Shown here piece after piece: positions 1-64,000 of a DNA stretch of 64,000 nucleotides. The translations under genes were made by a program, and so were the position numbers. The stretch is from a virus (taxonomy: Duplodnaviria; Caudoviricetes): positions 1 to 64,000 of IMG/VR virus record IMGVR_UViG_3300021958_000036; one strand, written 5' to 3'. Within the stretch, counting starts at the first letter, position 1; the number at the start of each line of letters is the position of its first letter. The notes under the pieces were generated by a model. It saw only the letters and a list, made by a program, of their open reading frames with translations, ran no database searches and was not told the origin of the DNA.

Positions 1-32
1 GATGCAATTGCAATATCACTAGTTTCAAACAT
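1..32 (-). CDS. Partial small hypothetical protein (5' end only; MFETSDIAIAS...)
   Basis: ATG at 32-30, preceded by AAGGA and an ATAATTA motif at 62-68; the frame runs off the window edge. Confidence 0.45.
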   Translation of the reverse strand, partial: MFETSDIAIA

Positions 33-84
33 TTGTTAATTTCCTTTATTACTATATCTGTTAATTATCTCAACCACAACAAAA

Positions 85-1332
85 CTAAACGACATAATTT
101 GCTAACAACACGCTATTCTCCGATGGAATAGAACTGGACGAAAAATATATATCACTTCCAGTCACAGAATAATCGTGAAAATTCAATTTTCCTGCAATTA
201 ATTGCAACTGACCATTCACAAAAACTGACATGTCATTCGTGTTAAAAGGTGTCTGATCAAAAGTAAAATGGGTATTCACACCATCAACAGACCCACTCAA
301 AATTTCATTGTATATTGTGTTCCTTCCTGCATTAGAAGAACCAACCGAACCACTCTCAGCAACAACAACCGTTACTATATCATCAGCTTCTAAATCAAAT
401 CCAAATGTAATAGAACTTGAATTAGATAACGTAAAGTCAACAAAACCATTTGAAACATCATTTGATGTCCCAGAACGCATCAACTGTCCATTTATAAAAA
501 CATCAATATAACCTTTGTCATGACCACCTGTTACAAAATTAACTGGACTAACATCAAGTTCAGCACCTGCACTAACTGCAGAAGATATATCAAAAACATT
601 CTTAAATCTAGCTCCACCCCCACCAGAGCTTGAACCAACAACCCCAGATGAGCCAGCATTTTCTAAAACAACCTGACGCAACATCTTTCCTGTGTAAGCA
701 AAACACTTTGCAAACGCAGGAATCTTATTTGCATCATAATCCTGAATAAACAAGATTCCGTTATAATAATCCAAGTTCCAATCAATATTATCCAGCAACG
801 GAATCTCATCACCTGGATTTCCTGACCCATCATCTTTAAAAAGCTGTACAATATACGGGTTTGGAATTGCTTGAGAAAAGTTTGGTGGTACAATCTGAAT
901 TCCACCCAATGTCTCATGAATAATCTTATTATTAACAAAATGCCCAGAACCAGCGTTAGGATTACTTGAAGATGCAACATAGTCATCTGGTAACCTTAAC
1001 TTATAAGCATGAGGACCAGATGTCTGTAAAGATTCATTTGAGTCACTACCAGAACCACCACCTGAATCATTTGCATCATATGTTGTGCCGGTAATGACAT
1101 CCAAATTAAATTGAATATATTCAACAGTATCAATTCCTCCTACACCTTGCATCAAGTAAAGCGTCTTAGAGGGATTATCAGGAACAGGCTCTCCAAAAAT
1201 TGTATTAGCAGATAACTGAACCGCTGAACCGATTAATTCTTCACCATCAATCTTTAAGTTCGAGGTGTGAGCTTTACCTAAAAGTTTCTTTTGCGCAAAG
1301 TATGTAGCCGAAGTATTTGTTTTTCCTGCCAT
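85..1332 (-). CDS. Virion structural / tail-fibre-associated protein
   Basis: 415 aa, Gly/Ser-rich; two C-terminal 'VF(I/V)NGQL...D(F/Y)' beta modules typical of jumbo-phage fibre proteins. Confidence 0.55.
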   Translation of the reverse strand: MAGKTNTSATYFAQKKLLGKAHTSNLKIDGEELIGSAVQLSANTIFGEPVPDNPSKTLYLMQGVGGIDTVEYIQFNLDVITGTTYDANDSGGGSGSDSNESLQTSGPHAYKLRLPDDYVASSSNPNAGSGHFVNNKIIHETLGGIQIVPPNFSQAIPNPYIVQLFKDDGSGNPGDEIPLLDNIDWNLDYYNGILFIQDYDANKIPAFAKCFAYTGKMLRQVVLENAGSSGVVGSSSGGGGARFKNVFDISSAVSAGAELDVSPVNFVTGGHDKGYIDVFINGQLMRSGTSNDVSNGFVDFTLSNSSSITFGFDLEADDIVTVVVAESGSVGSSNAGRNTIYNEILSGSVDGVNTHFTFDQTPFNTNDMSVFVNGQLQLIAGKLNFHDYSVTGSDIYFSSSSIPSENSVLLANYVV

Positions 1333-1336
1333 CTCT

Positions 1337-4300
1337 CTAACTCCAAACTACCTGAATTCGTGATAAGTGACCTGTCCAATCTTCAGAAGCCTGTATCCTT
1401 ATCACAACATATTCACCTGCTGAAGATGCAGTTCCATCAATAGTAGCACCATTAAATGTGCATACATTCGTTGTCGGATTTCCTCCAACAGTTGCTGAAA
1501 GATTACCAGATAAACCACCATCACCTTCTTGAATGTTTCCACTCCCTGCTGAAGGTCGACCTGCATCTAAAAAGCCCGTCTTTCCGGGTATTTTAGCATC
1601 AACATATATGTTCTTATTTGCACCAATTGTACCCGCATAAAGCCCAGACCTCCCTACGATTGTCGCATCACCATACAACTTAATCGTAATATTTGGCTTG
1701 TCTGCTGTCGTGTTATTCTTAAACGCCCTATAAAACTCACGTGTGCCATTTGTCAAAGTACTGTAGTTTGGATTTCCATATGCAGATTGAATTGCTCCAC
1801 CTTCTTGCACATTTCTAAAATCACCATTTTCATCTGCTTCAGAAGGTGATATCAATTGCTGCTTGAAATATAGCAAACCAGTTGAGTGATCTGCATAATT
1901 TACAGTATCGTCCATCGAGTATTCTGAATTCCACTCATTTGCAGTATCTGTTACATCAGATTGGGCACCATAAGAACCAGATACAAGTCTATAGGTCTCA
2001 TCTAAGAAATATTCATTATAATGTATGTCGCTTGATAATCCTCCACTGTATCCTGAGAAAACCAAGAACTTAGACTTACTTACCAGCGGTGAGACAATAT
2101 TTCCTTTTATCGGATGCATAATCTGCAATTCCATGCTTGCAGTGTGATTATCTGAAGGATAAGAAGTTCCCTGACTAAATCTCAAAGAAGATGTAACAAA
2201 AATAGGCAAAGTCTCAGGGCTTGAAACATCTGTCCTGAGGGGTGGTAAAGGAACAGAAGAGCGTAAAGTGTCAGATGATTGTACAATTCCAGAACCACTA
2301 ACAATTAGTGTTCTTGGCTCCATGTTCACCCTATCTTTAATTAAAACTGCAGAAGTTACTCCTGAATATACTTTGTTATAAACGTTCTGAACCTCTCCTG
2401 TGAAGCTTCCTGAACATTGCGTGAAGTATTTGACACCACTCAAGTAATAATAAGAGTGACCTTCAAAGTTTGAGAGTGCAGAATTAACATGTGTTACAAC
2501 TGATGAGTCTGTATCATTTACCCATTGCACATAGTTTGTCTCTCTTTCACCCCAACTACCTGAATGAATTACCCGAACATAATTTAAACCATCACGTTGA
2601 TCACTTGTACCAACCTGATATCTCGCTGTTCGATATATCTCTGTCCAGTCAGGAACATTATTTTCTGAATATTTTCCTACATCCCACAATGATACAAAAT
2701 AAAACCCTGTATCATCAGCATTTGTATAAGTTCCGTAACCACTTCCAGGATTACCCCTACCTATATTCTTTGCTATTTCTTCAATATCCAGCTCATAAAC
2801 AATTACGTCATTAACCTCAAGAATTAAAACCCCTTCGTTTCCTTCTGAGAAAGCATTAGCAACATAATTTGGAGCAGCATTAGCAACATTAGGATTTAAA
2901 AGCCCAGAATGTGTAATTGTGCCATCAAAAACCCCTAAAACATTACCGTCTTTAGTATATGTGTCATTAACATCATATTCTGGTAAGTCTCCAATTGCAG
3001 AAACTGAAGTATAACCCGAAACTGGATTAGACGCGCCAAAAGAGAGTCTAATATCAGAAGAACGAGAATGAGCACCATCAATTTCAGTTAAATCAGGAAC
3101 TGGATATAATATACCTTCTCCCGCACCAAATTCAACTTCAACCTCTCTTAACATTCCTGTCCAAGCTGCATCAGCTTCTATTTTTAAAACAATATAATCA
3201 TCTGTTCCAATCTCAACTGTTCCAAAGCTATAGAAATTAGTTCTTGAACCTGATATTGTAGCATTATTGCTTGCAACATAACAACCTTCATAGTCATTAA
3301 CAGTATTATATTCAAATGCTTTTGATATGTCTAACCAACCTGTTTGATTTGTACCGTTGTTTGGAAGCTTAACATAAATGCTAACACGATTGCCAGATAG
3401 AGCGTAATTTCCATTTGCAATTGCAAAAGAACCAACAAAAGTAATCTTAAAGTCTCTAACAGCTGCGCCTGTGTTCTGAAACTTTCGATAATATGTTCTT
3501 AAGCCCGTGGTTAAACCAGAATAATCAGGATTGCCATCAGGAGCATACAATATAGAACCATCGTCTGATGTATTTCTATAATCTCCACTCATATAATAAG
3601 TTGGGATTAACAAATTACCACCTAGAACTTGTAATCCGTCTGAGTGACCTGGCCAGTTATTTACATAAAAAGAAGCTGTTGTCATGTGAATAGCACTGTT
3701 CCATGCCGAATCAATGCTTATGACATCATTTTGACTGTTATAACTTCCTGAAACTATTCGATAATTCTCATGTCGAAATGTTTCTCTTAGATTTGTTGCA
3801 TTATCTGGTAAGTTATAAAGTAAAAATCCGCCGCCGCTTGCTACAGTTAACGTAACCAAACCCTTCAAAGGATGTGTAAGTTCTGCGGTTGTTGAAAAGC
3901 TTTGATCAACCATCAGCTGATTAGAATCACCAACTGAAGTATTAACAGTTATTACTTTTGTCTCATCTTCAGAAGGTCCAATATCGTCAGGTGTAATAGT
4001 AGACGGAGCTGTTGCATTTGTTGATACAAAAGATATTGTATCACCATGAATATTTCGATAGAAGTTATTAACATCAAAAGAAATAGAAGCATCAAAATCA
4101 GATAAAAATTTAATTCCTGATACACTTACACCTTCTGTCACACTAATATTTGAAGTAGCATTAGAAATAGAAGGATTATCTGCATTAGAATCGTTTACCC
4201 ACTCAATATAATTTGTAGTAGAGTTTGCAGACCCAACAGCATGAACTACTCTTACATAATTCCAGCCATCTCTTTGGTCTCCTGTTGCAACTCTATAATT

Positions 4301-5068
4301 TGCTGTTCGATGCTTAATAGTATTAAAAACAACACCATTCGAATCTATTGCATCACCCGTTGTGGAAATATTATAAAAACCAGAACCATTACTTCCTGTC
4401 GAAATCGCAGTTCCGCTTCCAGGAGACCCCGCACCTGTGAAACTAGACAGGTCTACAGAGTGCACCACTGAACCATTAATCTCTAACTTTAAAGTCCCCA
4501 GATTCCCGTTTCCGAATGCGTCAGCTGGGTAATTCGGTGATGCCGAGGCTACATCTTCATTAAGTTTACCCTCAATAACTTGAGTTCCGTCAAAAATACC
4601 ACGTCTTAAGTTGTTATTATCACTTTGAATATCATAAACCTCATTGACATCAACAGCTGAAAAGCCACTTGTTGTGCCAACATTAGCATAACCAGATATC
4701 TCATTAGAAGAACCAAAAGATAACTTTTTCTCTATCCCGTTAGTATTTGTCGATATATCATCTAAAGAAGGTGCGGGTGCAGGAGCTAAGACAGATAAAA
4801 TTTGATTTAACTTATCAATAGCATCTGCAACTGTTGTTGTTGGAGTAATATCAGAGAACAAACCATCTGCAAAAGAACCATCAGAAGGTGTGCCAACAGT
4901 AGAAGCAGCCCCACCGACTGCTTCAATTGTATAATCCCCGTTAGAACTAGAAGATATATTAACATTAGAACCCGCAATAATTCTGCCCGGTTTAAATAGT
5001 CCACCTACACCTGCGACCTGAATTGTTCCTACTGAACCCGAAGATTCAGTGACTCTAAATGCTGTCAT
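1337..5068 (-). CDS. Large virion structural protein with a ~560-aa internal tandem duplication
   Basis: 1243 aa, beta-rich; paired segments such as 'KLSFGSSNEISGY'/'RLSFGASNPVSGY' and 'DQRDGWNYVRVVH'/'DQRDGLNYVRVIH'. Confidence 0.6.
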   Translation of the reverse strand: MTAFRVTESSGSVGTIQVAGVGGLFKPGRIIAGSNVNISSSSNGDYTIEAVGGAASTVGTPSDGSFADGLFSDITPTTTVADAIDKLNQILSVLAPAPAPSLDDISTNTNGIEKKLSFGSSNEISGYANVGTTSGFSAVDVNEVYDIQSDNNNLRRGIFDGTQVIEGKLNEDVASASPNYPADAFGNGNLGTLKLEINGSVVHSVDLSSFTGAGSPGSGTAISTGSNGSGFYNISTTGDAIDSNGVVFNTIKHRTANYRVATGDQRDGWNYVRVVHAVGSANSTTNYIEWVNDSNADNPSISNATSNISVTEGVSVSGIKFLSDFDASISFDVNNFYRNIHGDTISFVSTNATAPSTITPDDIGPSEDETKVITVNTSVGDSNQLMVDQSFSTTAELTHPLKGLVTLTVASGGGFLLYNLPDNATNLRETFRHENYRIVSGSYNSQNDVISIDSAWNSAIHMTTASFYVNNWPGHSDGLQVLGGNLLIPTYYMSGDYRNTSDDGSILYAPDGNPDYSGLTTGLRTYYRKFQNTGAAVRDFKITFVGSFAIANGNYALSGNRVSIYVKLPNNGTNQTGWLDISKAFEYNTVNDYEGCYVASNNATISGSRTNFYSFGTVEIGTDDYIVLKIEADAAWTGMLREVEVEFGAGEGILYPVPDLTEIDGAHSRSSDIRLSFGASNPVSGYTSVSAIGDLPEYDVNDTYTKDGNVLGVFDGTITHSGLLNPNVANAAPNYVANAFSEGNEGVLILEVNDVIVYELDIEEIAKNIGRGNPGSGYGTYTNADDTGFYFVSLWDVGKYSENNVPDWTEIYRTARYQVGTSDQRDGLNYVRVIHSGSWGERETNYVQWVNDTDSSVVTHVNSALSNFEGHSYYYLSGVKYFTQCSGSFTGEVQNVYNKVYSGVTSAVLIKDRVNMEPRTLIVSGSGIVQSSDTLRSSVPLPPLRTDVSSPETLPIFVTSSLRFSQGTSYPSDNHTASMELQIMHPIKGNIVSPLVSKSKFLVFSGYSGGLSSDIHYNEYFLDETYRLVSGSYGAQSDVTDTANEWNSEYSMDDTVNYADHSTGLLYFKQQLISPSEADENGDFRNVQEGGAIQSAYGNPNYSTLTNGTREFYRAFKNNTTADKPNITIKLYGDATIVGRSGLYAGTIGANKNIYVDAKIPGKTGFLDAGRPSAGSGNIQEGDGGLSGNLSATVGGNPTTNVCTFNGATIDGTASSAGEYVVIRIQASEDWTGHLSRIQVVWS

Positions 5069-5135
5069 ACTTTAACTCTACTTTACACTAACTTAACTTA
5101 ACGCTATTTTATAGCATAGCACAAATAAATAAAAA

Positions 5136-6029
5136 CTATTTTATCTGATTCAACATCTCCTGAATATCTAAACCAGCACAATCAATCTTTTTACTTGTCA
5201 AATGATAATGACTCACAAATCCCTTAAAACGATTTGCAGCAGCTGCAGAAGAAACTTTCTTAAGAGTTTCGCCATTGTTATCTGTCGGACATTTATACTC
5301 AATTCCCATTGCCTCATGACATGCTTTCCACAAAGCTTTCAAAGCCTCTAGCTGCACGGGATAAAACCCTAAAAAGTCTTCCATTTTTGCACCATGAATT
5401 GTTTCACCAGAAAGTACGGGTCTCTCACCAAAACCTTTTTTCTTATACCAGTCTTGATACCTTGGATAATAAGCATTTGCTATCTCAACACCGACAGATG
5501 AATGATTCCATTTTCTACTACCAGCATGCCAAGCAGCATGATTTGTATCCATCAACTGATAAATGGTGCCGTCATTATCAATACAAAAGTGAACAGAAAT
5601 ACCTCTCTGCTTTAAAACCCTTGCACATGTTTTAGAATCCAAGCATACATCCCAATGATTTACAAACATGTTTACTTTTCTAGGCTCAAAATAAGAAGTA
5701 TATCCTTCACTTAGTCTAAGACCATTTTCTTCGGTCCAAAGAACAACTTTGTCCCACTCAATAGGATGAAAAGAACCGTGATGCACAATATAAGCTTTGT
5801 CTTTTGCTTTAACATCTGCAGGAATGTATTCGTCTATCTTTGATTCTCTTTCATTGAAAATTCTTCTAAAAGTTGAAGGACCACAAAGACCATCAGCTTT
5901 TATACCCAGCTTCTTTTGCCACTTTGCAATTTCTTTAACTAATCTTTCATCAAATTCATCACAACCAAACCATGATGGGTCCCATCCAAGTTTTGCTGCT
6001 GAACCTTCGTTATAAAAAACTTTGTCCAC
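5136..6029 (-). CDS. Endolysin: peptidoglycan-binding domain plus N-acetylmuramoyl-L-alanine amidase (Amidase_2)
   Basis: PG-binding motif 'WQKKLGIKADGLCGPST'; amidase motifs 'VNHWD', 'SVHFCIDNDGTIYQL', 'AWHAG', 'SVGVE', 'SHYHLTSKKIDC'; GTG start with GGAG. Confidence 0.85.
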   Translation of the reverse strand: MDKVFYNEGSAAKLGWDPSWFGCDEFDERLVKEIAKWQKKLGIKADGLCGPSTFRRIFNERESKIDEYIPADVKAKDKAYIVHHGSFHPIEWDKVVLWTEENGLRLSEGYTSYFEPRKVNMFVNHWDVCLDSKTCARVLKQRGISVHFCIDNDGTIYQLMDTNHAAWHAGSRKWNHSSVGVEIANAYYPRYQDWYKKKGFGERPVLSGETIHGAKMEDFLGFYPVQLEALKALWKACHEAMGIEYKCPTDNNGETLKKVSSAAAANRFKGFVSHYHLTSKKIDCAGLDIQEMLNQIK

Positions 6030-6044
6030 ACAAGTCTCCTGTTG

Positions 6045-6497
6045 TTATCTTTTGTTTCTTTGTCTCAGCATGTAAATGTATTTTTCATACTTGTTAGCTG
6101 ATGCAGCAAGTAAATCATCAAACCCAATTGTTAACTCACCGTGATCTTCAAGATAATTGTATATGTTTTCAAGCATTCCTAAGTGCATCATCATAACATC
6201 TAAAGCAATACTTGCTATTTCGTCACTAGAACGATTTGATGGGCTCTCCAAATCAGACAACACTTTGTTTGCCAAACCTGAAACATAAACTGGATCAGCA
6301 AACAATTCATTGTCAAAAAGTCCAATTGCCTTTTCAACCAGATTATCAAATTCTTCTGATAATGCTTCATAAATCTCACCATAAAGATGAATATGATCAC
6401 CTGAAAAACTTTGATATTTTGTCACATGATGTGCAGCTTGAAACCACATTTCAACTGCCTTGGTACAACCAATATAACTTAAAATATAATCGTTCAT
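6045..6497 (-). CDS. dps: Dps/ferritin-like protein
   Basis: 150 aa, helical; 'AAHHVTK..F.GDH.HLYGEIYE...FDNLVEK' matches the Dps ferroxidase H/H/D/E pattern. Confidence 0.65.
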   Translation of the reverse strand: MNDYILSYIGCTKAVEMWFQAAHHVTKYQSFSGDHIHLYGEIYEALSEEFDNLVEKAIGLFDNELFADPVYVSGLANKVLSDLESPSNRSSDEIASIALDVMMMHLGMLENIYNYLEDHGELTIGFDDLLAASANKYEKYIYMLRQRNKR

Positions 6498-6532
6498 TAT
6501 AAAAACCTCTCATATAACTATTCAGCACAAAC

Positions 6533-6557
6533 AAAAAAAGCGCCTTGCGGCGCTTTT
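6533..6557 (-). terminator. Rho-independent terminator after clpP
   Basis: Minus strand AAAAGCGCC-GCAA-GGCGCTTTTTTT (GNRA loop plus U-tract). Confidence 0.85.
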
Positions 6558-6578
6558 AATCATTACATTATAAAGTGA

Positions 6579-7181
6579 TTACGAGAAATTAATGTCAACT
6601 TTCACATCAACAGTCATCTTTGGCAATCTAAGATGATTAGCCAAACCTAACTCATATGCCTCGTCAGCTTCAATAAACCAGTCAGCCCGTCCTTTTTCTT
6701 GAACTTTGTCCCAGAAGAACTCATCAGGATGACCAATGTTCCTTGCCATCATTTTATAAACTTTCTTATTAAGACGCTCAGCTTCTTCAACTGAAGATTT
6801 CATTTCTTCAATTTTTCCTAGTGCGCCACCTGAAACATCATGAATCATCAGTGTGGCATCTTTGTCCATGTAGCGTAAACCTTCATCACCAAAGGTAAAT
6901 AGAATAGCTCCACAACTCATTGCTTTGCCTTCAATAATTGTAGCAATTGGCAACTCTGAAGAATTAATCGATCCAATCATTGACATTAGACTGTAAACTT
7001 GACCACCATAAGAATCAATAATAATAGGAATTACTTTTTGTCCCGTGTTGTGTGCTGCTGCAATTTTATTAGCAAATTCTTTTGCGCTATCTTCTGTGAA
7101 CTCATTAACCCTTATTATGATTGGCGAATTTTTAAGCTCAAGTTCTTTAATTTTGCTGTCTGTGTTAAATTTCCAAATCAT
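6579..7181 (-). CDS. clpP: ClpP-family protease subunit
   Basis: 'IDSYGG', catalytic Ser in 'AMSCG', His in 'MIHDVS', 'DWFIEADEAYELGL'. Confidence 0.85.
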   Translation of the reverse strand: MIWKFNTDSKIKELELKNSPIIIRVNEFTEDSAKEFANKIAAAHNTGQKVIPIIIDSYGGQVYSLMSMIGSINSSELPIATIIEGKAMSCGAILFTFGDEGLRYMDKDATLMIHDVSGGALGKIEEMKSSVEEAERLNKKVYKMMARNIGHPDEFFWDKVQEKGRADWFIEADEAYELGLANHLRLPKMTVDVKVDINFS

Positions 7182-7215
7182 ATATTTCCTTTTGCTTGTT
7201 TTGGTTACCTATTAT

Positions 7216-7244
7216 ATTATATTTATTTCTTTAAAGCTTTACAT
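7216..7244 (-). promoter_or_regulatory. Sigma70-like promoter for clpP
   Basis: ATGTAA-N17-TATAAT. Confidence 0.6.
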
Positions 7245-7245
7245 G

Positions 7246-7273
7246 AAAAACGGGCTTGCAAAAATGCAAGCCC
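7246..7273 (-). terminator. Rho-independent terminator after nrdJ
   Basis: Minus strand GGGCTTGCA-TTTT-TGCAAGCCC-GTTTTT. Confidence 0.8.
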
Positions 7274-7301
7274 ATAAAATTATTCAGCATTGATTAAGCA
7301 A

Positions 7302-9794
7302 TTATCCACACTTACCATCTCCACAAGCTGTGCACGTAACACAACCTTCTTGATATATCAAACTATCTTCTGCACCACAGCTTGAACAATCCTTGTCGCT
7401 TGCAGAAGTTCCATCAACAATATAATTCTTCAAACATCGAGCAATAACCTTAGAAAAGCTAAATAAATCTGCTTCCTTATCTTTTTGCATCTGCTCAACC
7501 AAAAATTGAACTGGAACACCATGACGCAAAGAAGTTGAAATAACTCGTGTATAACCTGCATGATTTGGATTGTCAAATACACTTACAACATCCTTAACTG
7601 TTAGCGCATCATCACCCTCACCGATTGTTAAGTCATATTTGCTATTTTGAGTCTTGAAAACACGCTTTGATAACAATCCACTTTTATGTTTTCTTGGAAT
7701 CTCAATCTGCTGAGCTTCTCCACCGATAACTTCGTAAGGTTTTCCATCAAGCAAACCTACCAAGACAATCCATTTTTGACCTTTAACTGACGTATGATGG
7801 ATATCACAATCAAGAATTTCAGGTCTTTTTGGTGCATGCCTTTCTGCAAAAGTTGTTTTTTCTTCTTTCTTTTCATCAGCAGAAATAAGAACACCAGAGC
7901 GAGAACCATCACGATATACTGTGATTCCCTTGCAGCCTGTTTCCCAGCCCTTCATATATACTTGCTTCACAGTTTCTACATCAATATCAGCGGGTAAATT
8001 TGTAGTATTACTTATTGCATGACACACCCACTTTTGAGCAGCAGCTTGTAAATCAACTTTTGAAACCCAATTGATTTCATTAGCAGTTGCTCCCGCATAT
8101 GGACTATTGCAAACAGCAGCATCAACCTCAAGATCATTATATTGTGCATGATTCATCCAATCTTTAAAAGAGTGATGATATACATTAAACTCTGTCCACT
8201 TGTCGCCCAAGTCGTCTACAAACATAACTTCTTCATCACCTTGAACTTTCTTACGACGCTTATAATAAAGCATAAAAGCTGGCTCAATACCAGAAGTTGT
8301 TTGTGTTAGACAAGAAACAGAACCTGCTGGAGCTGTTGTTGTATTAGCAATATTTCTACGACCATGCTTTTGATAATCACCCTTTACATCATCAGGCAAC
8401 TCACTTAACACTTTCTGAATAAACTCATGATTACTTTCTTTTTCAATATCCCAAATAGGAAATGAGCCTCGCTCTTTCGCCAAATTAATCGACTCTGTAT
8501 ATGAAGATACAGACAAAGTCTTATAAATGTCTTCAGTTACTCTGACGGAAGTCTTTGAACCGTAAGTGACACCTAACATTGCCAATGCGTCACCAAGACC
8601 TGTTATGCCCAGACCTGTCCTGCGCCCTTTTAAAGCTATATCTTTGACATTCTCCCAAAGTTTTCTTTCATAGAATTTAACATCAACAGGCTCTGGGTCG
8701 TTTGAAACTTTTTGCAGAATCTTATCAACCTGTTCAATTTCAAGGTCAATCATATCATCCATAAGACGTTGAGCTTTTCTAGCAATTTCATTAAACTTGG
8801 GAAAATCAAATTTAGCATTATTTGTCCAGGGATTTGAAACAAAGGATGTTAAATTGACCAACATTAAACGGCACGAGTCATAAGGTGATAAAATAATTTC
8901 ACCGCAAGGATTCGTTGATACAGAACCAAAACCAACATCTTTGTAAGCATCTGAAGGAGTCATTCTTGTTGCAGTATCCCAAAATAGAACTCCTGGTTCT
9001 GCAGAAGCATGTGCACCTTCAATCAACGCATCCCAAACATCTCGAGCAAGCACTTCATCTTCGACTTCGGGAACGCCGCCGCCTTCAGCTATGCTTTCAA
9101 CAGGCCAGCGAAGCTGATAATGATCACCATGCTTGACAGCATTCATGAACTCATCAGTTACACGAACTGAAATGTTAGCGCCTGTTACCCTGGTTAAGTC
9201 ACGTTTGATTTTAATAAAGTCCATTACTTGAGGATGATGGACTGAAATGGTTAACATTAAAGCACCACGACGGCCACCTTGTGCAACTTCTCTACAAGTA
9301 TTAGAGAATCTATCCATAAACACTTCAATGCCGTCTGTTGTCTTAGCAGCATTTGCTGTGTTTAAACCCTTAGGTCGAATGGTAGAAATATCAAAACCAA
9401 TCCCACCACGACGCTTAGCGATTTGTGCCAAGTCTTGGTCTGTCTTTAAGATGCCTGCATAGCTGTCATGAGGAGCTTCAACTACAAAACAGTTAGATAA
9501 TGATTGAATTTTTGATTCATTTCCAATTCCGCTCATCGGAGAACCTTGCGGAACTACAAAACGGAATCCCTGAAATAAACCATAAATTTCTCTCCAATCC
9601 ATTGGGTTTTCGTATTTTTGTTCAATACGGGCAAATTCTTTTGCCAGTCTTTTGTGCATATCATCTGGAGTTAATTCCAAATAGTTTCCACTACTATCTT
9701 GTAAAGCATATTTATTAATAAAAACACTGGTTGCTAACTCATCTCCGCCAAAATATTCTAATGATGCTTCATATACTTGTTGGTAGTTATACAT
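7302..9794 (-). CDS. nrdJ: Class II (adenosylcobalamin-dependent) ribonucleotide reductase
   Basis: 'SNCFV', 'TNPCGEI', 'TTAPAGSVS', 'KGITVYRDGSR'; C-terminal TSCPD-like domain and Cys cluster 'CSSC...CVTCTACGDGKC'. Confidence 0.9.
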   Translation of the reverse strand: MYNYQQVYEASLEYFGGDELATSVFINKYALQDSSGNYLELTPDDMHKRLAKEFARIEQKYENPMDWREIYGLFQGFRFVVPQGSPMSGIGNESKIQSLSNCFVVEAPHDSYAGILKTDQDLAQIAKRRGGIGFDISTIRPKGLNTANAAKTTDGIEVFMDRFSNTCREVAQGGRRGALMLTISVHHPQVMDFIKIKRDLTRVTGANISVRVTDEFMNAVKHGDHYQLRWPVESIAEGGGVPEVEDEVLARDVWDALIEGAHASAEPGVLFWDTATRMTPSDAYKDVGFGSVSTNPCGEIILSPYDSCRLMLVNLTSFVSNPWTNNAKFDFPKFNEIARKAQRLMDDMIDLEIEQVDKILQKVSNDPEPVDVKFYERKLWENVKDIALKGRRTGLGITGLGDALAMLGVTYGSKTSVRVTEDIYKTLSVSSYTESINLAKERGSFPIWDIEKESNHEFIQKVLSELPDDVKGDYQKHGRRNIANTTTAPAGSVSCLTQTTSGIEPAFMLYYKRRKKVQGDEEVMFVDDLGDKWTEFNVYHHSFKDWMNHAQYNDLEVDAAVCNSPYAGATANEINWVSKVDLQAAAQKWVCHAISNTTNLPADIDVETVKQVYMKGWETGCKGITVYRDGSRSGVLISADEKKEEKTTFAERHAPKRPEILDCDIHHTSVKGQKWIVLVGLLDGKPYEVIGGEAQQIEIPRKHKSGLLSKRVFKTQNSKYDLTIGEGDDALTVKDVVSVFDNPNHAGYTRVISTSLRHGVPVQFLVEQMQKDKEADLFSFSKVIARCLKNYIVDGTSASDKDCSSCGAEDSLIYQEGCVTCTACGDGKCG

Positions 9795-9802
9795 TTTTTC
9801 TC

Positions 9803-11197
9803 CTATTTACCGGTTATTTCTTTCCATTTAGATTTTAGCATATCTTTGGTTCCGCGATGGTTTGTTTCAACAACATCAACTGCTGACAAAGCATTGGGAT
9901 CATCAATAATACTGATTTTAGATTTAGCCGTGTCAATGCGGATTGGGAAGAGTAATCCGTCACGACCTGCACGATTTTTTGCAACAAAGAGTCTTCCTGC
10001 ACCGGTAGATTTTTCGAGTTGCTTGCGGGATAAAGATACCACAACATCTGCAATCATAGCCTTTCCATAAGCTTCAGACATGTTTTCTAAACCAACAACT
10101 TGTTTATCAGAGGCTTCACGATTAGCCTGTGATGCGGTCCAGATAGGTAACTTAAATTCCATTGCAAGATTTCTTAACTCCTCGTAAATTAATTTTAACT
10201 CATGTCGCAAAGAGTCGTAAGCTCTTGTTGACCGCATAATATCTGCATAATCTATCACAATTAGACTTGGAATAAAATCCTTCATCCTAAGTTTTTCAAG
10301 ATGATTTCTAATTGTAACAACAGATGCAGAACCTGTCGGGTATTCCTTAATTATTAAGCGACCAAATTCATTTTCCTCATATGTCTTCAAAACCTCTTCT
10401 TTTCTGTCATAAACATCTGAAGAAGGAATATCACATAGGTGACTGTCATATCTTACACCTACAGCTGTTTCAGTCAACTCAAAAGTGTAGTGCAAAACAT
10501 TTTTGCCTCTTTTTAAAGCCTCAGCACCCATACTAACCAAAAAGTGAGATTTACCAACACCAGTAGGGGCAATAACAATACCAATTTCACCACGTGCCAG
10601 ACCACCATTTAAAACGTCTTTTTGGTCTAATTGTTGAATACCTGTTGGACAGGTTATACGGGTAATTTTAGTAAATCGTGCTTCATAATCTTCAAAGAAA
10701 TCATGTCCAATCGTTGACTTAGCACCTTTTGAAACTGCATCTTTCATAATGCTTAAAACAGATTCATAGTTTTCAGCTGCAATTGCTTTTACAGATTCTT
10801 CAAGTGCTTGCTTTAAAACTTGCTTTTTACAGAAATCTAAAGTCTTGTCTCTTACATAGCCAATATCTCCGAGGTTAGGAGAAGATTTAATTCTTGTTAA
10901 GAACTCAATTACTTGCTCACGTAAGATTTCATCATCGCCAGTAGTTAGTTCGTCTCTGATAATCGAAACTAAAAGTTGTAGTGTTGGAAAGTTCTTGTAT
11001 TTTCCATAAAAACCAAAAAATCTATCACAAAGATATTGGAGGTATTTGACATCAAAATAAGAAGGTGTCATAACTTCAATCATTTGAGCTGCCCAATTAT
11101 GGTCAGTCATCATTGCTTGAAAGATTTTTTCTTGGAATTGCTTTCCATACTTTGAAAAGTGGGGTTCAGCCATGGCTGATTCTTTGTACATGTTCAT
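9803..11197 (-). CDS. Replicative DnaB-like helicase (T4 gp41-like)
   Basis: Walker A 'APTGVGKS', 'IVIDYADIM', 'WTASQANR', 'KNRAG'. Confidence 0.9.
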   Translation of the reverse strand: MNMYKESAMAEPHFSKYGKQFQEKIFQAMMTDHNWAAQMIEVMTPSYFDVKYLQYLCDRFFGFYGKYKNFPTLQLLVSIIRDELTTGDDEILREQVIEFLTRIKSSPNLGDIGYVRDKTLDFCKKQVLKQALEESVKAIAAENYESVLSIMKDAVSKGAKSTIGHDFFEDYEARFTKITRITCPTGIQQLDQKDVLNGGLARGEIGIVIAPTGVGKSHFLVSMGAEALKRGKNVLHYTFELTETAVGVRYDSHLCDIPSSDVYDRKEEVLKTYEENEFGRLIIKEYPTGSASVVTIRNHLEKLRMKDFIPSLIVIDYADIMRSTRAYDSLRHELKLIYEELRNLAMEFKLPIWTASQANREASDKQVVGLENMSEAYGKAMIADVVVSLSRKQLEKSTGAGRLFVAKNRAGRDGLLFPIRIDTAKSKISIIDDPNALSAVDVVETNHRGTKDMLKSKWKEITGK

Positions 11198-12154
11198 TTA
11201 TTTTCCTGATAAACGTTTGAAGACAAAATTAGACTGAATTAAGTCTATTTGGGTTATTGAATTTTGTTTCAATATTTTGTGTGCATTTATATTATTACAT
11301 GTTTTATTTGGGTTTTCAACTTTTTCATTAATTTTATTTACTTGTGTGTGTGACAAATTATTAACATCCAGGTGAACCAACTTCCAGTTTCTTCTAATTA
11401 GTTTTTCTGATGCAAGAACTGATTCAATCATTTTTAACTTTTTAGTCTTTTTCAATTCTCTCACATCATCAAAGAATTCATCAATTAAATAATCATCTTC
11501 AGAAGAAAACTTTGTAAATCTTTTTGACAGCTTTTTATAACCAACACCATCAACTCCAGGTATGTTATCTGACCGGTCACCAGATATAGATTTTGCCAAA
11601 CAAAAATTATTTGGATGCACCTGAAACTTTTCAAGGACAAAATCTGTCCGAACGAATTTTTTTAGTGTTGGACTCCATATAATCGTTAACGGATCAATTA
11701 GCTGATAAAAGTCATAATCAGAAGAAACAATTATTTTTGGCTCATCTCTTAGCTTGTATTTTGAAATGTAACCAATTGCATCATCTGCTTCAGCATCCTC
11801 AACATAGATTTGAGTTATGGGAAAACAATCCAAGATGTCAATAATTGTTTTTAATTGATAGTTTCTGTTTTTAACAGAGTCTGGTATTAAATCTGACTCA
11901 TAATATCGATTTAACTTTTGTGGTCTTCTGCTTGCTTTGTAATCGCTATACAAATCTCTTTTTCTTTTTGACCCACCACCTTCCCAAAAAACAATCACAC
12001 TTGACGGATTACATCTATCTACTAGTCTTGTTAGATTATTAATAAAACCTACAACACCGCCAATTTGCTCACCATTATCTGACATAGCAGGGTGAGCAAC
12101 ATAATGGCGTGTAAATAGATTTAATCCGTCAATTAAAAGATGACGTCTAGTCAT
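11198..12154 (-). CDS. 5'-3' exonuclease / flap endonuclease (T4 RNase H or PolI N-terminal-like)
   Basis: 'LLIDGLN', 'YKASR', 'EADDAIG', 'SSDYDFYQL', 'GDRSDNIPGVDGVG'. Confidence 0.9.
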   Translation of the reverse strand: MTRRHLLIDGLNLFTRHYVAHPAMSDNGEQIGGVVGFINNLTRLVDRCNPSSVIVFWEGGGSKRKRDLYSDYKASRRPQKLNRYYESDLIPDSVKNRNYQLKTIIDILDCFPITQIYVEDAEADDAIGYISKYKLRDEPKIIVSSDYDFYQLIDPLTIIWSPTLKKFVRTDFVLEKFQVHPNNFCLAKSISGDRSDNIPGVDGVGYKKLSKRFTKFSSEDDYLIDEFFDDVRELKKTKKLKMIESVLASEKLIRRNWKLVHLDVNNLSHTQVNKINEKVENPNKTCNNINAHKILKQNSITQIDLIQSNFVFKRLSGK

Positions 12155-13316
12155 CTAAACCCAACTCATCTGCAAGTGCTCTCATTTCTTCATATGACTC
12201 AGGATTAATATCCACAGATTCAGAATCTCCCATTACTTTAGTCATTGCAGCATCTAAAAGCAAGTCAATGTAATTAGAATATTCTGGGCTTCTCATAATA
12301 TCTCCAAACTCTGCTTTTCTAAATTTCTTTTCAACAATAAGTTCTCCAGTCTCTCTATCAACAACAGTTAATTCTTTCCATCCTCCAGTCCCAGAAACTG
12401 TTATAATATATTGCTCTGTAACAGCTTCGCCATGTTTTCTTAAGATATCAAAGACTTGTTCGTGCTCAACAATACCTTTTCCAAAATGGATTTCAAAATC
12501 AACTTTTCTAAAGGGTGGCGCTACTTTATTTTTTACTGTTTTTGCCCATACATTAATACCAACTACATCATCACCATCTTTGATAGGTTGACCAGCACCA
12601 AGTTTAATACGAATAGAACTATGAAAAGGAATAGCCTTACCACCAGGTGTAGTATCAGGGTCTCCATACATCACACCAATCTTTGTTCGAATCTGATTTA
12701 AAATAACAAATAATGAATTTGTCTGTCCAATCAAACCCGTAATCTTTCTCATTCCCTTTGAAATAGCACGGGCTTGAAGACCAATTGATTCCTTATCGTA
12801 GTCACCCAACAACTCAGCTTTTGGAGATGATGCCGCAACACTATCCCAGATAATCGTAATTGGTACATCCTTATCAAGTGCTTTAGCTTTTAATATTGTT
12901 TTTTCTGCAATGTCTAAAACCTCTTCAGTACAGTGTGTGTCAACGTAAACGAAGCGTTTTGAAACATCTACTCCTAGATTTCCTAGGTTCTCAACTGAGG
13001 TAGCATTTTCAGTGTCAATATAAACAACAATCCCTCCCATTTCTTGGGTGCTTCGTGCAATCTGTGTAGCAATATGTGATTTACCAATCGAGGGAGGTCC
13101 GAACATTTCTACAATTCTTCCCTCTGGAAAACCACCACCTTTTTTATTAGCACAAATGTAATCTAATAATTTACTTCCAGTGCTAACCCATCGTTTGACA
13201 TGAGTAGGACTTTCATCTTCTGCTAAATTATATGCTACACGTGAACCGTGGTCTTTGTTGAGTGACTTAATCAAGTCTTTTGTAAAATCGTCATCTTTAA
13301 TAACTTTTCTTGGCAT
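12147..13316 (-). CDS. recA: RecA/UvsX recombinase
   Basis: 'GRIVEMFGPPSIGKS', 'YIDTE', 'WDSVAA', 'LNQIRTKIGVMYGDPDTTPGGKA', 'KNKVAPPF'. Confidence 0.92.
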   Translation of the reverse strand: MPRKVIKDDDFTKDLIKSLNKDHGSRVAYNLAEDESPTHVKRWVSTGSKLLDYICANKKGGGFPEGRIVEMFGPPSIGKSHIATQIARSTQEMGGIVVYIDTENATSVENLGNLGVDVSKRFVYVDTHCTEEVLDIAEKTILKAKALDKDVPITIIWDSVAASSPKAELLGDYDKESIGLQARAISKGMRKITGLIGQTNSLFVILNQIRTKIGVMYGDPDTTPGGKAIPFHSSIRIKLGAGQPIKDGDDVVGINVWAKTVKNKVAPPFRKVDFEIHFGKGIVEHEQVFDILRKHGEAVTEQYIITVSGTGGWKELTVVDRETGELIVEKKFRKAEFGDIMRSPEYSNYIDLLLDAAMTKVMGDSESVDINPESYEEMRALADELGLDD

Positions 13317-13342
13317 GCAAACTCCTTTTTATGTTCTTAAGG

Positions 13343-13378
13343 ATTATACAAAAAAAAGGGAGCTTTTTCAAGCTCCCC
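13343..13378 (-). terminator. ssb terminator overlapping a sigma70-like recA promoter
   Basis: Hairpin GGGAGCTT-GAAA-AAGCTCCC plus T8; the same bases give TTGAAA-N17-TATAAT (13371-13343). Confidence 0.75.
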
Positions 13379-13404
13379 TAAAACTTTGTTTTTATTTTAA
13401 GTTT

Positions 13405-14187
13405 TTAGTCCATCAAATCTGCAAAAGCGTCATCTAGACTGTCATAAGATTTTTCATCTGATGACTTAGAAGAATTACTTGACGTTGTAGTTGAGGTTTT
13501 TGATGTTCCCCACTCTTTGTCATCTTCTTCATCATCCCCAGCTAACCAGTCGTTTACAATTTTGCTTAACTCATCGTAAGTTTTGCAAGTGTAAATCTTA
13601 TTAAGGTCTGGGATGTTTGTTAACCATTCCTTAGCTTGACTTTTATCATTTGACAGTTTAGTTGATTTACCACGTGGTAGAACTTCTGTGGTTGCCCACT
13701 GTTGTCCAGGATTCTTAGTGCTAACAACTTTAATATCACGTCCTTCAAGTGGATCAGTAATATCGCCGTAATCTTCATCCAGCATCATGCCAAGCAGCTT
13801 TTGATATACCAGTTTACCAAAACCCCAAATTTGCACACCTTTGTCTTCTTCACCGCGAACAATCACAGCTGCATAGCATCGCATCTTTGGATAAAGCTTT
13901 TTAGCCATCTCGTAAGATTCCTTTGTTCCTTCATCACGAAGCTTGTTAATCAACTCTTGAATTGGGTCTTTTTGTCCAAACTGAGCTGGTGCAAGTAGAC
14001 CGCGCTGACCAGGGATGTTGTAGTAAAATTGCAGTTCCTTAAAAGGTTGCCCATCATTGTCAGGAAAAGAAAGTAGACGAACAGTATGTTCTTCACCCTC
14101 TGTTGGTTTCCACATAACATTAGTTGATTTTACGTTTCCGCTTAGTCGTTCAAGTTTACGCTTAATAGCATCAAAATCGATAGCCAT
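13405..14187 (-). CDS. Single-stranded DNA-binding protein (T4 gp32-like)
   Basis: 'WKPTEGEEHTVRLL', 'GVQIWGFGK', 'DYGDITDPLEGRDI', acidic tail 'LDDAFADLMD'; adjacent to recA. Confidence 0.8.
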   Translation of the reverse strand: MAIDFDAIKRKLERLSGNVKSTNVMWKPTEGEEHTVRLLSFPDNDGQPFKELQFYYNIPGQRGLLAPAQFGQKDPIQELINKLRDEGTKESYEMAKKLYPKMRCYAAVIVRGEEDKGVQIWGFGKLVYQKLLGMMLDEDYGDITDPLEGRDIKVVSTKNPGQQWATTEVLPRGKSTKLSNDKSQAKEWLTNIPDLNKIYTCKTYDELSKIVNDWLAGDDEEDDKEWGTSKTSTTTSSNSSKSSDEKSYDSLDDAFADLMD

Positions 14188-14201
14188 ATATTTTTACTCC
14201 T

Positions 14202-14243
14202 GTTTAATGTTTAATTTGCAATTTTTAATGTTTAATGTTTAAT
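14202..14243 (-). repeat. Six tandem 7-nt units (ATTAAAC consensus) forming the ssb 5' UTR
   Basis: Minus strand ATTAAAC ATTAAAC ATTAAAA ATTGCAA ATTAAAC ATTAAAC directly followed by the SD AGGAG. Confidence 0.9.
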
Positions 14244-14252
14244 TGCTATAGC

Positions 14253-14281
14253 ATTATAACATAAGGGTAGAAATATTACAA
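14253..14281 (-). promoter_or_regulatory. Sigma70-like promoter for ssb
   Basis: TTGTAA-N17-TATAAT with an extended -10 (TGT). Confidence 0.7.
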
Positions 14282-14298
14282 GTTTGACAAAACTTTTT

Positions 14299-14802
14299 TT
14301 ATTTTTTATATGGGTAATATTTTGATTTATCACCGCCGTAAGTGGTTTTAAAGAAATCACGCTTCTGCTTTAACTTCTTGCGTGTTGTAAATGAACCATC
14401 TGCTTCTCTTCCCAGTGGAACTGCAACACCACCAGCTGCTCCTGCACCACTAAACTCATCAATTTTATCTTCATCTTCTTCTTCGATATCTTCATCAACA
14501 AGTTTTTCCATTGTTTCCAATATCTTAAACATCCCGTCTTTAAAAACACGTAATTCACAAATCTTTGCATTTGCTTCATACGGATCTTCTTCGTTTAATT
14601 CTTCGAATTGATATCCTGATTCTTCAAAATAATCAACAGGAAAACCAGCAGACATTTTAGAATTATAAGTAGAAGCAGCTGAGTCTCTTGGTGAACCATT
14701 ATACCCGTGCTGTATTGATTTTCTTTGCTTTACATAAGCTGAATCATAGGGTGAGTCACCTACACCCAGTCTTATTTCTCTTATTAAATCTTTAAACTTC
14801 AT
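14299..14802 (-). CDS. Hypothetical acidic protein with LIRE leader (possible head-internal protein)
   Basis: 167 aa; starts MKFKDLIRE; ATATTTA motif just upstream. Confidence 0.55.
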   Translation of the reverse strand: MKFKDLIREIRLGVGDSPYDSAYVKQRKSIQHGYNGSPRDSAASTYNSKMSAGFPVDYFEESGYQFEELNEEDPYEANAKICELRVFKDGMFKILETMEKLVDEDIEEEDEDKIDEFSGAGAAGGVAVPLGREADGSFTTRKKLKQKRDFFKTTYGGDKSKYYPYKK

Positions 14803-14821
14803 AACGATATTAAATATCGTT

Positions 14822-15859
14822 CTAAATCTCTTTTATCTCAACGGGAATCTGTATTCCTTCTATCCCAAGTTTTGCTATTTTCTTTATTTCTTCTACATGT
14901 TCTTTTTCACAAGAAAACAAGAGCGCATCATGAATAACAGCATGGCCCTTGATTTGTTTGTTATCATTTAAAAAATTAAGAAAAGAAAGACAACAAAAAT
15001 CAACAGCAGAAGACTGAATATAATAATTGACAACATTTGAATCGCTAAAAATCGGCCTTCCAAAGTAATTCTCAATAAAACCCTTTTCTTGGAATTCAGA
15101 ATTCAATTTTTCTGTTAACTCATTAAAAGATAAGTAATCTTTCAAAGCTTCAATCTCGCCGCTAGATAGGCCAGAAAGCTTTTTTATTGTTGAACTAGAA
15201 GCACCATATAGGCAAGATATCACAGCCTGCTTAAACTTGGTTCTGCTTATGTTAGGATTAATCTCCAAGACGTCTTTGACATGTTGATAAACGTCTTTTA
15301 CATCTTCATCAATTAATCCCATCGTCATTAAATAAAAGTAGGGTTCACATGACTTGAAATCTACCTCTAACAAAACATTGTCAAAGTTAGGCTTTAAAAA
15401 CTTCCTATCAGTTTTTTTCATTGTCAGATAGTTTATGCCTTCTTTTATTGATAAACGACCTGTGATGCTATCATGCTTGTATTTTGGAACATCTTGCCAC
15501 TCACCTTCAAAGAAAAGATTATCTAATCTTTTAAACAATTGTAATCTTTTCGGGAATGTCTCAAAGAAATATCTTGTGATAAATGAATTATTATTGTCTG
15601 ATAACTCACTCCTTAGATAGTCAAGATATGACTTTTTTTGTTTTCTTGTTAAAAAGTGTTCCCAATTAACTTCTTTTGCATTTAAAGGTTCTAAAACTTT
15701 TGAATAGTATGATGATAGACTTTTTATCGTGTCTTTTCTGCATATGCTTCTAATCTTATTTAGAGAGTTAATGTTTATTTTTATTTCTGCAGAATTATTG
15801 ACAATAATATTTCTTCCAACAAAGTTATACTCTGGAGTTATTTCATAATTTAGTTTCAA
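14822..15859 (-). CDS. Minimal family A DNA polymerase (polymerase domain only)
   Basis: 'TGRLS', motif A 'VDFKSCEP', motif B 'RTKFKQAVISCLYG', 'ENYFGR', 'NYYIQSSA', motif C 'IHDA'; 345 aa with no exonuclease domains. Confidence 0.75.
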   Translation of the reverse strand: MKLNYEITPEYNFVGRNIIVNNSAEIKININSLNKIRSICRKDTIKSLSSYYSKVLEPLNAKEVNWEHFLTRKQKKSYLDYLRSELSDNNNSFITRYFFETFPKRLQLFKRLDNLFFEGEWQDVPKYKHDSITGRLSIKEGINYLTMKKTDRKFLKPNFDNVLLEVDFKSCEPYFYLMTMGLIDEDVKDVYQHVKDVLEINPNISRTKFKQAVISCLYGASSSTIKKLSGLSSGEIEALKDYLSFNELTEKLNSEFQEKGFIENYFGRPIFSDSNVVNYYIQSSAVDFCCLSFLNFLNDNKQIKGHAVIHDALLFSCEKEHVEEIKKIAKLGIEGIQIPVEIKEI

Positions 15860-15885
15860 AGCAACACCTTTTTTATTTTAAAATA

Positions 15886-18800
15886 CTACTCTGCGACTAA
15901 TTTTTCAATAGCTTTTGAAATATCTCCTCTTAAGTTTTTAACCATACCTTGATTTTGAAGCTTTAAATCGCAGCTTGTTGTGAAAGAGCCAGGAGATATT
16001 GTGTGTGTAACGCTGTTCACCATGTATACATTATCCAGGTCTGTGTTTGTGCCTAGATCGACATATATTTGATTACCCATTGCTATAAAAGGTATGCCTA
16101 ACATTTCAACCTTTAAATTTGCAGGAAACACTGTTACTTCTGAGTCTGAAGCATTTCCCCTTTCTCCCTTGGTTGTTCTCCCTTCTCTTCTTGCAACCTC
16201 AGCATCAATAGCAAAAGCTTGCGCAATACTGTCTCCAGTCGTACTATTTACAGATAAACTTCTAATAACACTATTATAAGCTCCATACGTTATGCTTGGA
16301 AACTGTCTTTTTACATAAGCTTTTAAATCTTGTGCAGAAAGGTTTGCAACAGATATTCTTGATGAAGAAGATTCACCAGGAATGTTTGTTTTTAAATCTT
16401 TCTCTAAGCTAACCCCGTTACCTTTACCATCAACAACAGATTCACCAGCAGTCTTAACACCTAAATTGTCAATCATATCTGAAACTAGTTGCGCTTTTGC
16501 GCTTGTTGTTACGTTTGTATCAAAAACATGAATCCTTAGTATTTTTGAAGAATCATAATAACCAGATCCGGATCCACTTAAATCTTCACCATTTAAAAAG
16601 TTAGATATCTTTCCTAGTGTGTTTTGTTCATTTCCACCACTTTTTAATATTGGATTTGGATTGATGGCTGGCAGAGTCTCAAATTTAGCAGTTATAAAAG
16701 GTTTAACAACAGAGTTGACATCAACCTTAGGTAATCCATCGTTGGTATATAGTTTAGAAATTGTATCTGCACGATTTTCTTGTATTACCTTATTATAATA
16801 TCTTTGTGCAATTGCATCTTTTTGACTGTCATCTAGATTTTTTTCTTCTAAAGTTTCTCCAAGCTCACCATTATAATCATCTAATGCAGTTTGAAAATCT
16901 GAACTAATCTTATCTAGTAAGGCTTTTCTGGTTAAATCATCTGATATTACAGCAGATTGTGTAACTAAATTAGAACTTTCGCCCTCATCAAACCCTATGA
17001 CATCTTCGCCATAATAAAGAGAATTATCAGATAAAACCAAATCAGCAAAAAAGTCTACAATTGAACTTGCAGTAAAATTAGCATTAAAAGTATTTTCATC
17101 AATATTTCTTAATTTTTCAAAAGCGTTAGCAACAAGAGCTTTTGAGAGAGGTAGACTGGCTGTTGTATGAATTCTTGCTCCTCCCGCTTTATTGTTAATT
17201 GGATAAAAAATCATTTGAACTTCTGAAAACTGTCCCGTTGATAACATTGGTGCGCCAACAAAGCTACACATAAGCGAACCCAATGATATTCTTTCTGACC
17301 CTGCTTCTTGATCTTTTAAGGATTCAATGTTTCTCACATGACTTACAGGAAAATCAGGACTTTGAGAAAGTCCCTGATCTTCTCTTTTCTTAATGTCACT
17401 CTCTCTTCTTTCAGCACGAGGTGTTCTAAAATAATCAGGAACTTCTTCTAAGATTAGATTTGCCAATTTTTCTTGAATCTCATTAAAATTATTCCTAGAA
17501 ACTGAAGTGTTATTAAAACGAGAAAGAAGCTTTTTCAATCCTTCTTTTGGTATTGAACTTATTGTACCTTGTGTACTTGGAATCAAAGCACTCTGATTAA
17601 TTTCATCATCATCAATACCAAACATGTTGAAAACTTTTTTAACAATATCAGAAGATGTAGCAGTACCGCTTCGTGTCAGACTTAAAAACTCTCTTAATTG
17701 AATAGCATCAACAGCTGCATAACCAGAACTAGCACTGCTTCTTAACACGCGCAAGGGTTGATGTATTTTTGGAATATCTATTTCAACACTTTCATTTTCA
17801 AAGGACTCTTTTGATTTCTTTATAACATCATCAATTGCTGAAACAATTTGATTACTAACTAGAGAAAGAGGAGCTAGTCTTCCGCAGCTAGCAGGAACTA
17901 CATTCTTTTCAACATAACCAAATGCTGATAGTTTTAAATTTATTGTTGCTCCAGACCCATCAAGAGATACATCACTTGTATTTAGTGTGTAATACTGGAC
18001 ATCTCTCATTGAATTTAAAAACACGCCTATTTCATTCTGAGTACCATCTGATTGATTAAAAACTGAAGAATCAGGATGACTCCACCCGAACTCAATCTTT
18101 ACTGTTGTCTGAACCAGCTGATTAACGCTAATTAAGGGAGCTACTTCTCGCATTCTACTTCTATCATGTAAAAATAAAGTCATGTTTGCTCTTCTAGATG
18201 TAGTTACTCCATAACCCCCACTTGTTGTTGATATATCTAAACTTCTAAGGGAAAGCATGGGTGCAAATGGTTCTAACACCCTTCCTTTTTTTACTTTTTC
18301 TGGGTTGCCACTGTCAGAAAAAAGACCAGAAACTTCACTGTTAATATCAGCGTTGTTCATTGTTTGTGGTGAAGTAAATATATTCATAAATGTTGCTTGA
18401 GCGTTTAATTCATTATCAAGCCTAGCATTTATTTCTCTTAAATTATTGAAAACATTGTCATCAAGCTCTAAGCCCTCACTCCCTTCGCTAAGATCAAATC
18501 TAAAATAAGCAGATTGATTTAAAAAGTCATCAGGCCCTCTAGAGAAGTTTTTCTCATAAAAAGTCAAACTCATGTACGGGACACACTTAGACATTTCAAT
18601 GGGAGGAATAGCATTAAAAAAAACAGAAAGAAAGTGAGCATTTTTTGACTGCACGCTCAAAGAAGGATCTTTAACAACAATTGCACTCAATGTAGGTGTT
18701 TCTAAGCTTGGTTGTTTTGGATTTTCATTACAAACATTTGCAGGTAAGACAGTAGCTCCAGAAATAACACTGTTGTCAGAGTCAGCGCTTGCAGGATTTG

Positions 18801-19296
18801 CGGTAAAAACAGGAGTTAAGCTAGTCATTTTTCTCATTGAGGCAGGTGAATAGTCACCTACAGAATTGATATTTGGAAACTCGTCTGAGTTGCTTATAAG
18901 AACTGGGCCTATTTCAGTTCTATATTGATTACCTAAATCCTCATATAAGAAAACAACATAATCTTGAATCTCGTCTTTTACCTTAGCTATGTTTCCACTA
19001 ACTCCTGAAAATGTATGTTCATTTCTTAACAAATCTACAACATAAAAAGCGCCAAAAGAAGAATCGATAATTCTGCTGAGAATATCTAGTTTTAAATTAT
19101 AAATAGTTTGATCTTCATCATTAAAGTTTTGTCGCCCTTCAGTTTGTTCTTTAACAATATCCAGTTCAGGATTAAAAATTGCAAGAGAATTAGCTGCACC
19201 TGTTCCTGTAATAAAACCAGAAAAGGTTCTTGCTATCTCAGTTAAAAAATGCATCCTAATATTTGGATCATTAATATCGTATCTGACAATTGTCAC
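15886..19296 (-). CDS. Baseplate hub / tail protein
   Basis: 1136 aa; 'IEFGWSHPD' and C-terminal 'MLGIPFI...DNVYMVNSVTHTISPGSFTT' resemble gp27/GpD-like hub proteins; follows the LysM gene. Confidence 0.55.
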   Translation of the reverse strand: MTIVRYDINDPNIRMHFLTEIARTFSGFITGTGAANSLAIFNPELDIVKEQTEGRQNFNDEDQTIYNLKLDILSRIIDSSFGAFYVVDLLRNEHTFSGVSGNIAKVKDEIQDYVVFLYEDLGNQYRTEIGPVLISNSDEFPNINSVGDYSPASMRKMTSLTPVFTANPASADSDNSVISGATVLPANVCNENPKQPSLETPTLSAIVVKDPSLSVQSKNAHFLSVFFNAIPPIEMSKCVPYMSLTFYEKNFSRGPDDFLNQSAYFRFDLSEGSEGLELDDNVFNNLREINARLDNELNAQATFMNIFTSPQTMNNADINSEVSGLFSDSGNPEKVKKGRVLEPFAPMLSLRSLDISTTSGGYGVTTSRRANMTLFLHDRSRMREVAPLISVNQLVQTTVKIEFGWSHPDSSVFNQSDGTQNEIGVFLNSMRDVQYYTLNTSDVSLDGSGATINLKLSAFGYVEKNVVPASCGRLAPLSLVSNQIVSAIDDVIKKSKESFENESVEIDIPKIHQPLRVLRSSASSGYAAVDAIQLREFLSLTRSGTATSSDIVKKVFNMFGIDDDEINQSALIPSTQGTISSIPKEGLKKLLSRFNNTSVSRNNFNEIQEKLANLILEEVPDYFRTPRAERRESDIKKREDQGLSQSPDFPVSHVRNIESLKDQEAGSERISLGSLMCSFVGAPMLSTGQFSEVQMIFYPINNKAGGARIHTTASLPLSKALVANAFEKLRNIDENTFNANFTASSIVDFFADLVLSDNSLYYGEDVIGFDEGESSNLVTQSAVISDDLTRKALLDKISSDFQTALDDYNGELGETLEEKNLDDSQKDAIAQRYYNKVIQENRADTISKLYTNDGLPKVDVNSVVKPFITAKFETLPAINPNPILKSGGNEQNTLGKISNFLNGEDLSGSGSGYYDSSKILRIHVFDTNVTTSAKAQLVSDMIDNLGVKTAGESVVDGKGNGVSLEKDLKTNIPGESSSSRISVANLSAQDLKAYVKRQFPSITYGAYNSVIRSLSVNSTTGDSIAQAFAIDAEVARREGRTTKGERGNASDSEVTVFPANLKVEMLGIPFIAMGNQIYVDLGTNTDLDNVYMVNSVTHTISPGSFTTSCDLKLQNQGMVKNLRGDISKAIEKLVAE

Positions 19297-19301
19297 TTAA
19301 T

Positions 19302-19604
19302 TTACCTCATTAAGACTAATACATCACCCATATTGATTGGAATTCTTAAAAAAGCACCGGGCGGAACTTGTAAAGACCAACCAATGCCAGAAGCTGCAGC
19401 AATTACCCACCAATAACTTGAATCTCCATAGACTGAATATGCTAAAGTATCAAGCCTTTCACCTTCCTCAAGAATATGAGTATTACATCTTATTGTGCCA
19501 GACTCAACAGCTCTAAAAACTCTTGAAGAAAAAAGATTTGTTTTTATTGCTGGAACACCATCAATATTTACCTGACCAGCAAACGCATATCTAGAAACTG
19601 ACAT
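19302..19604 (-). CDS. LysM-type baseplate protein (gp53 / tail-X-like)
   Basis: 'EGERLDTLAYSVYGDSSYWWVIAAASGI...VPPG..LRIP'. Confidence 0.8.
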   Translation of the reverse strand: MSVSRYAFAGQVNIDGVPAIKTNLFSSRVFRAVESGTIRCNTHILEEGERLDTLAYSVYGDSSYWWVIAAASGIGWSLQVPPGAFLRIPINMGDVLVLMR

Positions 19605-19606
19605 TT

Positions 19607-22600
19607 TTAATCCTTCTTACCTGATCGTTTAACAGCTGAATTACCAGCATTTCTATACCTCAACTCACTCATTTCACCATTGTCAGGATGCGGATCTCCT
19701 GCAACATTCTTCATGATATCACCCACATTATAAAGAGGGGCTCTGTTATATCCAGAATGATCGAGACCAGGCGGAATATCGTGAATAACACTTAGATCAA
19801 AAGATATTTTGACACCCCGCGGAGCTCTTGAATTATGATCTATTTCCCAACCCTCAGCTACATCGCTTAACCAGTCAAAAGTTATACCCCCTAATGTACC
19901 AGCTAATCCTCTACCAAGAGAAGTTTCATAAGCACGGGTAACTGGATTGTTAAAAGGATCCATAAAAAGAGTTTCCTCGTTTGCATAAAGTGTTCTTAAA
20001 ATATCAACAGAAGAACCAAATCCTGTTATGTTTACTGCATCTTTAATAAAACTTAAACCATAGTCTGCAAGAGGCCCTATTCCTCCTCCTGCAATGCCTA
20101 AAAGTGCAGAAATAGCATATGTATTCAATAAGATTTGACCAGGTTCTGGAATAATATCAGCATGTTCACAAATTATATGTTTGCCTCTTAAATCTGGAGG
20201 TGCTGCGAAATCAATGATCTTAGCTTGATATTTAATATATTTTGACTTATATCTATCGGGAAGTGTCTTAGATGTTGTTTTTTGAAATGATGTCTCTGAT
20301 TCTTGCATGTTTTTATAGTCAACAGAAAGTTTTTCAACAACTCTTACTTTAAAAGGTCTTGTTGTTAATATTCTCTCACCTGTTTCATGAACAATATAAC
20401 CTTCGTTATTGTTTGCTTTTAAAAGCAGCTGTGCTAGCTTTGGATATCCTTTCTTTTCGCCTCTATTGTCAAGAATATTATCTGCAAGTCTACCAAGCCC
20501 ATCAAGCAAGTTTAGAGCAGGTAAGTCAGCTCTAAAGTCTAAGTCTTGATTTGGATCGATAAGCTGATCATAGATTAAACCATAAGTCAAAGGGTTGACA
20601 AAACCGTTTGCTAGAACCTCTGTCAAAGCATTTGTTATTGTGTTAAATGCTTTTTTAGTAAAGATATTGTTTCCAGCAGTTTTCTGAACAGCTGGGTTTG
20701 TTGCATATTGAATTGGTGAGCCGTAAAGTGCAACAAGCGCAGTTAATCCAATATCATTGATTGTATTTTTAATTTCATTTAATGTTCCTCGAAAATCATC
20801 AAGGTTTTCTAGCCCAGTATCAACAACAACGTTTGTGTCAGGATCTCCAATGCCATGAATTCTTGCTAAATTAAATCTAGAATAGTTTGACTTGATAACA
20901 TCACCAACCCTTAGCCTGACGAGTGGAGATCCAGCTAAAACTTGACTAAAGGGTTGAACAAATCTATTGTTTTTTCCTCTAGCAACCTCAGTACCCTTTG
21001 ACCATTGCGGGTATAGTAAAGTAACAACTTTATTAATCTTGTACCACATTGAATTAAAGTCTTCTTTTGATGTAGCATATAAAACAAAAGAAACTGAAAC
21101 GGTTCTAGATGTTTCGGAATATACCTGGACCGGATCTAGTCTTCCAAACCCGCTGCTTGGGTTAAACTTAGGTGTAATTCTATCTGTTAAAGATGTCAAG
21201 AAAGCATGAAAAGAAATTATCTCATTTGTTCTTAAATCCTGCAAATAGAAAGGAACATATTCAGCGTCAAGCCTGTCTTCAAGACCTTTAACAACTTCTT
21301 TTGGAATTCTTGCACCCGTACCGTCATTGTTTAAAGACATATAAGTATTTTTAGCCAAATCAGAACCAATCATTCCTCTAAATGGGTTGGCGCCAAAAAC
21401 AACATTGTCAAGTCTCGTTGCAGCCCTAATGACATTAACAGGCAAAAGATAAGCTGATGGTGTTTCATTTTGTGACCAAGCCAACTGTTTGTCGTGAAAA
21501 CCAAAGTCTTTTCTACTTTTACCGACGCGAGTTCCTGGACCATCTGGTAATGTATCAACATCTCTAGGATGCTTAATTTGCTTAGCATTCTTATCTAAAC
21601 CTTGACCAGCAAAAGCTTCTAAACTAACATCACCAATTGTTGCCATGGTGTTATAAAAACTAACTAATTTGTTCTTCTTAATTGCGTTCATCAACTTAAA
21701 AAATTGCTCACTATCGCTGCCTTGTATTTGAGACAATTCTTTAAACTCGTCAAGAATGTTGTCATAACTTTTTAATATTGAAGAAGCAACTGATAACCAG
21801 TAACCTGGAGCTTGTCTTATGTGAGATTGCTTAGCAATATCAGGTGGTTGTCCAGTCCCAAATATAATTTTTAAACCTCTATCAACACAAGTCTTGTATG
21901 GGTGTTTTGTTTTAACTAGGATCATCTGCTTGAGCAGGTCTAGCCTGAGATTATAAAGTGATCTGGATTGACCCAAAATAAAAGGACCGGCAGTTGACAT
22001 ATCATAATTGTCTCTATTAATAACGCCCTTTACTTTTTCCATAATTGACTGATCTTTGTAAATTAAATATTCAAGAATTTGTTTATAAAAGTTTTCAGCA
22101 ACAGTCATCAAAGCTTTGCATGCAATTGCTGCTTGAAGTTTATGTAGCCTGTGATTCTTGCCGTCAAAATGCAATTCTGAATTATATGTCTGACCAAAAG
22201 ATTTGGATGACTCTGAGTTAGGATCAGACCTTAAAAAGTCACCCTTTCCTTGCCTAACAGAATTTCCTGATTCATTTTCTGTAAAACCTTTTGCATTTTT
22301 AGATCTAATCTTTACGTTTTCAATCTTGTTAAAACTATTGTTACTATATCTGCTTGAAGCTATGTCTTCTTTTTCAAAATCAGTTGATAAGCGATTAATA
22401 GAAGCACTACTTCCAGGAGAATCACCATCATCATAACCAGAAGCTTTAAATAACAAAGAAGCACCAATGTCTTTTATCTCTTCTATTGTTGAAAGATATT
22501 GTTCTTTATTGTGTGTACCAAACTCATTATTGATTAGATAAGAATCACTATTTTCAAAATTATCAATGCTCACATTTTTTTGTGCGTGTGCCTTGCCTGT

Positions 22601-23182
22601 AACAACATTTGCAAATCTATTATTTTTTAACAGCAAGCTTTGTGTTGCTTTAACAACATCGCTATCAGTATCACCAGCTTGAGAAGGTAATGTTTGCCCT
22701 GTTTTATTTAACCCTGTACCCTGAATTGACTTATAAAGGTCATGCGCATTTGAGCTATTTCCCGTTTTGTCAATAAACGAACCAATTGGAACACCTGCAT
22801 CTCCAAATTGTTGACTGTTTGAGTTTTTGTTGAAATTATTTGCATTTTCTGTTCCTTGACCTAAGAAAACTTCATCTGCACCTTGTTCTTCAGCTAAGAC
22901 TAAACTATCCCCTCTGTTACTTGAAGCTGCTTTTTCATTACCCGGTGCAATACCAAATATTGAATTTGAGTTTTCAACAATATAGCTTAAATAGTCACCT
23001 AATAAACCAACATTTTCATTGTCTAAGTCTAATAATTCTCTATTTGTATTTGGATCTTTTCCTAAATCTTCTAATCCATTTGCCTGAACTGTTTCGCCCT
23101 GCGGGTTGTCTAATTTATAAGATACTGAATCTGCTTGTATTCCATTAGAATTTAAAAAATCTTTTAATGTTTCTCTAGCCAT
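19607..23182 (-). CDS. Baseplate / tube-initiator protein (gp48/gp54-like domain in a large protein)
   Basis: 'FHAFLTSLTD...GRLDPVQVYSETSRTVSVSF...P.VRLRVGD' tube-initiator-like region; start MARET at 23182 has a GAGG SD. Confidence 0.55.
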   Translation of the reverse strand: MARETLKDFLNSNGIQADSVSYKLDNPQGETVQANGLEDLGKDPNTNRELLDLDNENVGLLGDYLSYIVENSNSIFGIAPGNEKAASSNRGDSLVLAEEQGADEVFLGQGTENANNFNKNSNSQQFGDAGVPIGSFIDKTGNSSNAHDLYKSIQGTGLNKTGQTLPSQAGDTDSDVVKATQSLLLKNNRFANVVTGKAHAQKNVSIDNFENSDSYLINNEFGTHNKEQYLSTIEEIKDIGASLLFKASGYDDGDSPGSSASINRLSTDFEKEDIASSRYSNNSFNKIENVKIRSKNAKGFTENESGNSVRQGKGDFLRSDPNSESSKSFGQTYNSELHFDGKNHRLHKLQAAIACKALMTVAENFYKQILEYLIYKDQSIMEKVKGVINRDNYDMSTAGPFILGQSRSLYNLRLDLLKQMILVKTKHPYKTCVDRGLKIIFGTGQPPDIAKQSHIRQAPGYWLSVASSILKSYDNILDEFKELSQIQGSDSEQFFKLMNAIKKNKLVSFYNTMATIGDVSLEAFAGQGLDKNAKQIKHPRDVDTLPDGPGTRVGKSRKDFGFHDKQLAWSQNETPSAYLLPVNVIRAATRLDNVVFGANPFRGMIGSDLAKNTYMSLNNDGTGARIPKEVVKGLEDRLDAEYVPFYLQDLRTNEIISFHAFLTSLTDRITPKFNPSSGFGRLDPVQVYSETSRTVSVSFVLYATSKEDFNSMWYKINKVVTLLYPQWSKGTEVARGKNNRFVQPFSQVLAGSPLVRLRVGDVIKSNYSRFNLARIHGIGDPDTNVVVDTGLENLDDFRGTLNEIKNTINDIGLTALVALYGSPIQYATNPAVQKTAGNNIFTKKAFNTITNALTEVLANGFVNPLTYGLIYDQLIDPNQDLDFRADLPALNLLDGLGRLADNILDNRGEKKGYPKLAQLLLKANNNEGYIVHETGERILTTRPFKVRVVEKLSVDYKNMQESETSFQKTTSKTLPDRYKSKYIKYQAKIIDFAAPPDLRGKHIICEHADIIPEPGQILLNTYAISALLGIAGGGIGPLADYGLSFIKDAVNITGFGSSVDILRTLYANEETLFMDPFNNPVTRAYETSLGRGLAGTLGGITFDWLSDVAEGWEIDHNSRAPRGVKISFDLSVIHDIPPGLDHSGYNRAPLYNVGDIMKNVAGDPHPDNGEMSELRYRNAGNSAVKRSGKKD

Positions 23183-23387
23183 TTTCAGCCTCTTTAAGTA
23201 ATATTTCAACTGATTCTTGCATATTTACAAAATTTTCTGATTTAAAAAATTCTAAAATATTTTGTAAATCACTATGAGTTTTATCTATAAATTTATCTAA
23301 TAACAATGATTCTTCTTCAGTTAAATCTTCTAAAGAATTTTTAAATTTATATAACTCATCTAATAATTCTAATTTTCTTTCTTTCAT
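23175..23387 (-). CDS. Small hypothetical protein
   Basis: 70 aa, translationally coupled between the tape measure and baseplate genes. Confidence 0.55.
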   Translation of the reverse strand: MKERKLELLDELYKFKNSLEDLTEEESLLLDKFIDKTHSDLQNILEFFKSENFVNMQESVEILLKEAENG

Positions 23388-25682
23388 TTATTCAGACCTT
23401 GATATTTGAATAGCTCTTCCATCATAAGTCTCAGGAGATTCAACAATACCTTTCTTTACAATGTCAACTAAATTCCTACTATCAATATTAACACTAGTTA
23501 CTTCATTCTTAGAAGCAATGCTATTATTTGAAACATTTAATTTTTGTAACTCAACAACAACATTCTCTATTATCGGTTTTAAAACATCATTTATTAATGC
23601 AACATTTTTCTCATGAGTATCTTCAGATGCTTCAGATATTTTATTTGTAATTTGCTCATATTTTTGAGTAACAGATTCAGATGTAATTCCAGTTTCAACA
23701 GCTTCTGTCAATCCCTTAATATCATCAGCAACACCCAAGTCTCTGATTCCATCAACAAACGACATTCCAAAGTCTTTACCTAAAGCAAATCCTTCATCTG
23801 AAACCTGAGAACTTAAATTGTCATCCATCATTCTTATTAAACTTGCACCCTCTTCGGGATTAACAACATCACTGAGTAAATCCATCAATGAGTTTTCTTC
23901 TACTGCAGTTCTAACACCTAAATCAAATGAATTACCAATTGCAAAACCAAATTGCTCTATACCCGGTAAAAACTCTGAATAGTTTGCTGGGTCTCCAACT
24001 GAAGAAACAATCTCTTGCCAGAACGGTGGCAAACTTTGTGGCAATTGACCAGCTTCTTGCAACATGTTAGTTTGACCGTCAATATAAGCACTAGCACCGT
24101 CAACACCAAGAGAACTTAGTTTGCTTGTAAACTCAGCTCCGTCGCCATCTCCAAATGTAAGCATTGAAGATAAATCAAAAGCATATTCACCAGATCTTAT
24201 CTTGTCATTAAAAGTTTCAAACTGAGCATTAAAGTCACCCATAAATCCTGAAAATTGCTCACCAAGCTCTGGAAGTTGAATAGCAGCTGTAATACTACTG
24301 TTTAAATCAGACATATTTGTTGCTGCCCTGTAGGCTTCATTAGCTAGCGGTAGCAACGCTCTTTTTCTTAGCTTCTCTAGCGCATCTGCAGATTTCTCTG
24401 AATAACCCTCAACATCTGTAAGATTTTTAGTTACCTCAGCAAAAGCTTTTCCCGTATCAATAACAGCATCTTTTGTTGTTTTTTGTGATGCAGCTATAGC
24501 TTCCCCATCTTTTAGGGGTCTTTCTGTGTCAATTAGGCCGAATATCTGGTTAAAGTCAACGCCTGATGGGAATGCTGCTGCTAATTGACGCTGCTTTGCT
24601 TTTGACATTGATTTAAATCTATCTGCTGTAAATCCCTGAGATATAAATTGATTTCTTAAATACTCAGCAAGTTCTTCGGGCTTCTCATTTGCAATATAGG
24701 TGAGCTCAAATGCATCCATTTGAACACCGGCAATTTGAGAAAACTTGGCTGCTGTCTCTGCTGATGTTCCAAAATCAATAAAACCTCGTTGAAGATTACT
24801 TAAGTCTTCAAACTTTAAACCTAATTGTGTCAGTGATGCAGCAGCTCGAGTCGCTTCTTCTGCTGTAACAAAACCAAAAGTTTTAGTATCAGCAATCATT
24901 TGAGTTGCAAACTCAGCTATTTTTTGCTGAGGAACGTTTATTTCATCTGAAATATTGTTGGCATAAGCTGCAACATTATCTAATATTTCTGTAGAAGCCT
25001 TTCCTGTTGAAACAATTTGTGCTTCTAAAACCTCAGCAATTGTACCAGCAGAAACCCCTAATGCATCAGAGTAAGCCGGAATCTTTGAAAGTGTAGCTTC
25101 GTCCATGTTTTTGACATATGTACCATGCTGGGTTTCCAAAAGTCCTATAACAGCTTGTTGCTTTGTAACGATCTCAGATGAGCTTTCAAAGTACTTATCA
25201 AAGTAATTAGTTATTCCTTCAGATTGTAAACCAAGTTGTTGAGTTAACCTCTGTCCTTCACCCTCAGCATCGACAAAGGCACCTTCAAGAGCATAATATC
25301 TTTCAATTGCTCTTAACGCAGAATCTGAAGAATTCTCAATCTCACTTGATACACCACCGTAAGCTTGTTGAATCCTATTAATGTTTTCAATTAATCCGCC
25401 AAAGTCTTCTTCAAAAGCAGCAATTGACTGGTCATAGGTATTAACAACAGCACTGGGTAGTTTTGAAAGAGAACCAACAATTGTTCTCCCACTTTCTTCT
25501 GCTCTAGATAAGTTGCGACGATATTCAGCAGATGCTTGTGTTTGTCTTTGAATATCTGCTTGGTTAGGTTCAATTCTTGTTCTTGTTCTAGAGCCTCCAC
25601 CCAAATCTGCGTCTTTAAATATATTTGAGAACATAGTCTCAATTTCTGACTGAGTCATATCTGCAAATTTAGGATCTGGCAT
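23388..25682 (-). CDS. Probable tail tape measure protein
   Basis: 764 aa, helical and Ala/Gln-rich; canonical position after tube and chaperone. Confidence 0.6.
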   Translation of the reverse strand: MPDPKFADMTQSEIETMFSNIFKDADLGGGSRTRTRIEPNQADIQRQTQASAEYRRNLSRAEESGRTIVGSLSKLPSAVVNTYDQSIAAFEEDFGGLIENINRIQQAYGGVSSEIENSSDSALRAIERYYALEGAFVDAEGEGQRLTQQLGLQSEGITNYFDKYFESSSEIVTKQQAVIGLLETQHGTYVKNMDEATLSKIPAYSDALGVSAGTIAEVLEAQIVSTGKASTEILDNVAAYANNISDEINVPQQKIAEFATQMIADTKTFGFVTAEEATRAAASLTQLGLKFEDLSNLQRGFIDFGTSAETAAKFSQIAGVQMDAFELTYIANEKPEELAEYLRNQFISQGFTADRFKSMSKAKQRQLAAAFPSGVDFNQIFGLIDTERPLKDGEAIAASQKTTKDAVIDTGKAFAEVTKNLTDVEGYSEKSADALEKLRKRALLPLANEAYRAATNMSDLNSSITAAIQLPELGEQFSGFMGDFNAQFETFNDKIRSGEYAFDLSSMLTFGDGDGAEFTSKLSSLGVDGASAYIDGQTNMLQEAGQLPQSLPPFWQEIVSSVGDPANYSEFLPGIEQFGFAIGNSFDLGVRTAVEENSLMDLLSDVVNPEEGASLIRMMDDNLSSQVSDEGFALGKDFGMSFVDGIRDLGVADDIKGLTEAVETGITSESVTQKYEQITNKISEASEDTHEKNVALINDVLKPIIENVVVELQKLNVSNNSIASKNEVTSVNIDSRNLVDIVKKGIVESPETYDGRAIQISRSE

Positions 25683-25720
25683 ATGCTTTCCTTTGTATAC
25701 AATCTAATTATAAGTATTAC

Positions 25721-25972
25721 TTACTTAAATTTGTTGGACATCATCTCCTCAAATTTTGAAAGCTTGTCCATGTTCTCACTTGCAGATTGATTACTTGCTG
25801 GTTGTCCTTTTGCTGCTTGATTTCTTTGCTCAAAATCTTTAATCAAACGCTCTAAAAACCACCGCCGATATCTAATTGGGAGGCTCCTTACCGTCTGGTA
25901 ATCCATACCGAGGTGTCGCTGTAGTAAAAACGCTTCTTCAAGAAACGCTTCTTTCCAGCTATGTGTCGGGCC
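25721..25972 (-). CDS. Tail chaperone C-terminal extension (probably reached by frameshift)
   Basis: Open +1 frame overlapping the end of the upstream gene at GAA TTT TTT TGG; 'EEAFLLQRHLGMDYQTVRSLPIRYRRWFL'; no SD-led start. Confidence 0.6.
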   Translation of the reverse strand, partial: GPTHSWKEAFLEEAFLLQRHLGMDYQTVRSLPIRYRRWFLERLIKDFEQRNQAAKGQPASNQSASENMDKLSKFEEMMSNKFK

Positions 25973-26789
25973 AAAAAAATTCGGTGGTAACGGGTAATCC
26001 AATTTTGTTATGATGACCACAGTTACTACAACTGTATTCTGTAGCCATATCAATACCCGGTTCATTTTCATTAATGAACTTTCTTAAAGCCTTAGAATCG
26101 CGTGCTGGCATAAACTTAACGAAGTGTTTAATCTTCATCCGATCTGTAATGTTATCAACTGCTACAATACAATTCTCTAAAAGTGATGTAACACCATTAT
26201 CTAAGTTTCCTTCAGTTTGCTCTCTCATAAACTGACGACTAGCTCTTCTTTCTTTCTCATCTTTTGCAGTTAAAAACTTAAACTTAACTGTCTTCTTTGT
26301 TACAGGCAACTTAAAAGAAAATTCATTTTTACCCATTTCAGTAGGTTGAATACTCAATCTTTTAATACCCAAACCAGATAAATCAACATTCAGTGAGTTT
26401 CTATGTTCACAGTTTTCACACGTAGATTTGATTGAATAATCAGTCCCATAACCCGTAATACGAATAGCTACCATTAAAGCATTTCTGTCGCCAGCAATCA
26501 TGTCTTCAACATCAATGCCTTGCTCAATCAAACAAGATCTAATAAGCCATGTAGTTACAACACCGTCTTTAATGAGAGCTTGAGATGTAAGAATGTCTTC
26601 GTCTTGTGCAGTCATTGCTCTGATTTTTAATGTTTCTCTGTTGTAAAGAGCAGAATCAGGATGGTAAATTACACCTTGTGAAGGCAAAGGCACACTTTCA
26701 ACTGGTATTTCCCAGCCAAAATCATTTTTCATAATATCGTTTTTAGGCAAATGATTTGCCTGCTCTTTTGTAAATAAACCTGATGACAT
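25959..26789 (-). CDS. Baseplate hub / tail assembly chaperone (T4 gp26-like)
   Basis: 'VPLPSQG..Y', 'MTAQDEDIL', 'GDRNALMVAIRITGYG', two CxxC, ends 'FFWPDT'; start at 26789 (GGAG) because the longer ORF runs through a terminator. Confidence 0.7.
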   Translation of the reverse strand: MSSGLFTKEQANHLPKNDIMKNDFGWEIPVESVPLPSQGVIYHPDSALYNRETLKIRAMTAQDEDILTSQALIKDGVVTTWLIRSCLIEQGIDVEDMIAGDRNALMVAIRITGYGTDYSIKSTCENCEHRNSLNVDLSGLGIKRLSIQPTEMGKNEFSFKLPVTKKTVKFKFLTAKDEKERRASRQFMREQTEGNLDNGVTSLLENCIVAVDNITDRMKIKHFVKFMPARDSKALRKFINENEPGIDMATEYSCSNCGHHNKIGLPVTTEFFWPDT

Positions 26790-26803
26790 TCTTACTCCAA
26801 AAT

Positions 26804-26836
26804 AAAAAAAGTCTTTACTAAATTGTAAAGACTTTT
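26804..26836 (-). terminator. Terminator after the tail tube gene
   Basis: Minus strand AAAAGTCTTTAC-AATTTA-GTAAAGACTTTTTTT. Confidence 0.75.
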
Positions 26837-26860
26837 GATACAAAGTAAATTAAATTTATC

Positions 26861-27352
26861 TTAGAATTGTAATACACAGTTATCAAATGCAAGCGTAAGT
26901 GATATTGTCATGATATCACCGTCACCATAAGACAGCTGACCGAAGTTTGCAGTTTTAATAAATGCACCCTTAACATCCCATAGTTCAACAACTGTTCCAA
27001 CAGGATCAAGTAATTTAATTTGAACGTCTCTCTTGTAAAAATCAGCGTAACCAGAACGACCCGAAACAGATTCGTAATGAGTTCTAATCCATTCCATTAC
27101 TTGTTGTGCACCTGATGGAGCAATCGGATCATGAAGTTTAACTGATAAATCACCCATGTCAGCTCGACCAGTTGAAACCTTTCTATAAGAATTGATAAAA
27201 TCAATTTTCTTTTCACCTAATGTAAATGTGGGTCTGTTAACTTCTGTAATTAAGAATGCGTCAATACCTTCAATTGCCAGAACCCACCTATTAGTTCTTT
27301 TTGGTTCGAACTTGTTTGGTAGCATGTCGGTGACTGATAATGTTTCTGCCAT
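26861..27352 (-). CDS. Tail tube protein (gp19-like)
   Basis: 163 aa; 'FEPKRTNRW', 'HDPIAPSGAQQVMEW', 'YKRDVQIKLLDPVGTVVELW.VKGAF'. Confidence 0.88.
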   Translation of the reverse strand: MAETLSVTDMLPNKFEPKRTNRWVLAIEGIDAFLITEVNRPTFTLGEKKIDFINSYRKVSTGRADMGDLSVKLHDPIAPSGAQQVMEWIRTHYESVSGRSGYADFYKRDVQIKLLDPVGTVVELWDVKGAFIKTANFGQLSYGDGDIMTISLTLAFDNCVLQF

Positions 27353-27383
27353 TTTTTTCTCCTAAACTTTATAATATATATGT

Positions 27384-30300
27384 CTATAAAAGAGGTGATC
27401 CTGCATTTGTCACAACAAAGTCGAGAGAAACAAATTCTACTGTTCTTGTTGGTTGTAAGAAGATCTTTCCTCTAATTGTGTTGTTTTCAATATCTGCTTG
27501 TGTTGTTGTAGTTGTATCAATCACAACTTTATATCTGTCAACACCACTTTGTTCTTGAACTCTCTGAAGAATTGGATTAACAAGTGCAGAAAACTTCTCT
27601 AATGTCTCAGTTCTATTAGGTTCGAAAAGCAATGTGTTAGCAACATTTCTAACTTTTCTTCTAACATCTATGAGTAACCTTCTAACATTAATTCTATCCA
27701 ACGCAGATTGGCTCTGGAGCAATGTTTTTTGTCCCCATACTGTAATACCTGTACCTGGGAAAGCAGTAATAGGATTGATATCTGCGTCATAAAGATCATC
27801 AAGGTTAGCTCTGTTTAATCTTACATTTGTCATTTCAACAGCATTTAATCCACCACGTGTAAATCCAGCAGGAGCATACCAAGGATGACCAATTCTATCG
27901 TTTTGAGAGAAAGCACCAAGAACTGCAACTGAAGGAGGAACCGCTACAAGTCCGTTTGTTGTTGGATCTGCAACTGTAACGTTTGGAAAATAAGCTGCAG
28001 CAAATGACGTATCTAATACTCTGTTCTTAAAATCGTTAACTGTATTTAGAACGTGAGGAGACTGAACTGAAGATGTAATAACTGTATTAACTTGATCTCT
28101 TTCTTCAATATCCATGATGTACATTGCATCAAATCTATTTTCAACAGCTTGAATTGCATAATCAGTAATAGATGTGTGTCTCATGCCCGGGATTGCAAGA
28201 AGCTGAATATCAACATCTGTCTTAGATCCCATAATATCAACAGCTTTTCTAAACGAAGCAACAGTCGAACCAAATCTTCCACCTTGATTTGCTTCATCAT
28301 CAATTTCTCTTTTAGCAGCAGTATTTGTAAGCTTGTATTGATCAACATTAAAAATATTTGTTCCGTTGAAACCACCCTGCAATGGGAATGTGAACTTCGC
28401 AAATCTTCTGTTTGCAACTCTATCTAAATCGCTAACTCTAAATCCTCTTGTTTTATCATCTTCGTTTGCTGAAATGTCACTTGTAGCGTTTCTAACCAAT
28501 GAAGCACTAACCCAATATTCAGCATCAGCATATCCATCAGAGCCGGTTCTAACTTGAATCTTTTCAAGGCTGAATTGATTATGATTGAATAAGTCACAAT
28601 CAACAACGCCACCATTGATATTAGCTGCACCTGGGTTGTTACCAATAGCAAACCCTGTGGTGTCAATTCTATGTTCTGGGAAATGTTTAACATATGTGAA
28701 CAAACTCTCATCAAAAAGACCGGTTTTGTTTGGTTCAGTAGCTGATGTTTTTCTTGTTGGTTGAAGTCCCCAGTAAAGTCTAGAATCAACACGTTTGTTA
28801 AGATCAACACCAATTACCAAGTTTTCTCTATAAGGCGCTGGTGGTTCGACAATTCTTTGTGTTAGATCTGCTGAAGCATAAAGAGAATCTGCTTGAGCAG
28901 CAAGGAAAGAACCAGAGGTAACTAAGTGAGTCAAGCCTCTAAAACCAAAAGGTAGTGCTTCATCAGGAACTTCTTTCTTCTTAAGAGCATCAGATAGTTC
29001 AACTCTAATAAATCTTGATCTAACCGGATGAGTTCCATCAACAACAATTTTTTGAGATTCTGCATCGTTATCAAAGTTAAAGAAGATATGTTGATCGCCA
29101 ATTGCTCTTCCAATGAATCTATCAGAACCGGGATCTAAAGTTAATCCTCTAAAAGATTCAAGCACAACTTTTTCATCGTCAGTATCATCAAATCTTCTAA
29201 CTACTAAGTCAAAGTTACCAAACTTGCTTATATCAGAGGTTGATTTTCTCAAGTTTTCAATTGATATCTTGTATTGTGTTGCAGGACCTTCACCGTCTGA
29301 AAGTGCATGAACTCTAAAAAGATTATAAGGAGAATTACCAAACCGCTGTGATATTACATAAGGTGACTTAGCAGCTGTAAATCTATCTTTGAAATCTTCA
29401 TAATCAGGCACGTTACCGTAATTTACATTTGGGTCGGTTAGTGAAGAAACAACTGAAGAAGATAATAAAAGAGCAATGTCTTCTTTTGACTTATCATTAA
29501 CGCCTTTTGAATAAACGCCTTCTGTAATAGCGCCCGATCCCGTTACTGTTGCAAGTGTTGGATAAATATCATATTGTCCATAAAGTAAGTGACCCTCTGA
29601 TTCAAACTTAAGTGGATCTTTGTTTAAGACATTTCCAAAATAGTTTGTAGCAGTCATGTCAAAAGAAGCAGTAATTGCTGTTGGTTTTGCTGTAGATCCT
29701 TTGAAACCGTTTAATAACATAACGAATTCTTGAGAAGCAAGGTTTAATGAGCCTGTAAGTGCACCTTTTTGTCCCATCAAATCTCCGTTAGCTGCAACAG
29801 CAGTATCGGAATTTCCAGGTTTGTTAGAATTATTATTGTTACCACTCAGATGAAGAATAACACCACTCGGTGCTAATAAAACACCTCGAAGAATAGGGCT
29901 AGATTTATTTTCACCACTTTCTTGAATTCCTGCTGAGCTAAAAATGGTAGAACCATTAGATTCTGACATAAAAGCGCCAAGAAAATATGTTCTACCAACT
30001 GTAGCAGCAGCGTCAGATTCATTTGCGTAAGCGTTATCTCCTACTTGACCGTCATCTTGAACTTGTTGCCCACCAACAAAAAATCCAGCATTTGTAACAA
30101 CACCTGAGCTAGTTCTCTTTTTACCGTCACCTGCACCAAGAATTCTTAAGTAGGTAACAGCTCTTGCATTCTTTAACCACTCGTTAACAGCAAGCGGTCC
30201 AAATTTCTCTCCATCAGTTTCGCCAAAAACCGATACAAACTCTGAAAAGTTTGCAAAAGTAACAGGCACAAAAGCAGGTCCCCCAACCGATGTACCAATA

Positions 30301-30398
30301 ACACCAGCAGGAATGCCTTGAGGTCCGGTAACAGTAGGTCCGGAAAGATCAATCTCTCTTGTGCTCACACCTGCTGATCTGAATGTTAATTCTGCCAT
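27384..30398 (-). CDS. Tail sheath protein, paralog B
   Basis: 'SAGVSTREIDL', 'PWYAPAGFTRG', 'WGQKTL...SALDRINVRRLL', 'PTRTVEFV'. Confidence 0.9.
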   Translation of the reverse strand: MAELTFRSAGVSTREIDLSGPTVTGPQGIPAGVIGTSVGGPAFVPVTFANFSEFVSVFGETDGEKFGPLAVNEWLKNARAVTYLRILGAGDGKKRTSSGVVTNAGFFVGGQQVQDDGQVGDNAYANESDAAATVGRTYFLGAFMSESNGSTIFSSAGIQESGENKSSPILRGVLLAPSGVILHLSGNNNNSNKPGNSDTAVAANGDLMGQKGALTGSLNLASQEFVMLLNGFKGSTAKPTAITASFDMTATNYFGNVLNKDPLKFESEGHLLYGQYDIYPTLATVTGSGAITEGVYSKGVNDKSKEDIALLLSSSVVSSLTDPNVNYGNVPDYEDFKDRFTAAKSPYVISQRFGNSPYNLFRVHALSDGEGPATQYKISIENLRKSTSDISKFGNFDLVVRRFDDTDDEKVVLESFRGLTLDPGSDRFIGRAIGDQHIFFNFDNDAESQKIVVDGTHPVRSRFIRVELSDALKKKEVPDEALPFGFRGLTHLVTSGSFLAAQADSLYASADLTQRIVEPPAPYRENLVIGVDLNKRVDSRLYWGLQPTRKTSATEPNKTGLFDESLFTYVKHFPEHRIDTTGFAIGNNPGAANINGGVVDCDLFNHNQFSLEKIQVRTGSDGYADAEYWVSASLVRNATSDISANEDDKTRGFRVSDLDRVANRRFAKFTFPLQGGFNGTNIFNVDQYKLTNTAAKREIDDEANQGGRFGSTVASFRKAVDIMGSKTDVDIQLLAIPGMRHTSITDYAIQAVENRFDAMYIMDIEERDQVNTVITSSVQSPHVLNTVNDFKNRVLDTSFAAAYFPNVTVADPTTNGLVAVPPSVAVLGAFSQNDRIGHPWYAPAGFTRGGLNAVEMTNVRLNRANLDDLYDADINPITAFPGTGITVWGQKTLLQSQSALDRINVRRLLIDVRRKVRNVANTLLFEPNRTETLEKFSALVNPILQRVQEQSGVDRYKVVIDTTTTTQADIENNTIRGKIFLQPTRTVEFVSLDFVVTNAGSPLL

Positions 30399-30437
30399 CT
30401 AAATCTCCATTGAATATTCTTAAATTTAATTATACCT

Positions 30438-33400
30438 TTACTCAAAACTTACACCTGAATTTGTGATAATGAAGTCCATTTGAATAAATTCAACAGCTCT
30501 GGTTGGAACTAAGATGATTGTTCCATTTAACTTGTTGTTTTCTACGTCGTTTTGAGTGTTGTTTGATGAATCCATAACAACCTTGAACTGATCAATACCT
30601 TGCTGCGACTGAATTGTAGCTAGTAGAGGTGTAACCTGAGCAACGAATCTAGCTCGAGTTGCCGGTGTGTTCTGTTCAAAGATAATTCTATTACCAACTT
30701 CAGAAACAAGCCTCTTAACCTCTAACAACATTCTTCTAACATTAACTCTGTCAAGAGCTGAACGATTCTGTTGAAGTGTTTTTTGTCCGAAAATAACAAA
30801 ACCACCATTAGGGAAGTTTGCAATTGGATTAATTCTTGCTTCGTAAAGGGTATCTCTGTCTTCCGTGTTAAGTCTTATCTCTGTGTTAATAACATCACCT
30901 AGGGCAGCTCTGTTAAAGCCAGCAGGAGCAAACCAGGGATATGCTACAGAATCATTATAAGCTATAGCACCAATTGCTGCAATTGAAGCTGGCATATTTA
31001 TTGCTTCGTTATTAACAGGATCGTTTTTAATAACATCTGGGAAATAAGCTGCAACATAATTGTTGTCAATAGCTCTTCCTTCAAACTGCTCAACAGATTT
31101 TCTAACGTTAGGTCTAGTTGTAGCATCGTCATAAAGAATAGCATTGTCATCGTTGTATGCAGGAATATCCATAAGATAAATTGCTTTGCTATAATCTCTT
31201 GTAAGATCTGAGATGTAATCAGTTACAAAGCTTCCTCTAATACCAGGTACTGCAATAATGTTTGCTCTAGATGATAATTCATCTGTAATTACTCTTCCCG
31301 CAGTTCTGTATGATGAAATAATATTGTTTTCAACACCAACACCTGCAGCAGTACTATTTAATAAGTTTTCTGAACCAGCAGCAGCAGAAGCAGCTTTACC
31401 ACCTGTGTCAACAGAAGCTGCTTTATCGTTCATTAATCTTTGATCTCTATCAAAAATATTGAGACCATCAAAACCACCATAAAAGAAGTTTGTAAACTTT
31501 AAATAATCAGTAAACTTGTTAAATGTTGGGACAGCTCTCATTTGAGGTGACGTATCTGTTTTGTCAATTTTATTTGTAATAAGCGATGCAAGAGTTAATC
31601 GATTTGTACCACCATCATCAATTGTCATGTTTGGAAATGATAACAATCCATTTCTAATGTAAGCTGCTTCTCTAATGTGCTCTGCAGCTGTTCCTGTAAT
31701 CTCAGTCTTGATTGCTGTTGGTAAGTCATGAGTTGTATCACTTTGAGGATTAATAGCAACCCTTGCAAGTGAAAATTTATTGTTGTTAAATGTATCAACA
31801 TCAGATCCAGTAACAACAACATCTAACTTTGCCAAGCCTAAGAACTTAGAATAAGAAGCTATCAGCCCATTGGGTGTGTCCGAAGCATTTGAATACAAAA
31901 CAGAATTACCTAAAGACTCAGTCAAAGGAACTCTTTCAAACTTAACACCCCAGAAGTATCTAGAATCAGCAAGCTCTAAAGATCCTGCCTGACCAGTCAA
32001 AGAAGGTGAACTGTTAACTGCCCCTCTTGTCTGCTTAAATCTAAATGGTACAGGAGGAACAACTGAATAATCTAAGTTACTAGCTTCAGAAGCATGAGGT
32101 TTGTGATTAAGCCTCATGACGTTATCATTACCTTCTCCGATAATAGTGTTATCATCTGAAAGTGTACTTGATGTTCTTAGTGCAGGAAGACCTCTGAAAC
32201 CAAAAGGAAGAGTTTCTTTAGGAATCTTCTTATCCTCAACATTTGCATTCATTACAATTCTAACATATTCAGAAAGGTTTGGTCTTTTTCCTGAAACATT
32301 AACTCTTCTTTCAGATTCTGTTTCTGCATCAAAGTTGTAATAAAGCTTCATGTCACCAATCTTTGAGGCAACATAATTTTCATCTGCAGGGTTAAGTGTA
32401 CACTGTGAAAACTGCTCTAAGACTTTCATGTTGGTGTCTGAATCATAAAAGTCTCTAACAAGAACTGTAAATGTTCCGTATGGATCTTTAGGGTCAGATG
32501 ATCTTCTTAAATTGCTAATTGAAACTTTAACCCTTGTGTTTCCTGCCTCACCATCATCAAGCGATTCAAAGTAAAATAGATCATATTCAACATTACCAAA
32601 AGGTTGTGAAATAAACTCTGTTGTTCTTGCAGTTTGATATCTGGTATCAAATCTACCAAATGCTTCGCCAAGCGATAAATTTGAATCGCCACTTGTTGGT
32701 ACTGTTCCGTTTGTACCAGAAAGAATTGCAACAGTTGAATTTGTGTCGTGATATAATGTTTTTGCAATTTCTTTTTCAACTGGAAAATCAGCATAAAGAA
32801 GATGTTGTTCTACACCAAATCTATCTGGGCTTGTATTTAATATTTTTCCAATATAATTCTTGTTTGTTGGATCTAAAGATGCAGTGTAAATCTTGACCCC
32901 TGCATATCCTTCATCATTAGAAAAACTAGAACCCAAAGCAGATGAAAGAACCAGTTTAAAAGTTCCTTCAGATTCAGTTCCGTCATAACTGTTAATCTTA
33001 GCTGAGTCATCAGCAGTGTTTCCTAAATAGTTGTCATCAAAATTCATAACTTCAAGTCTTGCACCTGAAGCCATCATTACCATACCTCTAATTAATTGAA
33101 CTGTACCACCAGCTGAAATGTTAAATGTGTCATTATCAGTAAAGATTGGATAACCCACAGATTCCCATTCTGTCGGAACTTCATGCGCAGCTGCAATAAA
33201 CTGAACACCACCATTTCTTCTTGGCTCGTCGTGTCCCAATCCTGAAGCTGCAGCTCCTGAACCGCTTACAATAAAGCCAGCATTTTTTACTGTTCCTTTT
33301 ACTTGCGTTGCATTAATATCTGAAACCGTGCTGTTAGCACCAGCACCTAAAACTCTAATATATGTCGCAGCAGTTCTATATTGTAAAAATGCATCAACTG

Positions 33401-33605
33401 CATACGGGCCAAACTTATCTGGATCCAATGTTCCAAATTTTCTCTCAAAATCTACAAAAGAACCTACTGTGACAGGCACAAATGCAGGACCGCGTTGAGC
33501 AGTTCCAATAATACCTGCAGGAACACCTTCAATTTCCTGTGATCTTTGTGTCAGGTCAACTTCTCTTTCAAAGAATCCTGGCGATCTAAATGTCTGTTCT
33601 GCCAT
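30438..33605 (-). CDS. Tail sheath protein, paralog A
   Basis: 'SPGFFEREVDL', 'PWFAPAGFNR', 'FGQKTL...SALDRVNVRRML', 'PTRAVEFI'. Confidence 0.9.
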   Translation of the reverse strand: MAEQTFRSPGFFEREVDLTQRSQEIEGVPAGIIGTAQRGPAFVPVTVGSFVDFERKFGTLDPDKFGPYAVDAFLQYRTAATYIRVLGAGANSTVSDINATQVKGTVKNAGFIVSGSGAAASGLGHDEPRRNGGVQFIAAAHEVPTEWESVGYPIFTDNDTFNISAGGTVQLIRGMVMMASGARLEVMNFDDNYLGNTADDSAKINSYDGTESEGTFKLVLSSALGSSFSNDEGYAGVKIYTASLDPTNKNYIGKILNTSPDRFGVEQHLLYADFPVEKEIAKTLYHDTNSTVAILSGTNGTVPTSGDSNLSLGEAFGRFDTRYQTARTTEFISQPFGNVEYDLFYFESLDDGEAGNTRVKVSISNLRRSSDPKDPYGTFTVLVRDFYDSDTNMKVLEQFSQCTLNPADENYVASKIGDMKLYYNFDAETESERRVNVSGKRPNLSEYVRIVMNANVEDKKIPKETLPFGFRGLPALRTSSTLSDDNTIIGEGNDNVMRLNHKPHASEASNLDYSVVPPVPFRFKQTRGAVNSSPSLTGQAGSLELADSRYFWGVKFERVPLTESLGNSVLYSNASDTPNGLIASYSKFLGLAKLDVVVTGSDVDTFNNNKFSLARVAINPQSDTTHDLPTAIKTEITGTAAEHIREAAYIRNGLLSFPNMTIDDGGTNRLTLASLITNKIDKTDTSPQMRAVPTFNKFTDYLKFTNFFYGGFDGLNIFDRDQRLMNDKAASVDTGGKAASAAAGSENLLNSTAAGVGVENNIISSYRTAGRVITDELSSRANIIAVPGIRGSFVTDYISDLTRDYSKAIYLMDIPAYNDDNAILYDDATTRPNVRKSVEQFEGRAIDNNYVAAYFPDVIKNDPVNNEAINMPASIAAIGAIAYNDSVAYPWFAPAGFNRAALGDVINTEIRLNTEDRDTLYEARINPIANFPNGGFVIFGQKTLQQNRSALDRVNVRRMLLEVKRLVSEVGNRIIFEQNTPATRARFVAQVTPLLATIQSQQGIDQFKVVMDSSNNTQNDVENNKLNGTIILVPTRAVEFIQMDFIITNSGVSFE

Positions 33606-33665
33606 TAATCACTCCTTAAATTACTATCATAACTATCAACTTATAATCCAATTATCTTTTCTTTC

Positions 33666-34874
33666 TCACTCATACTGTCTTTCAATTTTATCAACAATCA
33701 AACTTGATATCACAGATTCACCAGATCTTTTATTGGTTGTCAACACCTTTGAAAATTTAACTTCATTCTCACCAGTAAATGGGTTCTGAACATAATATTG
33801 CAAATCTTCTGATGTTTCTCCTCTTTTTAAGTCTGCCAAATCTTCTTGAGCAGTTAAGTCTGTTAGGATTAATCTTTTATCTCTTTCTTCACTTCTTTCG
33901 GGTTGGTTATTAAAAACAACATCAGTGTTAGGTTCTTCATATCCAAAATCAATAACAGGAGCAGAAAAATATGATCTTAAAGAGTTAGGTAAACCTGATA
34001 TCTTAGGATTTAAAATGTAACCCGGGACTGTCAAGTTTATTGTATGTTTTATTATTCTCTCAGAATCAGTTAAACCTGAATCAAAATTATTGTTTGCTGT
34101 AAATTTATTATCAAAAAATGCAACCAACTCAAAACCGTCAGGCGTTTTCATTGTTATTTCTTCACCTTGCCCTTCAAAGCTAGAAATTAGATATTCCATC
34201 ATGTCGTTAGCTTGTGAAAGATATTGTGTCCAAAAAACAACGCTATATGAAATAGCAACAAAGTCTGGATAGGGAATCTCAATAATTTCATATATGTTTT
34301 TATTTAAATCTTCAGCAAGAGATATTGTACCACCATTTGTTGAAAAACTAAGATTTTTGCCATTTTTTCTAGATGCAACGCTACCAGGCGCTGCATTATT
34401 CCCAGGAAAAATAGAATTATCTAAAAAATTTCTTCTTGCTGTTACGTTTTCTTGATTTCTCAATCCCATCTTGTTTAAAATATTCTGATATTTTCTATCG
34501 TTTTCTGCAAGTCTTTTCTTTATTGTGTAGCTTGTTTGCTCTCTAAACGCAATTGGTGTCTTTTTGCCTGCTTGATCAGGAGAAAAGTCAATACCCTCTC
34601 TCATAATTGAAATAATCGGTAAAATAATTGCATTGTTTCTGTCTCTAATAGGATCTTTTCTTCTAGTCAGCGCAAATCTTTCACCAGTCGCAAAGACAAC
34701 AGGAACTTTTCTTGATTCTTTTTTCTGTGTTGTTTGAAAGTTTAATTTCTCATCAAATAATTTAAAAACAGCACGATCAATATCTTCAATTCCAATGCTT
34801 GGAAAGTCAAAGTTTTCTGGAGTGTTTGTTCCATCAAACTGAGGTATGATTTTATCGCCTTTTTTAATTGACAT
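33666..34874 (-). CDS. Tail completion / terminator protein (gp15-like)
   Basis: 'IEDIDRAV', 'VPVVFATGERF', 'LPIISI'; lies between neck and sheath genes. Confidence 0.6.
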   Translation of the reverse strand: MSIKKGDKIIPQFDGTNTPENFDFPSIGIEDIDRAVFKLFDEKLNFQTTQKKESRKVPVVFATGERFALTRRKDPIRDRNNAIILPIISIMREGIDFSPDQAGKKTPIAFREQTSYTIKKRLAENDRKYQNILNKMGLRNQENVTARRNFLDNSIFPGNNAAPGSVASRKNGKNLSFSTNGGTISLAEDLNKNIYEIIEIPYPDFVAISYSVVFWTQYLSQANDMMEYLISSFEGQGEEITMKTPDGFELVAFFDNKFTANNNFDSGLTDSERIIKHTINLTVPGYILNPKISGLPNSLRSYFSAPVIDFGYEEPNTDVVFNNQPERSEERDKRLILTDLTAQEDLADLKRGETSEDLQYYVQNPFTGENEVKFSKVLTTNKRSGESVISSLIVDKIERQYE

Positions 34875-35542
34875 TATTTATCATCTCCATAGAAAGATGA
34901 ACCCGCTCCTGTTGAATCACCACTAGGAGAAACTTCTCTTGGTCCAGAAAGTGGTTCATCTAAAACACCATTCTTTCTTAAATCTCTAACATCTGCTGTC
35001 TTACCAAGCCTGTTAGATTCATATCCGCGCTGCTGAACAAATGTTTCTTGTACTGCATCTGCATCTGTATATTCTTCTGAGGTCGGACCAAATACTTTTG
35101 AAAGAAACAAACCTTTTCTTGATTGTTTTCCTGTAATGGTTATGTAACGCTGGTGTTCAATTTGACCCATAATAATATCTGATGATGGACTAGTAACAAC
35201 TTCAAAAAATATGGTCCCGTAAGAAAAGAAGTCACCCTCTAATATTTCAATTCCCTTATCTAAGAGATCTCTTGATTGAATATAAGCTTCAACTGTGTAG
35301 TATTTTTCAGAACCAAAACGATCTGTTGTTGTGTCAGGAGCTGTGTATTTTACAAAACATTCAATTTCTATCGGGTTTTCAAAAATCTTTTCAGGAGATT
35401 CCTCGTAAACATCATGAACTTTAGACTTGATTTCAGAAATAGGGAAATAATATATTTTCTGACCAACGACGTCTTTGATAACTTCTTTTGCAATGTCATT
35501 TATAAAATTTAACTCTCTAGGAGTTATAAAAAGTCTAGGCAT
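34874..35542 (-). CDS. Neck / head-closure protein (gp14-like)
   Basis: 'VVGQKIYYF...VYEES..K.F..PIEI', 'EGDFF'; synteny. Confidence 0.6.
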   Translation of the reverse strand: MPRLFITPRELNFINDIAKEVIKDVVGQKIYYFPISEIKSKVHDVYEESPEKIFENPIEIECFVKYTAPDTTTDRFGSEKYYTVEAYIQSRDLLDKGIEILEGDFFSYGTIFFEVVTSPSSDIIMGQIEHQRYITITGKQSRKGLFLSKVFGPTSEEYTDADAVQETFVQQRGYESNRLGKTADVRDLRKNGVLDEPLSGPREVSPSGDSTGAGSSFYGDDK

Positions 35543-35547
35543 TTAAT

Positions 35548-36705
35548 CTACCCCGTAAATATTGCCTTACCTTGTGGCATGGGCACAAATTTTAGTTGTT
35601 TGTTTATGTTTTCAGCTCTTGTTGCTTGAATCTCTGTTAACTTTTCATAAGTCATTGAATCCAACATTTCTCTCAATGTTGTTTTTAAAGCTTCAGCGTC
35701 AGACCTTCCGTTACTCAACAAATCGCCACCATTTAACTGAACTGTATCTCCCGGAACTGGAATGTTTCCAAACTTAGATCTAATCTGTCCTAGAGTTTGC
35801 ATGCACAAGGCAGCAGTATACTGTCTAATCCACTGTCTTCCAATGGAATTAATTCTGTTGTATTGAATGTTTCCAAAAGGAATGTTGCTCATGTTTGAAA
35901 CACCGTAAGAGGTGTTATCAGTATATGCAGGAGAAAGAGGATCAGCGTATTGACGCATTCTTATCCACAATGTTTTGTTTTCAACTGTAGGAGTCGGAAA
36001 GATACGAATCTTGGTACCCTCTACCCTGTAGGAGTAATTTGAACGCCTAACCCTGTTAGATAAATCAAGCTGACCTGCTCGCAGTATGTCTTCAAAGACT
36101 GGCAACACGTAGAATATCGTCTCAGGTGTAAACGACTCAAAAGAAAATTCATTGTTAAGATAATTGATAGCTGAAGTTGTGTCAAAGAATCTATAGGCAG
36201 CTTGGGGATTAAAATGATAAACTTCAACAACTTTAATCTTGCCTCTAGAATCATCAAATAGAGGCGTTCCACTCTCGTCTTTGAGTTCTGTATAAATATC
36301 ATAGTCTTGGCGGCCAGCCTCAAGAGAAATCGATCCCGACATCATGTTGTAAGATCCACCGATTCCTGCTTCCATTGCATATGGTTCCGCGAAGCGTGTT
36401 AAAAATTCTAAGTTCTGGCGCGGAAATCTTTCTTCGCTACCGCTCATTATTGAGCCTGTCGGGAAACCTAGAAAATCAACAAGCTGAGACTTGGCCTGAT
36501 ACTGATTGACAATAGAACTGTATTCTAATACAGCCTCTTCAAAATTAGCAAAAATCTGTTTCTTTGTCAATTCTACTGATAATACATCGTCCCCAAGCTT
36601 ACGCTTAACAAAAACAACCATGCTATCAGCTTCGGTTATGAAATCACTTTCTAAATCATAAAAACCAAATGGTGTAGGGTTTGTTATATTTGCAAATGTA
36701 GCCAC
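35548..36705 (-). CDS. Neck / head-tail adaptor protein (gp13-like)
   Basis: 'KRKLG..VLSVELT', 'WIRQYTAA', 'LGQIRSKF..IPVPG..VQLNG'. Confidence 0.7.
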   Translation of the reverse strand: MATFANITNPTPFGFYDLESDFITEADSMVVFVKRKLGDDVLSVELTKKQIFANFEEAVLEYSSIVNQYQAKSQLVDFLGFPTGSIMSGSEERFPRQNLEFLTRFAEPYAMEAGIGGSYNMMSGSISLEAGRQDYDIYTELKDESGTPLFDDSRGKIKVVEVYHFNPQAAYRFFDTTSAINYLNNEFSFESFTPETIFYVLPVFEDILRAGQLDLSNRVRRSNYSYRVEGTKIRIFPTPTVENKTLWIRMRQYADPLSPAYTDNTSYGVSNMSNIPFGNIQYNRINSIGRQWIRQYTAALCMQTLGQIRSKFGNIPVPGDTVQLNGGDLLSNGRSDAEALKTTLREMLDSMTYEKLTEIQATRAENINKQLKFVPMPQGKAIFTG

Positions 36706-36790
36706 GCTTTTTCACCTCAAGTTGCTATACTATTTATATATAGGCGAACACAACGGGACTAAACTAGAATTGACGGTACTAATTCATATA

Positions 36791-37093
36791 TTAGTCATCA
36801 AGCGAAACATCAACATTTTTTTCGTTTAATTTAATTGCACTATGCATTTTCGTTGCTTTTGAATAACTTAAATTCTTAGCAGACTTACTGATAGGCTTTC
36901 CTATCTTTCCTTTTGACTTGCCATGCACAACTTTCCACTTATCGCCCTTTGTCTTATCTGCATAATCTTTGTTAGAAATCTTTTCTTTTTCCCTTTTCTT
37001 TTTCCATTGTTTTAAACTGTAACCCATTGGCACAACATACTCTGAAAGTATCTCTCTTATTAAAAGTCTTATCTGTCTTTCACTAGTTAACAT
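36791..37093 (-). CDS. Basic hypothetical protein with LIREILSE leader
   Basis: 100 aa, Lys-rich; GGAG SD; ATATTTA motif upstream. Confidence 0.6.
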   Translation of the reverse strand: MLTSERQIRLLIREILSEYVVPMGYSLKQWKKKREKEKISNKDYADKTKGDKWKVVHGKSKGKIGKPISKSAKNLSYSKATKMHSAIKLNEKNVDVSLDD

Positions 37094-37120
37094 TATGTTG
37101 CTCCTGAGTATAATCTAAAT

Positions 37121-37435
37121 ATGCAACATCTATACATTGTTCAAAGTGATATTACTGGTGCTATAAAAATCGGTAGAAGTAAAAACGTTGAAAAAAGACT
37201 TAAACAGCTTCAAACAGGAAGTCCATACAAGCTTAAGCTCATACTAGAATTGAAACATCAAGGTTACATTGAAAAGCATTTACACCATCTACTTAAAGAA
37301 AAGAAGTGCAACTGTAGAGGTGAATGGTTTGACTTTGTGGCCACTGGCTATCTGCCCGACGAAATTACTGAAATGCTTGATCTTGACCTCATCAATTCTT
37401 GGTGGGATCATTCTCTGGATGTTCGTCACTCGTGA
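37121..37435 (+). CDS. GIY-YIG nuclease (T5orf172/MUG113-like)
   Basis: 'LYIVQ...IKIGRS.NVEKRLKQLQTGSP', 'EK.LH', 'GEWF'. Confidence 0.8.
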   Translation: MQHLYIVQSDITGAIKIGRSKNVEKRLKQLQTGSPYKLKLILELKHQGYIEKHLHHLLKEKKCNCRGEWFDFVATGYLPDEITEMLDLDLINSWWDHSLDVRHS

Positions 37436-37799
37436 AGTACTCAGATATGTGCTTCTTGGGTAAAACCTGTTGAGAAACTAAAATCAAAGAAACTAAAATT
37501 AAACTAACGACGTTTCTTATTGTCAAAAACTGTTCACCTAAAAAGTAACTAGCACATGATGCAAATACAAATATATTGACACCATAAGCTATTAACTTAA
37601 CAGGCCAGACAAAACCATTAAAAACTTCTGTCATTATCACCCAATAGTTGTATCCAATTAAGAAACATATTGGAGATATTAGCAATGCATTTATCCAAAA
37701 GTTATTGTCCCACCACGCGCTAAAAAGTCTTCCATTAAGTTGCAACCAGACAAGAACATGGCTAGTTGTTAATAAAAAAATCGCGTATAATACTTTCAT
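37392..37799 (-). CDS. Small multi-pass membrane protein
   Basis: Four hydrophobic segments with an SMR/DMT-like layout; GAGG SD. Confidence 0.55.
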   Translation of the reverse strand: MKVLYAIFLLTTSHVLVWLQLNGRLFSAWWDNNFWINALLISPICFLIGYNYWVIMTEVFNGFVWPVKLIAYGVNIFVFASCASYFLGEQFLTIRNVVSLILVSLILVSQQVLPKKHISEYFTSDEHPENDPTKN

Positions 37800-37866
37800 C
37801 TGAACCTCTCGTCGATAAGTATTATACGCGATTATACTTTAAAAAATGTCTTTGATTTGTTACAAA

Positions 37867-38271
37867 TTAATAATCAAATTCGCTAACTGTTAAAATCAAT
37901 TGATTTTTGTCAAATAAAGGAACAGTCTTGACACCATAACCTAGCTTTTTTAACTCGTCAGAAACTTTATAAGAATTATCATCTAGCGAAGATATCCGAA
38001 CATTAACAGTCATTGAACGCTCATCACCAACTTCAATCCTATCTAGTTTCACAGTCTTGTCATTTCTTCTTTCTACAACATTATAATAACGGTCAGGCTT
38101 TACACCTGTGCTATCATACACTGCTTTAAAGACTTCAACTGCAAAATCCTTTAAATCCTCGGGAGCACTTAACATATTCCACCCGCTAGATTCACGAATT
38201 ATCTTTCTGTTATCTGCCTTGAAAACCTCTTCATTAATAAGTTTTCTTAGCTGACGTCTTGTTAATCTCAT
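37867..38271 (-). CDS. Hypothetical protein with LRKLINEE leader
   Basis: Likely start MRLTRRQLRKLINEE at 38271, overlapping the upstream TGA. Confidence 0.6.
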   Translation of the reverse strand: MRLTRRQLRKLINEEVFKADNRKIIRESSGWNMLSAPEDLKDFAVEVFKAVYDSTGVKPDRYYNVVERRNDKTVKLDRIEVGDERSMTVNVRISSLDDNSYKVSDELKKLGYGVKTVPLFDKNQLILTVSEFDY

Positions 38272-38657
38272 CAGTCGTATCTTCCCATCATAATATCTGA
38301 ACAGCAATCAAGAATAGCTTGTTTTGTAACAGGACATTCACAACATTCAACTAAACATTTAATAGCTGCACAACAATCTTCACGTGAAACAGATCCCTTG
38401 TCTAACATGCTGTGATTTTGATGATCGTGTGCCATGTGCATATCAGTTTTTTCTTCAGGAAACCCGTCACATTCACAAGGATTTTGTCCACACGAAGGGC
38501 ATGGAGCACCATAATCATCACAAGTACATGGGCTTTGACCGCAAGAGGGACATGTTGCTAATGACTGCATTGGGATAATACTCATATTTCCCATTCCCAT
38601 CATATGCATTTCTTGCAAAATCATTTTCTTTATTTTATTTCTATTTAACTTAGACAT
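38271..38657 (-). CDS. Cys/His-rich metallothionein-like protein with KMILQE leader
   Basis: Repeated CPSCGQxPCxC twice, 'HMAHDH', 'CC..IKCLVECCEC...CC'. Confidence 0.6.
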   Translation of the reverse strand: MSKLNRNKIKKMILQEMHMMGMGNMSIIPMQSLATCPSCGQSPCTCDDYGAPCPSCGQNPCECDGFPEEKTDMHMAHDHQNHSMLDKGSVSREDCCAAIKCLVECCECPVTKQAILDCCSDIMMGRYD

Positions 38658-38677
38658 TTTACAAACCTAATTTTTAA

Positions 38678-39028
38678 CTAACTTTTTGATGAAGACTTTT
38701 TACTGCGCCTTCTTCTTTTTGAAGTTGTTGATGTAGAAGTAGTAGATTTAGCTTTTGTTGTTTTTCTTTTTTCAGCTTCAACAACAACTTTTTCTTCTAA
38801 AACTTTAGCTTTAACTTCTTTTTCTTCTTTAACTTCAGCTTCCGATTGTGTAGTTTCAAGAACAGGAATTTTTACTTCAACATTACTAATTGTGGACTCT
38901 GAGCCTTCCTTTATTTCGGGTTCTTGAATTAATTCTTGTTTAGCAATAACAGCTTTGCCTTTTTTGTTGATAACCAAGCTTCCTTGTTTTACTTTTCTTA
39001 ATGTCGCTCTTTGTGAAGCACGTGCCAT
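38678..39028 (-). CDS. Hypothetical protein with basic Ser/Thr/Arg C-terminal tail
   Basis: 116 aa; GGAG SD; ends 'SKRRRRSKKSSSKS'. Confidence 0.55.
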   Translation of the reverse strand: MARASQRATLRKVKQGSLVINKKGKAVIAKQELIQEPEIKEGSESTISNVEVKIPVLETTQSEAEVKEEKEVKAKVLEEKVVVEAEKRKTTKAKSTTSTSTTSKRRRRSKKSSSKS

Positions 39029-39130
39029 TTTTATCTCCTTTTTTGATTAATGCAACATAAATTTAAAACTAAATCAATGTTTATTTAATAATTATGCAAT
39101 AAAATAATAAAAAACAAAAAAGGTTAGATC

Positions 39131-40060
39131 ATGAATTCTATGAAAGAAATACTAAAAGAGTGGAGAAAATTCACTAAATCAAATCTACTTACTGAAAGAA
39201 CTGCACCAAATCAATATTATCCAAGAGATTACCAAACTGCTGAGCAAAACATTGTTCAAAAGTTTAAAGACCATACGTGGATTTTCTTTGATACAGAAAC
39301 ATCAGGATTAGACGAAAAAGAACCACATGTTCAAATAACTCAACTAGCTGCAATCGGATATAATACAAACGCTTTTGAAACAAAACCCGAAGAAGTTGAA
39401 GGTGCAAGATTTAATATGAAAATTGAATTACAACCTGCAACACTTGAAAGAAAAGAACAAGAAGACTCAGGCGAAATTCCTTCTGATAATTACTCAATTT
39501 CAAACTTACTAGAAATGACTCGCTACTACGACGAACCATTTCAACCTCAAAGTCCAGCTGCAGTTGCACAAGCTTTCACAGACTTTATCATGAATGTAAG
39601 AGCACAAAGTCCATCAGGTAGCATCGTCTTAATTGCACACAATGCAGATTTTGATGTAAAAATGTTAAATGAACTATATCGTAGAGCTGGAATCACTCCC
39701 CCTGACGCAACCGCAATAGATTCTCTTGCATTCACAGATATCTATTTTAAGCCCGTTTTAGAATATATCATGAGCAACCAATTAGCTGATGAAGAAGACC
39801 AAAGATTAGCTGATGCAATAACTCTAATGAATAGAAAAGGAAAACCTTACTACGCCAGCAAACTAGGAAATCTTGTCACAGGTTTTGAAATAGAAAACAA
39901 AGGATGGCATGAAGCCACTGCAGACATAGCCATGACAATGGATGTTCTTCACAGTGTAATTGACTATATGCGCAGAAAAGGTGTAAACTATCCCGATGCT
40001 CAACCCGGACCTATGACCTATAAGTTCAGAAGAGGTGGTGCTGGTCCATTTCAAATGTAA
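39131..40060 (+). CDS. DEDDh 3'-5' exonuclease (DnaQ-like) with N-terminal ILKEW/LLTE leader
   Basis: ExoI 'FFDTETSG', ExoII 'AHNADFD', ExoIII 'HEATAD'. Confidence 0.8.
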   Translation: MNSMKEILKEWRKFTKSNLLTERTAPNQYYPRDYQTAEQNIVQKFKDHTWIFFDTETSGLDEKEPHVQITQLAAIGYNTNAFETKPEEVEGARFNMKIELQPATLERKEQEDSGEIPSDNYSISNLLEMTRYYDEPFQPQSPAAVAQAFTDFIMNVRAQSPSGSIVLIAHNADFDVKMLNELYRRAGITPPDATAIDSLAFTDIYFKPVLEYIMSNQLADEEDQRLADAITLMNRKGKPYYASKLGNLVTGFEIENKGWHEATADIAMTMDVLHSVIDYMRRKGVNYPDAQPGPMTYKFRRGGAGPFQM

Positions 40061-40087
40061 AAATTAGCCAAAATCCCGGAGGTTCAT

Positions 40088-40432
40088 ATGAAGCCTATCA
40101 TCATCAAAGACAGCAAGCTACCCCAAGCTCTGTCTTTTTTTATTGATATCTACGCCATAACTCTTTACCCTTTTATTATCATAAAAGACAAAGGAAATGA
40201 AACAACCATAAACCATGAAAAGATACACATAGCGCAACAAAAAGAGTTATTTGTAATAGGTTTCTATGTTTTATATGTTTACTATTGGCTTAAAGGTAAA
40301 GTTAAAGGATTGTCAAATGACGCAGCTTATATGAATATTCCTTTTGAACGAGAAGCTTACACAAAACAATATGATTTAAAATATCTTGAGAATAGAAAAA
40401 AGCATGCTTGGAAAAACTATTTAAAATCATAA
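40088..40432 (+). CDS. Small HExxH protein (zincin-like)
   Basis: 'AITLYPFI', 'INHEKIHIAQ', 'IPFEREAY'; GGAGG SD. Confidence 0.6.
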   Translation: MKPIIIKDSKLPQALSFFIDIYAITLYPFIIIKDKGNETTINHEKIHIAQQKELFVIGFYVLYVYYWLKGKVKGLSNDAAYMNIPFEREAYTKQYDLKYLENRKKHAWKNYLKS

Positions 40433-41833
40433 ATTGAGTTTAAATATATTACTACCACAGCCCCACACTTTGTACAGCCCTTTTGATTTAGCAACATCAC
40501 GCTCGCTCAAACCTTTTTGTGCCCTAACACCAAATCTATCAACTCTAATTTGACCATCAGTATAAAAATAATCCACTCCCGTGTTACCAATATAATCAAA
40601 TCCTACACTAGCGTATCCGTTTCCTTCACCAAATCTTCTATCTGCATAGGTCATTAAAGAGTTAAAATTATTTTCTCTACAATATGACTTAACATGTTTT
40701 AATAATTTACTTAGTCCACCTGCAACATGATGGTTGGGTAAACATGCAAAACGAGCAATCTCTATCATTCCTTTGTATTTTTTCTGTCTAGGAATTCTAA
40801 TTGATAATGCAGCAACAATATTGTTATTGTGAATTAATCCCCAACACTTTCTAGAGTTGGTAAACCCTGAAATATGTGATTTTTTAAAAAATTCTCTCTC
40901 TTCTTGTTTTCCTATCTCTCTAACCTCACATTTCCTTGCGAAAATTTTAAAATTAATACAGTTAAGTCTATGTGATATCATTGATTTGCAAATATCTTTT
41001 TTATATTCCCACTCATCACTGAATATGTGAATTAATTTATAATCTTTTTCTAAACAATCAATTGTCTTGTTAAGGTGAAATCTTTTATCTTGTTTGTTTA
41101 ATTCAGAATGCCAATACAACCCATTTGCTTCAATACAAACCCGCTTATCTGGAATAACAATGTCCAACTCTTTAGGACTGATAATACTTCTATCAGATGT
41201 TAATGTTTTAAACCCAAGCGATTCTATATAATCATTGATTTCTAATTCAAATTGTGACCTAGAAACTGGATAACATGTCGGACACAAAGAACCTCTTTCA
41301 AAAGATTGCAATGTTTTTTGACATGTGTTTCCACACTGCGTACATTGAAATTCTAGATATTGTTTTTGACGAGAATAGTAATCATCCAAACTGGTTTTAA
41401 GTTCAAATTCTCCTTGCCTCTCATCAATCCTTGATGATATATCGAGTCTATTTAATAATTTTGTTTGACTTATTCTTTTTCTGGTTTTATCACTGTGACG
41501 CCTTCCCCAGAAAGGATTTTTTTCTCCCGTCAACTTTTCAGATAACTTTAAAACCCTTGAATCAGTTTCTTTTGTTAATCCTTTGTTCCACGCACTAGCC
41601 TTGCCTCCTTTCTTGCCACCAAGTCTTGAAGCAACCCTAGAACAATTCTTGCAATACTTCTTAAACTCAAAAGCAACATATCTTGTTTCGCTACCACAAT
41701 TATAACACATAGGTTGGGTCCCGCTATAAAGATATTTTACTGTGTACTCTTTTGATGAAAGGCTATGCTCACGCTTAACATGATTTGCAAAATCCTTTCC
41801 TTTTGATTCATAACTACAAATTTGACATTTCAT
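40427..41833 (-). mobile_element. Free-standing homing endonuclease (Hef-like; Zn fingers, NUMOD3, PD-(D/E)xK nuclease)
   Basis: 'CQIC..HVKREH', 'WNKGLTKETD', 'NPFWGRRHSDKTR', 'CTQC..CPTC', 'ELDIVIPD..VCIEANGLYWHS'; sits just downstream of the capsid terminator. Confidence 0.7.
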
Positions 41834-41872
41834 AATGTCATTATACCCTTAAAGGGTATGCAAGTATAAAAT

Positions 41873-41902
41873 AAAAAAGGGAGCTCAATTTGAGCTCCCT
41901 TT
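41873..41902 (-). terminator. Terminator after the major capsid gene
   Basis: Minus strand AAAGGGAGCTCA-AAT-TGAGCTCCCTTTTTT. Confidence 0.88.
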
Positions 41903-41924
41903 AAAATTATCTATGAAGTGTAAA

Positions 41925-43829
41925 TTAGATTACATCCATATCCAAGCAAGTTACAGTACCGTAGAAGTCAGCACGTACCATTTTCTTACCGTAGCGGGTC
42001 ATTACGCCCTTACGAGGAGTGAAATCCTCTGGTGCGAAGATGGTAGGAGTAACAATGAGAGGTACGTAAGGAGCGTAAACGTAACCAGTTTCAAGGTAAG
42101 AACCACCTTTGTAACCAACAAGGATCTTGTTGCGTGGGAAGTATGGATCTTTGTAAACTGTGAAACGGTTGCTCAATGAACCAATAGCTTCAGCGCCGAG
42201 TGAGAACGGAGCACCAACTTGTCCGTCACCATCGATTTTGATAGCTGGCTTGTAAAGAACAGAAGCTTCGAAGATGGTAGCAACTTCAGGTGAAACAACG
42301 ATGAAGTTAGCAGAACCACGAAGAGTCTTACGATGGATCTCGTTAGCAACATCGATGATGGTTTCAACGAGAGTTTCGTACCATTCACGAACTGTACCGG
42401 TGAATTGTGGACCAGTAGCAAGAGCTGAAGCAAGATTTACAGAAGCACCAGTTGCCTTGTTAACAAATTTACCTGGTGAACGTGACCAGTAGTAGTTAGC
42501 GCCACGAGCTTCGGTGAGAAGGTCATTAAGAATCTCACGATCGATCTCAAGTGCAATTTGCTCAGAGAGAATTTGAGTAAGCTCAACTTCTGCATCAAGT
42601 GAGTGGTATGCATTAAGATCTTGCGCAAGTTCTGGAGACCAACGTGCACGTAACTTGCGTGTTGCTGCGGTAACTGCAATTGACTCAATCTTGATGTCAA
42701 CTTCTGGAATAACTGGCTCTGGAGTAGAACCAAAGTTAGACTCAAATGAAGGAATAACAAGGGTTGAACCGCTTGAATCTGATGCATCCAAAGAATCACC
42801 AATTGCAAAAGAACCAGTGAAGTCTGCACTAAAAGTAGACTCGTCAACAGCTGCTGAAGCAAGAGTACCAGTAACAACAAGCATAAGATGACGGCTAGCT
42901 GAAGCTACGAACGGATTAGGTGTAAAGATTGAACCGTCCCACTCACCAATTTGGTTAAGACGACGAACGTTCATGATGCCTGCACCTTGTTGGGTGTCTG
43001 CAGCAACAGCAACAAGACCTTGAGCACTACCAGCTGTGTTTGTTACACTTCTGTGATGAAGCGCATAAGACTTAATATTTGTGAAGTCCATATCAGGAAG
43101 ATCAGCATCTTGAGCTCTAACAATCAAGAAGTTGTAAGCATGTGTTCCAGCTTCGATTTGACGTGAAAGTTGAACATCAAACTGAAGAAGTTTACCATCA
43201 GATCCTGTGTGGACTGCGGTTTTTGATCCATCTGCAGAAAGTGTTGTAGTACCGCTATAAGCGCCAGAAGCAACTAGCAAAGGAAGTGGTCTGTCTGAAT
43301 GTACTTTAGAATAAGTAGCACCAGCAAGGTCGTATTGACCTCCAACAGCTGAAGCACCTTCACGAATGCTTCTACCACTTGGAGAACCGTAGATTGATTC
43401 ACCAGCGTTGTAGGTAGCAGCAGCTTGAGAAGTTCCAGCACTTTCGTTGCGGTCATTTGTACCACCAACGTCAGTTCCGTATGAGTAATCAAGATAGAAA
43501 AGAAGCCCAGAAGGAAGGCTCATTGGCTGAATAGAAACGAGTTCGTTAGCAACCAAACCACCGAAAACACGACGAACGATTGGGAATGCGATGTTAGAAA
43601 AACCGTTAACATCACCTGCTGCACCGTTGTTTCCCATGGTGTTAGCCTCGCGAAGAACTTGAGCAGCTTGGTTTTCAAGAAGGCGAGACATTGTCTCTCT
43701 CTTGTGTTCATTAAGACCTCTAAGAAGACCGGTACGAGACCATTTAGAGATCAATCTTTCACCTTCAGCACCGACGTTACGATCGCGGATACCTTCGGTC
43801 AATTGATTAAGTGTAAAACTTTTTGACAT
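41925..43829 (-). CDS. Major capsid protein (T4 gp23-like) with central insertion
   Basis: 'LVSIQPMSLPSGLLFYL', 'TRKLRARWSPELAQDLNAYHSLDAEVEL', 'EIDREIL', 'YAPYVPL', 'GVMTRYG'. Confidence 0.95.
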   Translation of the reverse strand: MSKSFTLNQLTEGIRDRNVGAEGERLISKWSRTGLLRGLNEHKRETMSRLLENQAAQVLREANTMGNNGAAGDVNGFSNIAFPIVRRVFGGLVANELVSIQPMSLPSGLLFYLDYSYGTDVGGTNDRNESAGTSQAAATYNAGESIYGSPSGRSIREGASAVGGQYDLAGATYSKVHSDRPLPLLVASGAYSGTTTLSADGSKTAVHTGSDGKLLQFDVQLSRQIEAGTHAYNFLIVRAQDADLPDMDFTNIKSYALHHRSVTNTAGSAQGLVAVAADTQQGAGIMNVRRLNQIGEWDGSIFTPNPFVASASRHLMLVVTGTLASAAVDESTFSADFTGSFAIGDSLDASDSSGSTLVIPSFESNFGSTPEPVIPEVDIKIESIAVTAATRKLRARWSPELAQDLNAYHSLDAEVELTQILSEQIALEIDREILNDLLTEARGANYYWSRSPGKFVNKATGASVNLASALATGPQFTGTVREWYETLVETIIDVANEIHRKTLRGSANFIVVSPEVATIFEASVLYKPAIKIDGDGQVGAPFSLGAEAIGSLSNRFTVYKDPYFPRNKILVGYKGGSYLETGYVYAPYVPLIVTPTIFAPEDFTPRKGVMTRYGKKMVRADFYGTVTCLDMDVI

Positions 43830-43867
43830 GATATTGTCTCCTAAAAATTATTTGTTTTTAAAGTGAG

Positions 43868-45313
43868 TTATTTAAGTCCAGCAAGTGTCTGCCATCTGTT
43901 AACTTCAGAGATTACTTCTGTATTCTTAGCTGAAGCTGAAGATGTAGGTCTTGAAGAACTACCAAACTTTCGTGATTCACTCAAAGTAGCCTTTGAAGAA
44001 TTTGAAAGTGATTCTGTGAGTGACTTATAAAGTGCTTTGGTTTCTCCCAAGCTTCTTGCTTCGTCAAGAGCCTTGATAACTGATTTCTTTTGAGATTCAT
44101 TAAGGCTTTTGTTTTGTAGAAGCTTATTAACGTAGAGCAACTTAGCGTTAAATAAGTTCAAGTCTTCCAACTGTTCACGAAGAGTTTTAACTGCACTTCT
44201 GTATTTATTCAGTTGTATTTGCTGAGATCGATTCTGACGTCTCAGATTACGAATTGCTTCGTTTAATTTGTTCATTTGAGGAGGATTAACAAAAGCATCT
44301 TTTCCTTCAGCACCACCGCCAAAAGCTTTGCTCTTTCCTGATTTCTTTGGACCTTTACCACCGAAAGCACCACCAACACCAGCAGAACTTCCTTTTCCAC
44401 CAAAGTGATGGTCCATCTTTCCTTCTCTCATTAATCTTTTCATTCTAGCGATTTCTTGGCGAAGCATACGTGGGTCAATATCAAAAACCTCGTTCATTGC
44501 TTCTTCACCTTCTTCAGCACCCATAAGAGCGCCAGCAAGGTCTTCTGCTTCTTCATCACCAAGTTCTTCTTCAGCTGCCTCTTCACCTTCTTCAGTTCCG
44601 AGTTCTGCTTCTTCAGCTTCCTCTTCTTCATCTTCCATGATCATTCCAAGAAGTTCATCTGGTAACATGTCTTCTTCGATATCTTCGCCAAGATCAATAC
44701 GAAGAGCGATTTCTTGAAGCATTGCTTCAAGATCCATATCAGCCATTTCAGCCTCAACCTCTTCTTCTTCGTACACTCCTTCTCCCATTTCAGCCATTTC
44801 TTCTTCAACAGCTTCGCGGAGAGAAGCGAGATCAACTTCGTAAAATTTTTCTCCATTCATTTTTTCATTCTCCTGAATTGTTATATTACTATTTATTTTG
44901 TTGTTTGCTAAGTTATCAGCGTTTTCATTTATTTTTTCAGCTAAACTTAACAATCGAGAACGCTCTTGACTGTTAAGATTGACCATGGCCTCTGAAATAG
45001 AAGCCTTTAGTGCAACCCCTTCATTCAAGGAAGAGATAATTTTATCACCACCGAGCATATTAACCAAAGACTTAATTGAAGCTTCGTCTAAAACAACTTC
45101 TTCATCTAAATCTTTGTCTTCTCTATCATCTTCTGCAGCTTCTTCATCAACTGAAGATTCTTCTTCAGCATCAGCTTCGAGCAGTTGATCTTCGATAAAT
45201 TCTCTAATTCGAGGTGTAACAGCCTCTAAGATGGCTTTTTTGGCATTGTCTTCTGCAACTTCTTTTAACTTCTTTGCATCAGCAATTGCTTCTTCAAAAA
45301 TTTTACTTGACAT
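43868..45313 (-). CDS. Prohead core / scaffolding protein
   Basis: Very acidic coiled-coil protein directly upstream of MCP; many LxE sites; start MSSKIFEE has a GAGG SD. Confidence 0.7.
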   Translation of the reverse strand: MSSKIFEEAIADAKKLKEVAEDNAKKAILEAVTPRIREFIEDQLLEADAEEESSVDEEAAEDDREDKDLDEEVVLDEASIKSLVNMLGGDKIISSLNEGVALKASISEAMVNLNSQERSRLLSLAEKINENADNLANNKINSNITIQENEKMNGEKFYEVDLASLREAVEEEMAEMGEGVYEEEEVEAEMADMDLEAMLQEIALRIDLGEDIEEDMLPDELLGMIMEDEEEEAEEAELGTEEGEEAAEEELGDEEAEDLAGALMGAEEGEEAMNEVFDIDPRMLRQEIARMKRLMREGKMDHHFGGKGSSAGVGGAFGGKGPKKSGKSKAFGGGAEGKDAFVNPPQMNKLNEAIRNLRRQNRSQQIQLNKYRSAVKTLREQLEDLNLFNAKLLYVNKLLQNKSLNESQKKSVIKALDEARSLGETKALYKSLTESLSNSSKATLSESRKFGSSSRPTSSASAKNTEVISEVNRWQTLAGLK

Positions 45314-45363
45314 AACTTTCCTCATGTTTACTTTCTATATTTATCACTTAAAAAATAAAAAAT

Positions 45364-45921
45364 CTATATTTCCAAGTATTCTTTTAATCTGGCTAACGTC
45401 TTTTTAACTCTATTTCTTCTCATATACGACCTCTCCATTTGGTCGATCATGTCGCTTAGACTAAATATACTGTCATCTTCTACATCTGTTAAAAGCTTAT
45501 GTGCTCTAGATGTTCCATATTGTGTACCTGTTCTTTTATATGGTCCGGTTGTTCTGAATGCCTGACTTGAACCACCCGTCCCTAAAGGAGGACCACTATG
45601 TTTTGGCTGTTTAAAAGGTGAGATTCCTTGACGTGCAGTATTCCTGTGATCACCAGAAAACTCAAAAATGTTTGTATTGTGATTGCCAACTGCATATGCT
45701 CTATCAACCCTGCTATTATTACCTGCAGCTGGAACTGCTAGCTTAGCAGCAATACCCAAAGAAACATCTTCATCAAATTCATCTTCCATTGAATTGTAAA
45801 GATCATTTTCTTCTTTTTCTGCATCAGTAGAAAAGCCATACATTGGAAATGTATGACTTCTAGCTGTTTGACGATTTAAACCTGGACCGTCATCATAGGG
45901 TGTTAAAAGAAAATTTGCCAT
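45364..45921 (-). CDS. Hypothetical protein in the head module
   Basis: 185-aa ORF coupled to the upstream gene. Confidence 0.55.
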   Translation of the reverse strand: MANFLLTPYDDGPGLNRQTARSHTFPMYGFSTDAEKEENDLYNSMEDEFDEDVSLGIAAKLAVPAAGNNSRVDRAYAVGNHNTNIFEFSGDHRNTARQGISPFKQPKHSGPPLGTGGSSQAFRTTGPYKRTGTQYGTSRAHKLLTDVEDDSIFSLSDMIDQMERSYMRRNRVKKTLARLKEYLEI

Positions 45922-46425
45922 TTAGCTTTGACCGTCTGATCCTTGATAAGACCTTCCAGAAATATAGCTTCCCACAGTAACAATGTTTTGTTCAGCAATT
46001 CTTCCTGAAGTATCCGCAGGGTTAGCCAATCCACCAATTCCCGAACCAAACTCAACATTTGTTTCTGGATCAGGTAATTCACCGTTATAAACAGGCTGAT
46101 CAGCTGCACTAACAGAACCAGGGCCAGGTGATGTAATGTTTGGCATGTAAGGAGATGCCGGTAAACCACCGCCACCAGTTTCAACTTCTGTTAAATCAGG
46201 TGCATCAACAAAATCTCTATTGTAAGAATTAATACCGTTTCCACCAACAACTGTACCATCCAGTGCGAGCTCTTGATAAGTTCTTTTTCTTTCAGCATCA
46301 GTTAACTCACCAAGATAAACAGGAGAAGCACTAAATGCAGATCTAAGATTTGCATCTTTTCTAGCACCGTATTGTTTATTAGGAGCCACTGCTGGTTGAA
46401 CGATAACTTGAGGTTGTTCAGCCAT
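45922..46425 (-). CDS. Pro/Gly-rich hypothetical protein in the head module
   Basis: 167 aa; GGAG SD. Confidence 0.6.
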   Translation of the reverse strand: MAEQPQVIVQPAVAPNKQYGARKDANLRSAFSASPVYLGELTDAERKRTYQELALDGTVVGGNGINSYNRDFVDAPDLTEVETGGGGLPASPYMPNITSPGPGSVSAADQPVYNGELPDPETNVEFGSGIGGLANPADTSGRIAEQNIVTVGSYISGRSYQGSDGQS

Positions 46426-46426
46426 C

Positions 46427-46666
46427 TTATTCTCCCTTCTTATTGAGAGCTTTTCTTATTTTTCTTTTAATAGCTTCAATTTTTTTAGCTTCATTAAGCT
46501 TTTTTTCTTGAATAGCTTTTACCTTTAAAATAATAGCTCTTTTTTGAGAAGCAGATATAATCTTTTTCTCTTCTTTGATAAGTCCAGCTTTTTTAAGCTT
46601 TTGTTTTTCTTCAGCAATAATTCTTTTTAAGGTTATTGCTGTTAATTTTGAGACGCTTTTTCGCAT
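46427..46666 (-). CDS. Small basic protein with LKRIIAEE leader
   Basis: 79 aa; GGAG SD; ATATTTA motif upstream. Confidence 0.6.
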   Translation of the reverse strand: MRKSVSKLTAITLKRIIAEEKQKLKKAGLIKEEKKIISASQKRAIILKVKAIQEKKLNEAKKIEAIKRKIRKALNKKGE

Positions 46667-46758
46667 ATTTATTCTCCATAGTCTATAGATAAACTATACT
46701 CAACTTTATCAAGATTAAATATACTGTTTTTATAAAATTTTCTATTTAGATTTCTAAA

Positions 46759-47259
46759 TTATGAAAAAGCAAGCGTTGCCCACTTACCAGCGTTCTCGTC
46801 ACCAAATAAATCTTCAGGATTGTTTTGACTAACAATCATTGCTGCCTGATCAGCACCCTTGGAAGTCGAAACCATTCCTCGACCTCTTTCAGCTGAAGCT
46901 TGTTCTTGTAAGGTGCTCATTGCTGTATCAGCTAGCAATTCGTTTAAAATTGGATCACCAGTAATATTTGTACTAACGTTTGGTGTCTTTTGTTCTTGCT
47001 GTACTTGAGCTTCTTCATTGTTAGCAAAACTAATGCTATCTAAATAACTTGGTCTTCGACCTTCAGAAGTTTTGCTTGATTGTCTTCCAGAATCTAAAGA
47101 GGCTAAGCTTTTTTTAGATCTTCTATTGGGATTTGAAGCTGCAGTTCTATTAATACTTTCTTTTAATGTCGAAGGTGAAGAACTTAAACCTTCTGATAAA
47201 ATTTCAACTAAACATTCTTTAACAATGTTTTTTAATTCTGACCTACTTAAGCGACTCAT
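46759..47259 (-). CDS. Hypothetical protein with LKNIVKE..EILSE leader
   Basis: 166 aa, coupled to the prohead protease gene. Confidence 0.6.
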   Translation of the reverse strand: MSRLSRSELKNIVKECLVEILSEGLSSSPSTLKESINRTAASNPNRRSKKSLASLDSGRQSSKTSEGRRPSYLDSISFANNEEAQVQQEQKTPNVSTNITGDPILNELLADTAMSTLQEQASAERGRGMVSTSKGADQAAMIVSQNNPEDLFGDENAGKWATLAFS

Positions 47260-47864
47260 TAATCATCCCAGTTTAAAATATCATTAAATATTCTATCAAC
47301 TCTATCTGATTTGTTAAAAGTCTTGTTAAGATCTCTTTTAGAAATCGTCTTACCTTCACGAAGCATAAAAGCACCAGGTGTAGAAGGTTCAGAAACCATA
47401 TCAAAGCAAATAAGCTGAAAATCTTCTTGAACTATTTGAGAATCGCCTTGGCTTCTTGTAGAACCTACGCCACGTGACGATATACCCAGTGTAACACCAC
47501 TTTCAATCAAACTCTGTATAATTTTGCCGCTAGGTGTGTCAAGTATCTCTATAGTACCATAGACGTTGTCTCCATCCATGTGTGCTTCAGTTACAACGTG
47601 AGAAACATTTTTAAGTTCAACAACTGAAGAGTCGGGATGATCACATTCTCCAAGAGCTCTTTTTTCTTGAATGAGTTTTTGGTAGTTTACCATTTCTCTT
47701 TCTAAGATAGCTCTAGGGTAGATTCTTCCGTTTTGATTTAAAGTGTTAGCTCTTTGAATAATACCTTTAAGAACGATTTTCCCATACTTATCTCTTGACT
47801 CTTTGATAAGCTTTTTATCAACATTAATTGGACACCATTCGGTTAATAATTTCATATCGCTCAT
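47259..47864 (-). CDS. Prohead protease (T4 gp21-like)
   Basis: 'NQNGRIYP', 'ALGECDHP', 'VSH', 'TPSGKI', 'LGISSRGVGS', 'FDMVSEPSTPGAF'. Confidence 0.92.
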   Translation of the reverse strand: MSDMKLLTEWCPINVDKKLIKESRDKYGKIVLKGIIQRANTLNQNGRIYPRAILEREMVNYQKLIQEKRALGECDHPDSSVVELKNVSHVVTEAHMDGDNVYGTIEILDTPSGKIIQSLIESGVTLGISSRGVGSTRSQGDSQIVQEDFQLICFDMVSEPSTPGAFMLREGKTISKRDLNKTFNKSDRVDRIFNDILNWDD

Positions 47865-47865
47865 T

Positions 47866-48720
47866 TTATTCCTCGCTGTTTATCTCACTAACAAGGTTTG
47901 TGAGAGTTAAAAATTTAACAATAGAAGAATCAGATACATCGGTGGTATTTAAGTTTTTTATTCTAGATGAAACTTCATCAATCTTTCCATTGACAATTTT
48001 ATTTGTATTTGTATTTCTAAAAGCTTCTAATGATTTTAAAGTTTGTGATTTTTTGTTCTCTAAATACTCAACCAACTTTTCTTTATTTGACTCATTATAA
48101 AAAGCGTAATTTTTGATAATTTCTTTTTGATCTTGAGACATGTGAGAATATTTCTCATTAAGTTTTTTAGTCATTAGATTAAAGACTAACTTATCTGACT
48201 GCGATTGTTCAACAACGTTTTGAACATCTTCAATTCTTTCTTCACTCTTCTCAGTCACCAACCAATCAATTGCTTTTTTCTCAAACTCAACAATTTTTTT
48301 CAAATTAGAGTCATCCTCTTTGCGCCATTCATTAAGAAGATTTTGAATATTTGCGTATTCTGAGTAATTTGAAACATTTCTATAATAAAAGTTCTTGTTA
48401 TTAATTTTATAATTAATATCTTTTATCAATGCAGATTTTTCTCTATCAAGATTAACAGAGTCTGATCTTCTTGCCGCATTTTTAGCTTCAGTTAAAATTG
48501 CAGCTGCAGCAGTTGTAGAAGAAATATTCGAAGTTGCGAGTGCGTTAAAAAGTCTAAACTCCCTATAGAGTTCTGTTCCCTTAGCAAACCTCTTTTCCAT
48601 GATAGTTGTTGCAACTTTTGCTAAATCTTTATCATTCTCAATGATACAATTAGCTATATGTTTAACAAATAGCTCATAAATAATTCCAACATTTCTTTTT
48701 TTATTATGCTTATTACTCAT
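47866..48720 (-). CDS. Hypothetical head-module protein
   Basis: 'KHNKKRNVGIIYEL'; lies between portal and protease. Confidence 0.6.
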   Translation of the reverse strand: MSNKHNKKRNVGIIYELFVKHIANCIIENDKDLAKVATTIMEKRFAKGTELYREFRLFNALATSNISSTTAAAAILTEAKNAARRSDSVNLDREKSALIKDINYKINNKNFYYRNVSNYSEYANIQNLLNEWRKEDDSNLKKIVEFEKKAIDWLVTEKSEERIEDVQNVVEQSQSDKLVFNLMTKKLNEKYSHMSQDQKEIIKNYAFYNESNKEKLVEYLENKKSQTLKSLEAFRNTNTNKIVNGKIDEVSSRIKNLNTTDVSDSSIVKFLTLTNLVSEINSEE

Positions 48721-50719
48721 TATCACCTTCCCCTGATGAATTGTTCTCAGAGATTACAGATCTAGGTTTTCCTAGTTTTGAATCAAGTCTATTTAAAGTC
48801 GATTTAATCTTTGCTGTCATCTGCGCATTTTGCTCTATTTTAATATCTAAGTATTCACTAATGTCTAAACTATCTAAAGATGATACTTCATTAGCACTAG
48901 GAATATCCATCTTGTAAGATGCTTTTAAATCCATCTCATTTCTTGGTAATCCTGTTATATCATTTTGCGAACGATTATCTTGATATCTGTCAGCAGACAT
49001 CAAACCATCTAAACCTTTCTTAGCGCGATTACCACCAAATGATTTTTTGTACTCTTTTCTTTTGGTTTGTTTCTGTGCTTGGTTTTGCCACTTTTCAAAT
49101 TCAGTAAGTTGTTCTTCATCATCTTCTTCGTTTTCTTCGTTTAAAAGGGCTGAACTACTATCAATTAACTTTTGAACTTTTATCGGAGCATCATCGTCAT
49201 CAATTGATAACATGCTTTTTTCAGCCAAGCCACCCATGTCAGGAGCCCCACCGCCTAAATCAAGACCAGGCATCGGTGCGGGCATACCTCCACCTGCTTC
49301 AGGACCTTCTGTTGGTGTAATTGTAGTAGATTCAATTTCTAGGTCACCTTTCTTATCAGATATCAAGCCCTTCTTAACTGCAGCAATCTCTTCATCATTA
49401 AGTCTAAGAATGTGCTTTTGAACCCATGTTCTATTGACCAACCCAGGAACTTGAAGAGCGGTACCAGCCGCTTCAAATCTAGATTTAAATAATTCTAGCT
49501 TCTGTTGTTGTGCAATAGTTGAAGGATTAGATAATCGCAGTGTAAAGTCTAAAAGATCTTCATCCGTAAAACCTTGGCAATATAAATGAACAATAGCGAT
49601 TTTATTCATCTCAGAAAGTACTGTTCTCTGAATTCTAGCAATAGTCCTACTAAATCGAATATCTTCTTGAGAAAGTGTTGCTTTTGCACCTAATCCTTCA
49701 TCATAACCCAAATAAGCTTTTGGTATTTTAAGCGCTGCAAAAAGTTTCTTTTGAATATATTCAACGTCAGTAGTTTCTCCTGTGATAGTTTGACCAGCAA
49801 TTGGTTCAATTTTTGTTCCGCTATCACCGCCACGGACAGGAATAAAGTAATCTTCATCAATTGATAATGGATTATATCTTAAATCAACTCTACCGCTATT
49901 TTTATCAACAATGGGAGACTTTTTCAAAGCTGATTGGGCTTGTTCCATATAGTTTGCAATATCCTCTGGTGGGACATTTCCAACATCAATATAGAAAGCT
50001 TTTCTATCTGGGGCTCTTACGATTCTGTGAACAAGCATTGCATCTTCTAAAAGAATTAGCTGTCTCCAGATTCTTCTTGCAGGTTCTAAAACAGAAGAAC
50101 CGTATGGCAAGAATGCATCATTACCCAAAAGTCTCAGATGAGATATTTGCCAGTTTTCTAAAACTTGATTTCCTTGTGTAACCCATCTAAATCTGACAGC
50201 CATAGGATCATTTTTATCGAAACCCTCTTCTCTTTCAATTTCTGAAATCGGCAAAGGATATGCGTTAATTACGCCGTAACTAGGATGAACATCATTAAAA
50301 AGAAAGAAGTCTCCATACTTTACAAGGTTTCTTACCCATGCTGTCATGTTAAATTCAATGTTCAGCGTGTCATAAAACAATTCATTTAGAATTTCTCTAA
50401 TCTTAGAGTTTTCTGAATATATGTGTAGTGTTTTACCGTTTTCATCAGCAGCAACAGATTCTTCTGCATATATGTCAAGAGCGCTAGCAATCTCAGGTGT
50501 GTATTCCATTTCGCTGAAATCAGAATACCTTGCCATTCTATCATAAGTACCATAAGCAGACATTGCTGCTGAGTATACTTGAGATTGATTCTTTCTAAAC
50601 GCTTCAAAAGCTGAAGAGGTTACTCTATCTTGTGCTTGCAAGACGTTTCTTTTTACGACGGGACCAGACCTAAAAAGTCTAGTCAGTCTTGTAAATAAAT
50701 TTCCTTTAGGATCAGCCAT
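48713..50719 (-). CDS. Portal protein (T4 gp20-like)
   Basis: 'PEIASALDIYAEE', 'LEDAMLVHRIVRAPDRKAFYIDVGN', 'EDYFIPVR', 'ALKIPKAYL'. Confidence 0.92.
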   Translation of the reverse strand: MADPKGNLFTRLTRLFRSGPVVKRNVLQAQDRVTSSAFEAFRKNQSQVYSAAMSAYGTYDRMARYSDFSEMEYTPEIASALDIYAEESVAADENGKTLHIYSENSKIREILNELFYDTLNIEFNMTAWVRNLVKYGDFFLFNDVHPSYGVINAYPLPISEIEREEGFDKNDPMAVRFRWVTQGNQVLENWQISHLRLLGNDAFLPYGSSVLEPARRIWRQLILLEDAMLVHRIVRAPDRKAFYIDVGNVPPEDIANYMEQAQSALKKSPIVDKNSGRVDLRYNPLSIDEDYFIPVRGGDSGTKIEPIAGQTITGETTDVEYIQKKLFAALKIPKAYLGYDEGLGAKATLSQEDIRFSRTIARIQRTVLSEMNKIAIVHLYCQGFTDEDLLDFTLRLSNPSTIAQQQKLELFKSRFEAAGTALQVPGLVNRTWVQKHILRLNDEEIAAVKKGLISDKKGDLEIESTTITPTEGPEAGGGMPAPMPGLDLGGGAPDMGGLAEKSMLSIDDDDAPIKVQKLIDSSSALLNEENEEDDEEQLTEFEKWQNQAQKQTKRKEYKKSFGGNRAKKGLDGLMSADRYQDNRSQNDITGLPRNEMDLKASYKMDIPSANEVSSLDSLDISEYLDIKIEQNAQMTAKIKSTLNRLDSKLGKPRSVISENNSSGEGDNE

Positions 50720-50728
50720 GATAATTCT

Positions 50729-52351
50729 CTATTTTAAAATCCAATACATATCTTTAGGAATATTACTTCTTTTTAATGCATCTTTTACGTTTGTTTTTAC
50801 GTTTGTCTTATTGTTTCTTCTATCAGTAAATATAGGTAAAACATTCATTTGAGACAAAACAGCATCAGGAGTGTCTTGATAATCAGCTGATTTTCTTGAC
50901 ATGGCACCTAACATTGCGTCATTTAAAGCCTTTGAGTTCTTACTATAATCAGAACTAGCATCAAACAGCCATGAACCGATTGCCAAACTCATAACAAGAT
51001 CATCATTGAAGCCTCTTTTAGCTTGTGCTTTTCCACTTTGCCATGTAAAAACCTTAAGCTCTTCATAAAACCTTGATGAATATGATACCAACTGTTTATT
51101 CCTTAATACTTCTTCAAGTTTAGCTAATATCTTTGAACGTGATTTAGCGCTAGTTGTAAAACCAGCATTTTCAGGTGTTGAAGGAGCAATATATCCTCCC
51201 ACCAAAGCTGTGCCAGAATTCTTTCTATAATACATTCTAGGATATTTCAAATCTTTTAATTTTACAATTGTTGCATAACCATATGAATTGTTTTCTGGGC
51301 ATACAAGTGCCTTGTTATACTTCAAGCCAAACTCATTAATTGTTGCACCAAAGTCATCAGGACGTATCTTTCCTTTAAATTCTGCAACTACTTCACTTTC
51401 ATCAATGTCAATTATATGAAATGTTGAATAGTCTTTAGAATCACCTCTGGCAACGTCTGCGGATAAAATATATGAATGCTCTGAAAGAGGATACTTCCAG
51501 ATCCAGACATTATTATCCGGACCTTCTCTAGCTATCGGGTCTTTAACACTTGTCCTAAGCCAGTCGATTGATTTGTTATCCAAGAAAGTTTCACCTGAAG
51601 TAGTGAAATCACAAAGGTATTCTTGTGCAATTTGTCTAGGCGAAAGATTATTTGTGATTTGTTTAAACCACTCTTCATCTCTTTCAGGATGAACATCCCA
51701 TGGTAATCTAATAGCATTGAACTCATTAAGATTTGCTTCAGCTTCTGTGTAAAGTTTGTAGTATTGTCCTCCAGCACCGTTTGGTGTAGACAAAATAATA
51801 ACTCGACCACCTGTAGAAATTGTAGGATAGATACCAGTCCAAATAGTGTCAAAGTTTCTTACAAAAGCTGCCTCATCAACAATTAATAACGAAAGAGCTT
51901 CTGAACGACCAGCATCTTCAGATGTAGGAATTGCTTTTATTTGAGACCCGTGATTAAAAACAATCTCCTGTTTGTTATTTGAAACAATCTCAGGAAGCAT
52001 TAGCCACTTTGGTAGTGATCTAATCATTGTCTTGACTTTTGTAATAAAGTTTTGTGCTACTTTTAGTTTAGTAGCAATGATTAGAACATTCTTCTCTCTT
52101 TGAAATATTGCCATCCAAACTGAATAAGCAGCAACAAGTGTAGACAAACCTAACTGTCTAGACTTAAGAACAATATTAAATCTGTGATCAATAAAGTCCT
52201 GAACACAGTCATCCTGAAACGGAAAAGTCTCAAAGGGAATCAAACCTTTTACAGGATGCTGAATTTTAAGATAATTCTTAAAAAAATAATCAGGCTCTTT
52301 ACCACACCTGATTATTTCTCTAACTTGTGCTTGCTTGGTTTTGGTAGCCAA
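50729..52351 (-). CDS. Terminase large subunit (T4 gp17-like)
   Basis: 'KSRQLGLST', 'IVDEAAF', 'LSTPNG', 'ADVARG..DYS', 'NDDLVMS'. Confidence 0.93.
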   Translation of the reverse strand: MATKTKQAQVREIIRCGKEPDYFFKNYLKIQHPVKGLIPFETFPFQDDCVQDFIDHRFNIVLKSRQLGLSTLVAAYSVWMAIFQREKNVLIIATKLKVAQNFITKVKTMIRSLPKWLMLPEIVSNNKQEIVFNHGSQIKAIPTSEDAGRSEALSLLIVDEAAFVRNFDTIWTGIYPTISTGGRVIILSTPNGAGGQYYKLYTEAEANLNEFNAIRLPWDVHPERDEEWFKQITNNLSPRQIAQEYLCDFTTSGETFLDNKSIDWLRTSVKDPIAREGPDNNVWIWKYPLSEHSYILSADVARGDSKDYSTFHIIDIDESEVVAEFKGKIRPDDFGATINEFGLKYNKALVCPENNSYGYATIVKLKDLKYPRMYYRKNSGTALVGGYIAPSTPENAGFTTSAKSRSKILAKLEEVLRNKQLVSYSSRFYEELKVFTWQSGKAQAKRGFNDDLVMSLAIGSWLFDASSDYSKNSKALNDAMLGAMSRKSADYQDTPDAVLSQMNVLPIFTDRRNNKTNVKTNVKDALKRSNIPKDMYWILK

Positions 52352-52729
52352 TTATGCAACCTCAAAAGTATATACACTTCTAACTAATGCAGTTCCTTTT
52401 GGTGAATAAGCTGACATGTTGATAAGCTCAACTGATTCGTCAACACCACCTTTTTTGGTTTTAAGTGCGCGACCTGCTGCTGACTTAAAATCAGCTTTAA
52501 TCTTTTTCATATATTCGTTACATGCCTTATTAAGCTGATCTCTTGCTTTATCAGCTTCTCTTTGCATTTCTGAACGGTTTAAAAGATTAACAACAACCAT
52601 GCATGTGATTTTCAATGTTTTGTCACCGTGCATTTTACCAACACATCTGAAAGAACCAATTCCATCATAATTGTTTTGAAATGTGTCGTCAACAACACTG
52701 GCGAGAATATTAATTTCACTAAATTCCAT
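52352..52729 (-). CDS. Hypothetical protein upstream of terminase
   Basis: Start MEFSE at 52729 with GGAG SD and ATATTTA motif at 52748-52754. Confidence 0.6.
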   Translation of the reverse strand: MEFSEINILASVVDDTFQNNYDGIGSFRCVGKMHGDKTLKITCMVVVNLLNRSEMQREADKARDQLNKACNEYMKKIKADFKSAAGRALKTKKGGVDESVELINMSAYSPKGTALVRSVYTFEVA

Positions 52730-52733
52730 CTTT

Positions 52734-53000
52734 TTACTCCGATAGCGTAAATATGCCAATATTGGCTTTCTTACGTAAATAAATATATTCTTCAACAGCA
52801 CTTTCTTCAGGGCGCCAACCTTCTTTCCACTCTTCTCTTCTAGCTTCAACAAACGTTAAGTAACACTCATGACAACACTCATGTTCTCTATTTGAATTTA
52901 AGTCCATCATTGTTACCAGCGGAAATTCGCAAATATCACAAAAAAATCTTTGCTTTTCATTTGTTTCATCTATAATCTTGATATCAGGGTTGATATACAT
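52734..53000 (-). CDS. Small Cys-rich (Zn-finger-like) protein
   Basis: Start MYINPD with GGAG; 'FFCDIC...CCHECY...GWRP'. Confidence 0.55.
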   Translation of the reverse strand: MYINPDIKIIDETNEKQRFFCDICEFPLVTMMDLNSNREHECCHECYLTFVEARREEWKEGWRPEESAVEEYIYLRKKANIGIFTLSE

Positions 53001-56000
53001 AAGAATCGACTCCTTTTCTTGTAATGTCAATTGTATTATCAACAATGTCCTTGATTGCATCAATATGTGATATCACAAGAATATTCTTAAACCACTTTTT
53101 TAACGAATGCAACAATTTACCACAAGCTTCTAGATTTGTTTCATCTAATGCACCAAAACCTTCGTCAATTATCAACATGTTTGTCTTAGGTAATGTAGAA
53201 ACATTAATTAATGCAACTCGAATTGCCAGAGAAGCCATCATTTTTTCCATACCAGAACCAAGCTCCACAATACGCCTAGAATCACCGTAATTAATGTATA
53301 TGTCCATCGCATTAGAATCTAAATCTGCTTCTAGTTCCACTGTAAAACCTACAACACCTTGAAGTATTTTAGATATCTCAGAATTGATTCTGGGTAACAT
53401 AGAATGAATAATTTGAACAGGTATGCCTCTTTTTGAGACTGCCTGACTAAACATGTCGTATAGCTTTAAACTACTGTTTAGCTTTTCGTACTCATTCTTT
53501 TGCTTTGTGTAAAGCTTTGATTTAGCTTTCCAGTCTGCAAGACTATTGATAATTAATATTCTGTCTTTGTCAAAAGTTTTTATTTCTTTTTCAATATCAT
53601 ATGCTTTTGACTTTAAAATAGAAAGTTTACCATCGTTATCCTGCAATTCAAATTTTTGCTGTACTTCTTCTAAAAGTCGTTTTTTGTTTTGAGCTTTTTC
53701 AAAATCTTGAGAAATAATATTTTCACAACGCTCAATTTCAACCTTTATATCAGAGATTTCAGATACTAATTCTGATTTTCTTTCAATTAGTTTGTTGTAT
53801 TTTTTAATTTTTGCTTCAAAGTCATCCTGAAGCTCAGAAAACATGTTAGATATATCATCAACTTTAACACTCAACATTAAAACTTTCTTTTGTTGTTTGT
53901 CAAGCTTCTTTTTGTTTTTATGAGAATCTTTAATAAACTTGCATGTCGGGAAAGAATCACCACAAGGTACTTCAGCAAGTCTAGATACAGATTTTTCAAT
54001 TGAATCGAGTTCTTTTTTCTCAAGAGAATAAAGATTTTTAAGTTCTAATAACTCTCTTTCAATTTTTAATTTTAAATCTTTCTTTTTTCTAATTGATTCA
54101 ATATCAAAGTTTTCGATAAAAGAAGAAATCTTAAGAATCTTCTCAGAACTTTCACTTATTTCTAACTCGAGCTTTTCTTTTCTTTCTTTTTGAGCTTTTG
54201 CTTCAGATACTAATCTCTTAATTTGATTAGATAGCTCATCAATGTCTTTTTGAGATACATGATCATTGTTATCTTTTTTATGAATCTCAGATCTAATCTT
54301 GTCTAATTGTTCTTGCTTTTCTTTAATGTCTACTTCGATAATCGCTTTCTTTTTTAAGTACTCTTCTATTTTTAATTGACTTTCTTCTATTTTCTTAGTC
54401 CAGTTTTCACCAGCAAGAATATTAGCTTTTGAACGAACCGACTGGAAATCTTTCCTTGAAGCATCATACATTTTCTCAAAGATTTCTAAATCTAAGAAAT
54501 TTACAAGGATTGATTTTCTTGATGAAGCTTTTTCTCTAATAAAAGTATTCATTTCTCCTTGGGATGCAAGGCTAGTCATTAAAAACTCATCAGATGAACC
54601 AATTAGATTTCGAAGCACTTTTTCAGTTTCTCTTCTTTGTTCGTCAGTTAAATCTTCCATTTCTTCGCCACTATTATCCAACCTGTTTACTTGAAGCTTT
54701 GTGGGTGCCCACGGTCCATTTTTTGAAGATTTTTTTACTGTGTTTCTTTTTGCTCGATACTGCTGACCACCTATAGTGATATCTGCTGAGGATTGACACT
54801 TGCTTCTTCTGCTGTTTATAATATGAATATTTTTAACTGAACCGCGATCTGTTGTGTTAAAAAGATTATAAACAATTGTACCAATTATCGAAGATTTACC
54901 TCTTGCATTTCTTCCAAAAATACCAGTAATCCCAGGTAAGTTATCAAAATTAATATAGTTTCCCTCACCATAAGAAAATGTGTTATCAAACTTAATATTG
55001 TTTAATGTCCAACTAATGTTCCTATTTTCTGAGTTATTTTGAGTAACCTCATGAACATATTTAGAAATCATACCTTCTAAAGATTTCCACTCTTCTTCAG
55101 ATAAAGATTGATTGTTATAATATGATCTAAACAACTCTTTTTGTGTTTCAACATCTCTTAAATTGATGCTGTTTTCATTCTCAGGGTCAATAACATTTTC
55201 TGTTTCTAATTTAGCATCAACTTTAAAAACAACCTCAGTTGCGTTGTGTGACTTCTTTAGAGTTTTTGCAACTCTTTTTGTATCTGACTGAGATATAAAG
55301 TTATTTGCTCTAATTCTAAACCTAGATCGCCTAGGCTTAGCATAACACTTTTCAAGTGTTGAATCAACATCACCTGCCCAATCTACGGTTATAAAAGGGG
55401 TTTCATTTTTTACCTCGTGAAACTCAACATCAAAGTCATCTTTTCCTCTAATGTCCCATACCAAAAATCCTTTTTCTGAGTCTTCTCCGTAGTTCTGCTG
55501 AATAGTAGACCCGCAGTAAGCTACAGTTTTTTCTTCATTAAGAAATTGACGCTTATGAATATCACCTAACAAAGCATAATCAAAACCTTTGAAAGCATTA
55601 AGGTTAATCTCACCTTCTAATTGCCAGTCAACATCAGTCAATGAACCCCTAACAGCACCATGATAAAATGCTATGTTTACTCTGTCTGGGTCTGGATTAA
55701 TGTCTTTCCATCCTTCTTCATCAAAACAAGAGAATACACACCAGTCAATATTATCAAATCCTGAGTAATAGACACCAGAATCTTTGTAAAGATGAATATT
55801 TGGATTGTTCAGTGCTTTAATGATTGGTGTAATTGCATCTTGTCTATCTTTGTTAAGAATTAGACCGTCATGATTCCCTAGGATTACATGAGTTGGACAA
55901 ATACTTGCCAGCTTATTAAACCACCAGCAAAGACACTGAATTAACTCAGGTGATATTCCTTGTGTTTTACTGTGAACAATATCACCGCCAACATATATTA

Positions 56001-56112
56001 CATCTGGATTAAGTGATTTAGCTTTTTTAAAGAAATCGTTAAAAGAAGAGATGTATTCTTCATGACGTGATAATCCACGCCAGTGAACATCTGCTATGTG
56101 TATTATTCTCAT
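52984..56112 (-). CDS. Fused Mre11/SbcD nuclease and Rad50/SbcC ATPase (gp47-gp46 fusion)
   Basis: 'HIADVH', 'GGDIVH', 'GNHD', 'LGDIH'; Walker A 'GRNARGKSS', coiled coil, 'SGME', 'IIDEGFGALD', 'ISH'. Confidence 0.88.
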   Translation of the reverse strand: MRIIHIADVHWRGLSRHEEYISSFNDFFKKAKSLNPDVIYVGGDIVHSKTQGISPELIQCLCWWFNKLASICPTHVILGNHDGLILNKDRQDAITPIIKALNNPNIHLYKDSGVYYSGFDNIDWCVFSCFDEEGWKDINPDPDRVNIAFYHGAVRGSLTDVDWQLEGEINLNAFKGFDYALLGDIHKRQFLNEEKTVAYCGSTIQQNYGEDSEKGFLVWDIRGKDDFDVEFHEVKNETPFITVDWAGDVDSTLEKCYAKPRRSRFRIRANNFISQSDTKRVAKTLKKSHNATEVVFKVDAKLETENVIDPENENSINLRDVETQKELFRSYYNNQSLSEEEWKSLEGMISKYVHEVTQNNSENRNISWTLNNIKFDNTFSYGEGNYINFDNLPGITGIFGRNARGKSSIIGTIVYNLFNTTDRGSVKNIHIINSRRSKCQSSADITIGGQQYRAKRNTVKKSSKNGPWAPTKLQVNRLDNSGEEMEDLTDEQRRETEKVLRNLIGSSDEFLMTSLASQGEMNTFIREKASSRKSILVNFLDLEIFEKMYDASRKDFQSVRSKANILAGENWTKKIEESQLKIEEYLKKKAIIEVDIKEKQEQLDKIRSEIHKKDNNDHVSQKDIDELSNQIKRLVSEAKAQKERKEKLELEISESSEKILKISSFIENFDIESIRKKKDLKLKIERELLELKNLYSLEKKELDSIEKSVSRLAEVPCGDSFPTCKFIKDSHKNKKKLDKQQKKVLMLSVKVDDISNMFSELQDDFEAKIKKYNKLIERKSELVSEISDIKVEIERCENIISQDFEKAQNKKRLLEEVQQKFELQDNDGKLSILKSKAYDIEKEIKTFDKDRILIINSLADWKAKSKLYTKQKNEYEKLNSSLKLYDMFSQAVSKRGIPVQIIHSMLPRINSEISKILQGVVGFTVELEADLDSNAMDIYINYGDSRRIVELGSGMEKMMASLAIRVALINVSTLPKTNMLIIDEGFGALDETNLEACGKLLHSLKKWFKNILVISHIDAIKDIVDNTIDITRKGVDSYVYQP

Positions 56113-56122
56113 TTTGCCTCAT

Positions 56123-57385
56123 TTATCGGGTCATTTTTACAAGACAATCTCTTTCATCAGGTGTGAAATGAAGATTATATCCTGGTAATATTACCCAACA
56201 TCTTTTAGAAATACAATTTTTAGGCTTGGGTGCACAACCATCTGTCATAACAATATAACCATCATATTCAGCAGCTACCTTTCTATAATGGGTTTCAACA
56301 GCATTAAAGCATGTGCCTCCAGAACGTGTTCTCTTTAAACCATCTAGGCTTTTATTCTTTTTCCAGACAAACTTTGATTGCTCATCAACGCCATAATCAA
56401 AGTTATAAATAGTAAATGTTACATCACGAGATAATTCAGACAATGCTGAAAAGAATAATCCTAAGTCATCATCACCAACAGAACCTGATTGGTCAATATA
56501 AACAGCAATGTTTGATGTGTGATTTGTTTTTGTACCGGGGTGAATATATGGATACTTCCTGTTAATACGCCTGAATGTTCGAGACTTCTTTGCTTTTTGC
56601 TTGCTTCCACAAAAGTATTGTAATGTTCTACGCCAGTCAACAACAGTCTCACCACCTTGAATGATTTCTTTTCTCAATTCAGCTGGAACAGAACCCCAGT
56701 TGTTGCTTCTTTGTGCTTTTTCAGATGCTTGTTTTATAACTTTTTTAACATTTGCATCTAAAAGCTCTCTATCAGACTCAGAAAGACCAGAACCGTCACC
56801 CTCAATGTGTACATCAACACCCATGTCACCGTCTTCAAACATGCTTTTGGCAGCTTCTTCAATATCTGGGTCTTCTGTTAGTTTGTTCATATACCACTCA
56901 GAAGCTTTGTCACGAGGAAAAGACGAAATTAAATCAACAAGTTTGTTAGCTTTTTCATTTGTATCTTTGTCATCCAAGTTTGGTGATTTCATTTTTTTGC
57001 CTGGAATTAGACCACCTTCGGGTAGTTCGCTTTCAGGAATAATAGAATTAATTGCAAGGTCTGTTGCAATATTCCAGAGAACATGCGGGTCTTGCTTTCT
57101 TGAAGTAACATGTTTGAATATTAGATGATAACACTCATGTTTCATCAATCCAAAGAAATGTCTCCTAGAAAGTGAAGATACAAAGTCTGGATTCCACATT
57201 AACGTTATTGTTCCATCAATGACTGCAACACCAGCTGTTGGAATACTGTGTGTCTTATACTTTCTCATGGCACGAATAATATCACTAAAGAAAGGCTCAT
57301 CCTGTAAGAACAGGACAAGCAACTTACCTAGCTTTTTCTCGTTAATATCAAATATTTCAGGTTCTTCTTTTAATTCAAAAGTCAT
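56123..57385 (-). CDS. Metallopeptidase-like plus VWA protein (DUF2201-type), MoxR partner
   Basis: HExxH 'HECYH', 'WNIATDLAIN', MIDAS 'DQSGS', 'GGT', 'MTDG'. Confidence 0.8.
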   Translation of the reverse strand: MTFELKEEPEIFDINEKKLGKLLVLFLQDEPFFSDIIRAMRKYKTHSIPTAGVAVIDGTITLMWNPDFVSSLSRRHFFGLMKHECYHLIFKHVTSRKQDPHVLWNIATDLAINSIIPESELPEGGLIPGKKMKSPNLDDKDTNEKANKLVDLISSFPRDKASEWYMNKLTEDPDIEEAAKSMFEDGDMGVDVHIEGDGSGLSESDRELLDANVKKVIKQASEKAQRSNNWGSVPAELRKEIIQGGETVVDWRRTLQYFCGSKQKAKKSRTFRRINRKYPYIHPGTKTNHTSNIAVYIDQSGSVGDDDLGLFFSALSELSRDVTFTIYNFDYGVDEQSKFVWKKNKSLDGLKRTRSGGTCFNAVETHYRKVAAEYDGYIVMTDGCAPKPKNCISKRCWVILPGYNLHFTPDERDCLVKMTR

Positions 57386-57401
57386 AATGCCTCCTGATTA
57401 T

Positions 57402-57430
57402 ATTATAATATAAGTAGCACTTTTTTGCAT
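57402..57430 (-). promoter_or_regulatory. Sigma70-like promoter
   Basis: ATGCAA-N17-TATAAT, then GGAGG. Confidence 0.7.
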
Positions 57431-57439
57431 GTAAGGCAA

Positions 57440-58495
57440 TTATTTAACTTCATTTGAAGTGTTAATAATATCAACAACCTTCTTGCCTAGGAACTTATGA
57501 AAGACCCTAATGTTTTCAAGTTCTTGTGTTTCCATAATCATGTTAAAGAAGTTAACGACCATTTCATCAGAACATGCCTCTAGAAAGTCTGCAACATTGT
57601 GTGCTTCTTGAACAGTAACATGATTGCTCTTGCTAAATGTAACAATCTGGTCAATCAAATCGTTCTTTTTGTCACTTGAAAGTGCAACAATTCTAGCTTT
57701 TTTGTTTTCCCACTTGTTTAAAATGTCAGTTGCAAAAAACTTAGCTTCAAAGTTCCTAACAAAATCAGAGAAAGAAACAGAAGCTTCAACACCAACAAAG
57801 CCAGTGCACATAGGATAGAATATATCAGGCAAGCTTTGACCAGCACAATCATCTGGGTTTGCATTTGCATGAATAAGTGCTTGACTTAGGCGATGCCATG
57901 AAGCAGGGTTTGGATATACCTTGCCTGGCTCAAGCTTCTTACTATAGCGAAGGTGTGCTGGATACTTCTTGATAAAGTTAGTTACGATATCAGGAATGTC
58001 ATCGCGTCCAGTAGCCCAGTTTAACCAGTCTTCTGTTGTAGGTTCTAGTTCTGCAGACCAAAAACGACGAAGGAGTGCAGGGTCCATGTCAACAACCTGA
58101 TATTCACTACCTTCATTAACAGCTGCATAAACACGTGTTTGTGGGTGAAGTTTGTGTCCGTTAAGTTCTCTATCAAGAACAATTTGGAAAGCACATTGTT
58201 GAACTTCAACAGTTGCACGATTAAGCTCATCAAAGAAAAGAACAACGGGTTCTTTGCAAGCACGAATTAACCAATCAACAGGTGCAAAACGTGTAACGCC
58301 ATCTACAAGTTCGGGAAGACCAATAATGTCACCTTCAGTCATTTGCGAAAGCCGTCGGTCAATAACTGGAAGACCAACCTCTTTACCGATTTGATGAAAG
58401 ATGTGAGACTTACCAATACCAGTAGGTCCTTTAGCCAAAACTGAAATGTCTTCAGGGAGTTTAGATACAACAGAAATAAAAGTTTTAATGTCCAT
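57440..58495 (-). CDS. MoxR-like AAA+ ATPase
   Basis: Walker A 'GPTGIGKS', Walker B 'LFFDELNRA', 'MDPALLRRF'. Confidence 0.85.
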   Translation of the reverse strand: MDIKTFISVVSKLPEDISVLAKGPTGIGKSHIFHQIGKEVGLPVIDRRLSQMTEGDIIGLPELVDGVTRFAPVDWLIRACKEPVVLFFDELNRATVEVQQCAFQIVLDRELNGHKLHPQTRVYAAVNEGSEYQVVDMDPALLRRFWSAELEPTTEDWLNWATGRDDIPDIVTNFIKKYPAHLRYSKKLEPGKVYPNPASWHRLSQALIHANANPDDCAGQSLPDIFYPMCTGFVGVEASVSFSDFVRNFEAKFFATDILNKWENKKARIVALSSDKKNDLIDQIVTFSKSNHVTVQEAHNVADFLEACSDEMVVNFFNMIMETQELENIRVFHKFLGKKVVDIINTSNEVK

Positions 58496-58538
58496 GTTTT
58501 TGTTTCCTATTTGTTAGGGTTTTGTTGTTTGTATTTAA

Positions 58539-58567
58539 ATTATAATTCTTTGTTTTTAATTTTGCAT
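58539..58567 (-). promoter_or_regulatory. Sigma70-like promoter
   Basis: ATGCAA-N17-TATAAT. Confidence 0.7.
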
Positions 58568-58573
58568 GCCACA

Positions 58574-59014
58574 CTAAGCTTTTGAAATATTGATTTTTGA
58601 GACCCATATTCTTCCTTCTTGTCCCATAACCAAAACATTGTCATTCCATCTAGTAACATCTCTTAAGCTCTTCTTCTTTGTCACTTTTATCTTCTCTGAA
58701 ATCTTTGAAGATTTTTGTGCAACTGAAATAATCATGCCAATCTTACTAATCTTTTTTGACTGTTGATAGTCATAGACTTCGTAATGAACCAAATCACCCT
58801 CAGAAAAGTTCCAAGAAATATTTAAATCTTGCTTCTTTTCATGCATAGTACTTCTAATTTCATGACGTTGCTTATTAGTAAAACCACCCTTCTTTTTTTG
58901 AGGCTTGGGCTTCGGTTCTTGACCAGCAGCAATTGCTGCTTCAATCTCCTCTTGCTCTTTCTCTTGCATTTGACGCTTAATGTCTCTTAATTGCTTGCCA
59001 GAAAGCTTGGCCAT
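58574..59014 (-). CDS. Hypothetical basic protein (C-terminal SH3/KOW-like)
   Basis: 146 aa; GGAG SD; 'FSEGDLVHY'. Confidence 0.55.
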   Translation of the reverse strand: MAKLSGKQLRDIKRQMQEKEQEEIEAAIAAGQEPKPKPQKKKGGFTNKQRHEIRSTMHEKKQDLNISWNFSEGDLVHYEVYDYQQSKKISKIGMIISVAQKSSKISEKIKVTKKKSLRDVTRWNDNVLVMGQEGRIWVSKINISKA

Positions 59015-59046
59015 TTATTATCTCCTTGTATTTGAATTACACTTTT

Positions 59047-59075
59047 ATTATAATATTAATTATAACATTTTGCAT
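59047..59075 (-). promoter_or_regulatory. Sigma70-like promoter
   Basis: ATGCAA-N17-TATAAT. Confidence 0.7.
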
Positions 59076-59095
59076 GCAGCAAATACAAGTTTATA

Positions 59096-60400
59096 TTAAA
59101 TGCCAAACAACCCAAACATATCTCTGCTTGACATAAAGCTTACTAACTTATCAATATAATCGTCACCAATTAAACTATTAACACGCTTTAAGTCAAAGTC
59201 TAAATCAGCACACAACATAACCCTTCCTGACCTTCCATTTCCGTCTGAAAAAGGGTGAACCCACTCATAACAAACATGCTTAAGCCACGGGTCCTGAAGT
59301 TGAAAGACCTTAGCCAGACAGTGATTAAAGTCTTTTGTGTCTGGATACTTAATACCGGTTGGCGAACTATGAGAAAAGCCACGAACACAGCCTGGGGTAT
59401 CTCTCTCAATAACAATCGGGTCAAACTGGTCGTGAATCTTTATTATTTTAAATTTATCATCAATATTTCCAATTCTATGAGCCATTGTCAAGCATTTGAA
59501 TTGAGAAAGCAAATGAGGGTTATCAGTAATTTGCTCGGGTGGAAATCCAAGAATAAAATTTAAAGCAGCATCATAACAAACGTCATAGTCAATATGATAT
59601 CTTTCAATCTGATTTGTTCGATGTAAAAAATAAGCTAGCTCATGTGCATATTCTTTCATAAACTGAGATTCGTTCATGTCCGGATATGATTCTTTAGCTA
59701 ATTGATAAAATTTATCACTTAATTTTTTATAGTGTTTTGTTGATAAGTTCATGTTTGAGACTGATTCGAAACTATCACTATTAATATATAGGTCAGATAG
59801 CATTTCTCCAATCATTCTGCCATATGAAACATCACTAGGAAAATGAACACAATTCTCAATCCTAGACTGACCAATTAACTCGGCAAATGTCCTTAAATCT
59901 CCTGTGTAATTCTCGAAGTCATTAGCAATTACCTCCGCAATAAAATAAGCAATTGCAGTGTGTCCGCTCGGAAACGAAGGTGACTTACAACTTTTTACAT
60001 TTTTATAGTCATCATCATCGTTAATTAGAAAAGTCTTTGGCCTGGGTCTGTTATATTTGTACTTGAGATTTAACACAATAGTATCAACATCTTCTAATAG
60101 CTTTCCTAAAAATTTCCAATCAACGAATATTGCATTCTCTTTACAAAAAGTCTTAAATAAATCTTCCACACTTTCATCTGACTCTTTTAAAAAAGAAGCA
60201 GGAAGGCATGGGTTTCTATGATGATGCTTTATATTCTCTATGTCTTCTTGGAATTCTTTACTTCCAGGCTTAGGAAAAGACATGTCAGGAAGCATGCTTC
60301 CATTTTTAATGTATTTGCAGCTTCTAGCCATTCTTTTTTTGTATTTTTCATGAACGACGCTGTCTTTGGATTCTTTAAAAAGACGCTGCAGTGAAATCAT
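59096..60400 (-). CDS. PAP2 phosphatase-Fic domain fusion protein
   Basis: PAP2 motifs 'KYKYNRPRP', 'SFPSGH', 'SRIENCVHFPSD'; Fic motif 'HPFSDGNGRSGR'. Confidence 0.8.
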   Translation of the reverse strand: MISLQRLFKESKDSVVHEKYKKRMARSCKYIKNGSMLPDMSFPKPGSKEFQEDIENIKHHHRNPCLPASFLKESDESVEDLFKTFCKENAIFVDWKFLGKLLEDVDTIVLNLKYKYNRPRPKTFLINDDDDYKNVKSCKSPSFPSGHTAIAYFIAEVIANDFENYTGDLRTFAELIGQSRIENCVHFPSDVSYGRMIGEMLSDLYINSDSFESVSNMNLSTKHYKKLSDKFYQLAKESYPDMNESQFMKEYAHELAYFLHRTNQIERYHIDYDVCYDAALNFILGFPPEQITDNPHLLSQFKCLTMAHRIGNIDDKFKIIKIHDQFDPIVIERDTPGCVRGFSHSSPTGIKYPDTKDFNHCLAKVFQLQDPWLKHVCYEWVHPFSDGNGRSGRVMLCADLDFDLKRVNSLIGDDYIDKLVSFMSSRDMFGLFGI

Positions 60401-60402
60401 TA

Positions 60403-60954
60403 TTAAATCTCACCTTTGTACATTTTGTATGACAAGCTGTGATAAACCTCAGATATATCGTCAGCAATTGAAGAAAGGTGACTTCTTTGCCAGTCATCAA
60501 GTTCATATCCATCAGGAATCATATCATGAAGTTTTTGAGCGTATTCTGCTATTTTAAAAAGCTGTGACTTTGCCATATAGTTGTTATTGTGATCATGATG
60601 ACCTTTTGTTGCATCAACATCATAACCATGACTAGTCAGTACACCTAATGTATCGCCTATCATTCCCATTGAATCAATAGAGTAATCAGAATCATCATCT
60701 GCAGCCATGCAACCGCATTCATATAGTAAAACCCCATGCTTGCTACAAGATTCTTCCATTGCAGCATAGCCACACTCCATGCATTGCCCTTCATACATTG
60801 CACCGCCACACTCATAACACATTGTGTGTTTTTTATGTCTATAAGCTGCTTCTGGATCTAGGTCACTAGGTTGAACTAGTTCTGCTTCATCCATCATTTT
60901 TTGCATTTCTTCTAAAATCATTCTTTTTAGCATTGATTTTGATAATTTTGACAT
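60403..60954 (-). CDS. Cys/His-rich hypothetical protein with LKRMILEE leader
   Basis: Start MSKLSK at 60954 with GAGG SD and ATATTTA motif at 60998-61004; CxxC pairs. Confidence 0.6.
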   Translation of the reverse strand: MSKLSKSMLKRMILEEMQKMMDEAELVQPSDLDPEAAYRHKKHTMCYECGGAMYEGQCMECGYAAMEESCSKHGVLLYECGCMAADDDSDYSIDSMGMIGDTLGVLTSHGYDVDATKGHHDHNNNYMAKSQLFKIAEYAQKLHDMIPDGYELDDWQRSHLSSIADDISEVYHSLSYKMYKGEI

Positions 60955-60964
60955 TGTATACCTC

Positions 60965-61927
60965 TTAAAACATCGATCCTGATGTAATTCCATTGATTAA
61001 ATATGTTACCCGTTCAACATTATCAAAAGGTTTTGCGTTTGATATCCAATAGTCAACTTCTTCTTTTGTCATATCACCAAAATCTTTACCTTTATGCATT
61101 GAAATCTTGACATCAACACAAAACTCTGACAGTAGCTTAGCAATCTTTTGTGTCTTCATCATAGCGTCAGGATCAAAGCATAGCGTAACAGAGGTTCTAT
61201 TCTTTACAATTTTCTGAAACAATAGATAGTTTTTATCTAACCAGCTACCTAGACAACAAGTAGAATTTTCAGGGCAATTAATTAAATCAAAAACACCTTC
61301 TGTTAAAATCAATTCTTTGCTAAAATCAATTCCGATTTCATTGAATATGACATCTTTTCTTTGTTTTTTGCAATTGTTATATCGATATTTGTTATCTTTT
61401 TCAATTGTTCTTGAGATGTAATAGTTTAAGTTTTGCTCTTCATCAAACGAAGGAAATATGACTCTGTTCTTAAAACCGAATTCATCACTAATTCCAACTT
61501 TAAACCGCCATAAGTCTTTGTATTTGAATCCACGTTCTTTTAAATAAGCAAGGGACAGTCTTGCTTGATGATTACTACTTCTACAATTAGCAAGAAGTCT
61601 AAAATCTTCAGGTAAAGTAACTTTCTCTTCAATTTCTTCTTCAGACTCTGAATCTTCATCAGATCTAAAAACATTGTAGAGTTTAGAGGCTGCGTCTCTT
61701 TGTTTACAGTGTTTAAGTGCTAATCTGCCAACATTCTTGCCTTTAGATTCGCAAACCCAGCAATGATATACACCAGTATCTAGACTGATGGAAAGTTTAA
61801 GCTTGTTACTTTTACCGTTACTTTCACAGACAGGACAAAATACAGTAGCATTTTTACCGCTTGAGCTTATCTTTGGCAGACCAAATGTAGCTTCAATTAA
61901 ATCAACTTTTTGTTTTACAGTTATCAT
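60965..61927 (-). CDS. DNA primase (Zn finger plus TOPRIM)
   Basis: 'CPVC...YHCWVC', 'YLKERG', 'RVIFP', 'EGVFD', 'FDPDA', 'KDFGD'. Confidence 0.88.
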   Translation of the reverse strand: MITVKQKVDLIEATFGLPKISSSGKNATVFCPVCESNGKSNKLKLSISLDTGVYHCWVCESKGKNVGRLALKHCKQRDAASKLYNVFRSDEDSESEEEIEEKVTLPEDFRLLANCRSSNHQARLSLAYLKERGFKYKDLWRFKVGISDEFGFKNRVIFPSFDEEQNLNYYISRTIEKDNKYRYNNCKKQRKDVIFNEIGIDFSKELILTEGVFDLINCPENSTCCLGSWLDKNYLLFQKIVKNRTSVTLCFDPDAMMKTQKIAKLLSEFCVDVKISMHKGKDFGDMTKEEVDYWISNAKPFDNVERVTYLINGITSGSMF

Positions 61928-61950
61928 GAAAACATAATAACATTTTAATT

Positions 61951-62496
61951 TTACTTTTTCATTGCACAGTATGCTTTTGCAATAACATATGCATCAGCCA
62001 TGTCAAAACAACAAGCTTCTTTTACAATAACACCTTTTCTTGGGCCTGACTTTAAAGCCCTTTCAGGCCATTCGAAATTGTTTGGTGCTATTGCCATTAC
62101 TTGTTCTAAAACTTGCTCTTTGGTGTTCTTCTTTGATTTCCTGTCAATCTTAATACCCGCATGTTTTCGAGCTGTTGAGACATTTAAAGCTTCTGCCGCT
62201 ATTCCAAACTGATCAAAACAAAGCCATTGGACTATTCCGTTAAACTTTGCTAAAGTAAAGAGTGTTTTTGCTGAACTCGCACCAGAAGCAAAAGCTTGCA
62301 TAGATTCTTCAACAACAACTTTTTTAAAACCGTGTTGATACATCAGCTTCATTAGGTGCTTTTTTACTTCTTTTACCTTGTCGTAAAAAGAACCTGCTTT
62401 TGTAAGGTTCACGTGGCTTATTGCAACTGGGTTTCCCAACTCATCAAAAACACAAAACCCTGTTATTGATGTTGAGATGTCTATTCCTAATATCAC
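61951..62496 (-). CDS. ruvC: RuvC-like Holliday junction resolvase
   Basis: 'ILGIDIS...TG', 'VVVEE', 'DMADAYVIA'. Confidence 0.75.
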   Translation of the reverse strand: MILGIDISTSITGFCVFDELGNPVAISHVNLTKAGSFYDKVKEVKKHLMKLMYQHGFKKVVVEESMQAFASGASSAKTLFTLAKFNGIVQWLCFDQFGIAAEALNVSTARKHAGIKIDRKSKKNTKEQVLEQVMAIAPNNFEWPERALKSGPRKGVIVKEACCFDMADAYVIAKAYCAMKK

Positions 62497-64000
62497 TAAA
62501 AATCCTGCTTTAATCTTATTATAAACTCATCATCATCAGCCTTGATAATTGGCTGTGCAAATTGAGCTTTCATAATAATATTAAAGTTATTATCGTGAAT
62601 GTTAACCCCGGTGATGTATACTGTCTCTTTATCAGCATCATTAATGTTTTCAGAAGGAGGCATAGATTTAAAAGTTGCATTACTTGAAGAGTTAACAAGC
62701 CCCGTTTCAACTGGGATATTCATGATTAGCGTGTGAAGGTTTTGCTCACCTGTTAAAGATATCTCAGTTCTATCTTTGCAATAAAAAGACATGTGAGGTG
62801 ACTTAATCAAGACTAATCCTTCGTTATAATATATGTCGCCCACGTTATTCCAAGTTGCCTGCTTTGTTAAACAATCTGCTCGATATAAAGAACCATGTTC
62901 GTTGTCTTTTAGCTTTATCTTAACTATCCCACCAGAACCTGTAACAGAATTGTCAAAAATCTCAAAACTTCCGGGAGCAATTGTATTTCCATAATAAAGA
63001 TTAGATATGTCAAAAACAGTCATTTGATTGCTGTATGTTGTTCTCAATCTCGATGGAATAGAAAAGTAAGTTTGAAGCTCATAACCAGACACTAAAGAAA
63101 GTAGATCTAAATATGAGTCAGGTTTTGTTCCTACAAGCTGATGAAAAACATCTCCATCACTACCAGCACTTACTTGTGTTAATCTTTCTCCAACAAAACC
63201 TTCTCCAATATCTAACTCTTCAATGTAATCAGGATACTCAAGCCCACTGAGATCTTCGCGAAACTCACTACCATTACTAGCTAGAGATCTACGCTTATAC
63301 AGTATTTTGTCAAGACTTATCTTGTCAAAAGATTCATCTAGGTATCTAGCTTTTAGACTTGTCAGCCTAGCTGTGTTAAAAGCACTGTCAATCAAAGGCT
63401 GGTCTAGAAAATCAAGATTAAAATCAACAGGATAATAATTGGGAGAAAATTGACCATTATCTGAGGGCAAGATTGATAAGTTTCTTGCTTTAAGTTGGTC
63501 TCTAAAATAATTTGCGTGTTTAGTGTTTGGTGAAAAATTACCTATGTTACCTTCACTAGTCAGCATAACAGAGCTAGATAGTGATTGAAGTCTTGGATGC
63601 CCATAACCACCACCAAGGTTAGATCTTTTAAATTCTAAAACAAAATTTTCAAGATTAATATCTCTCATACCTTGTCTGTTAGATATGTCAACATTAAAAG
63701 GATGAAATGTTCTACTAAGGATTGTATTGTCTGGACCCCCATAACCATTTTCAAAGAATCCTGGTGCTTTCAAACCTATCAAAGGAATTTCTCTTCTTTT
63801 TCCATAATATGGAAAAAAGAAAACTGGAACATAAAACTTTAAGTTATCATATAAATTTGTTTCACCAGAAACATTTTCACCATTTTCGTTTAAGATGGGT
63901 TGATTGCTTATACCGTTGTATCTTAAATATTCTAACTCTTGATTGTTTAAATACTTGTTGAAAAACTTAACATCGTGAATTTCAGCATTTAATCTATTTG
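62496..64000 (-). CDS. Partial virion structural protein (5' end outside the window)
   Basis: The frame stays open from 63782 to the window edge ('NRLNAEIHDVKFFNKYL', LamG-like end); C-terminus 'VGDIYYNEG...YITGVNIHD...MKAQFAQPIIK'. Confidence 0.6.
   Translation of the reverse strand, partial: NRLNAEIHDVKFFNKYLNNQELEYLRYNGISNQPILNENGENVSGETNLYDNLKFYVPVFFFPYYGKRREIPLIGLKAPGFFENGYGGPDNTILSRTFHPFNVDISNRQGMRDINLENFVLEFKRSNLGGGYGHPRLQSLSSSVMLTSEGNIGNFSPNTKHANYFRDQLKARNLSILPSDNGQFSPNYYPVDFNLDFLDQPLIDSAFNTARLTSLKARYLDESFDKISLDKILYKRRSLASNGSEFREDLSGLEYPDYIEELDIGEGFVGERLTQVSAGSDGDVFHQLVGTKPDSYLDLLSLVSGYELQTYFSIPSRLRTTYSNQMTVFDISNLYYGNTIAPGSFEIFDNSVTGSGGIVKIKLKDNEHGSLYRADCLTKQATWNNVGDIYYNEGLVLIKSPHMSFYCKDRTEISLTGEQNLHTLIMNIPVETGLVNSSSNATFKSMPPSENINDADKETVYITGVNIHDNNFNIIMKAQFAQPIIKADDDEFIIRLKQDF

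What the first reader, a model, noticed from the sequence alone, without database searches (positions are those of the whole stretch)
14299..60954. Shared N-terminal leader on ~10 unrelated proteins: candidate capsid-targeting and protease-maturation cargo system
Seen: otherwise unrelated ORFs start with a basic amphipathic helix ending in hydrophobic-hydrophobic-x-E. These are MKFKDLIRE (14802), MLTSERQIRLLIREILSE (37093), MRLTRRQLRKLINEE (38271), MSKLNRNKIKKMILQE (38657), MNSMKEILKEW..LLTE (39131, +), MRKSVSKLTAITLKRIIAEE (46666), MSRLSRSELKNIVKE..EILSE (47259), MISLQRLFKE (60400) and MSKLSKSMLKRMILEE (60954). The protease (MKLLTE), scaffold (KIFEE) and MCP (NQLTE) have related ends. Several sit behind the ATANTTA motif, and I did not see the leader on replication or tail proteins. 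Known: T4 gp21 cleaves after [I/L]-x-E, and T4 internal proteins carry a ~10-aa capsid-targeting sequence. Inference: a modular addressing tag loads diverse cargo (an exonuclease, a PAP2-Fic enzyme, metal-binding proteins) into the prohead for cleavage and injection.
Basis: partly seen in the sequence, partly recalled or inferred. Interest (0 to 1): 0.85.

Follow-up and report, generated by a model that had tools for sequence, protein, structure and literature searches.

The report
Shared head-loading leader on phage proteins
An uncultured marine giant T4-like phage starts five or six unrelated small proteins (and its relatives start dozens) with the same 12-residue helical tag that ends in the cutting motif of its head-maturation protease, most likely an enlarged version of phage T4's "load into the head, then clip" signal, though neither loading nor clipping has been observed.

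Summary
The window is part of a 93-kb fragment (about a third) of an uncultured marine T4-type jumbo myophage with a gp21-type (Pfam S77) prohead protease, gp20-like portal and gp23-like capsid protein. A real, non-chance N-terminal leader, L-[ST]-[KR]-x-x-[LI]-[KR]-x-[ILM]-[IV]-x-E, sits 2-8 residues after the start codon of five ORFs (starts 38271, 38657, 46666, 47259, 60954), with a divergent sixth (37093). The other three claimed members (14802, 39131, 60400) lack this leader; they only have short N-terminal hydrophobic-x-Glu ends, which orthologues keep but which cannot be proven individually. In related contigs the same leader heads 7-33 ORFs per contig, falling into about 25 sequence-unrelated cargo groups; it is absent from T4 and three cultured distant relatives. 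Conservation is at peptide level, Glu is almost never replaced by Asp, two leader genes are fixed between protease and scaffold genes, and capsid, scaffold and protease carry conserved N-terminal h-x-E sites. Best reading (about 0.65): a T4 CTS-like capsid-targeting propeptide removed by the prohead protease. This is a new variant of a known kind; the scan has noted similar leader systems in other uncultured T4-like jumbo phages. No experiment supports packaging, cleavage or injection.

The parts
37867..38271 (-). 134-aa leader protein; leader = residues 1-14 (38230-38271), predicted cut after I-N-E
   Evidence: Leave-one-out rank 1; profile E 1.8e-7; four database homologues keep the leader unchanged and start at the same Met; AF2 model: leader helix 5-20, low-confidence linker 15-24, then globular alpha/beta domain with no PDB match
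38271..38657 (-). 128-aa Cys/Met-rich leader protein; leader residues 1-16 (38610-38657), Glu shifted by one (L-Q-E)
   Evidence: Rank 2; E 5.4e-7; orthologues with the leader in related contigs; repeated C-x-x-C and CC motifs seen in the translation
60403..60954 (-). 183-aa acidic leader protein with C-x-x-C pairs; leader residues 1-15 (60910-60954)
   Evidence: Rank 1; E 1.8e-6; orthologues begin at the same Met; ATATTTAAT 44 nt upstream
46427..46666 (-). 79-aa very basic (pI 10.6) leader protein in the head module; leader residues 1-19 (46610-46666)
   Evidence: Rank 2; E 1.7e-5; a small basic leader protein stands at this position in nearly all of 80 related loci; pI
46759..47259 (-). 166-aa leader protein directly after the protease gene; leader residues 1-15 (47215-47259) followed by a second site I-L-S-E at residue 23
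   Evidence: Rank 9; E 7.4e-6; 38 orthologues, residues 9-25 nearly invariant while most of the rest varies
36791..37093 (-). 100-aa basic protein with a divergent leader (two sites, I-R-E and L-S-E)
   Evidence: Rank 34 of 88,589; p 0.0016; not found by the profile search; a relative has a similar N-terminus on a LysM-lysozyme protein
47259..47864 (-). Prohead protease, T4 gp21 family; conserved N-terminal L-L-T-E at residue 9
   Evidence: Pfam Peptidase_S77 2.2e-27; phrog_207 7.5e-55; N-end conserved in relatives; T4 gp21 has L-I-E at residue 9 (PMC9026906)
43868..45325 (-). Scaffold-like acidic protein (true start probably 45313); N-terminal [LI]-[FY]-x-E before Ala
   Evidence: Position before the capsid gene; pI 4.5, net charge -50, 25 [LI]-x-E sites = 5.2 per 100 aa against 1.18 genome mean; N-end conserved; no family hit
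41925..43829 (-). Major capsid protein, gp23-like; N-terminal Q-L-T-E before G-I-R invariant in relatives
   Evidence: phrog_138 7.7e-76; tblastn to T4-like capsid genes; N-end alignment
47866..48726 (-). 286-aa protein between portal and protease; conserved N-terminal G-I-I-Y-E and a leader-like helix near the C-terminus
   Evidence: homologues at the same place in Flavobacterium phage immuto and Microcystis phage Mel-JY01
45922..46425 (-). 167-aa head-module protein with conserved N-terminal T-I-V-E
48713..50719 (-). Portal protein (context; no N-terminal h-x-E)
   Evidence: phrog_213 2.5e-68
39131..40060 (+). DEDDh exonuclease; uncertain member: N-end M-N-x-M-K-x-I-L-x-E-W resembles the protease N-end, not the long leader
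   Evidence: Pfam RNase_T 2.2e-8; half-motif p 0.003; one orthologue keeps the N-end
59096..60400 (-). PAP2-Fic fusion; uncertain member: conserved N-terminal S-L-x-x-L-F but Glu position drifts or is lost
   Evidence: Pfam PAP2 9.4e-14, Fic 2.4e-5; orthologues in 5 of 5 related contigs; N-termini; half-motif p 0.001
14299..14802 (-). 167-aa acidic protein; uncertain member: short N-end ending I-R-E; orthologues have M-K-K-L-K-E
   Evidence: Half-motif p 0.008; orthologues; ATATTTAAT 9 nt before the start codon

Best explanation
The leader is a capsid-targeting propeptide of the T4 CTS type. Shown: it is a 12-residue N-terminal module, L-[ST]-[KR]-x-x-[LI]-[KR]-x-[ILM]-[IV]-x-E, under peptide-level selection, portable between unrelated proteins, specific to one clade of T4-type jumbo phages that encode a gp21-family protease, and it ends in that protease family's known recognition motif. 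Inferred: it forms a basic amphipathic helix (hydrophobic positions 1, 6, 9, 10 on one face; basic 3, 7, 8 on the other) that binds the strongly acidic scaffold core while the prohead is built; after the shell closes, the protease cuts after the Glu, freeing the cargo inside the head; small basic cargo stays with the DNA and cargo is delivered to the next host with the genome. The three short-ended proteins (14802, 39131, 60400) may be cut or loaded in the same way, but that is not established.
For: Non-chance and N-terminal; in 1.2 Mb of related loci 162 of 206 matrix hits are N-terminal and nearly all others are one conserved internal terminase motif. Portable: 108 leader proteins fall into 30 BLAST clusters; profile hits per related contig 7, 13, 13, 19, 33, all on the coding strand, ORFs of 50-970 aa. 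Clade-specific: 0-1 weak hits in T4, Pelagibacter phage HTVC008M, Microcystis phage Mel-JY01, Flavobacterium phage immuto. Peptide-level: synonymous codons at conserved columns follow genome usage; K/R, L/I, I/V exchanges. Glu-specific: with only columns 1-10 as the pattern, 126 N-terminal matches have Glu at column 12 in 98, at 12 or 13 in 115, Asp at 12 in 2; in T4 Asp at this place blocks processing (PMC9026906). Head link: protease S77; two leader genes fixed between protease and scaffold genes in 76 of 80 loci; capsid, scaffold, protease and two more head-module proteins keep N-terminal h-x-E sites; scaffold is acidic and 4.4-fold enriched in [LI]-x-E. Structure: leader is a separate helix followed by a low-confidence linker at the predicted cut. 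Timing: leader genes 60954, 46666, 37093, 14802 share the upstream ATANTTA motif with sheath, tail and neck genes.
Against: No virion proteomics, no cleavage assay, no cultured member of the clade (best cultured protease match 51% identity). Relatives were fetched through the protease gene, so protease/leader co-occurrence is not independent. The leader has no sequence similarity to the T4 CTS beyond the h-h-x-E end. After the Glu the helix pattern often continues (Glu/Cys then a hydrophobic residue), so conservation does not stop sharply at the predicted cut. Some relatives' cargo has a hydrophobic segment after the leader, which would also fit membrane proteins. Tens of packaged species per phage is far more than in T4.
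Confidence: 0.65

Rival explanations
1. The leader is only the conserved N-terminal end of one fast-diverging paralogous family of head-core or internal proteins; it is inherited by duplication, not a portable tag, and need not be a targeting signal.
For: Leader genes stand in tandem arrays in relatives, some neighbours are clear paralogues (two 763/764-aa genes in L088); almost all cargo is without family hits, so remote common ancestry cannot be excluded.
Against: Cargo ranges from 50 to over 800 aa and includes a LysM-lysozyme enzyme, Cys-rich proteins, lysine-rich basic proteins and a globular alpha/beta domain; 30 BLAST-unrelated clusters; the leader is far better conserved than anything after it.
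Confidence: 0.12
3. The leader is a basic amphipathic helix that brings proteins to the cell membrane (or to the membrane-bound assembling prohead) without being cleaved or packaged.
For: Amphipathic, basic character; two relatives' cargo proteins have a hydrophobic stretch after the leader; one cargo is a peptidoglycan hydrolase.
Against: Most cargo has no hydrophobic segment; strict Glu at a fixed distance is unexplained; the same h-x-E end is on capsid, scaffold and protease.
Confidence: 0.07
4. Chance similarity of lysine-rich, AT-biased N-termini.
For: The loose h-h-x-E rule alone gives about six N-termini by chance.
Confidence: 0.02

Closest known systems
Phage T4 capsid targeting sequence (CTS) of internal proteins IPI, IPII, IPIII (and the short propeptides of Alt, gp24, gp67, gp68), removed by prohead protease gp21
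   Same: Extreme N-terminal tag on otherwise unrelated proteins; ends in hydrophobic-hydrophobic-x-Glu (T4: F-I-A-E); gp21-family protease encoded next to core, scaffold and capsid genes; some cargo small and basic; T-even internal proteins are likewise diverse with only the CTS conserved (PMC3012670).
   Different: No sequence similarity beyond the end motif (leader profile finds nothing in T4); 12-16 rather than 10 residues, strongly basic; 5-6 carriers in a third of this genome and up to about 30 per related contig against a handful in T4; function untested here.
Processed head and ejection proteins of giant phages phiKZ, 201phi2-1 and SPN3US
   Same: Jumbo phages with a diverged gp21-type protease that cuts many head proteins after Glu; propeptides inferred to target proteins into the prohead; paralogues gp53/gp54 of SPN3US share an identical 15-residue N-terminus (PMC5694885).
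   Different: Those propeptides are mostly over 100 residues, without one common leader, and the motif is S/A-x-E (PMC9026906); here one short common leader and a T4-type [ILV]-x-E motif.
Shared recognition leaders of RiPP-type or radical-SAM maturase systems
   Same: One conserved N-terminal sequence in front of many variable sequences.
   Different: No maturase found with the leader genes; cargo are full-size proteins; leader genes sit in the head module.

Membership tests
T4-type CTS / prohead-protease propeptide system | Phage encodes a gp21-family (Peptidase S77) prohead protease within a T4-like head gene cluster | tested here: met
   Pfam S77 2.2e-27, phrog_207, portal phrog_213, capsid phrog_138
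T4-type CTS / prohead-protease propeptide system | Same short sequence at the extreme N-terminus of otherwise unrelated proteins | tested here: met
   Five to six genes here; about 25-30 unrelated clusters in relatives
T4-type CTS / prohead-protease propeptide system | Leader ends in the protease motif L/I-x-E with Glu at P1 | tested here: met
   Column 10 is I or V, Glu at column 12 or 13 in 115 of 126; Asp 2 of 126. Val is as common as Ile at P3, a slight departure from T4's L/I
T4-type CTS / prohead-protease propeptide system | Sequence homology of the leader to the T4 CTS | tested here: not met
   Leader profile has no hit in T4; only the h-h-x-E end is shared. Works-like claim unaffected; not a homologue of the T4 tag
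T4-type CTS / prohead-protease propeptide system | Capsid, scaffold and protease themselves carry cleavage sites of the same type | tested here: met
   Conserved N-terminal sites; scaffold 5.2 [LI]-x-E per 100 aa against 1.18
T4-type CTS / prohead-protease propeptide system | Tagged proteins are incorporated into the prohead and the tag is cleaved off | not testable with these tools
   No cultured member; needs proteomics or reconstitution
T4-type CTS / prohead-protease propeptide system | Cargo is ejected into the host with the DNA | not testable with these tools
   Inference from T4 only
Radical-SAM/RiPP-type shared leader | A maturase gene co-occurs with the tagged genes | tested here: not met
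   PF04055 absent here and in 4 of 5 related contigs; contigs are incomplete

The most novel reading that the evidence does not exclude
A whole clade of abundant marine T4-type jumbo phages devotes up to a tenth of its genes to a fast-turning-over arsenal of leader-tagged proteins (ORFans, metal-binding proteins, a peptidoglycan hydrolase, perhaps nucleases and a PAP2-Fic enzyme) that are loaded into the head by one portable 12-residue tag and injected with the DNA: a protein-delivery system an order of magnitude larger than T4's, and a ready-made list of candidate host-takeover and anti-defence effectors.
Probability: 0.4. Interest if true: 0.7.

Novelty: new variant of a known kind. Interest (0 to 1): 0.5.

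Why it matters
If the tag works as in T4, it labels, from sequence alone, the proteins that an uncultured and widespread marine phage group carries inside its head and delivers to the host. That gives a shortlist of likely early-acting effectors among otherwise unannotatable ORFans, shows that the T4 'internal protein' strategy can be scaled up to dozens of cargo species in jumbo phages, and offers a second, sequence-distinct packaging tag for engineering protein delivery by phage capsids. It also gives a simple rule (clade-specific N-terminal leader plus h-x-Glu end) for annotating head-cargo genes in metagenomic phages.

Tried and rejected
Pattern-based searches of viral contigs for relatives of the PAP2-Fic, exonuclease and 14802 proteins found nothing useful; whole-record searches of five long related contigs worked instead. 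Pfam and PHROGs give no family for any long-leader protein of the window, and almost none for 49 leader proteins of the clade. The 166-aa head-module leader protein has no tblastn match in 50,697 phage records even at E 1. Foldseek against PDB found no fold match for the 134-aa cargo. RNA-level conservation (shared translational operator or recombination cassette) was rejected: codons at conserved columns vary as in the rest of the genome. The exact 9-mer ATATTTAAT is not significantly over-represented in the window as a whole (6 against 2.3 expected, 6 of 100 shuffles reach it), and the copy before 47259 lies inside the conserved C-terminal coding region of the protease; the looser ATANTTA is enriched in intergenic DNA, partly because that DNA is AT-rich. 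The protein at 58574-59014 looks leader-like at first sight but lacks the Glu and scores weakly (p 0.003); I left it out. Leader-scaffold docking could not be modelled because only single chains can be folded here.
Full report
WHAT THE DNA IS. The window is the first 64 kb of a single 93,168-base virus contig, estimated 34% complete, so the whole genome is probably about 270 kb. Nearly all genes are on the minus strand. The head module is T4-like: large terminase 50729-52351, portal 48713-50719 (phrog_213), a 286-aa protein, protease 47259-47864 (Pfam Peptidase_S77 2.2e-27; phrog_207 7.5e-55), four small genes, an acidic scaffold-like gene 43868-45325 and a gp23-like capsid gene 41925-43829 (phrog_138). 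The nearest cultured phages (Microcystis phage Mel-JY01, Flavobacterium phage immuto, Pelagibacter phage HTVC008M, T4-like cyanophages) are below 52% identity in protease and capsid protein, whereas 458 viral metagenome contigs encode close relatives of the protease. It is an uncultured, common marine clade of T4-type jumbo phages.

The other three (14802, 39131, 60400) do not match the full leader, only its second half, with p 0.008, 0.003 and 0.001 against internal windows; 3-4 such N-termini are seen among 69 genes where about 0.5 is expected. Orthologues help a little. The exonuclease orthologue keeps M-N-x-M-K-x-I-L-x-E-W, strikingly like the protease's own N-end K-L-L-T-E-W. The 14802 orthologues start M-K-K-L-K-E. 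The PAP2-Fic orthologues, present in 5 of 5 long related contigs, keep S-L-x-x-L-F, but the Glu moves or is lost. I treat these three as possible protease substrates, not as carriers of the leader.

EVIDENCE FROM RELATIVES. In 80 related loci (1.2 Mb) 162 of 206 matrix hits are N-terminal; almost all the rest are one conserved internal motif of the terminase. In 76 of 80 loci at least one leader gene is found, because two leader genes, the orthologues of 47259 and a small basic protein like 46666, are fixed just downstream of the protease gene. The 108 leader proteins collected fall into 30 BLAST-unrelated clusters. Searching five long related contigs whole with the leader profile gives 7, 13, 13, 19 and 33 matches (4, 10, 11, 16, 18 at E 1e-3 or better), all on the coding strand, on ORFs of about 50 to 970 aa, often in tandem arrays. 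The same profile gives 0-1 weak hits in T4, HTVC008M, Mel-JY01 and immuto, so it is not a composition artefact and is specific to this clade. Of 49 leader proteins only one has Pfam domains (LysM plus phage lysozyme). In the window the cargo is two lysine-rich basic proteins (46666, 37093), a Cys/Met-rich protein (38657), an acidic protein with C-x-x-C pairs (60954), a Ser/Gln-rich protein with conserved ends (47259) and a globular alpha/beta protein (38271).

WHAT KIND OF CONSTRAINT? At conserved leader columns all synonymous codons are used roughly as in the rest of the genome, and substitutions are conservative (K/R, L/I, I/V), so selection acts on the peptide, not on RNA or DNA. With only columns 1-10 as the search pattern, 126 N-terminal matches have Glu at column 12 in 98 and at 12 or 13 in 115, but Asp at 12 in only 2. 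That fits a Glu-specific protease: in T4, Asp at the corresponding CTS position blocks processing (PMC9026906). The AF2 model of the 134-aa protein (five sequences, mean pLDDT 75.8) shows the leader as a separate helix (residues 5-20), a low-confidence stretch at 15-24 around the predicted cut, and then a confident globular domain. On a helical wheel, positions 1, 6, 9, 10 form the hydrophobic face and 3, 7, 8 the basic face (read from alignment A1).

LINK TO HEAD MATURATION. T4 gp21 cuts after L/I-x-E; T4 internal proteins are loaded by a 10-residue N-terminal CTS that is then cut off; T4 gp21 itself has L-I-E at residue 9; T-even internal proteins are diverse apart from the CTS (PMC9026906, PMC3012670, PMC5694885). 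I read the T4 IPII and IPIII N-termini from NC_000866; both end F-I-A-E. Here the protease has L-L-T-E at residue 9, the capsid protein Q-L-T-E before an invariant G-I-R, the scaffold [LI]-[FY]-x-E before Ala, the 286-aa protein G-I-I-Y-E and the 167-aa protein T-I-V-E, all conserved across relatives, while the portal has none. The scaffold is very acidic (pI 4.5, net charge -50) and has 25 [LI]-x-E sites, 4.4 times the genome density, as expected of a gp22-like core that is digested. A basic leader binding an acidic core is plausible but is inference. The motif ATANTTA on the coding strand is 12-fold enriched in the 2.5% of the contig that is intergenic and precedes sheath, tail and neck genes as well as leader genes 60954, 46666, 37093 and 14802, which suggests late co-expression; this is weak evidence, because intergenic DNA is AT-rich.

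RIVALS. A diverging paralogue family is possible for some tandem neighbours, but does not fit the range of cargo. A ClpP degron cannot be excluded (ClpP is encoded at 6579-7181), but it explains neither the head-module synteny nor the Glu rule. Membrane targeting fits a few cargo proteins with hydrophobic segments only.

COMPARISON AND NOVELTY. Functionally this looks like the T4 CTS system. It passes every membership feature that can be tested in silico except sequence homology of the tag itself, and the two decisive features (incorporation and cleavage) cannot be tested here. It differs from T4 in tag sequence and length and above all in scale, and from phiKZ-like phages in having one short common leader and a T4-type motif. 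Flavobacterium phage immuto seems to use a different N-terminal tag ending F-L-x-E, which hints that each lineage has its own tag. Earlier notes of this scan describe similar expanded leader systems in other uncultured T4-like jumbo phages, two of them with this same motif; these are unchecked AI notes and I did not count them as evidence. I found no paper describing this leader.

Noticed in passing
window 47866-48726 (C-terminal end, about 47866-47930): The 286-aa protein between portal and protease has a conserved leader-like helix F-L-T-L-x-x-L-x-x-E-[IL] within about 10 residues of its C-terminus in all relatives; possibly a C-terminal propeptide or a docking helix. Homologues stand at the same place in phages immuto and Mel-JY01.
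   Followed up: partly
L082 (Flavobacterium phage immuto) 2730-4030, 9759-10567: Two adjacent genes upstream of the terminase start with the same N-terminus ending F-L-[TV]-E-N-K-L, and the protease, capsid and neighbouring genes have L-L-T-E, F-L-K-E and L-F-E ends: this cultured phage may have its own, different tag and could serve as an experimental model.
   Followed up: no
L094:4664-5884 (related contig G004): A 407-aa LysM plus phage-lysozyme protein carries the leader; its basic N-terminal region resembles the window's 100-aa protein at 36791-37093. It could be a head-packaged peptidoglycan hydrolase.
   Followed up: partly
window 39131-40060 and 47259-47864: The DEDDh exonuclease, one of the few plus-strand genes, and the prohead protease begin with nearly the same eight to ten residues (M-x-x-M-K-x-[IL]-L-x-E-W).
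   Followed up: partly
window 40427-41833 and 37121-37435: A 468-aa HNH-type homing endonuclease (phrog_3339, phrog_559) lies directly after the capsid gene, and a small plus-strand T5orf172/MUG113 (GIY-YIG-like) gene lies beside the leader genes: mobile nucleases inside the structural region.
   Followed up: no
whole contig, for example 33630-33636, 30427-30433, 25711-25717: ATANTTA on the coding strand is 12-fold enriched in intergenic DNA (13 of 43 hits against 1.1 expected) and precedes sheath, tail, neck and several leader genes; a candidate late promoter element distinct from T4's TATAAATA.
   Followed up: partly
window 38271-38657: The 128-aa leader protein is packed with C-P-S-C-G-Q-x-P-C repeats and CC pairs plus Met/His runs, which suggests metal (possibly copper) binding.
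   Followed up: no
window 6579-7181 and 56123-57385: The phage encodes ClpP (Pfam 4.2e-24) and a DUF2201 metallopeptidase/VWA-like protein next to a MoxR-like ATPase gene.
   Followed up: no
window 43868-45325 and 47866-48726: Orthologue N-termini suggest that the true starts are 45313 (scaffold) and 48720 (286-aa protein), not the longest-ORF starts.
   Followed up: partly
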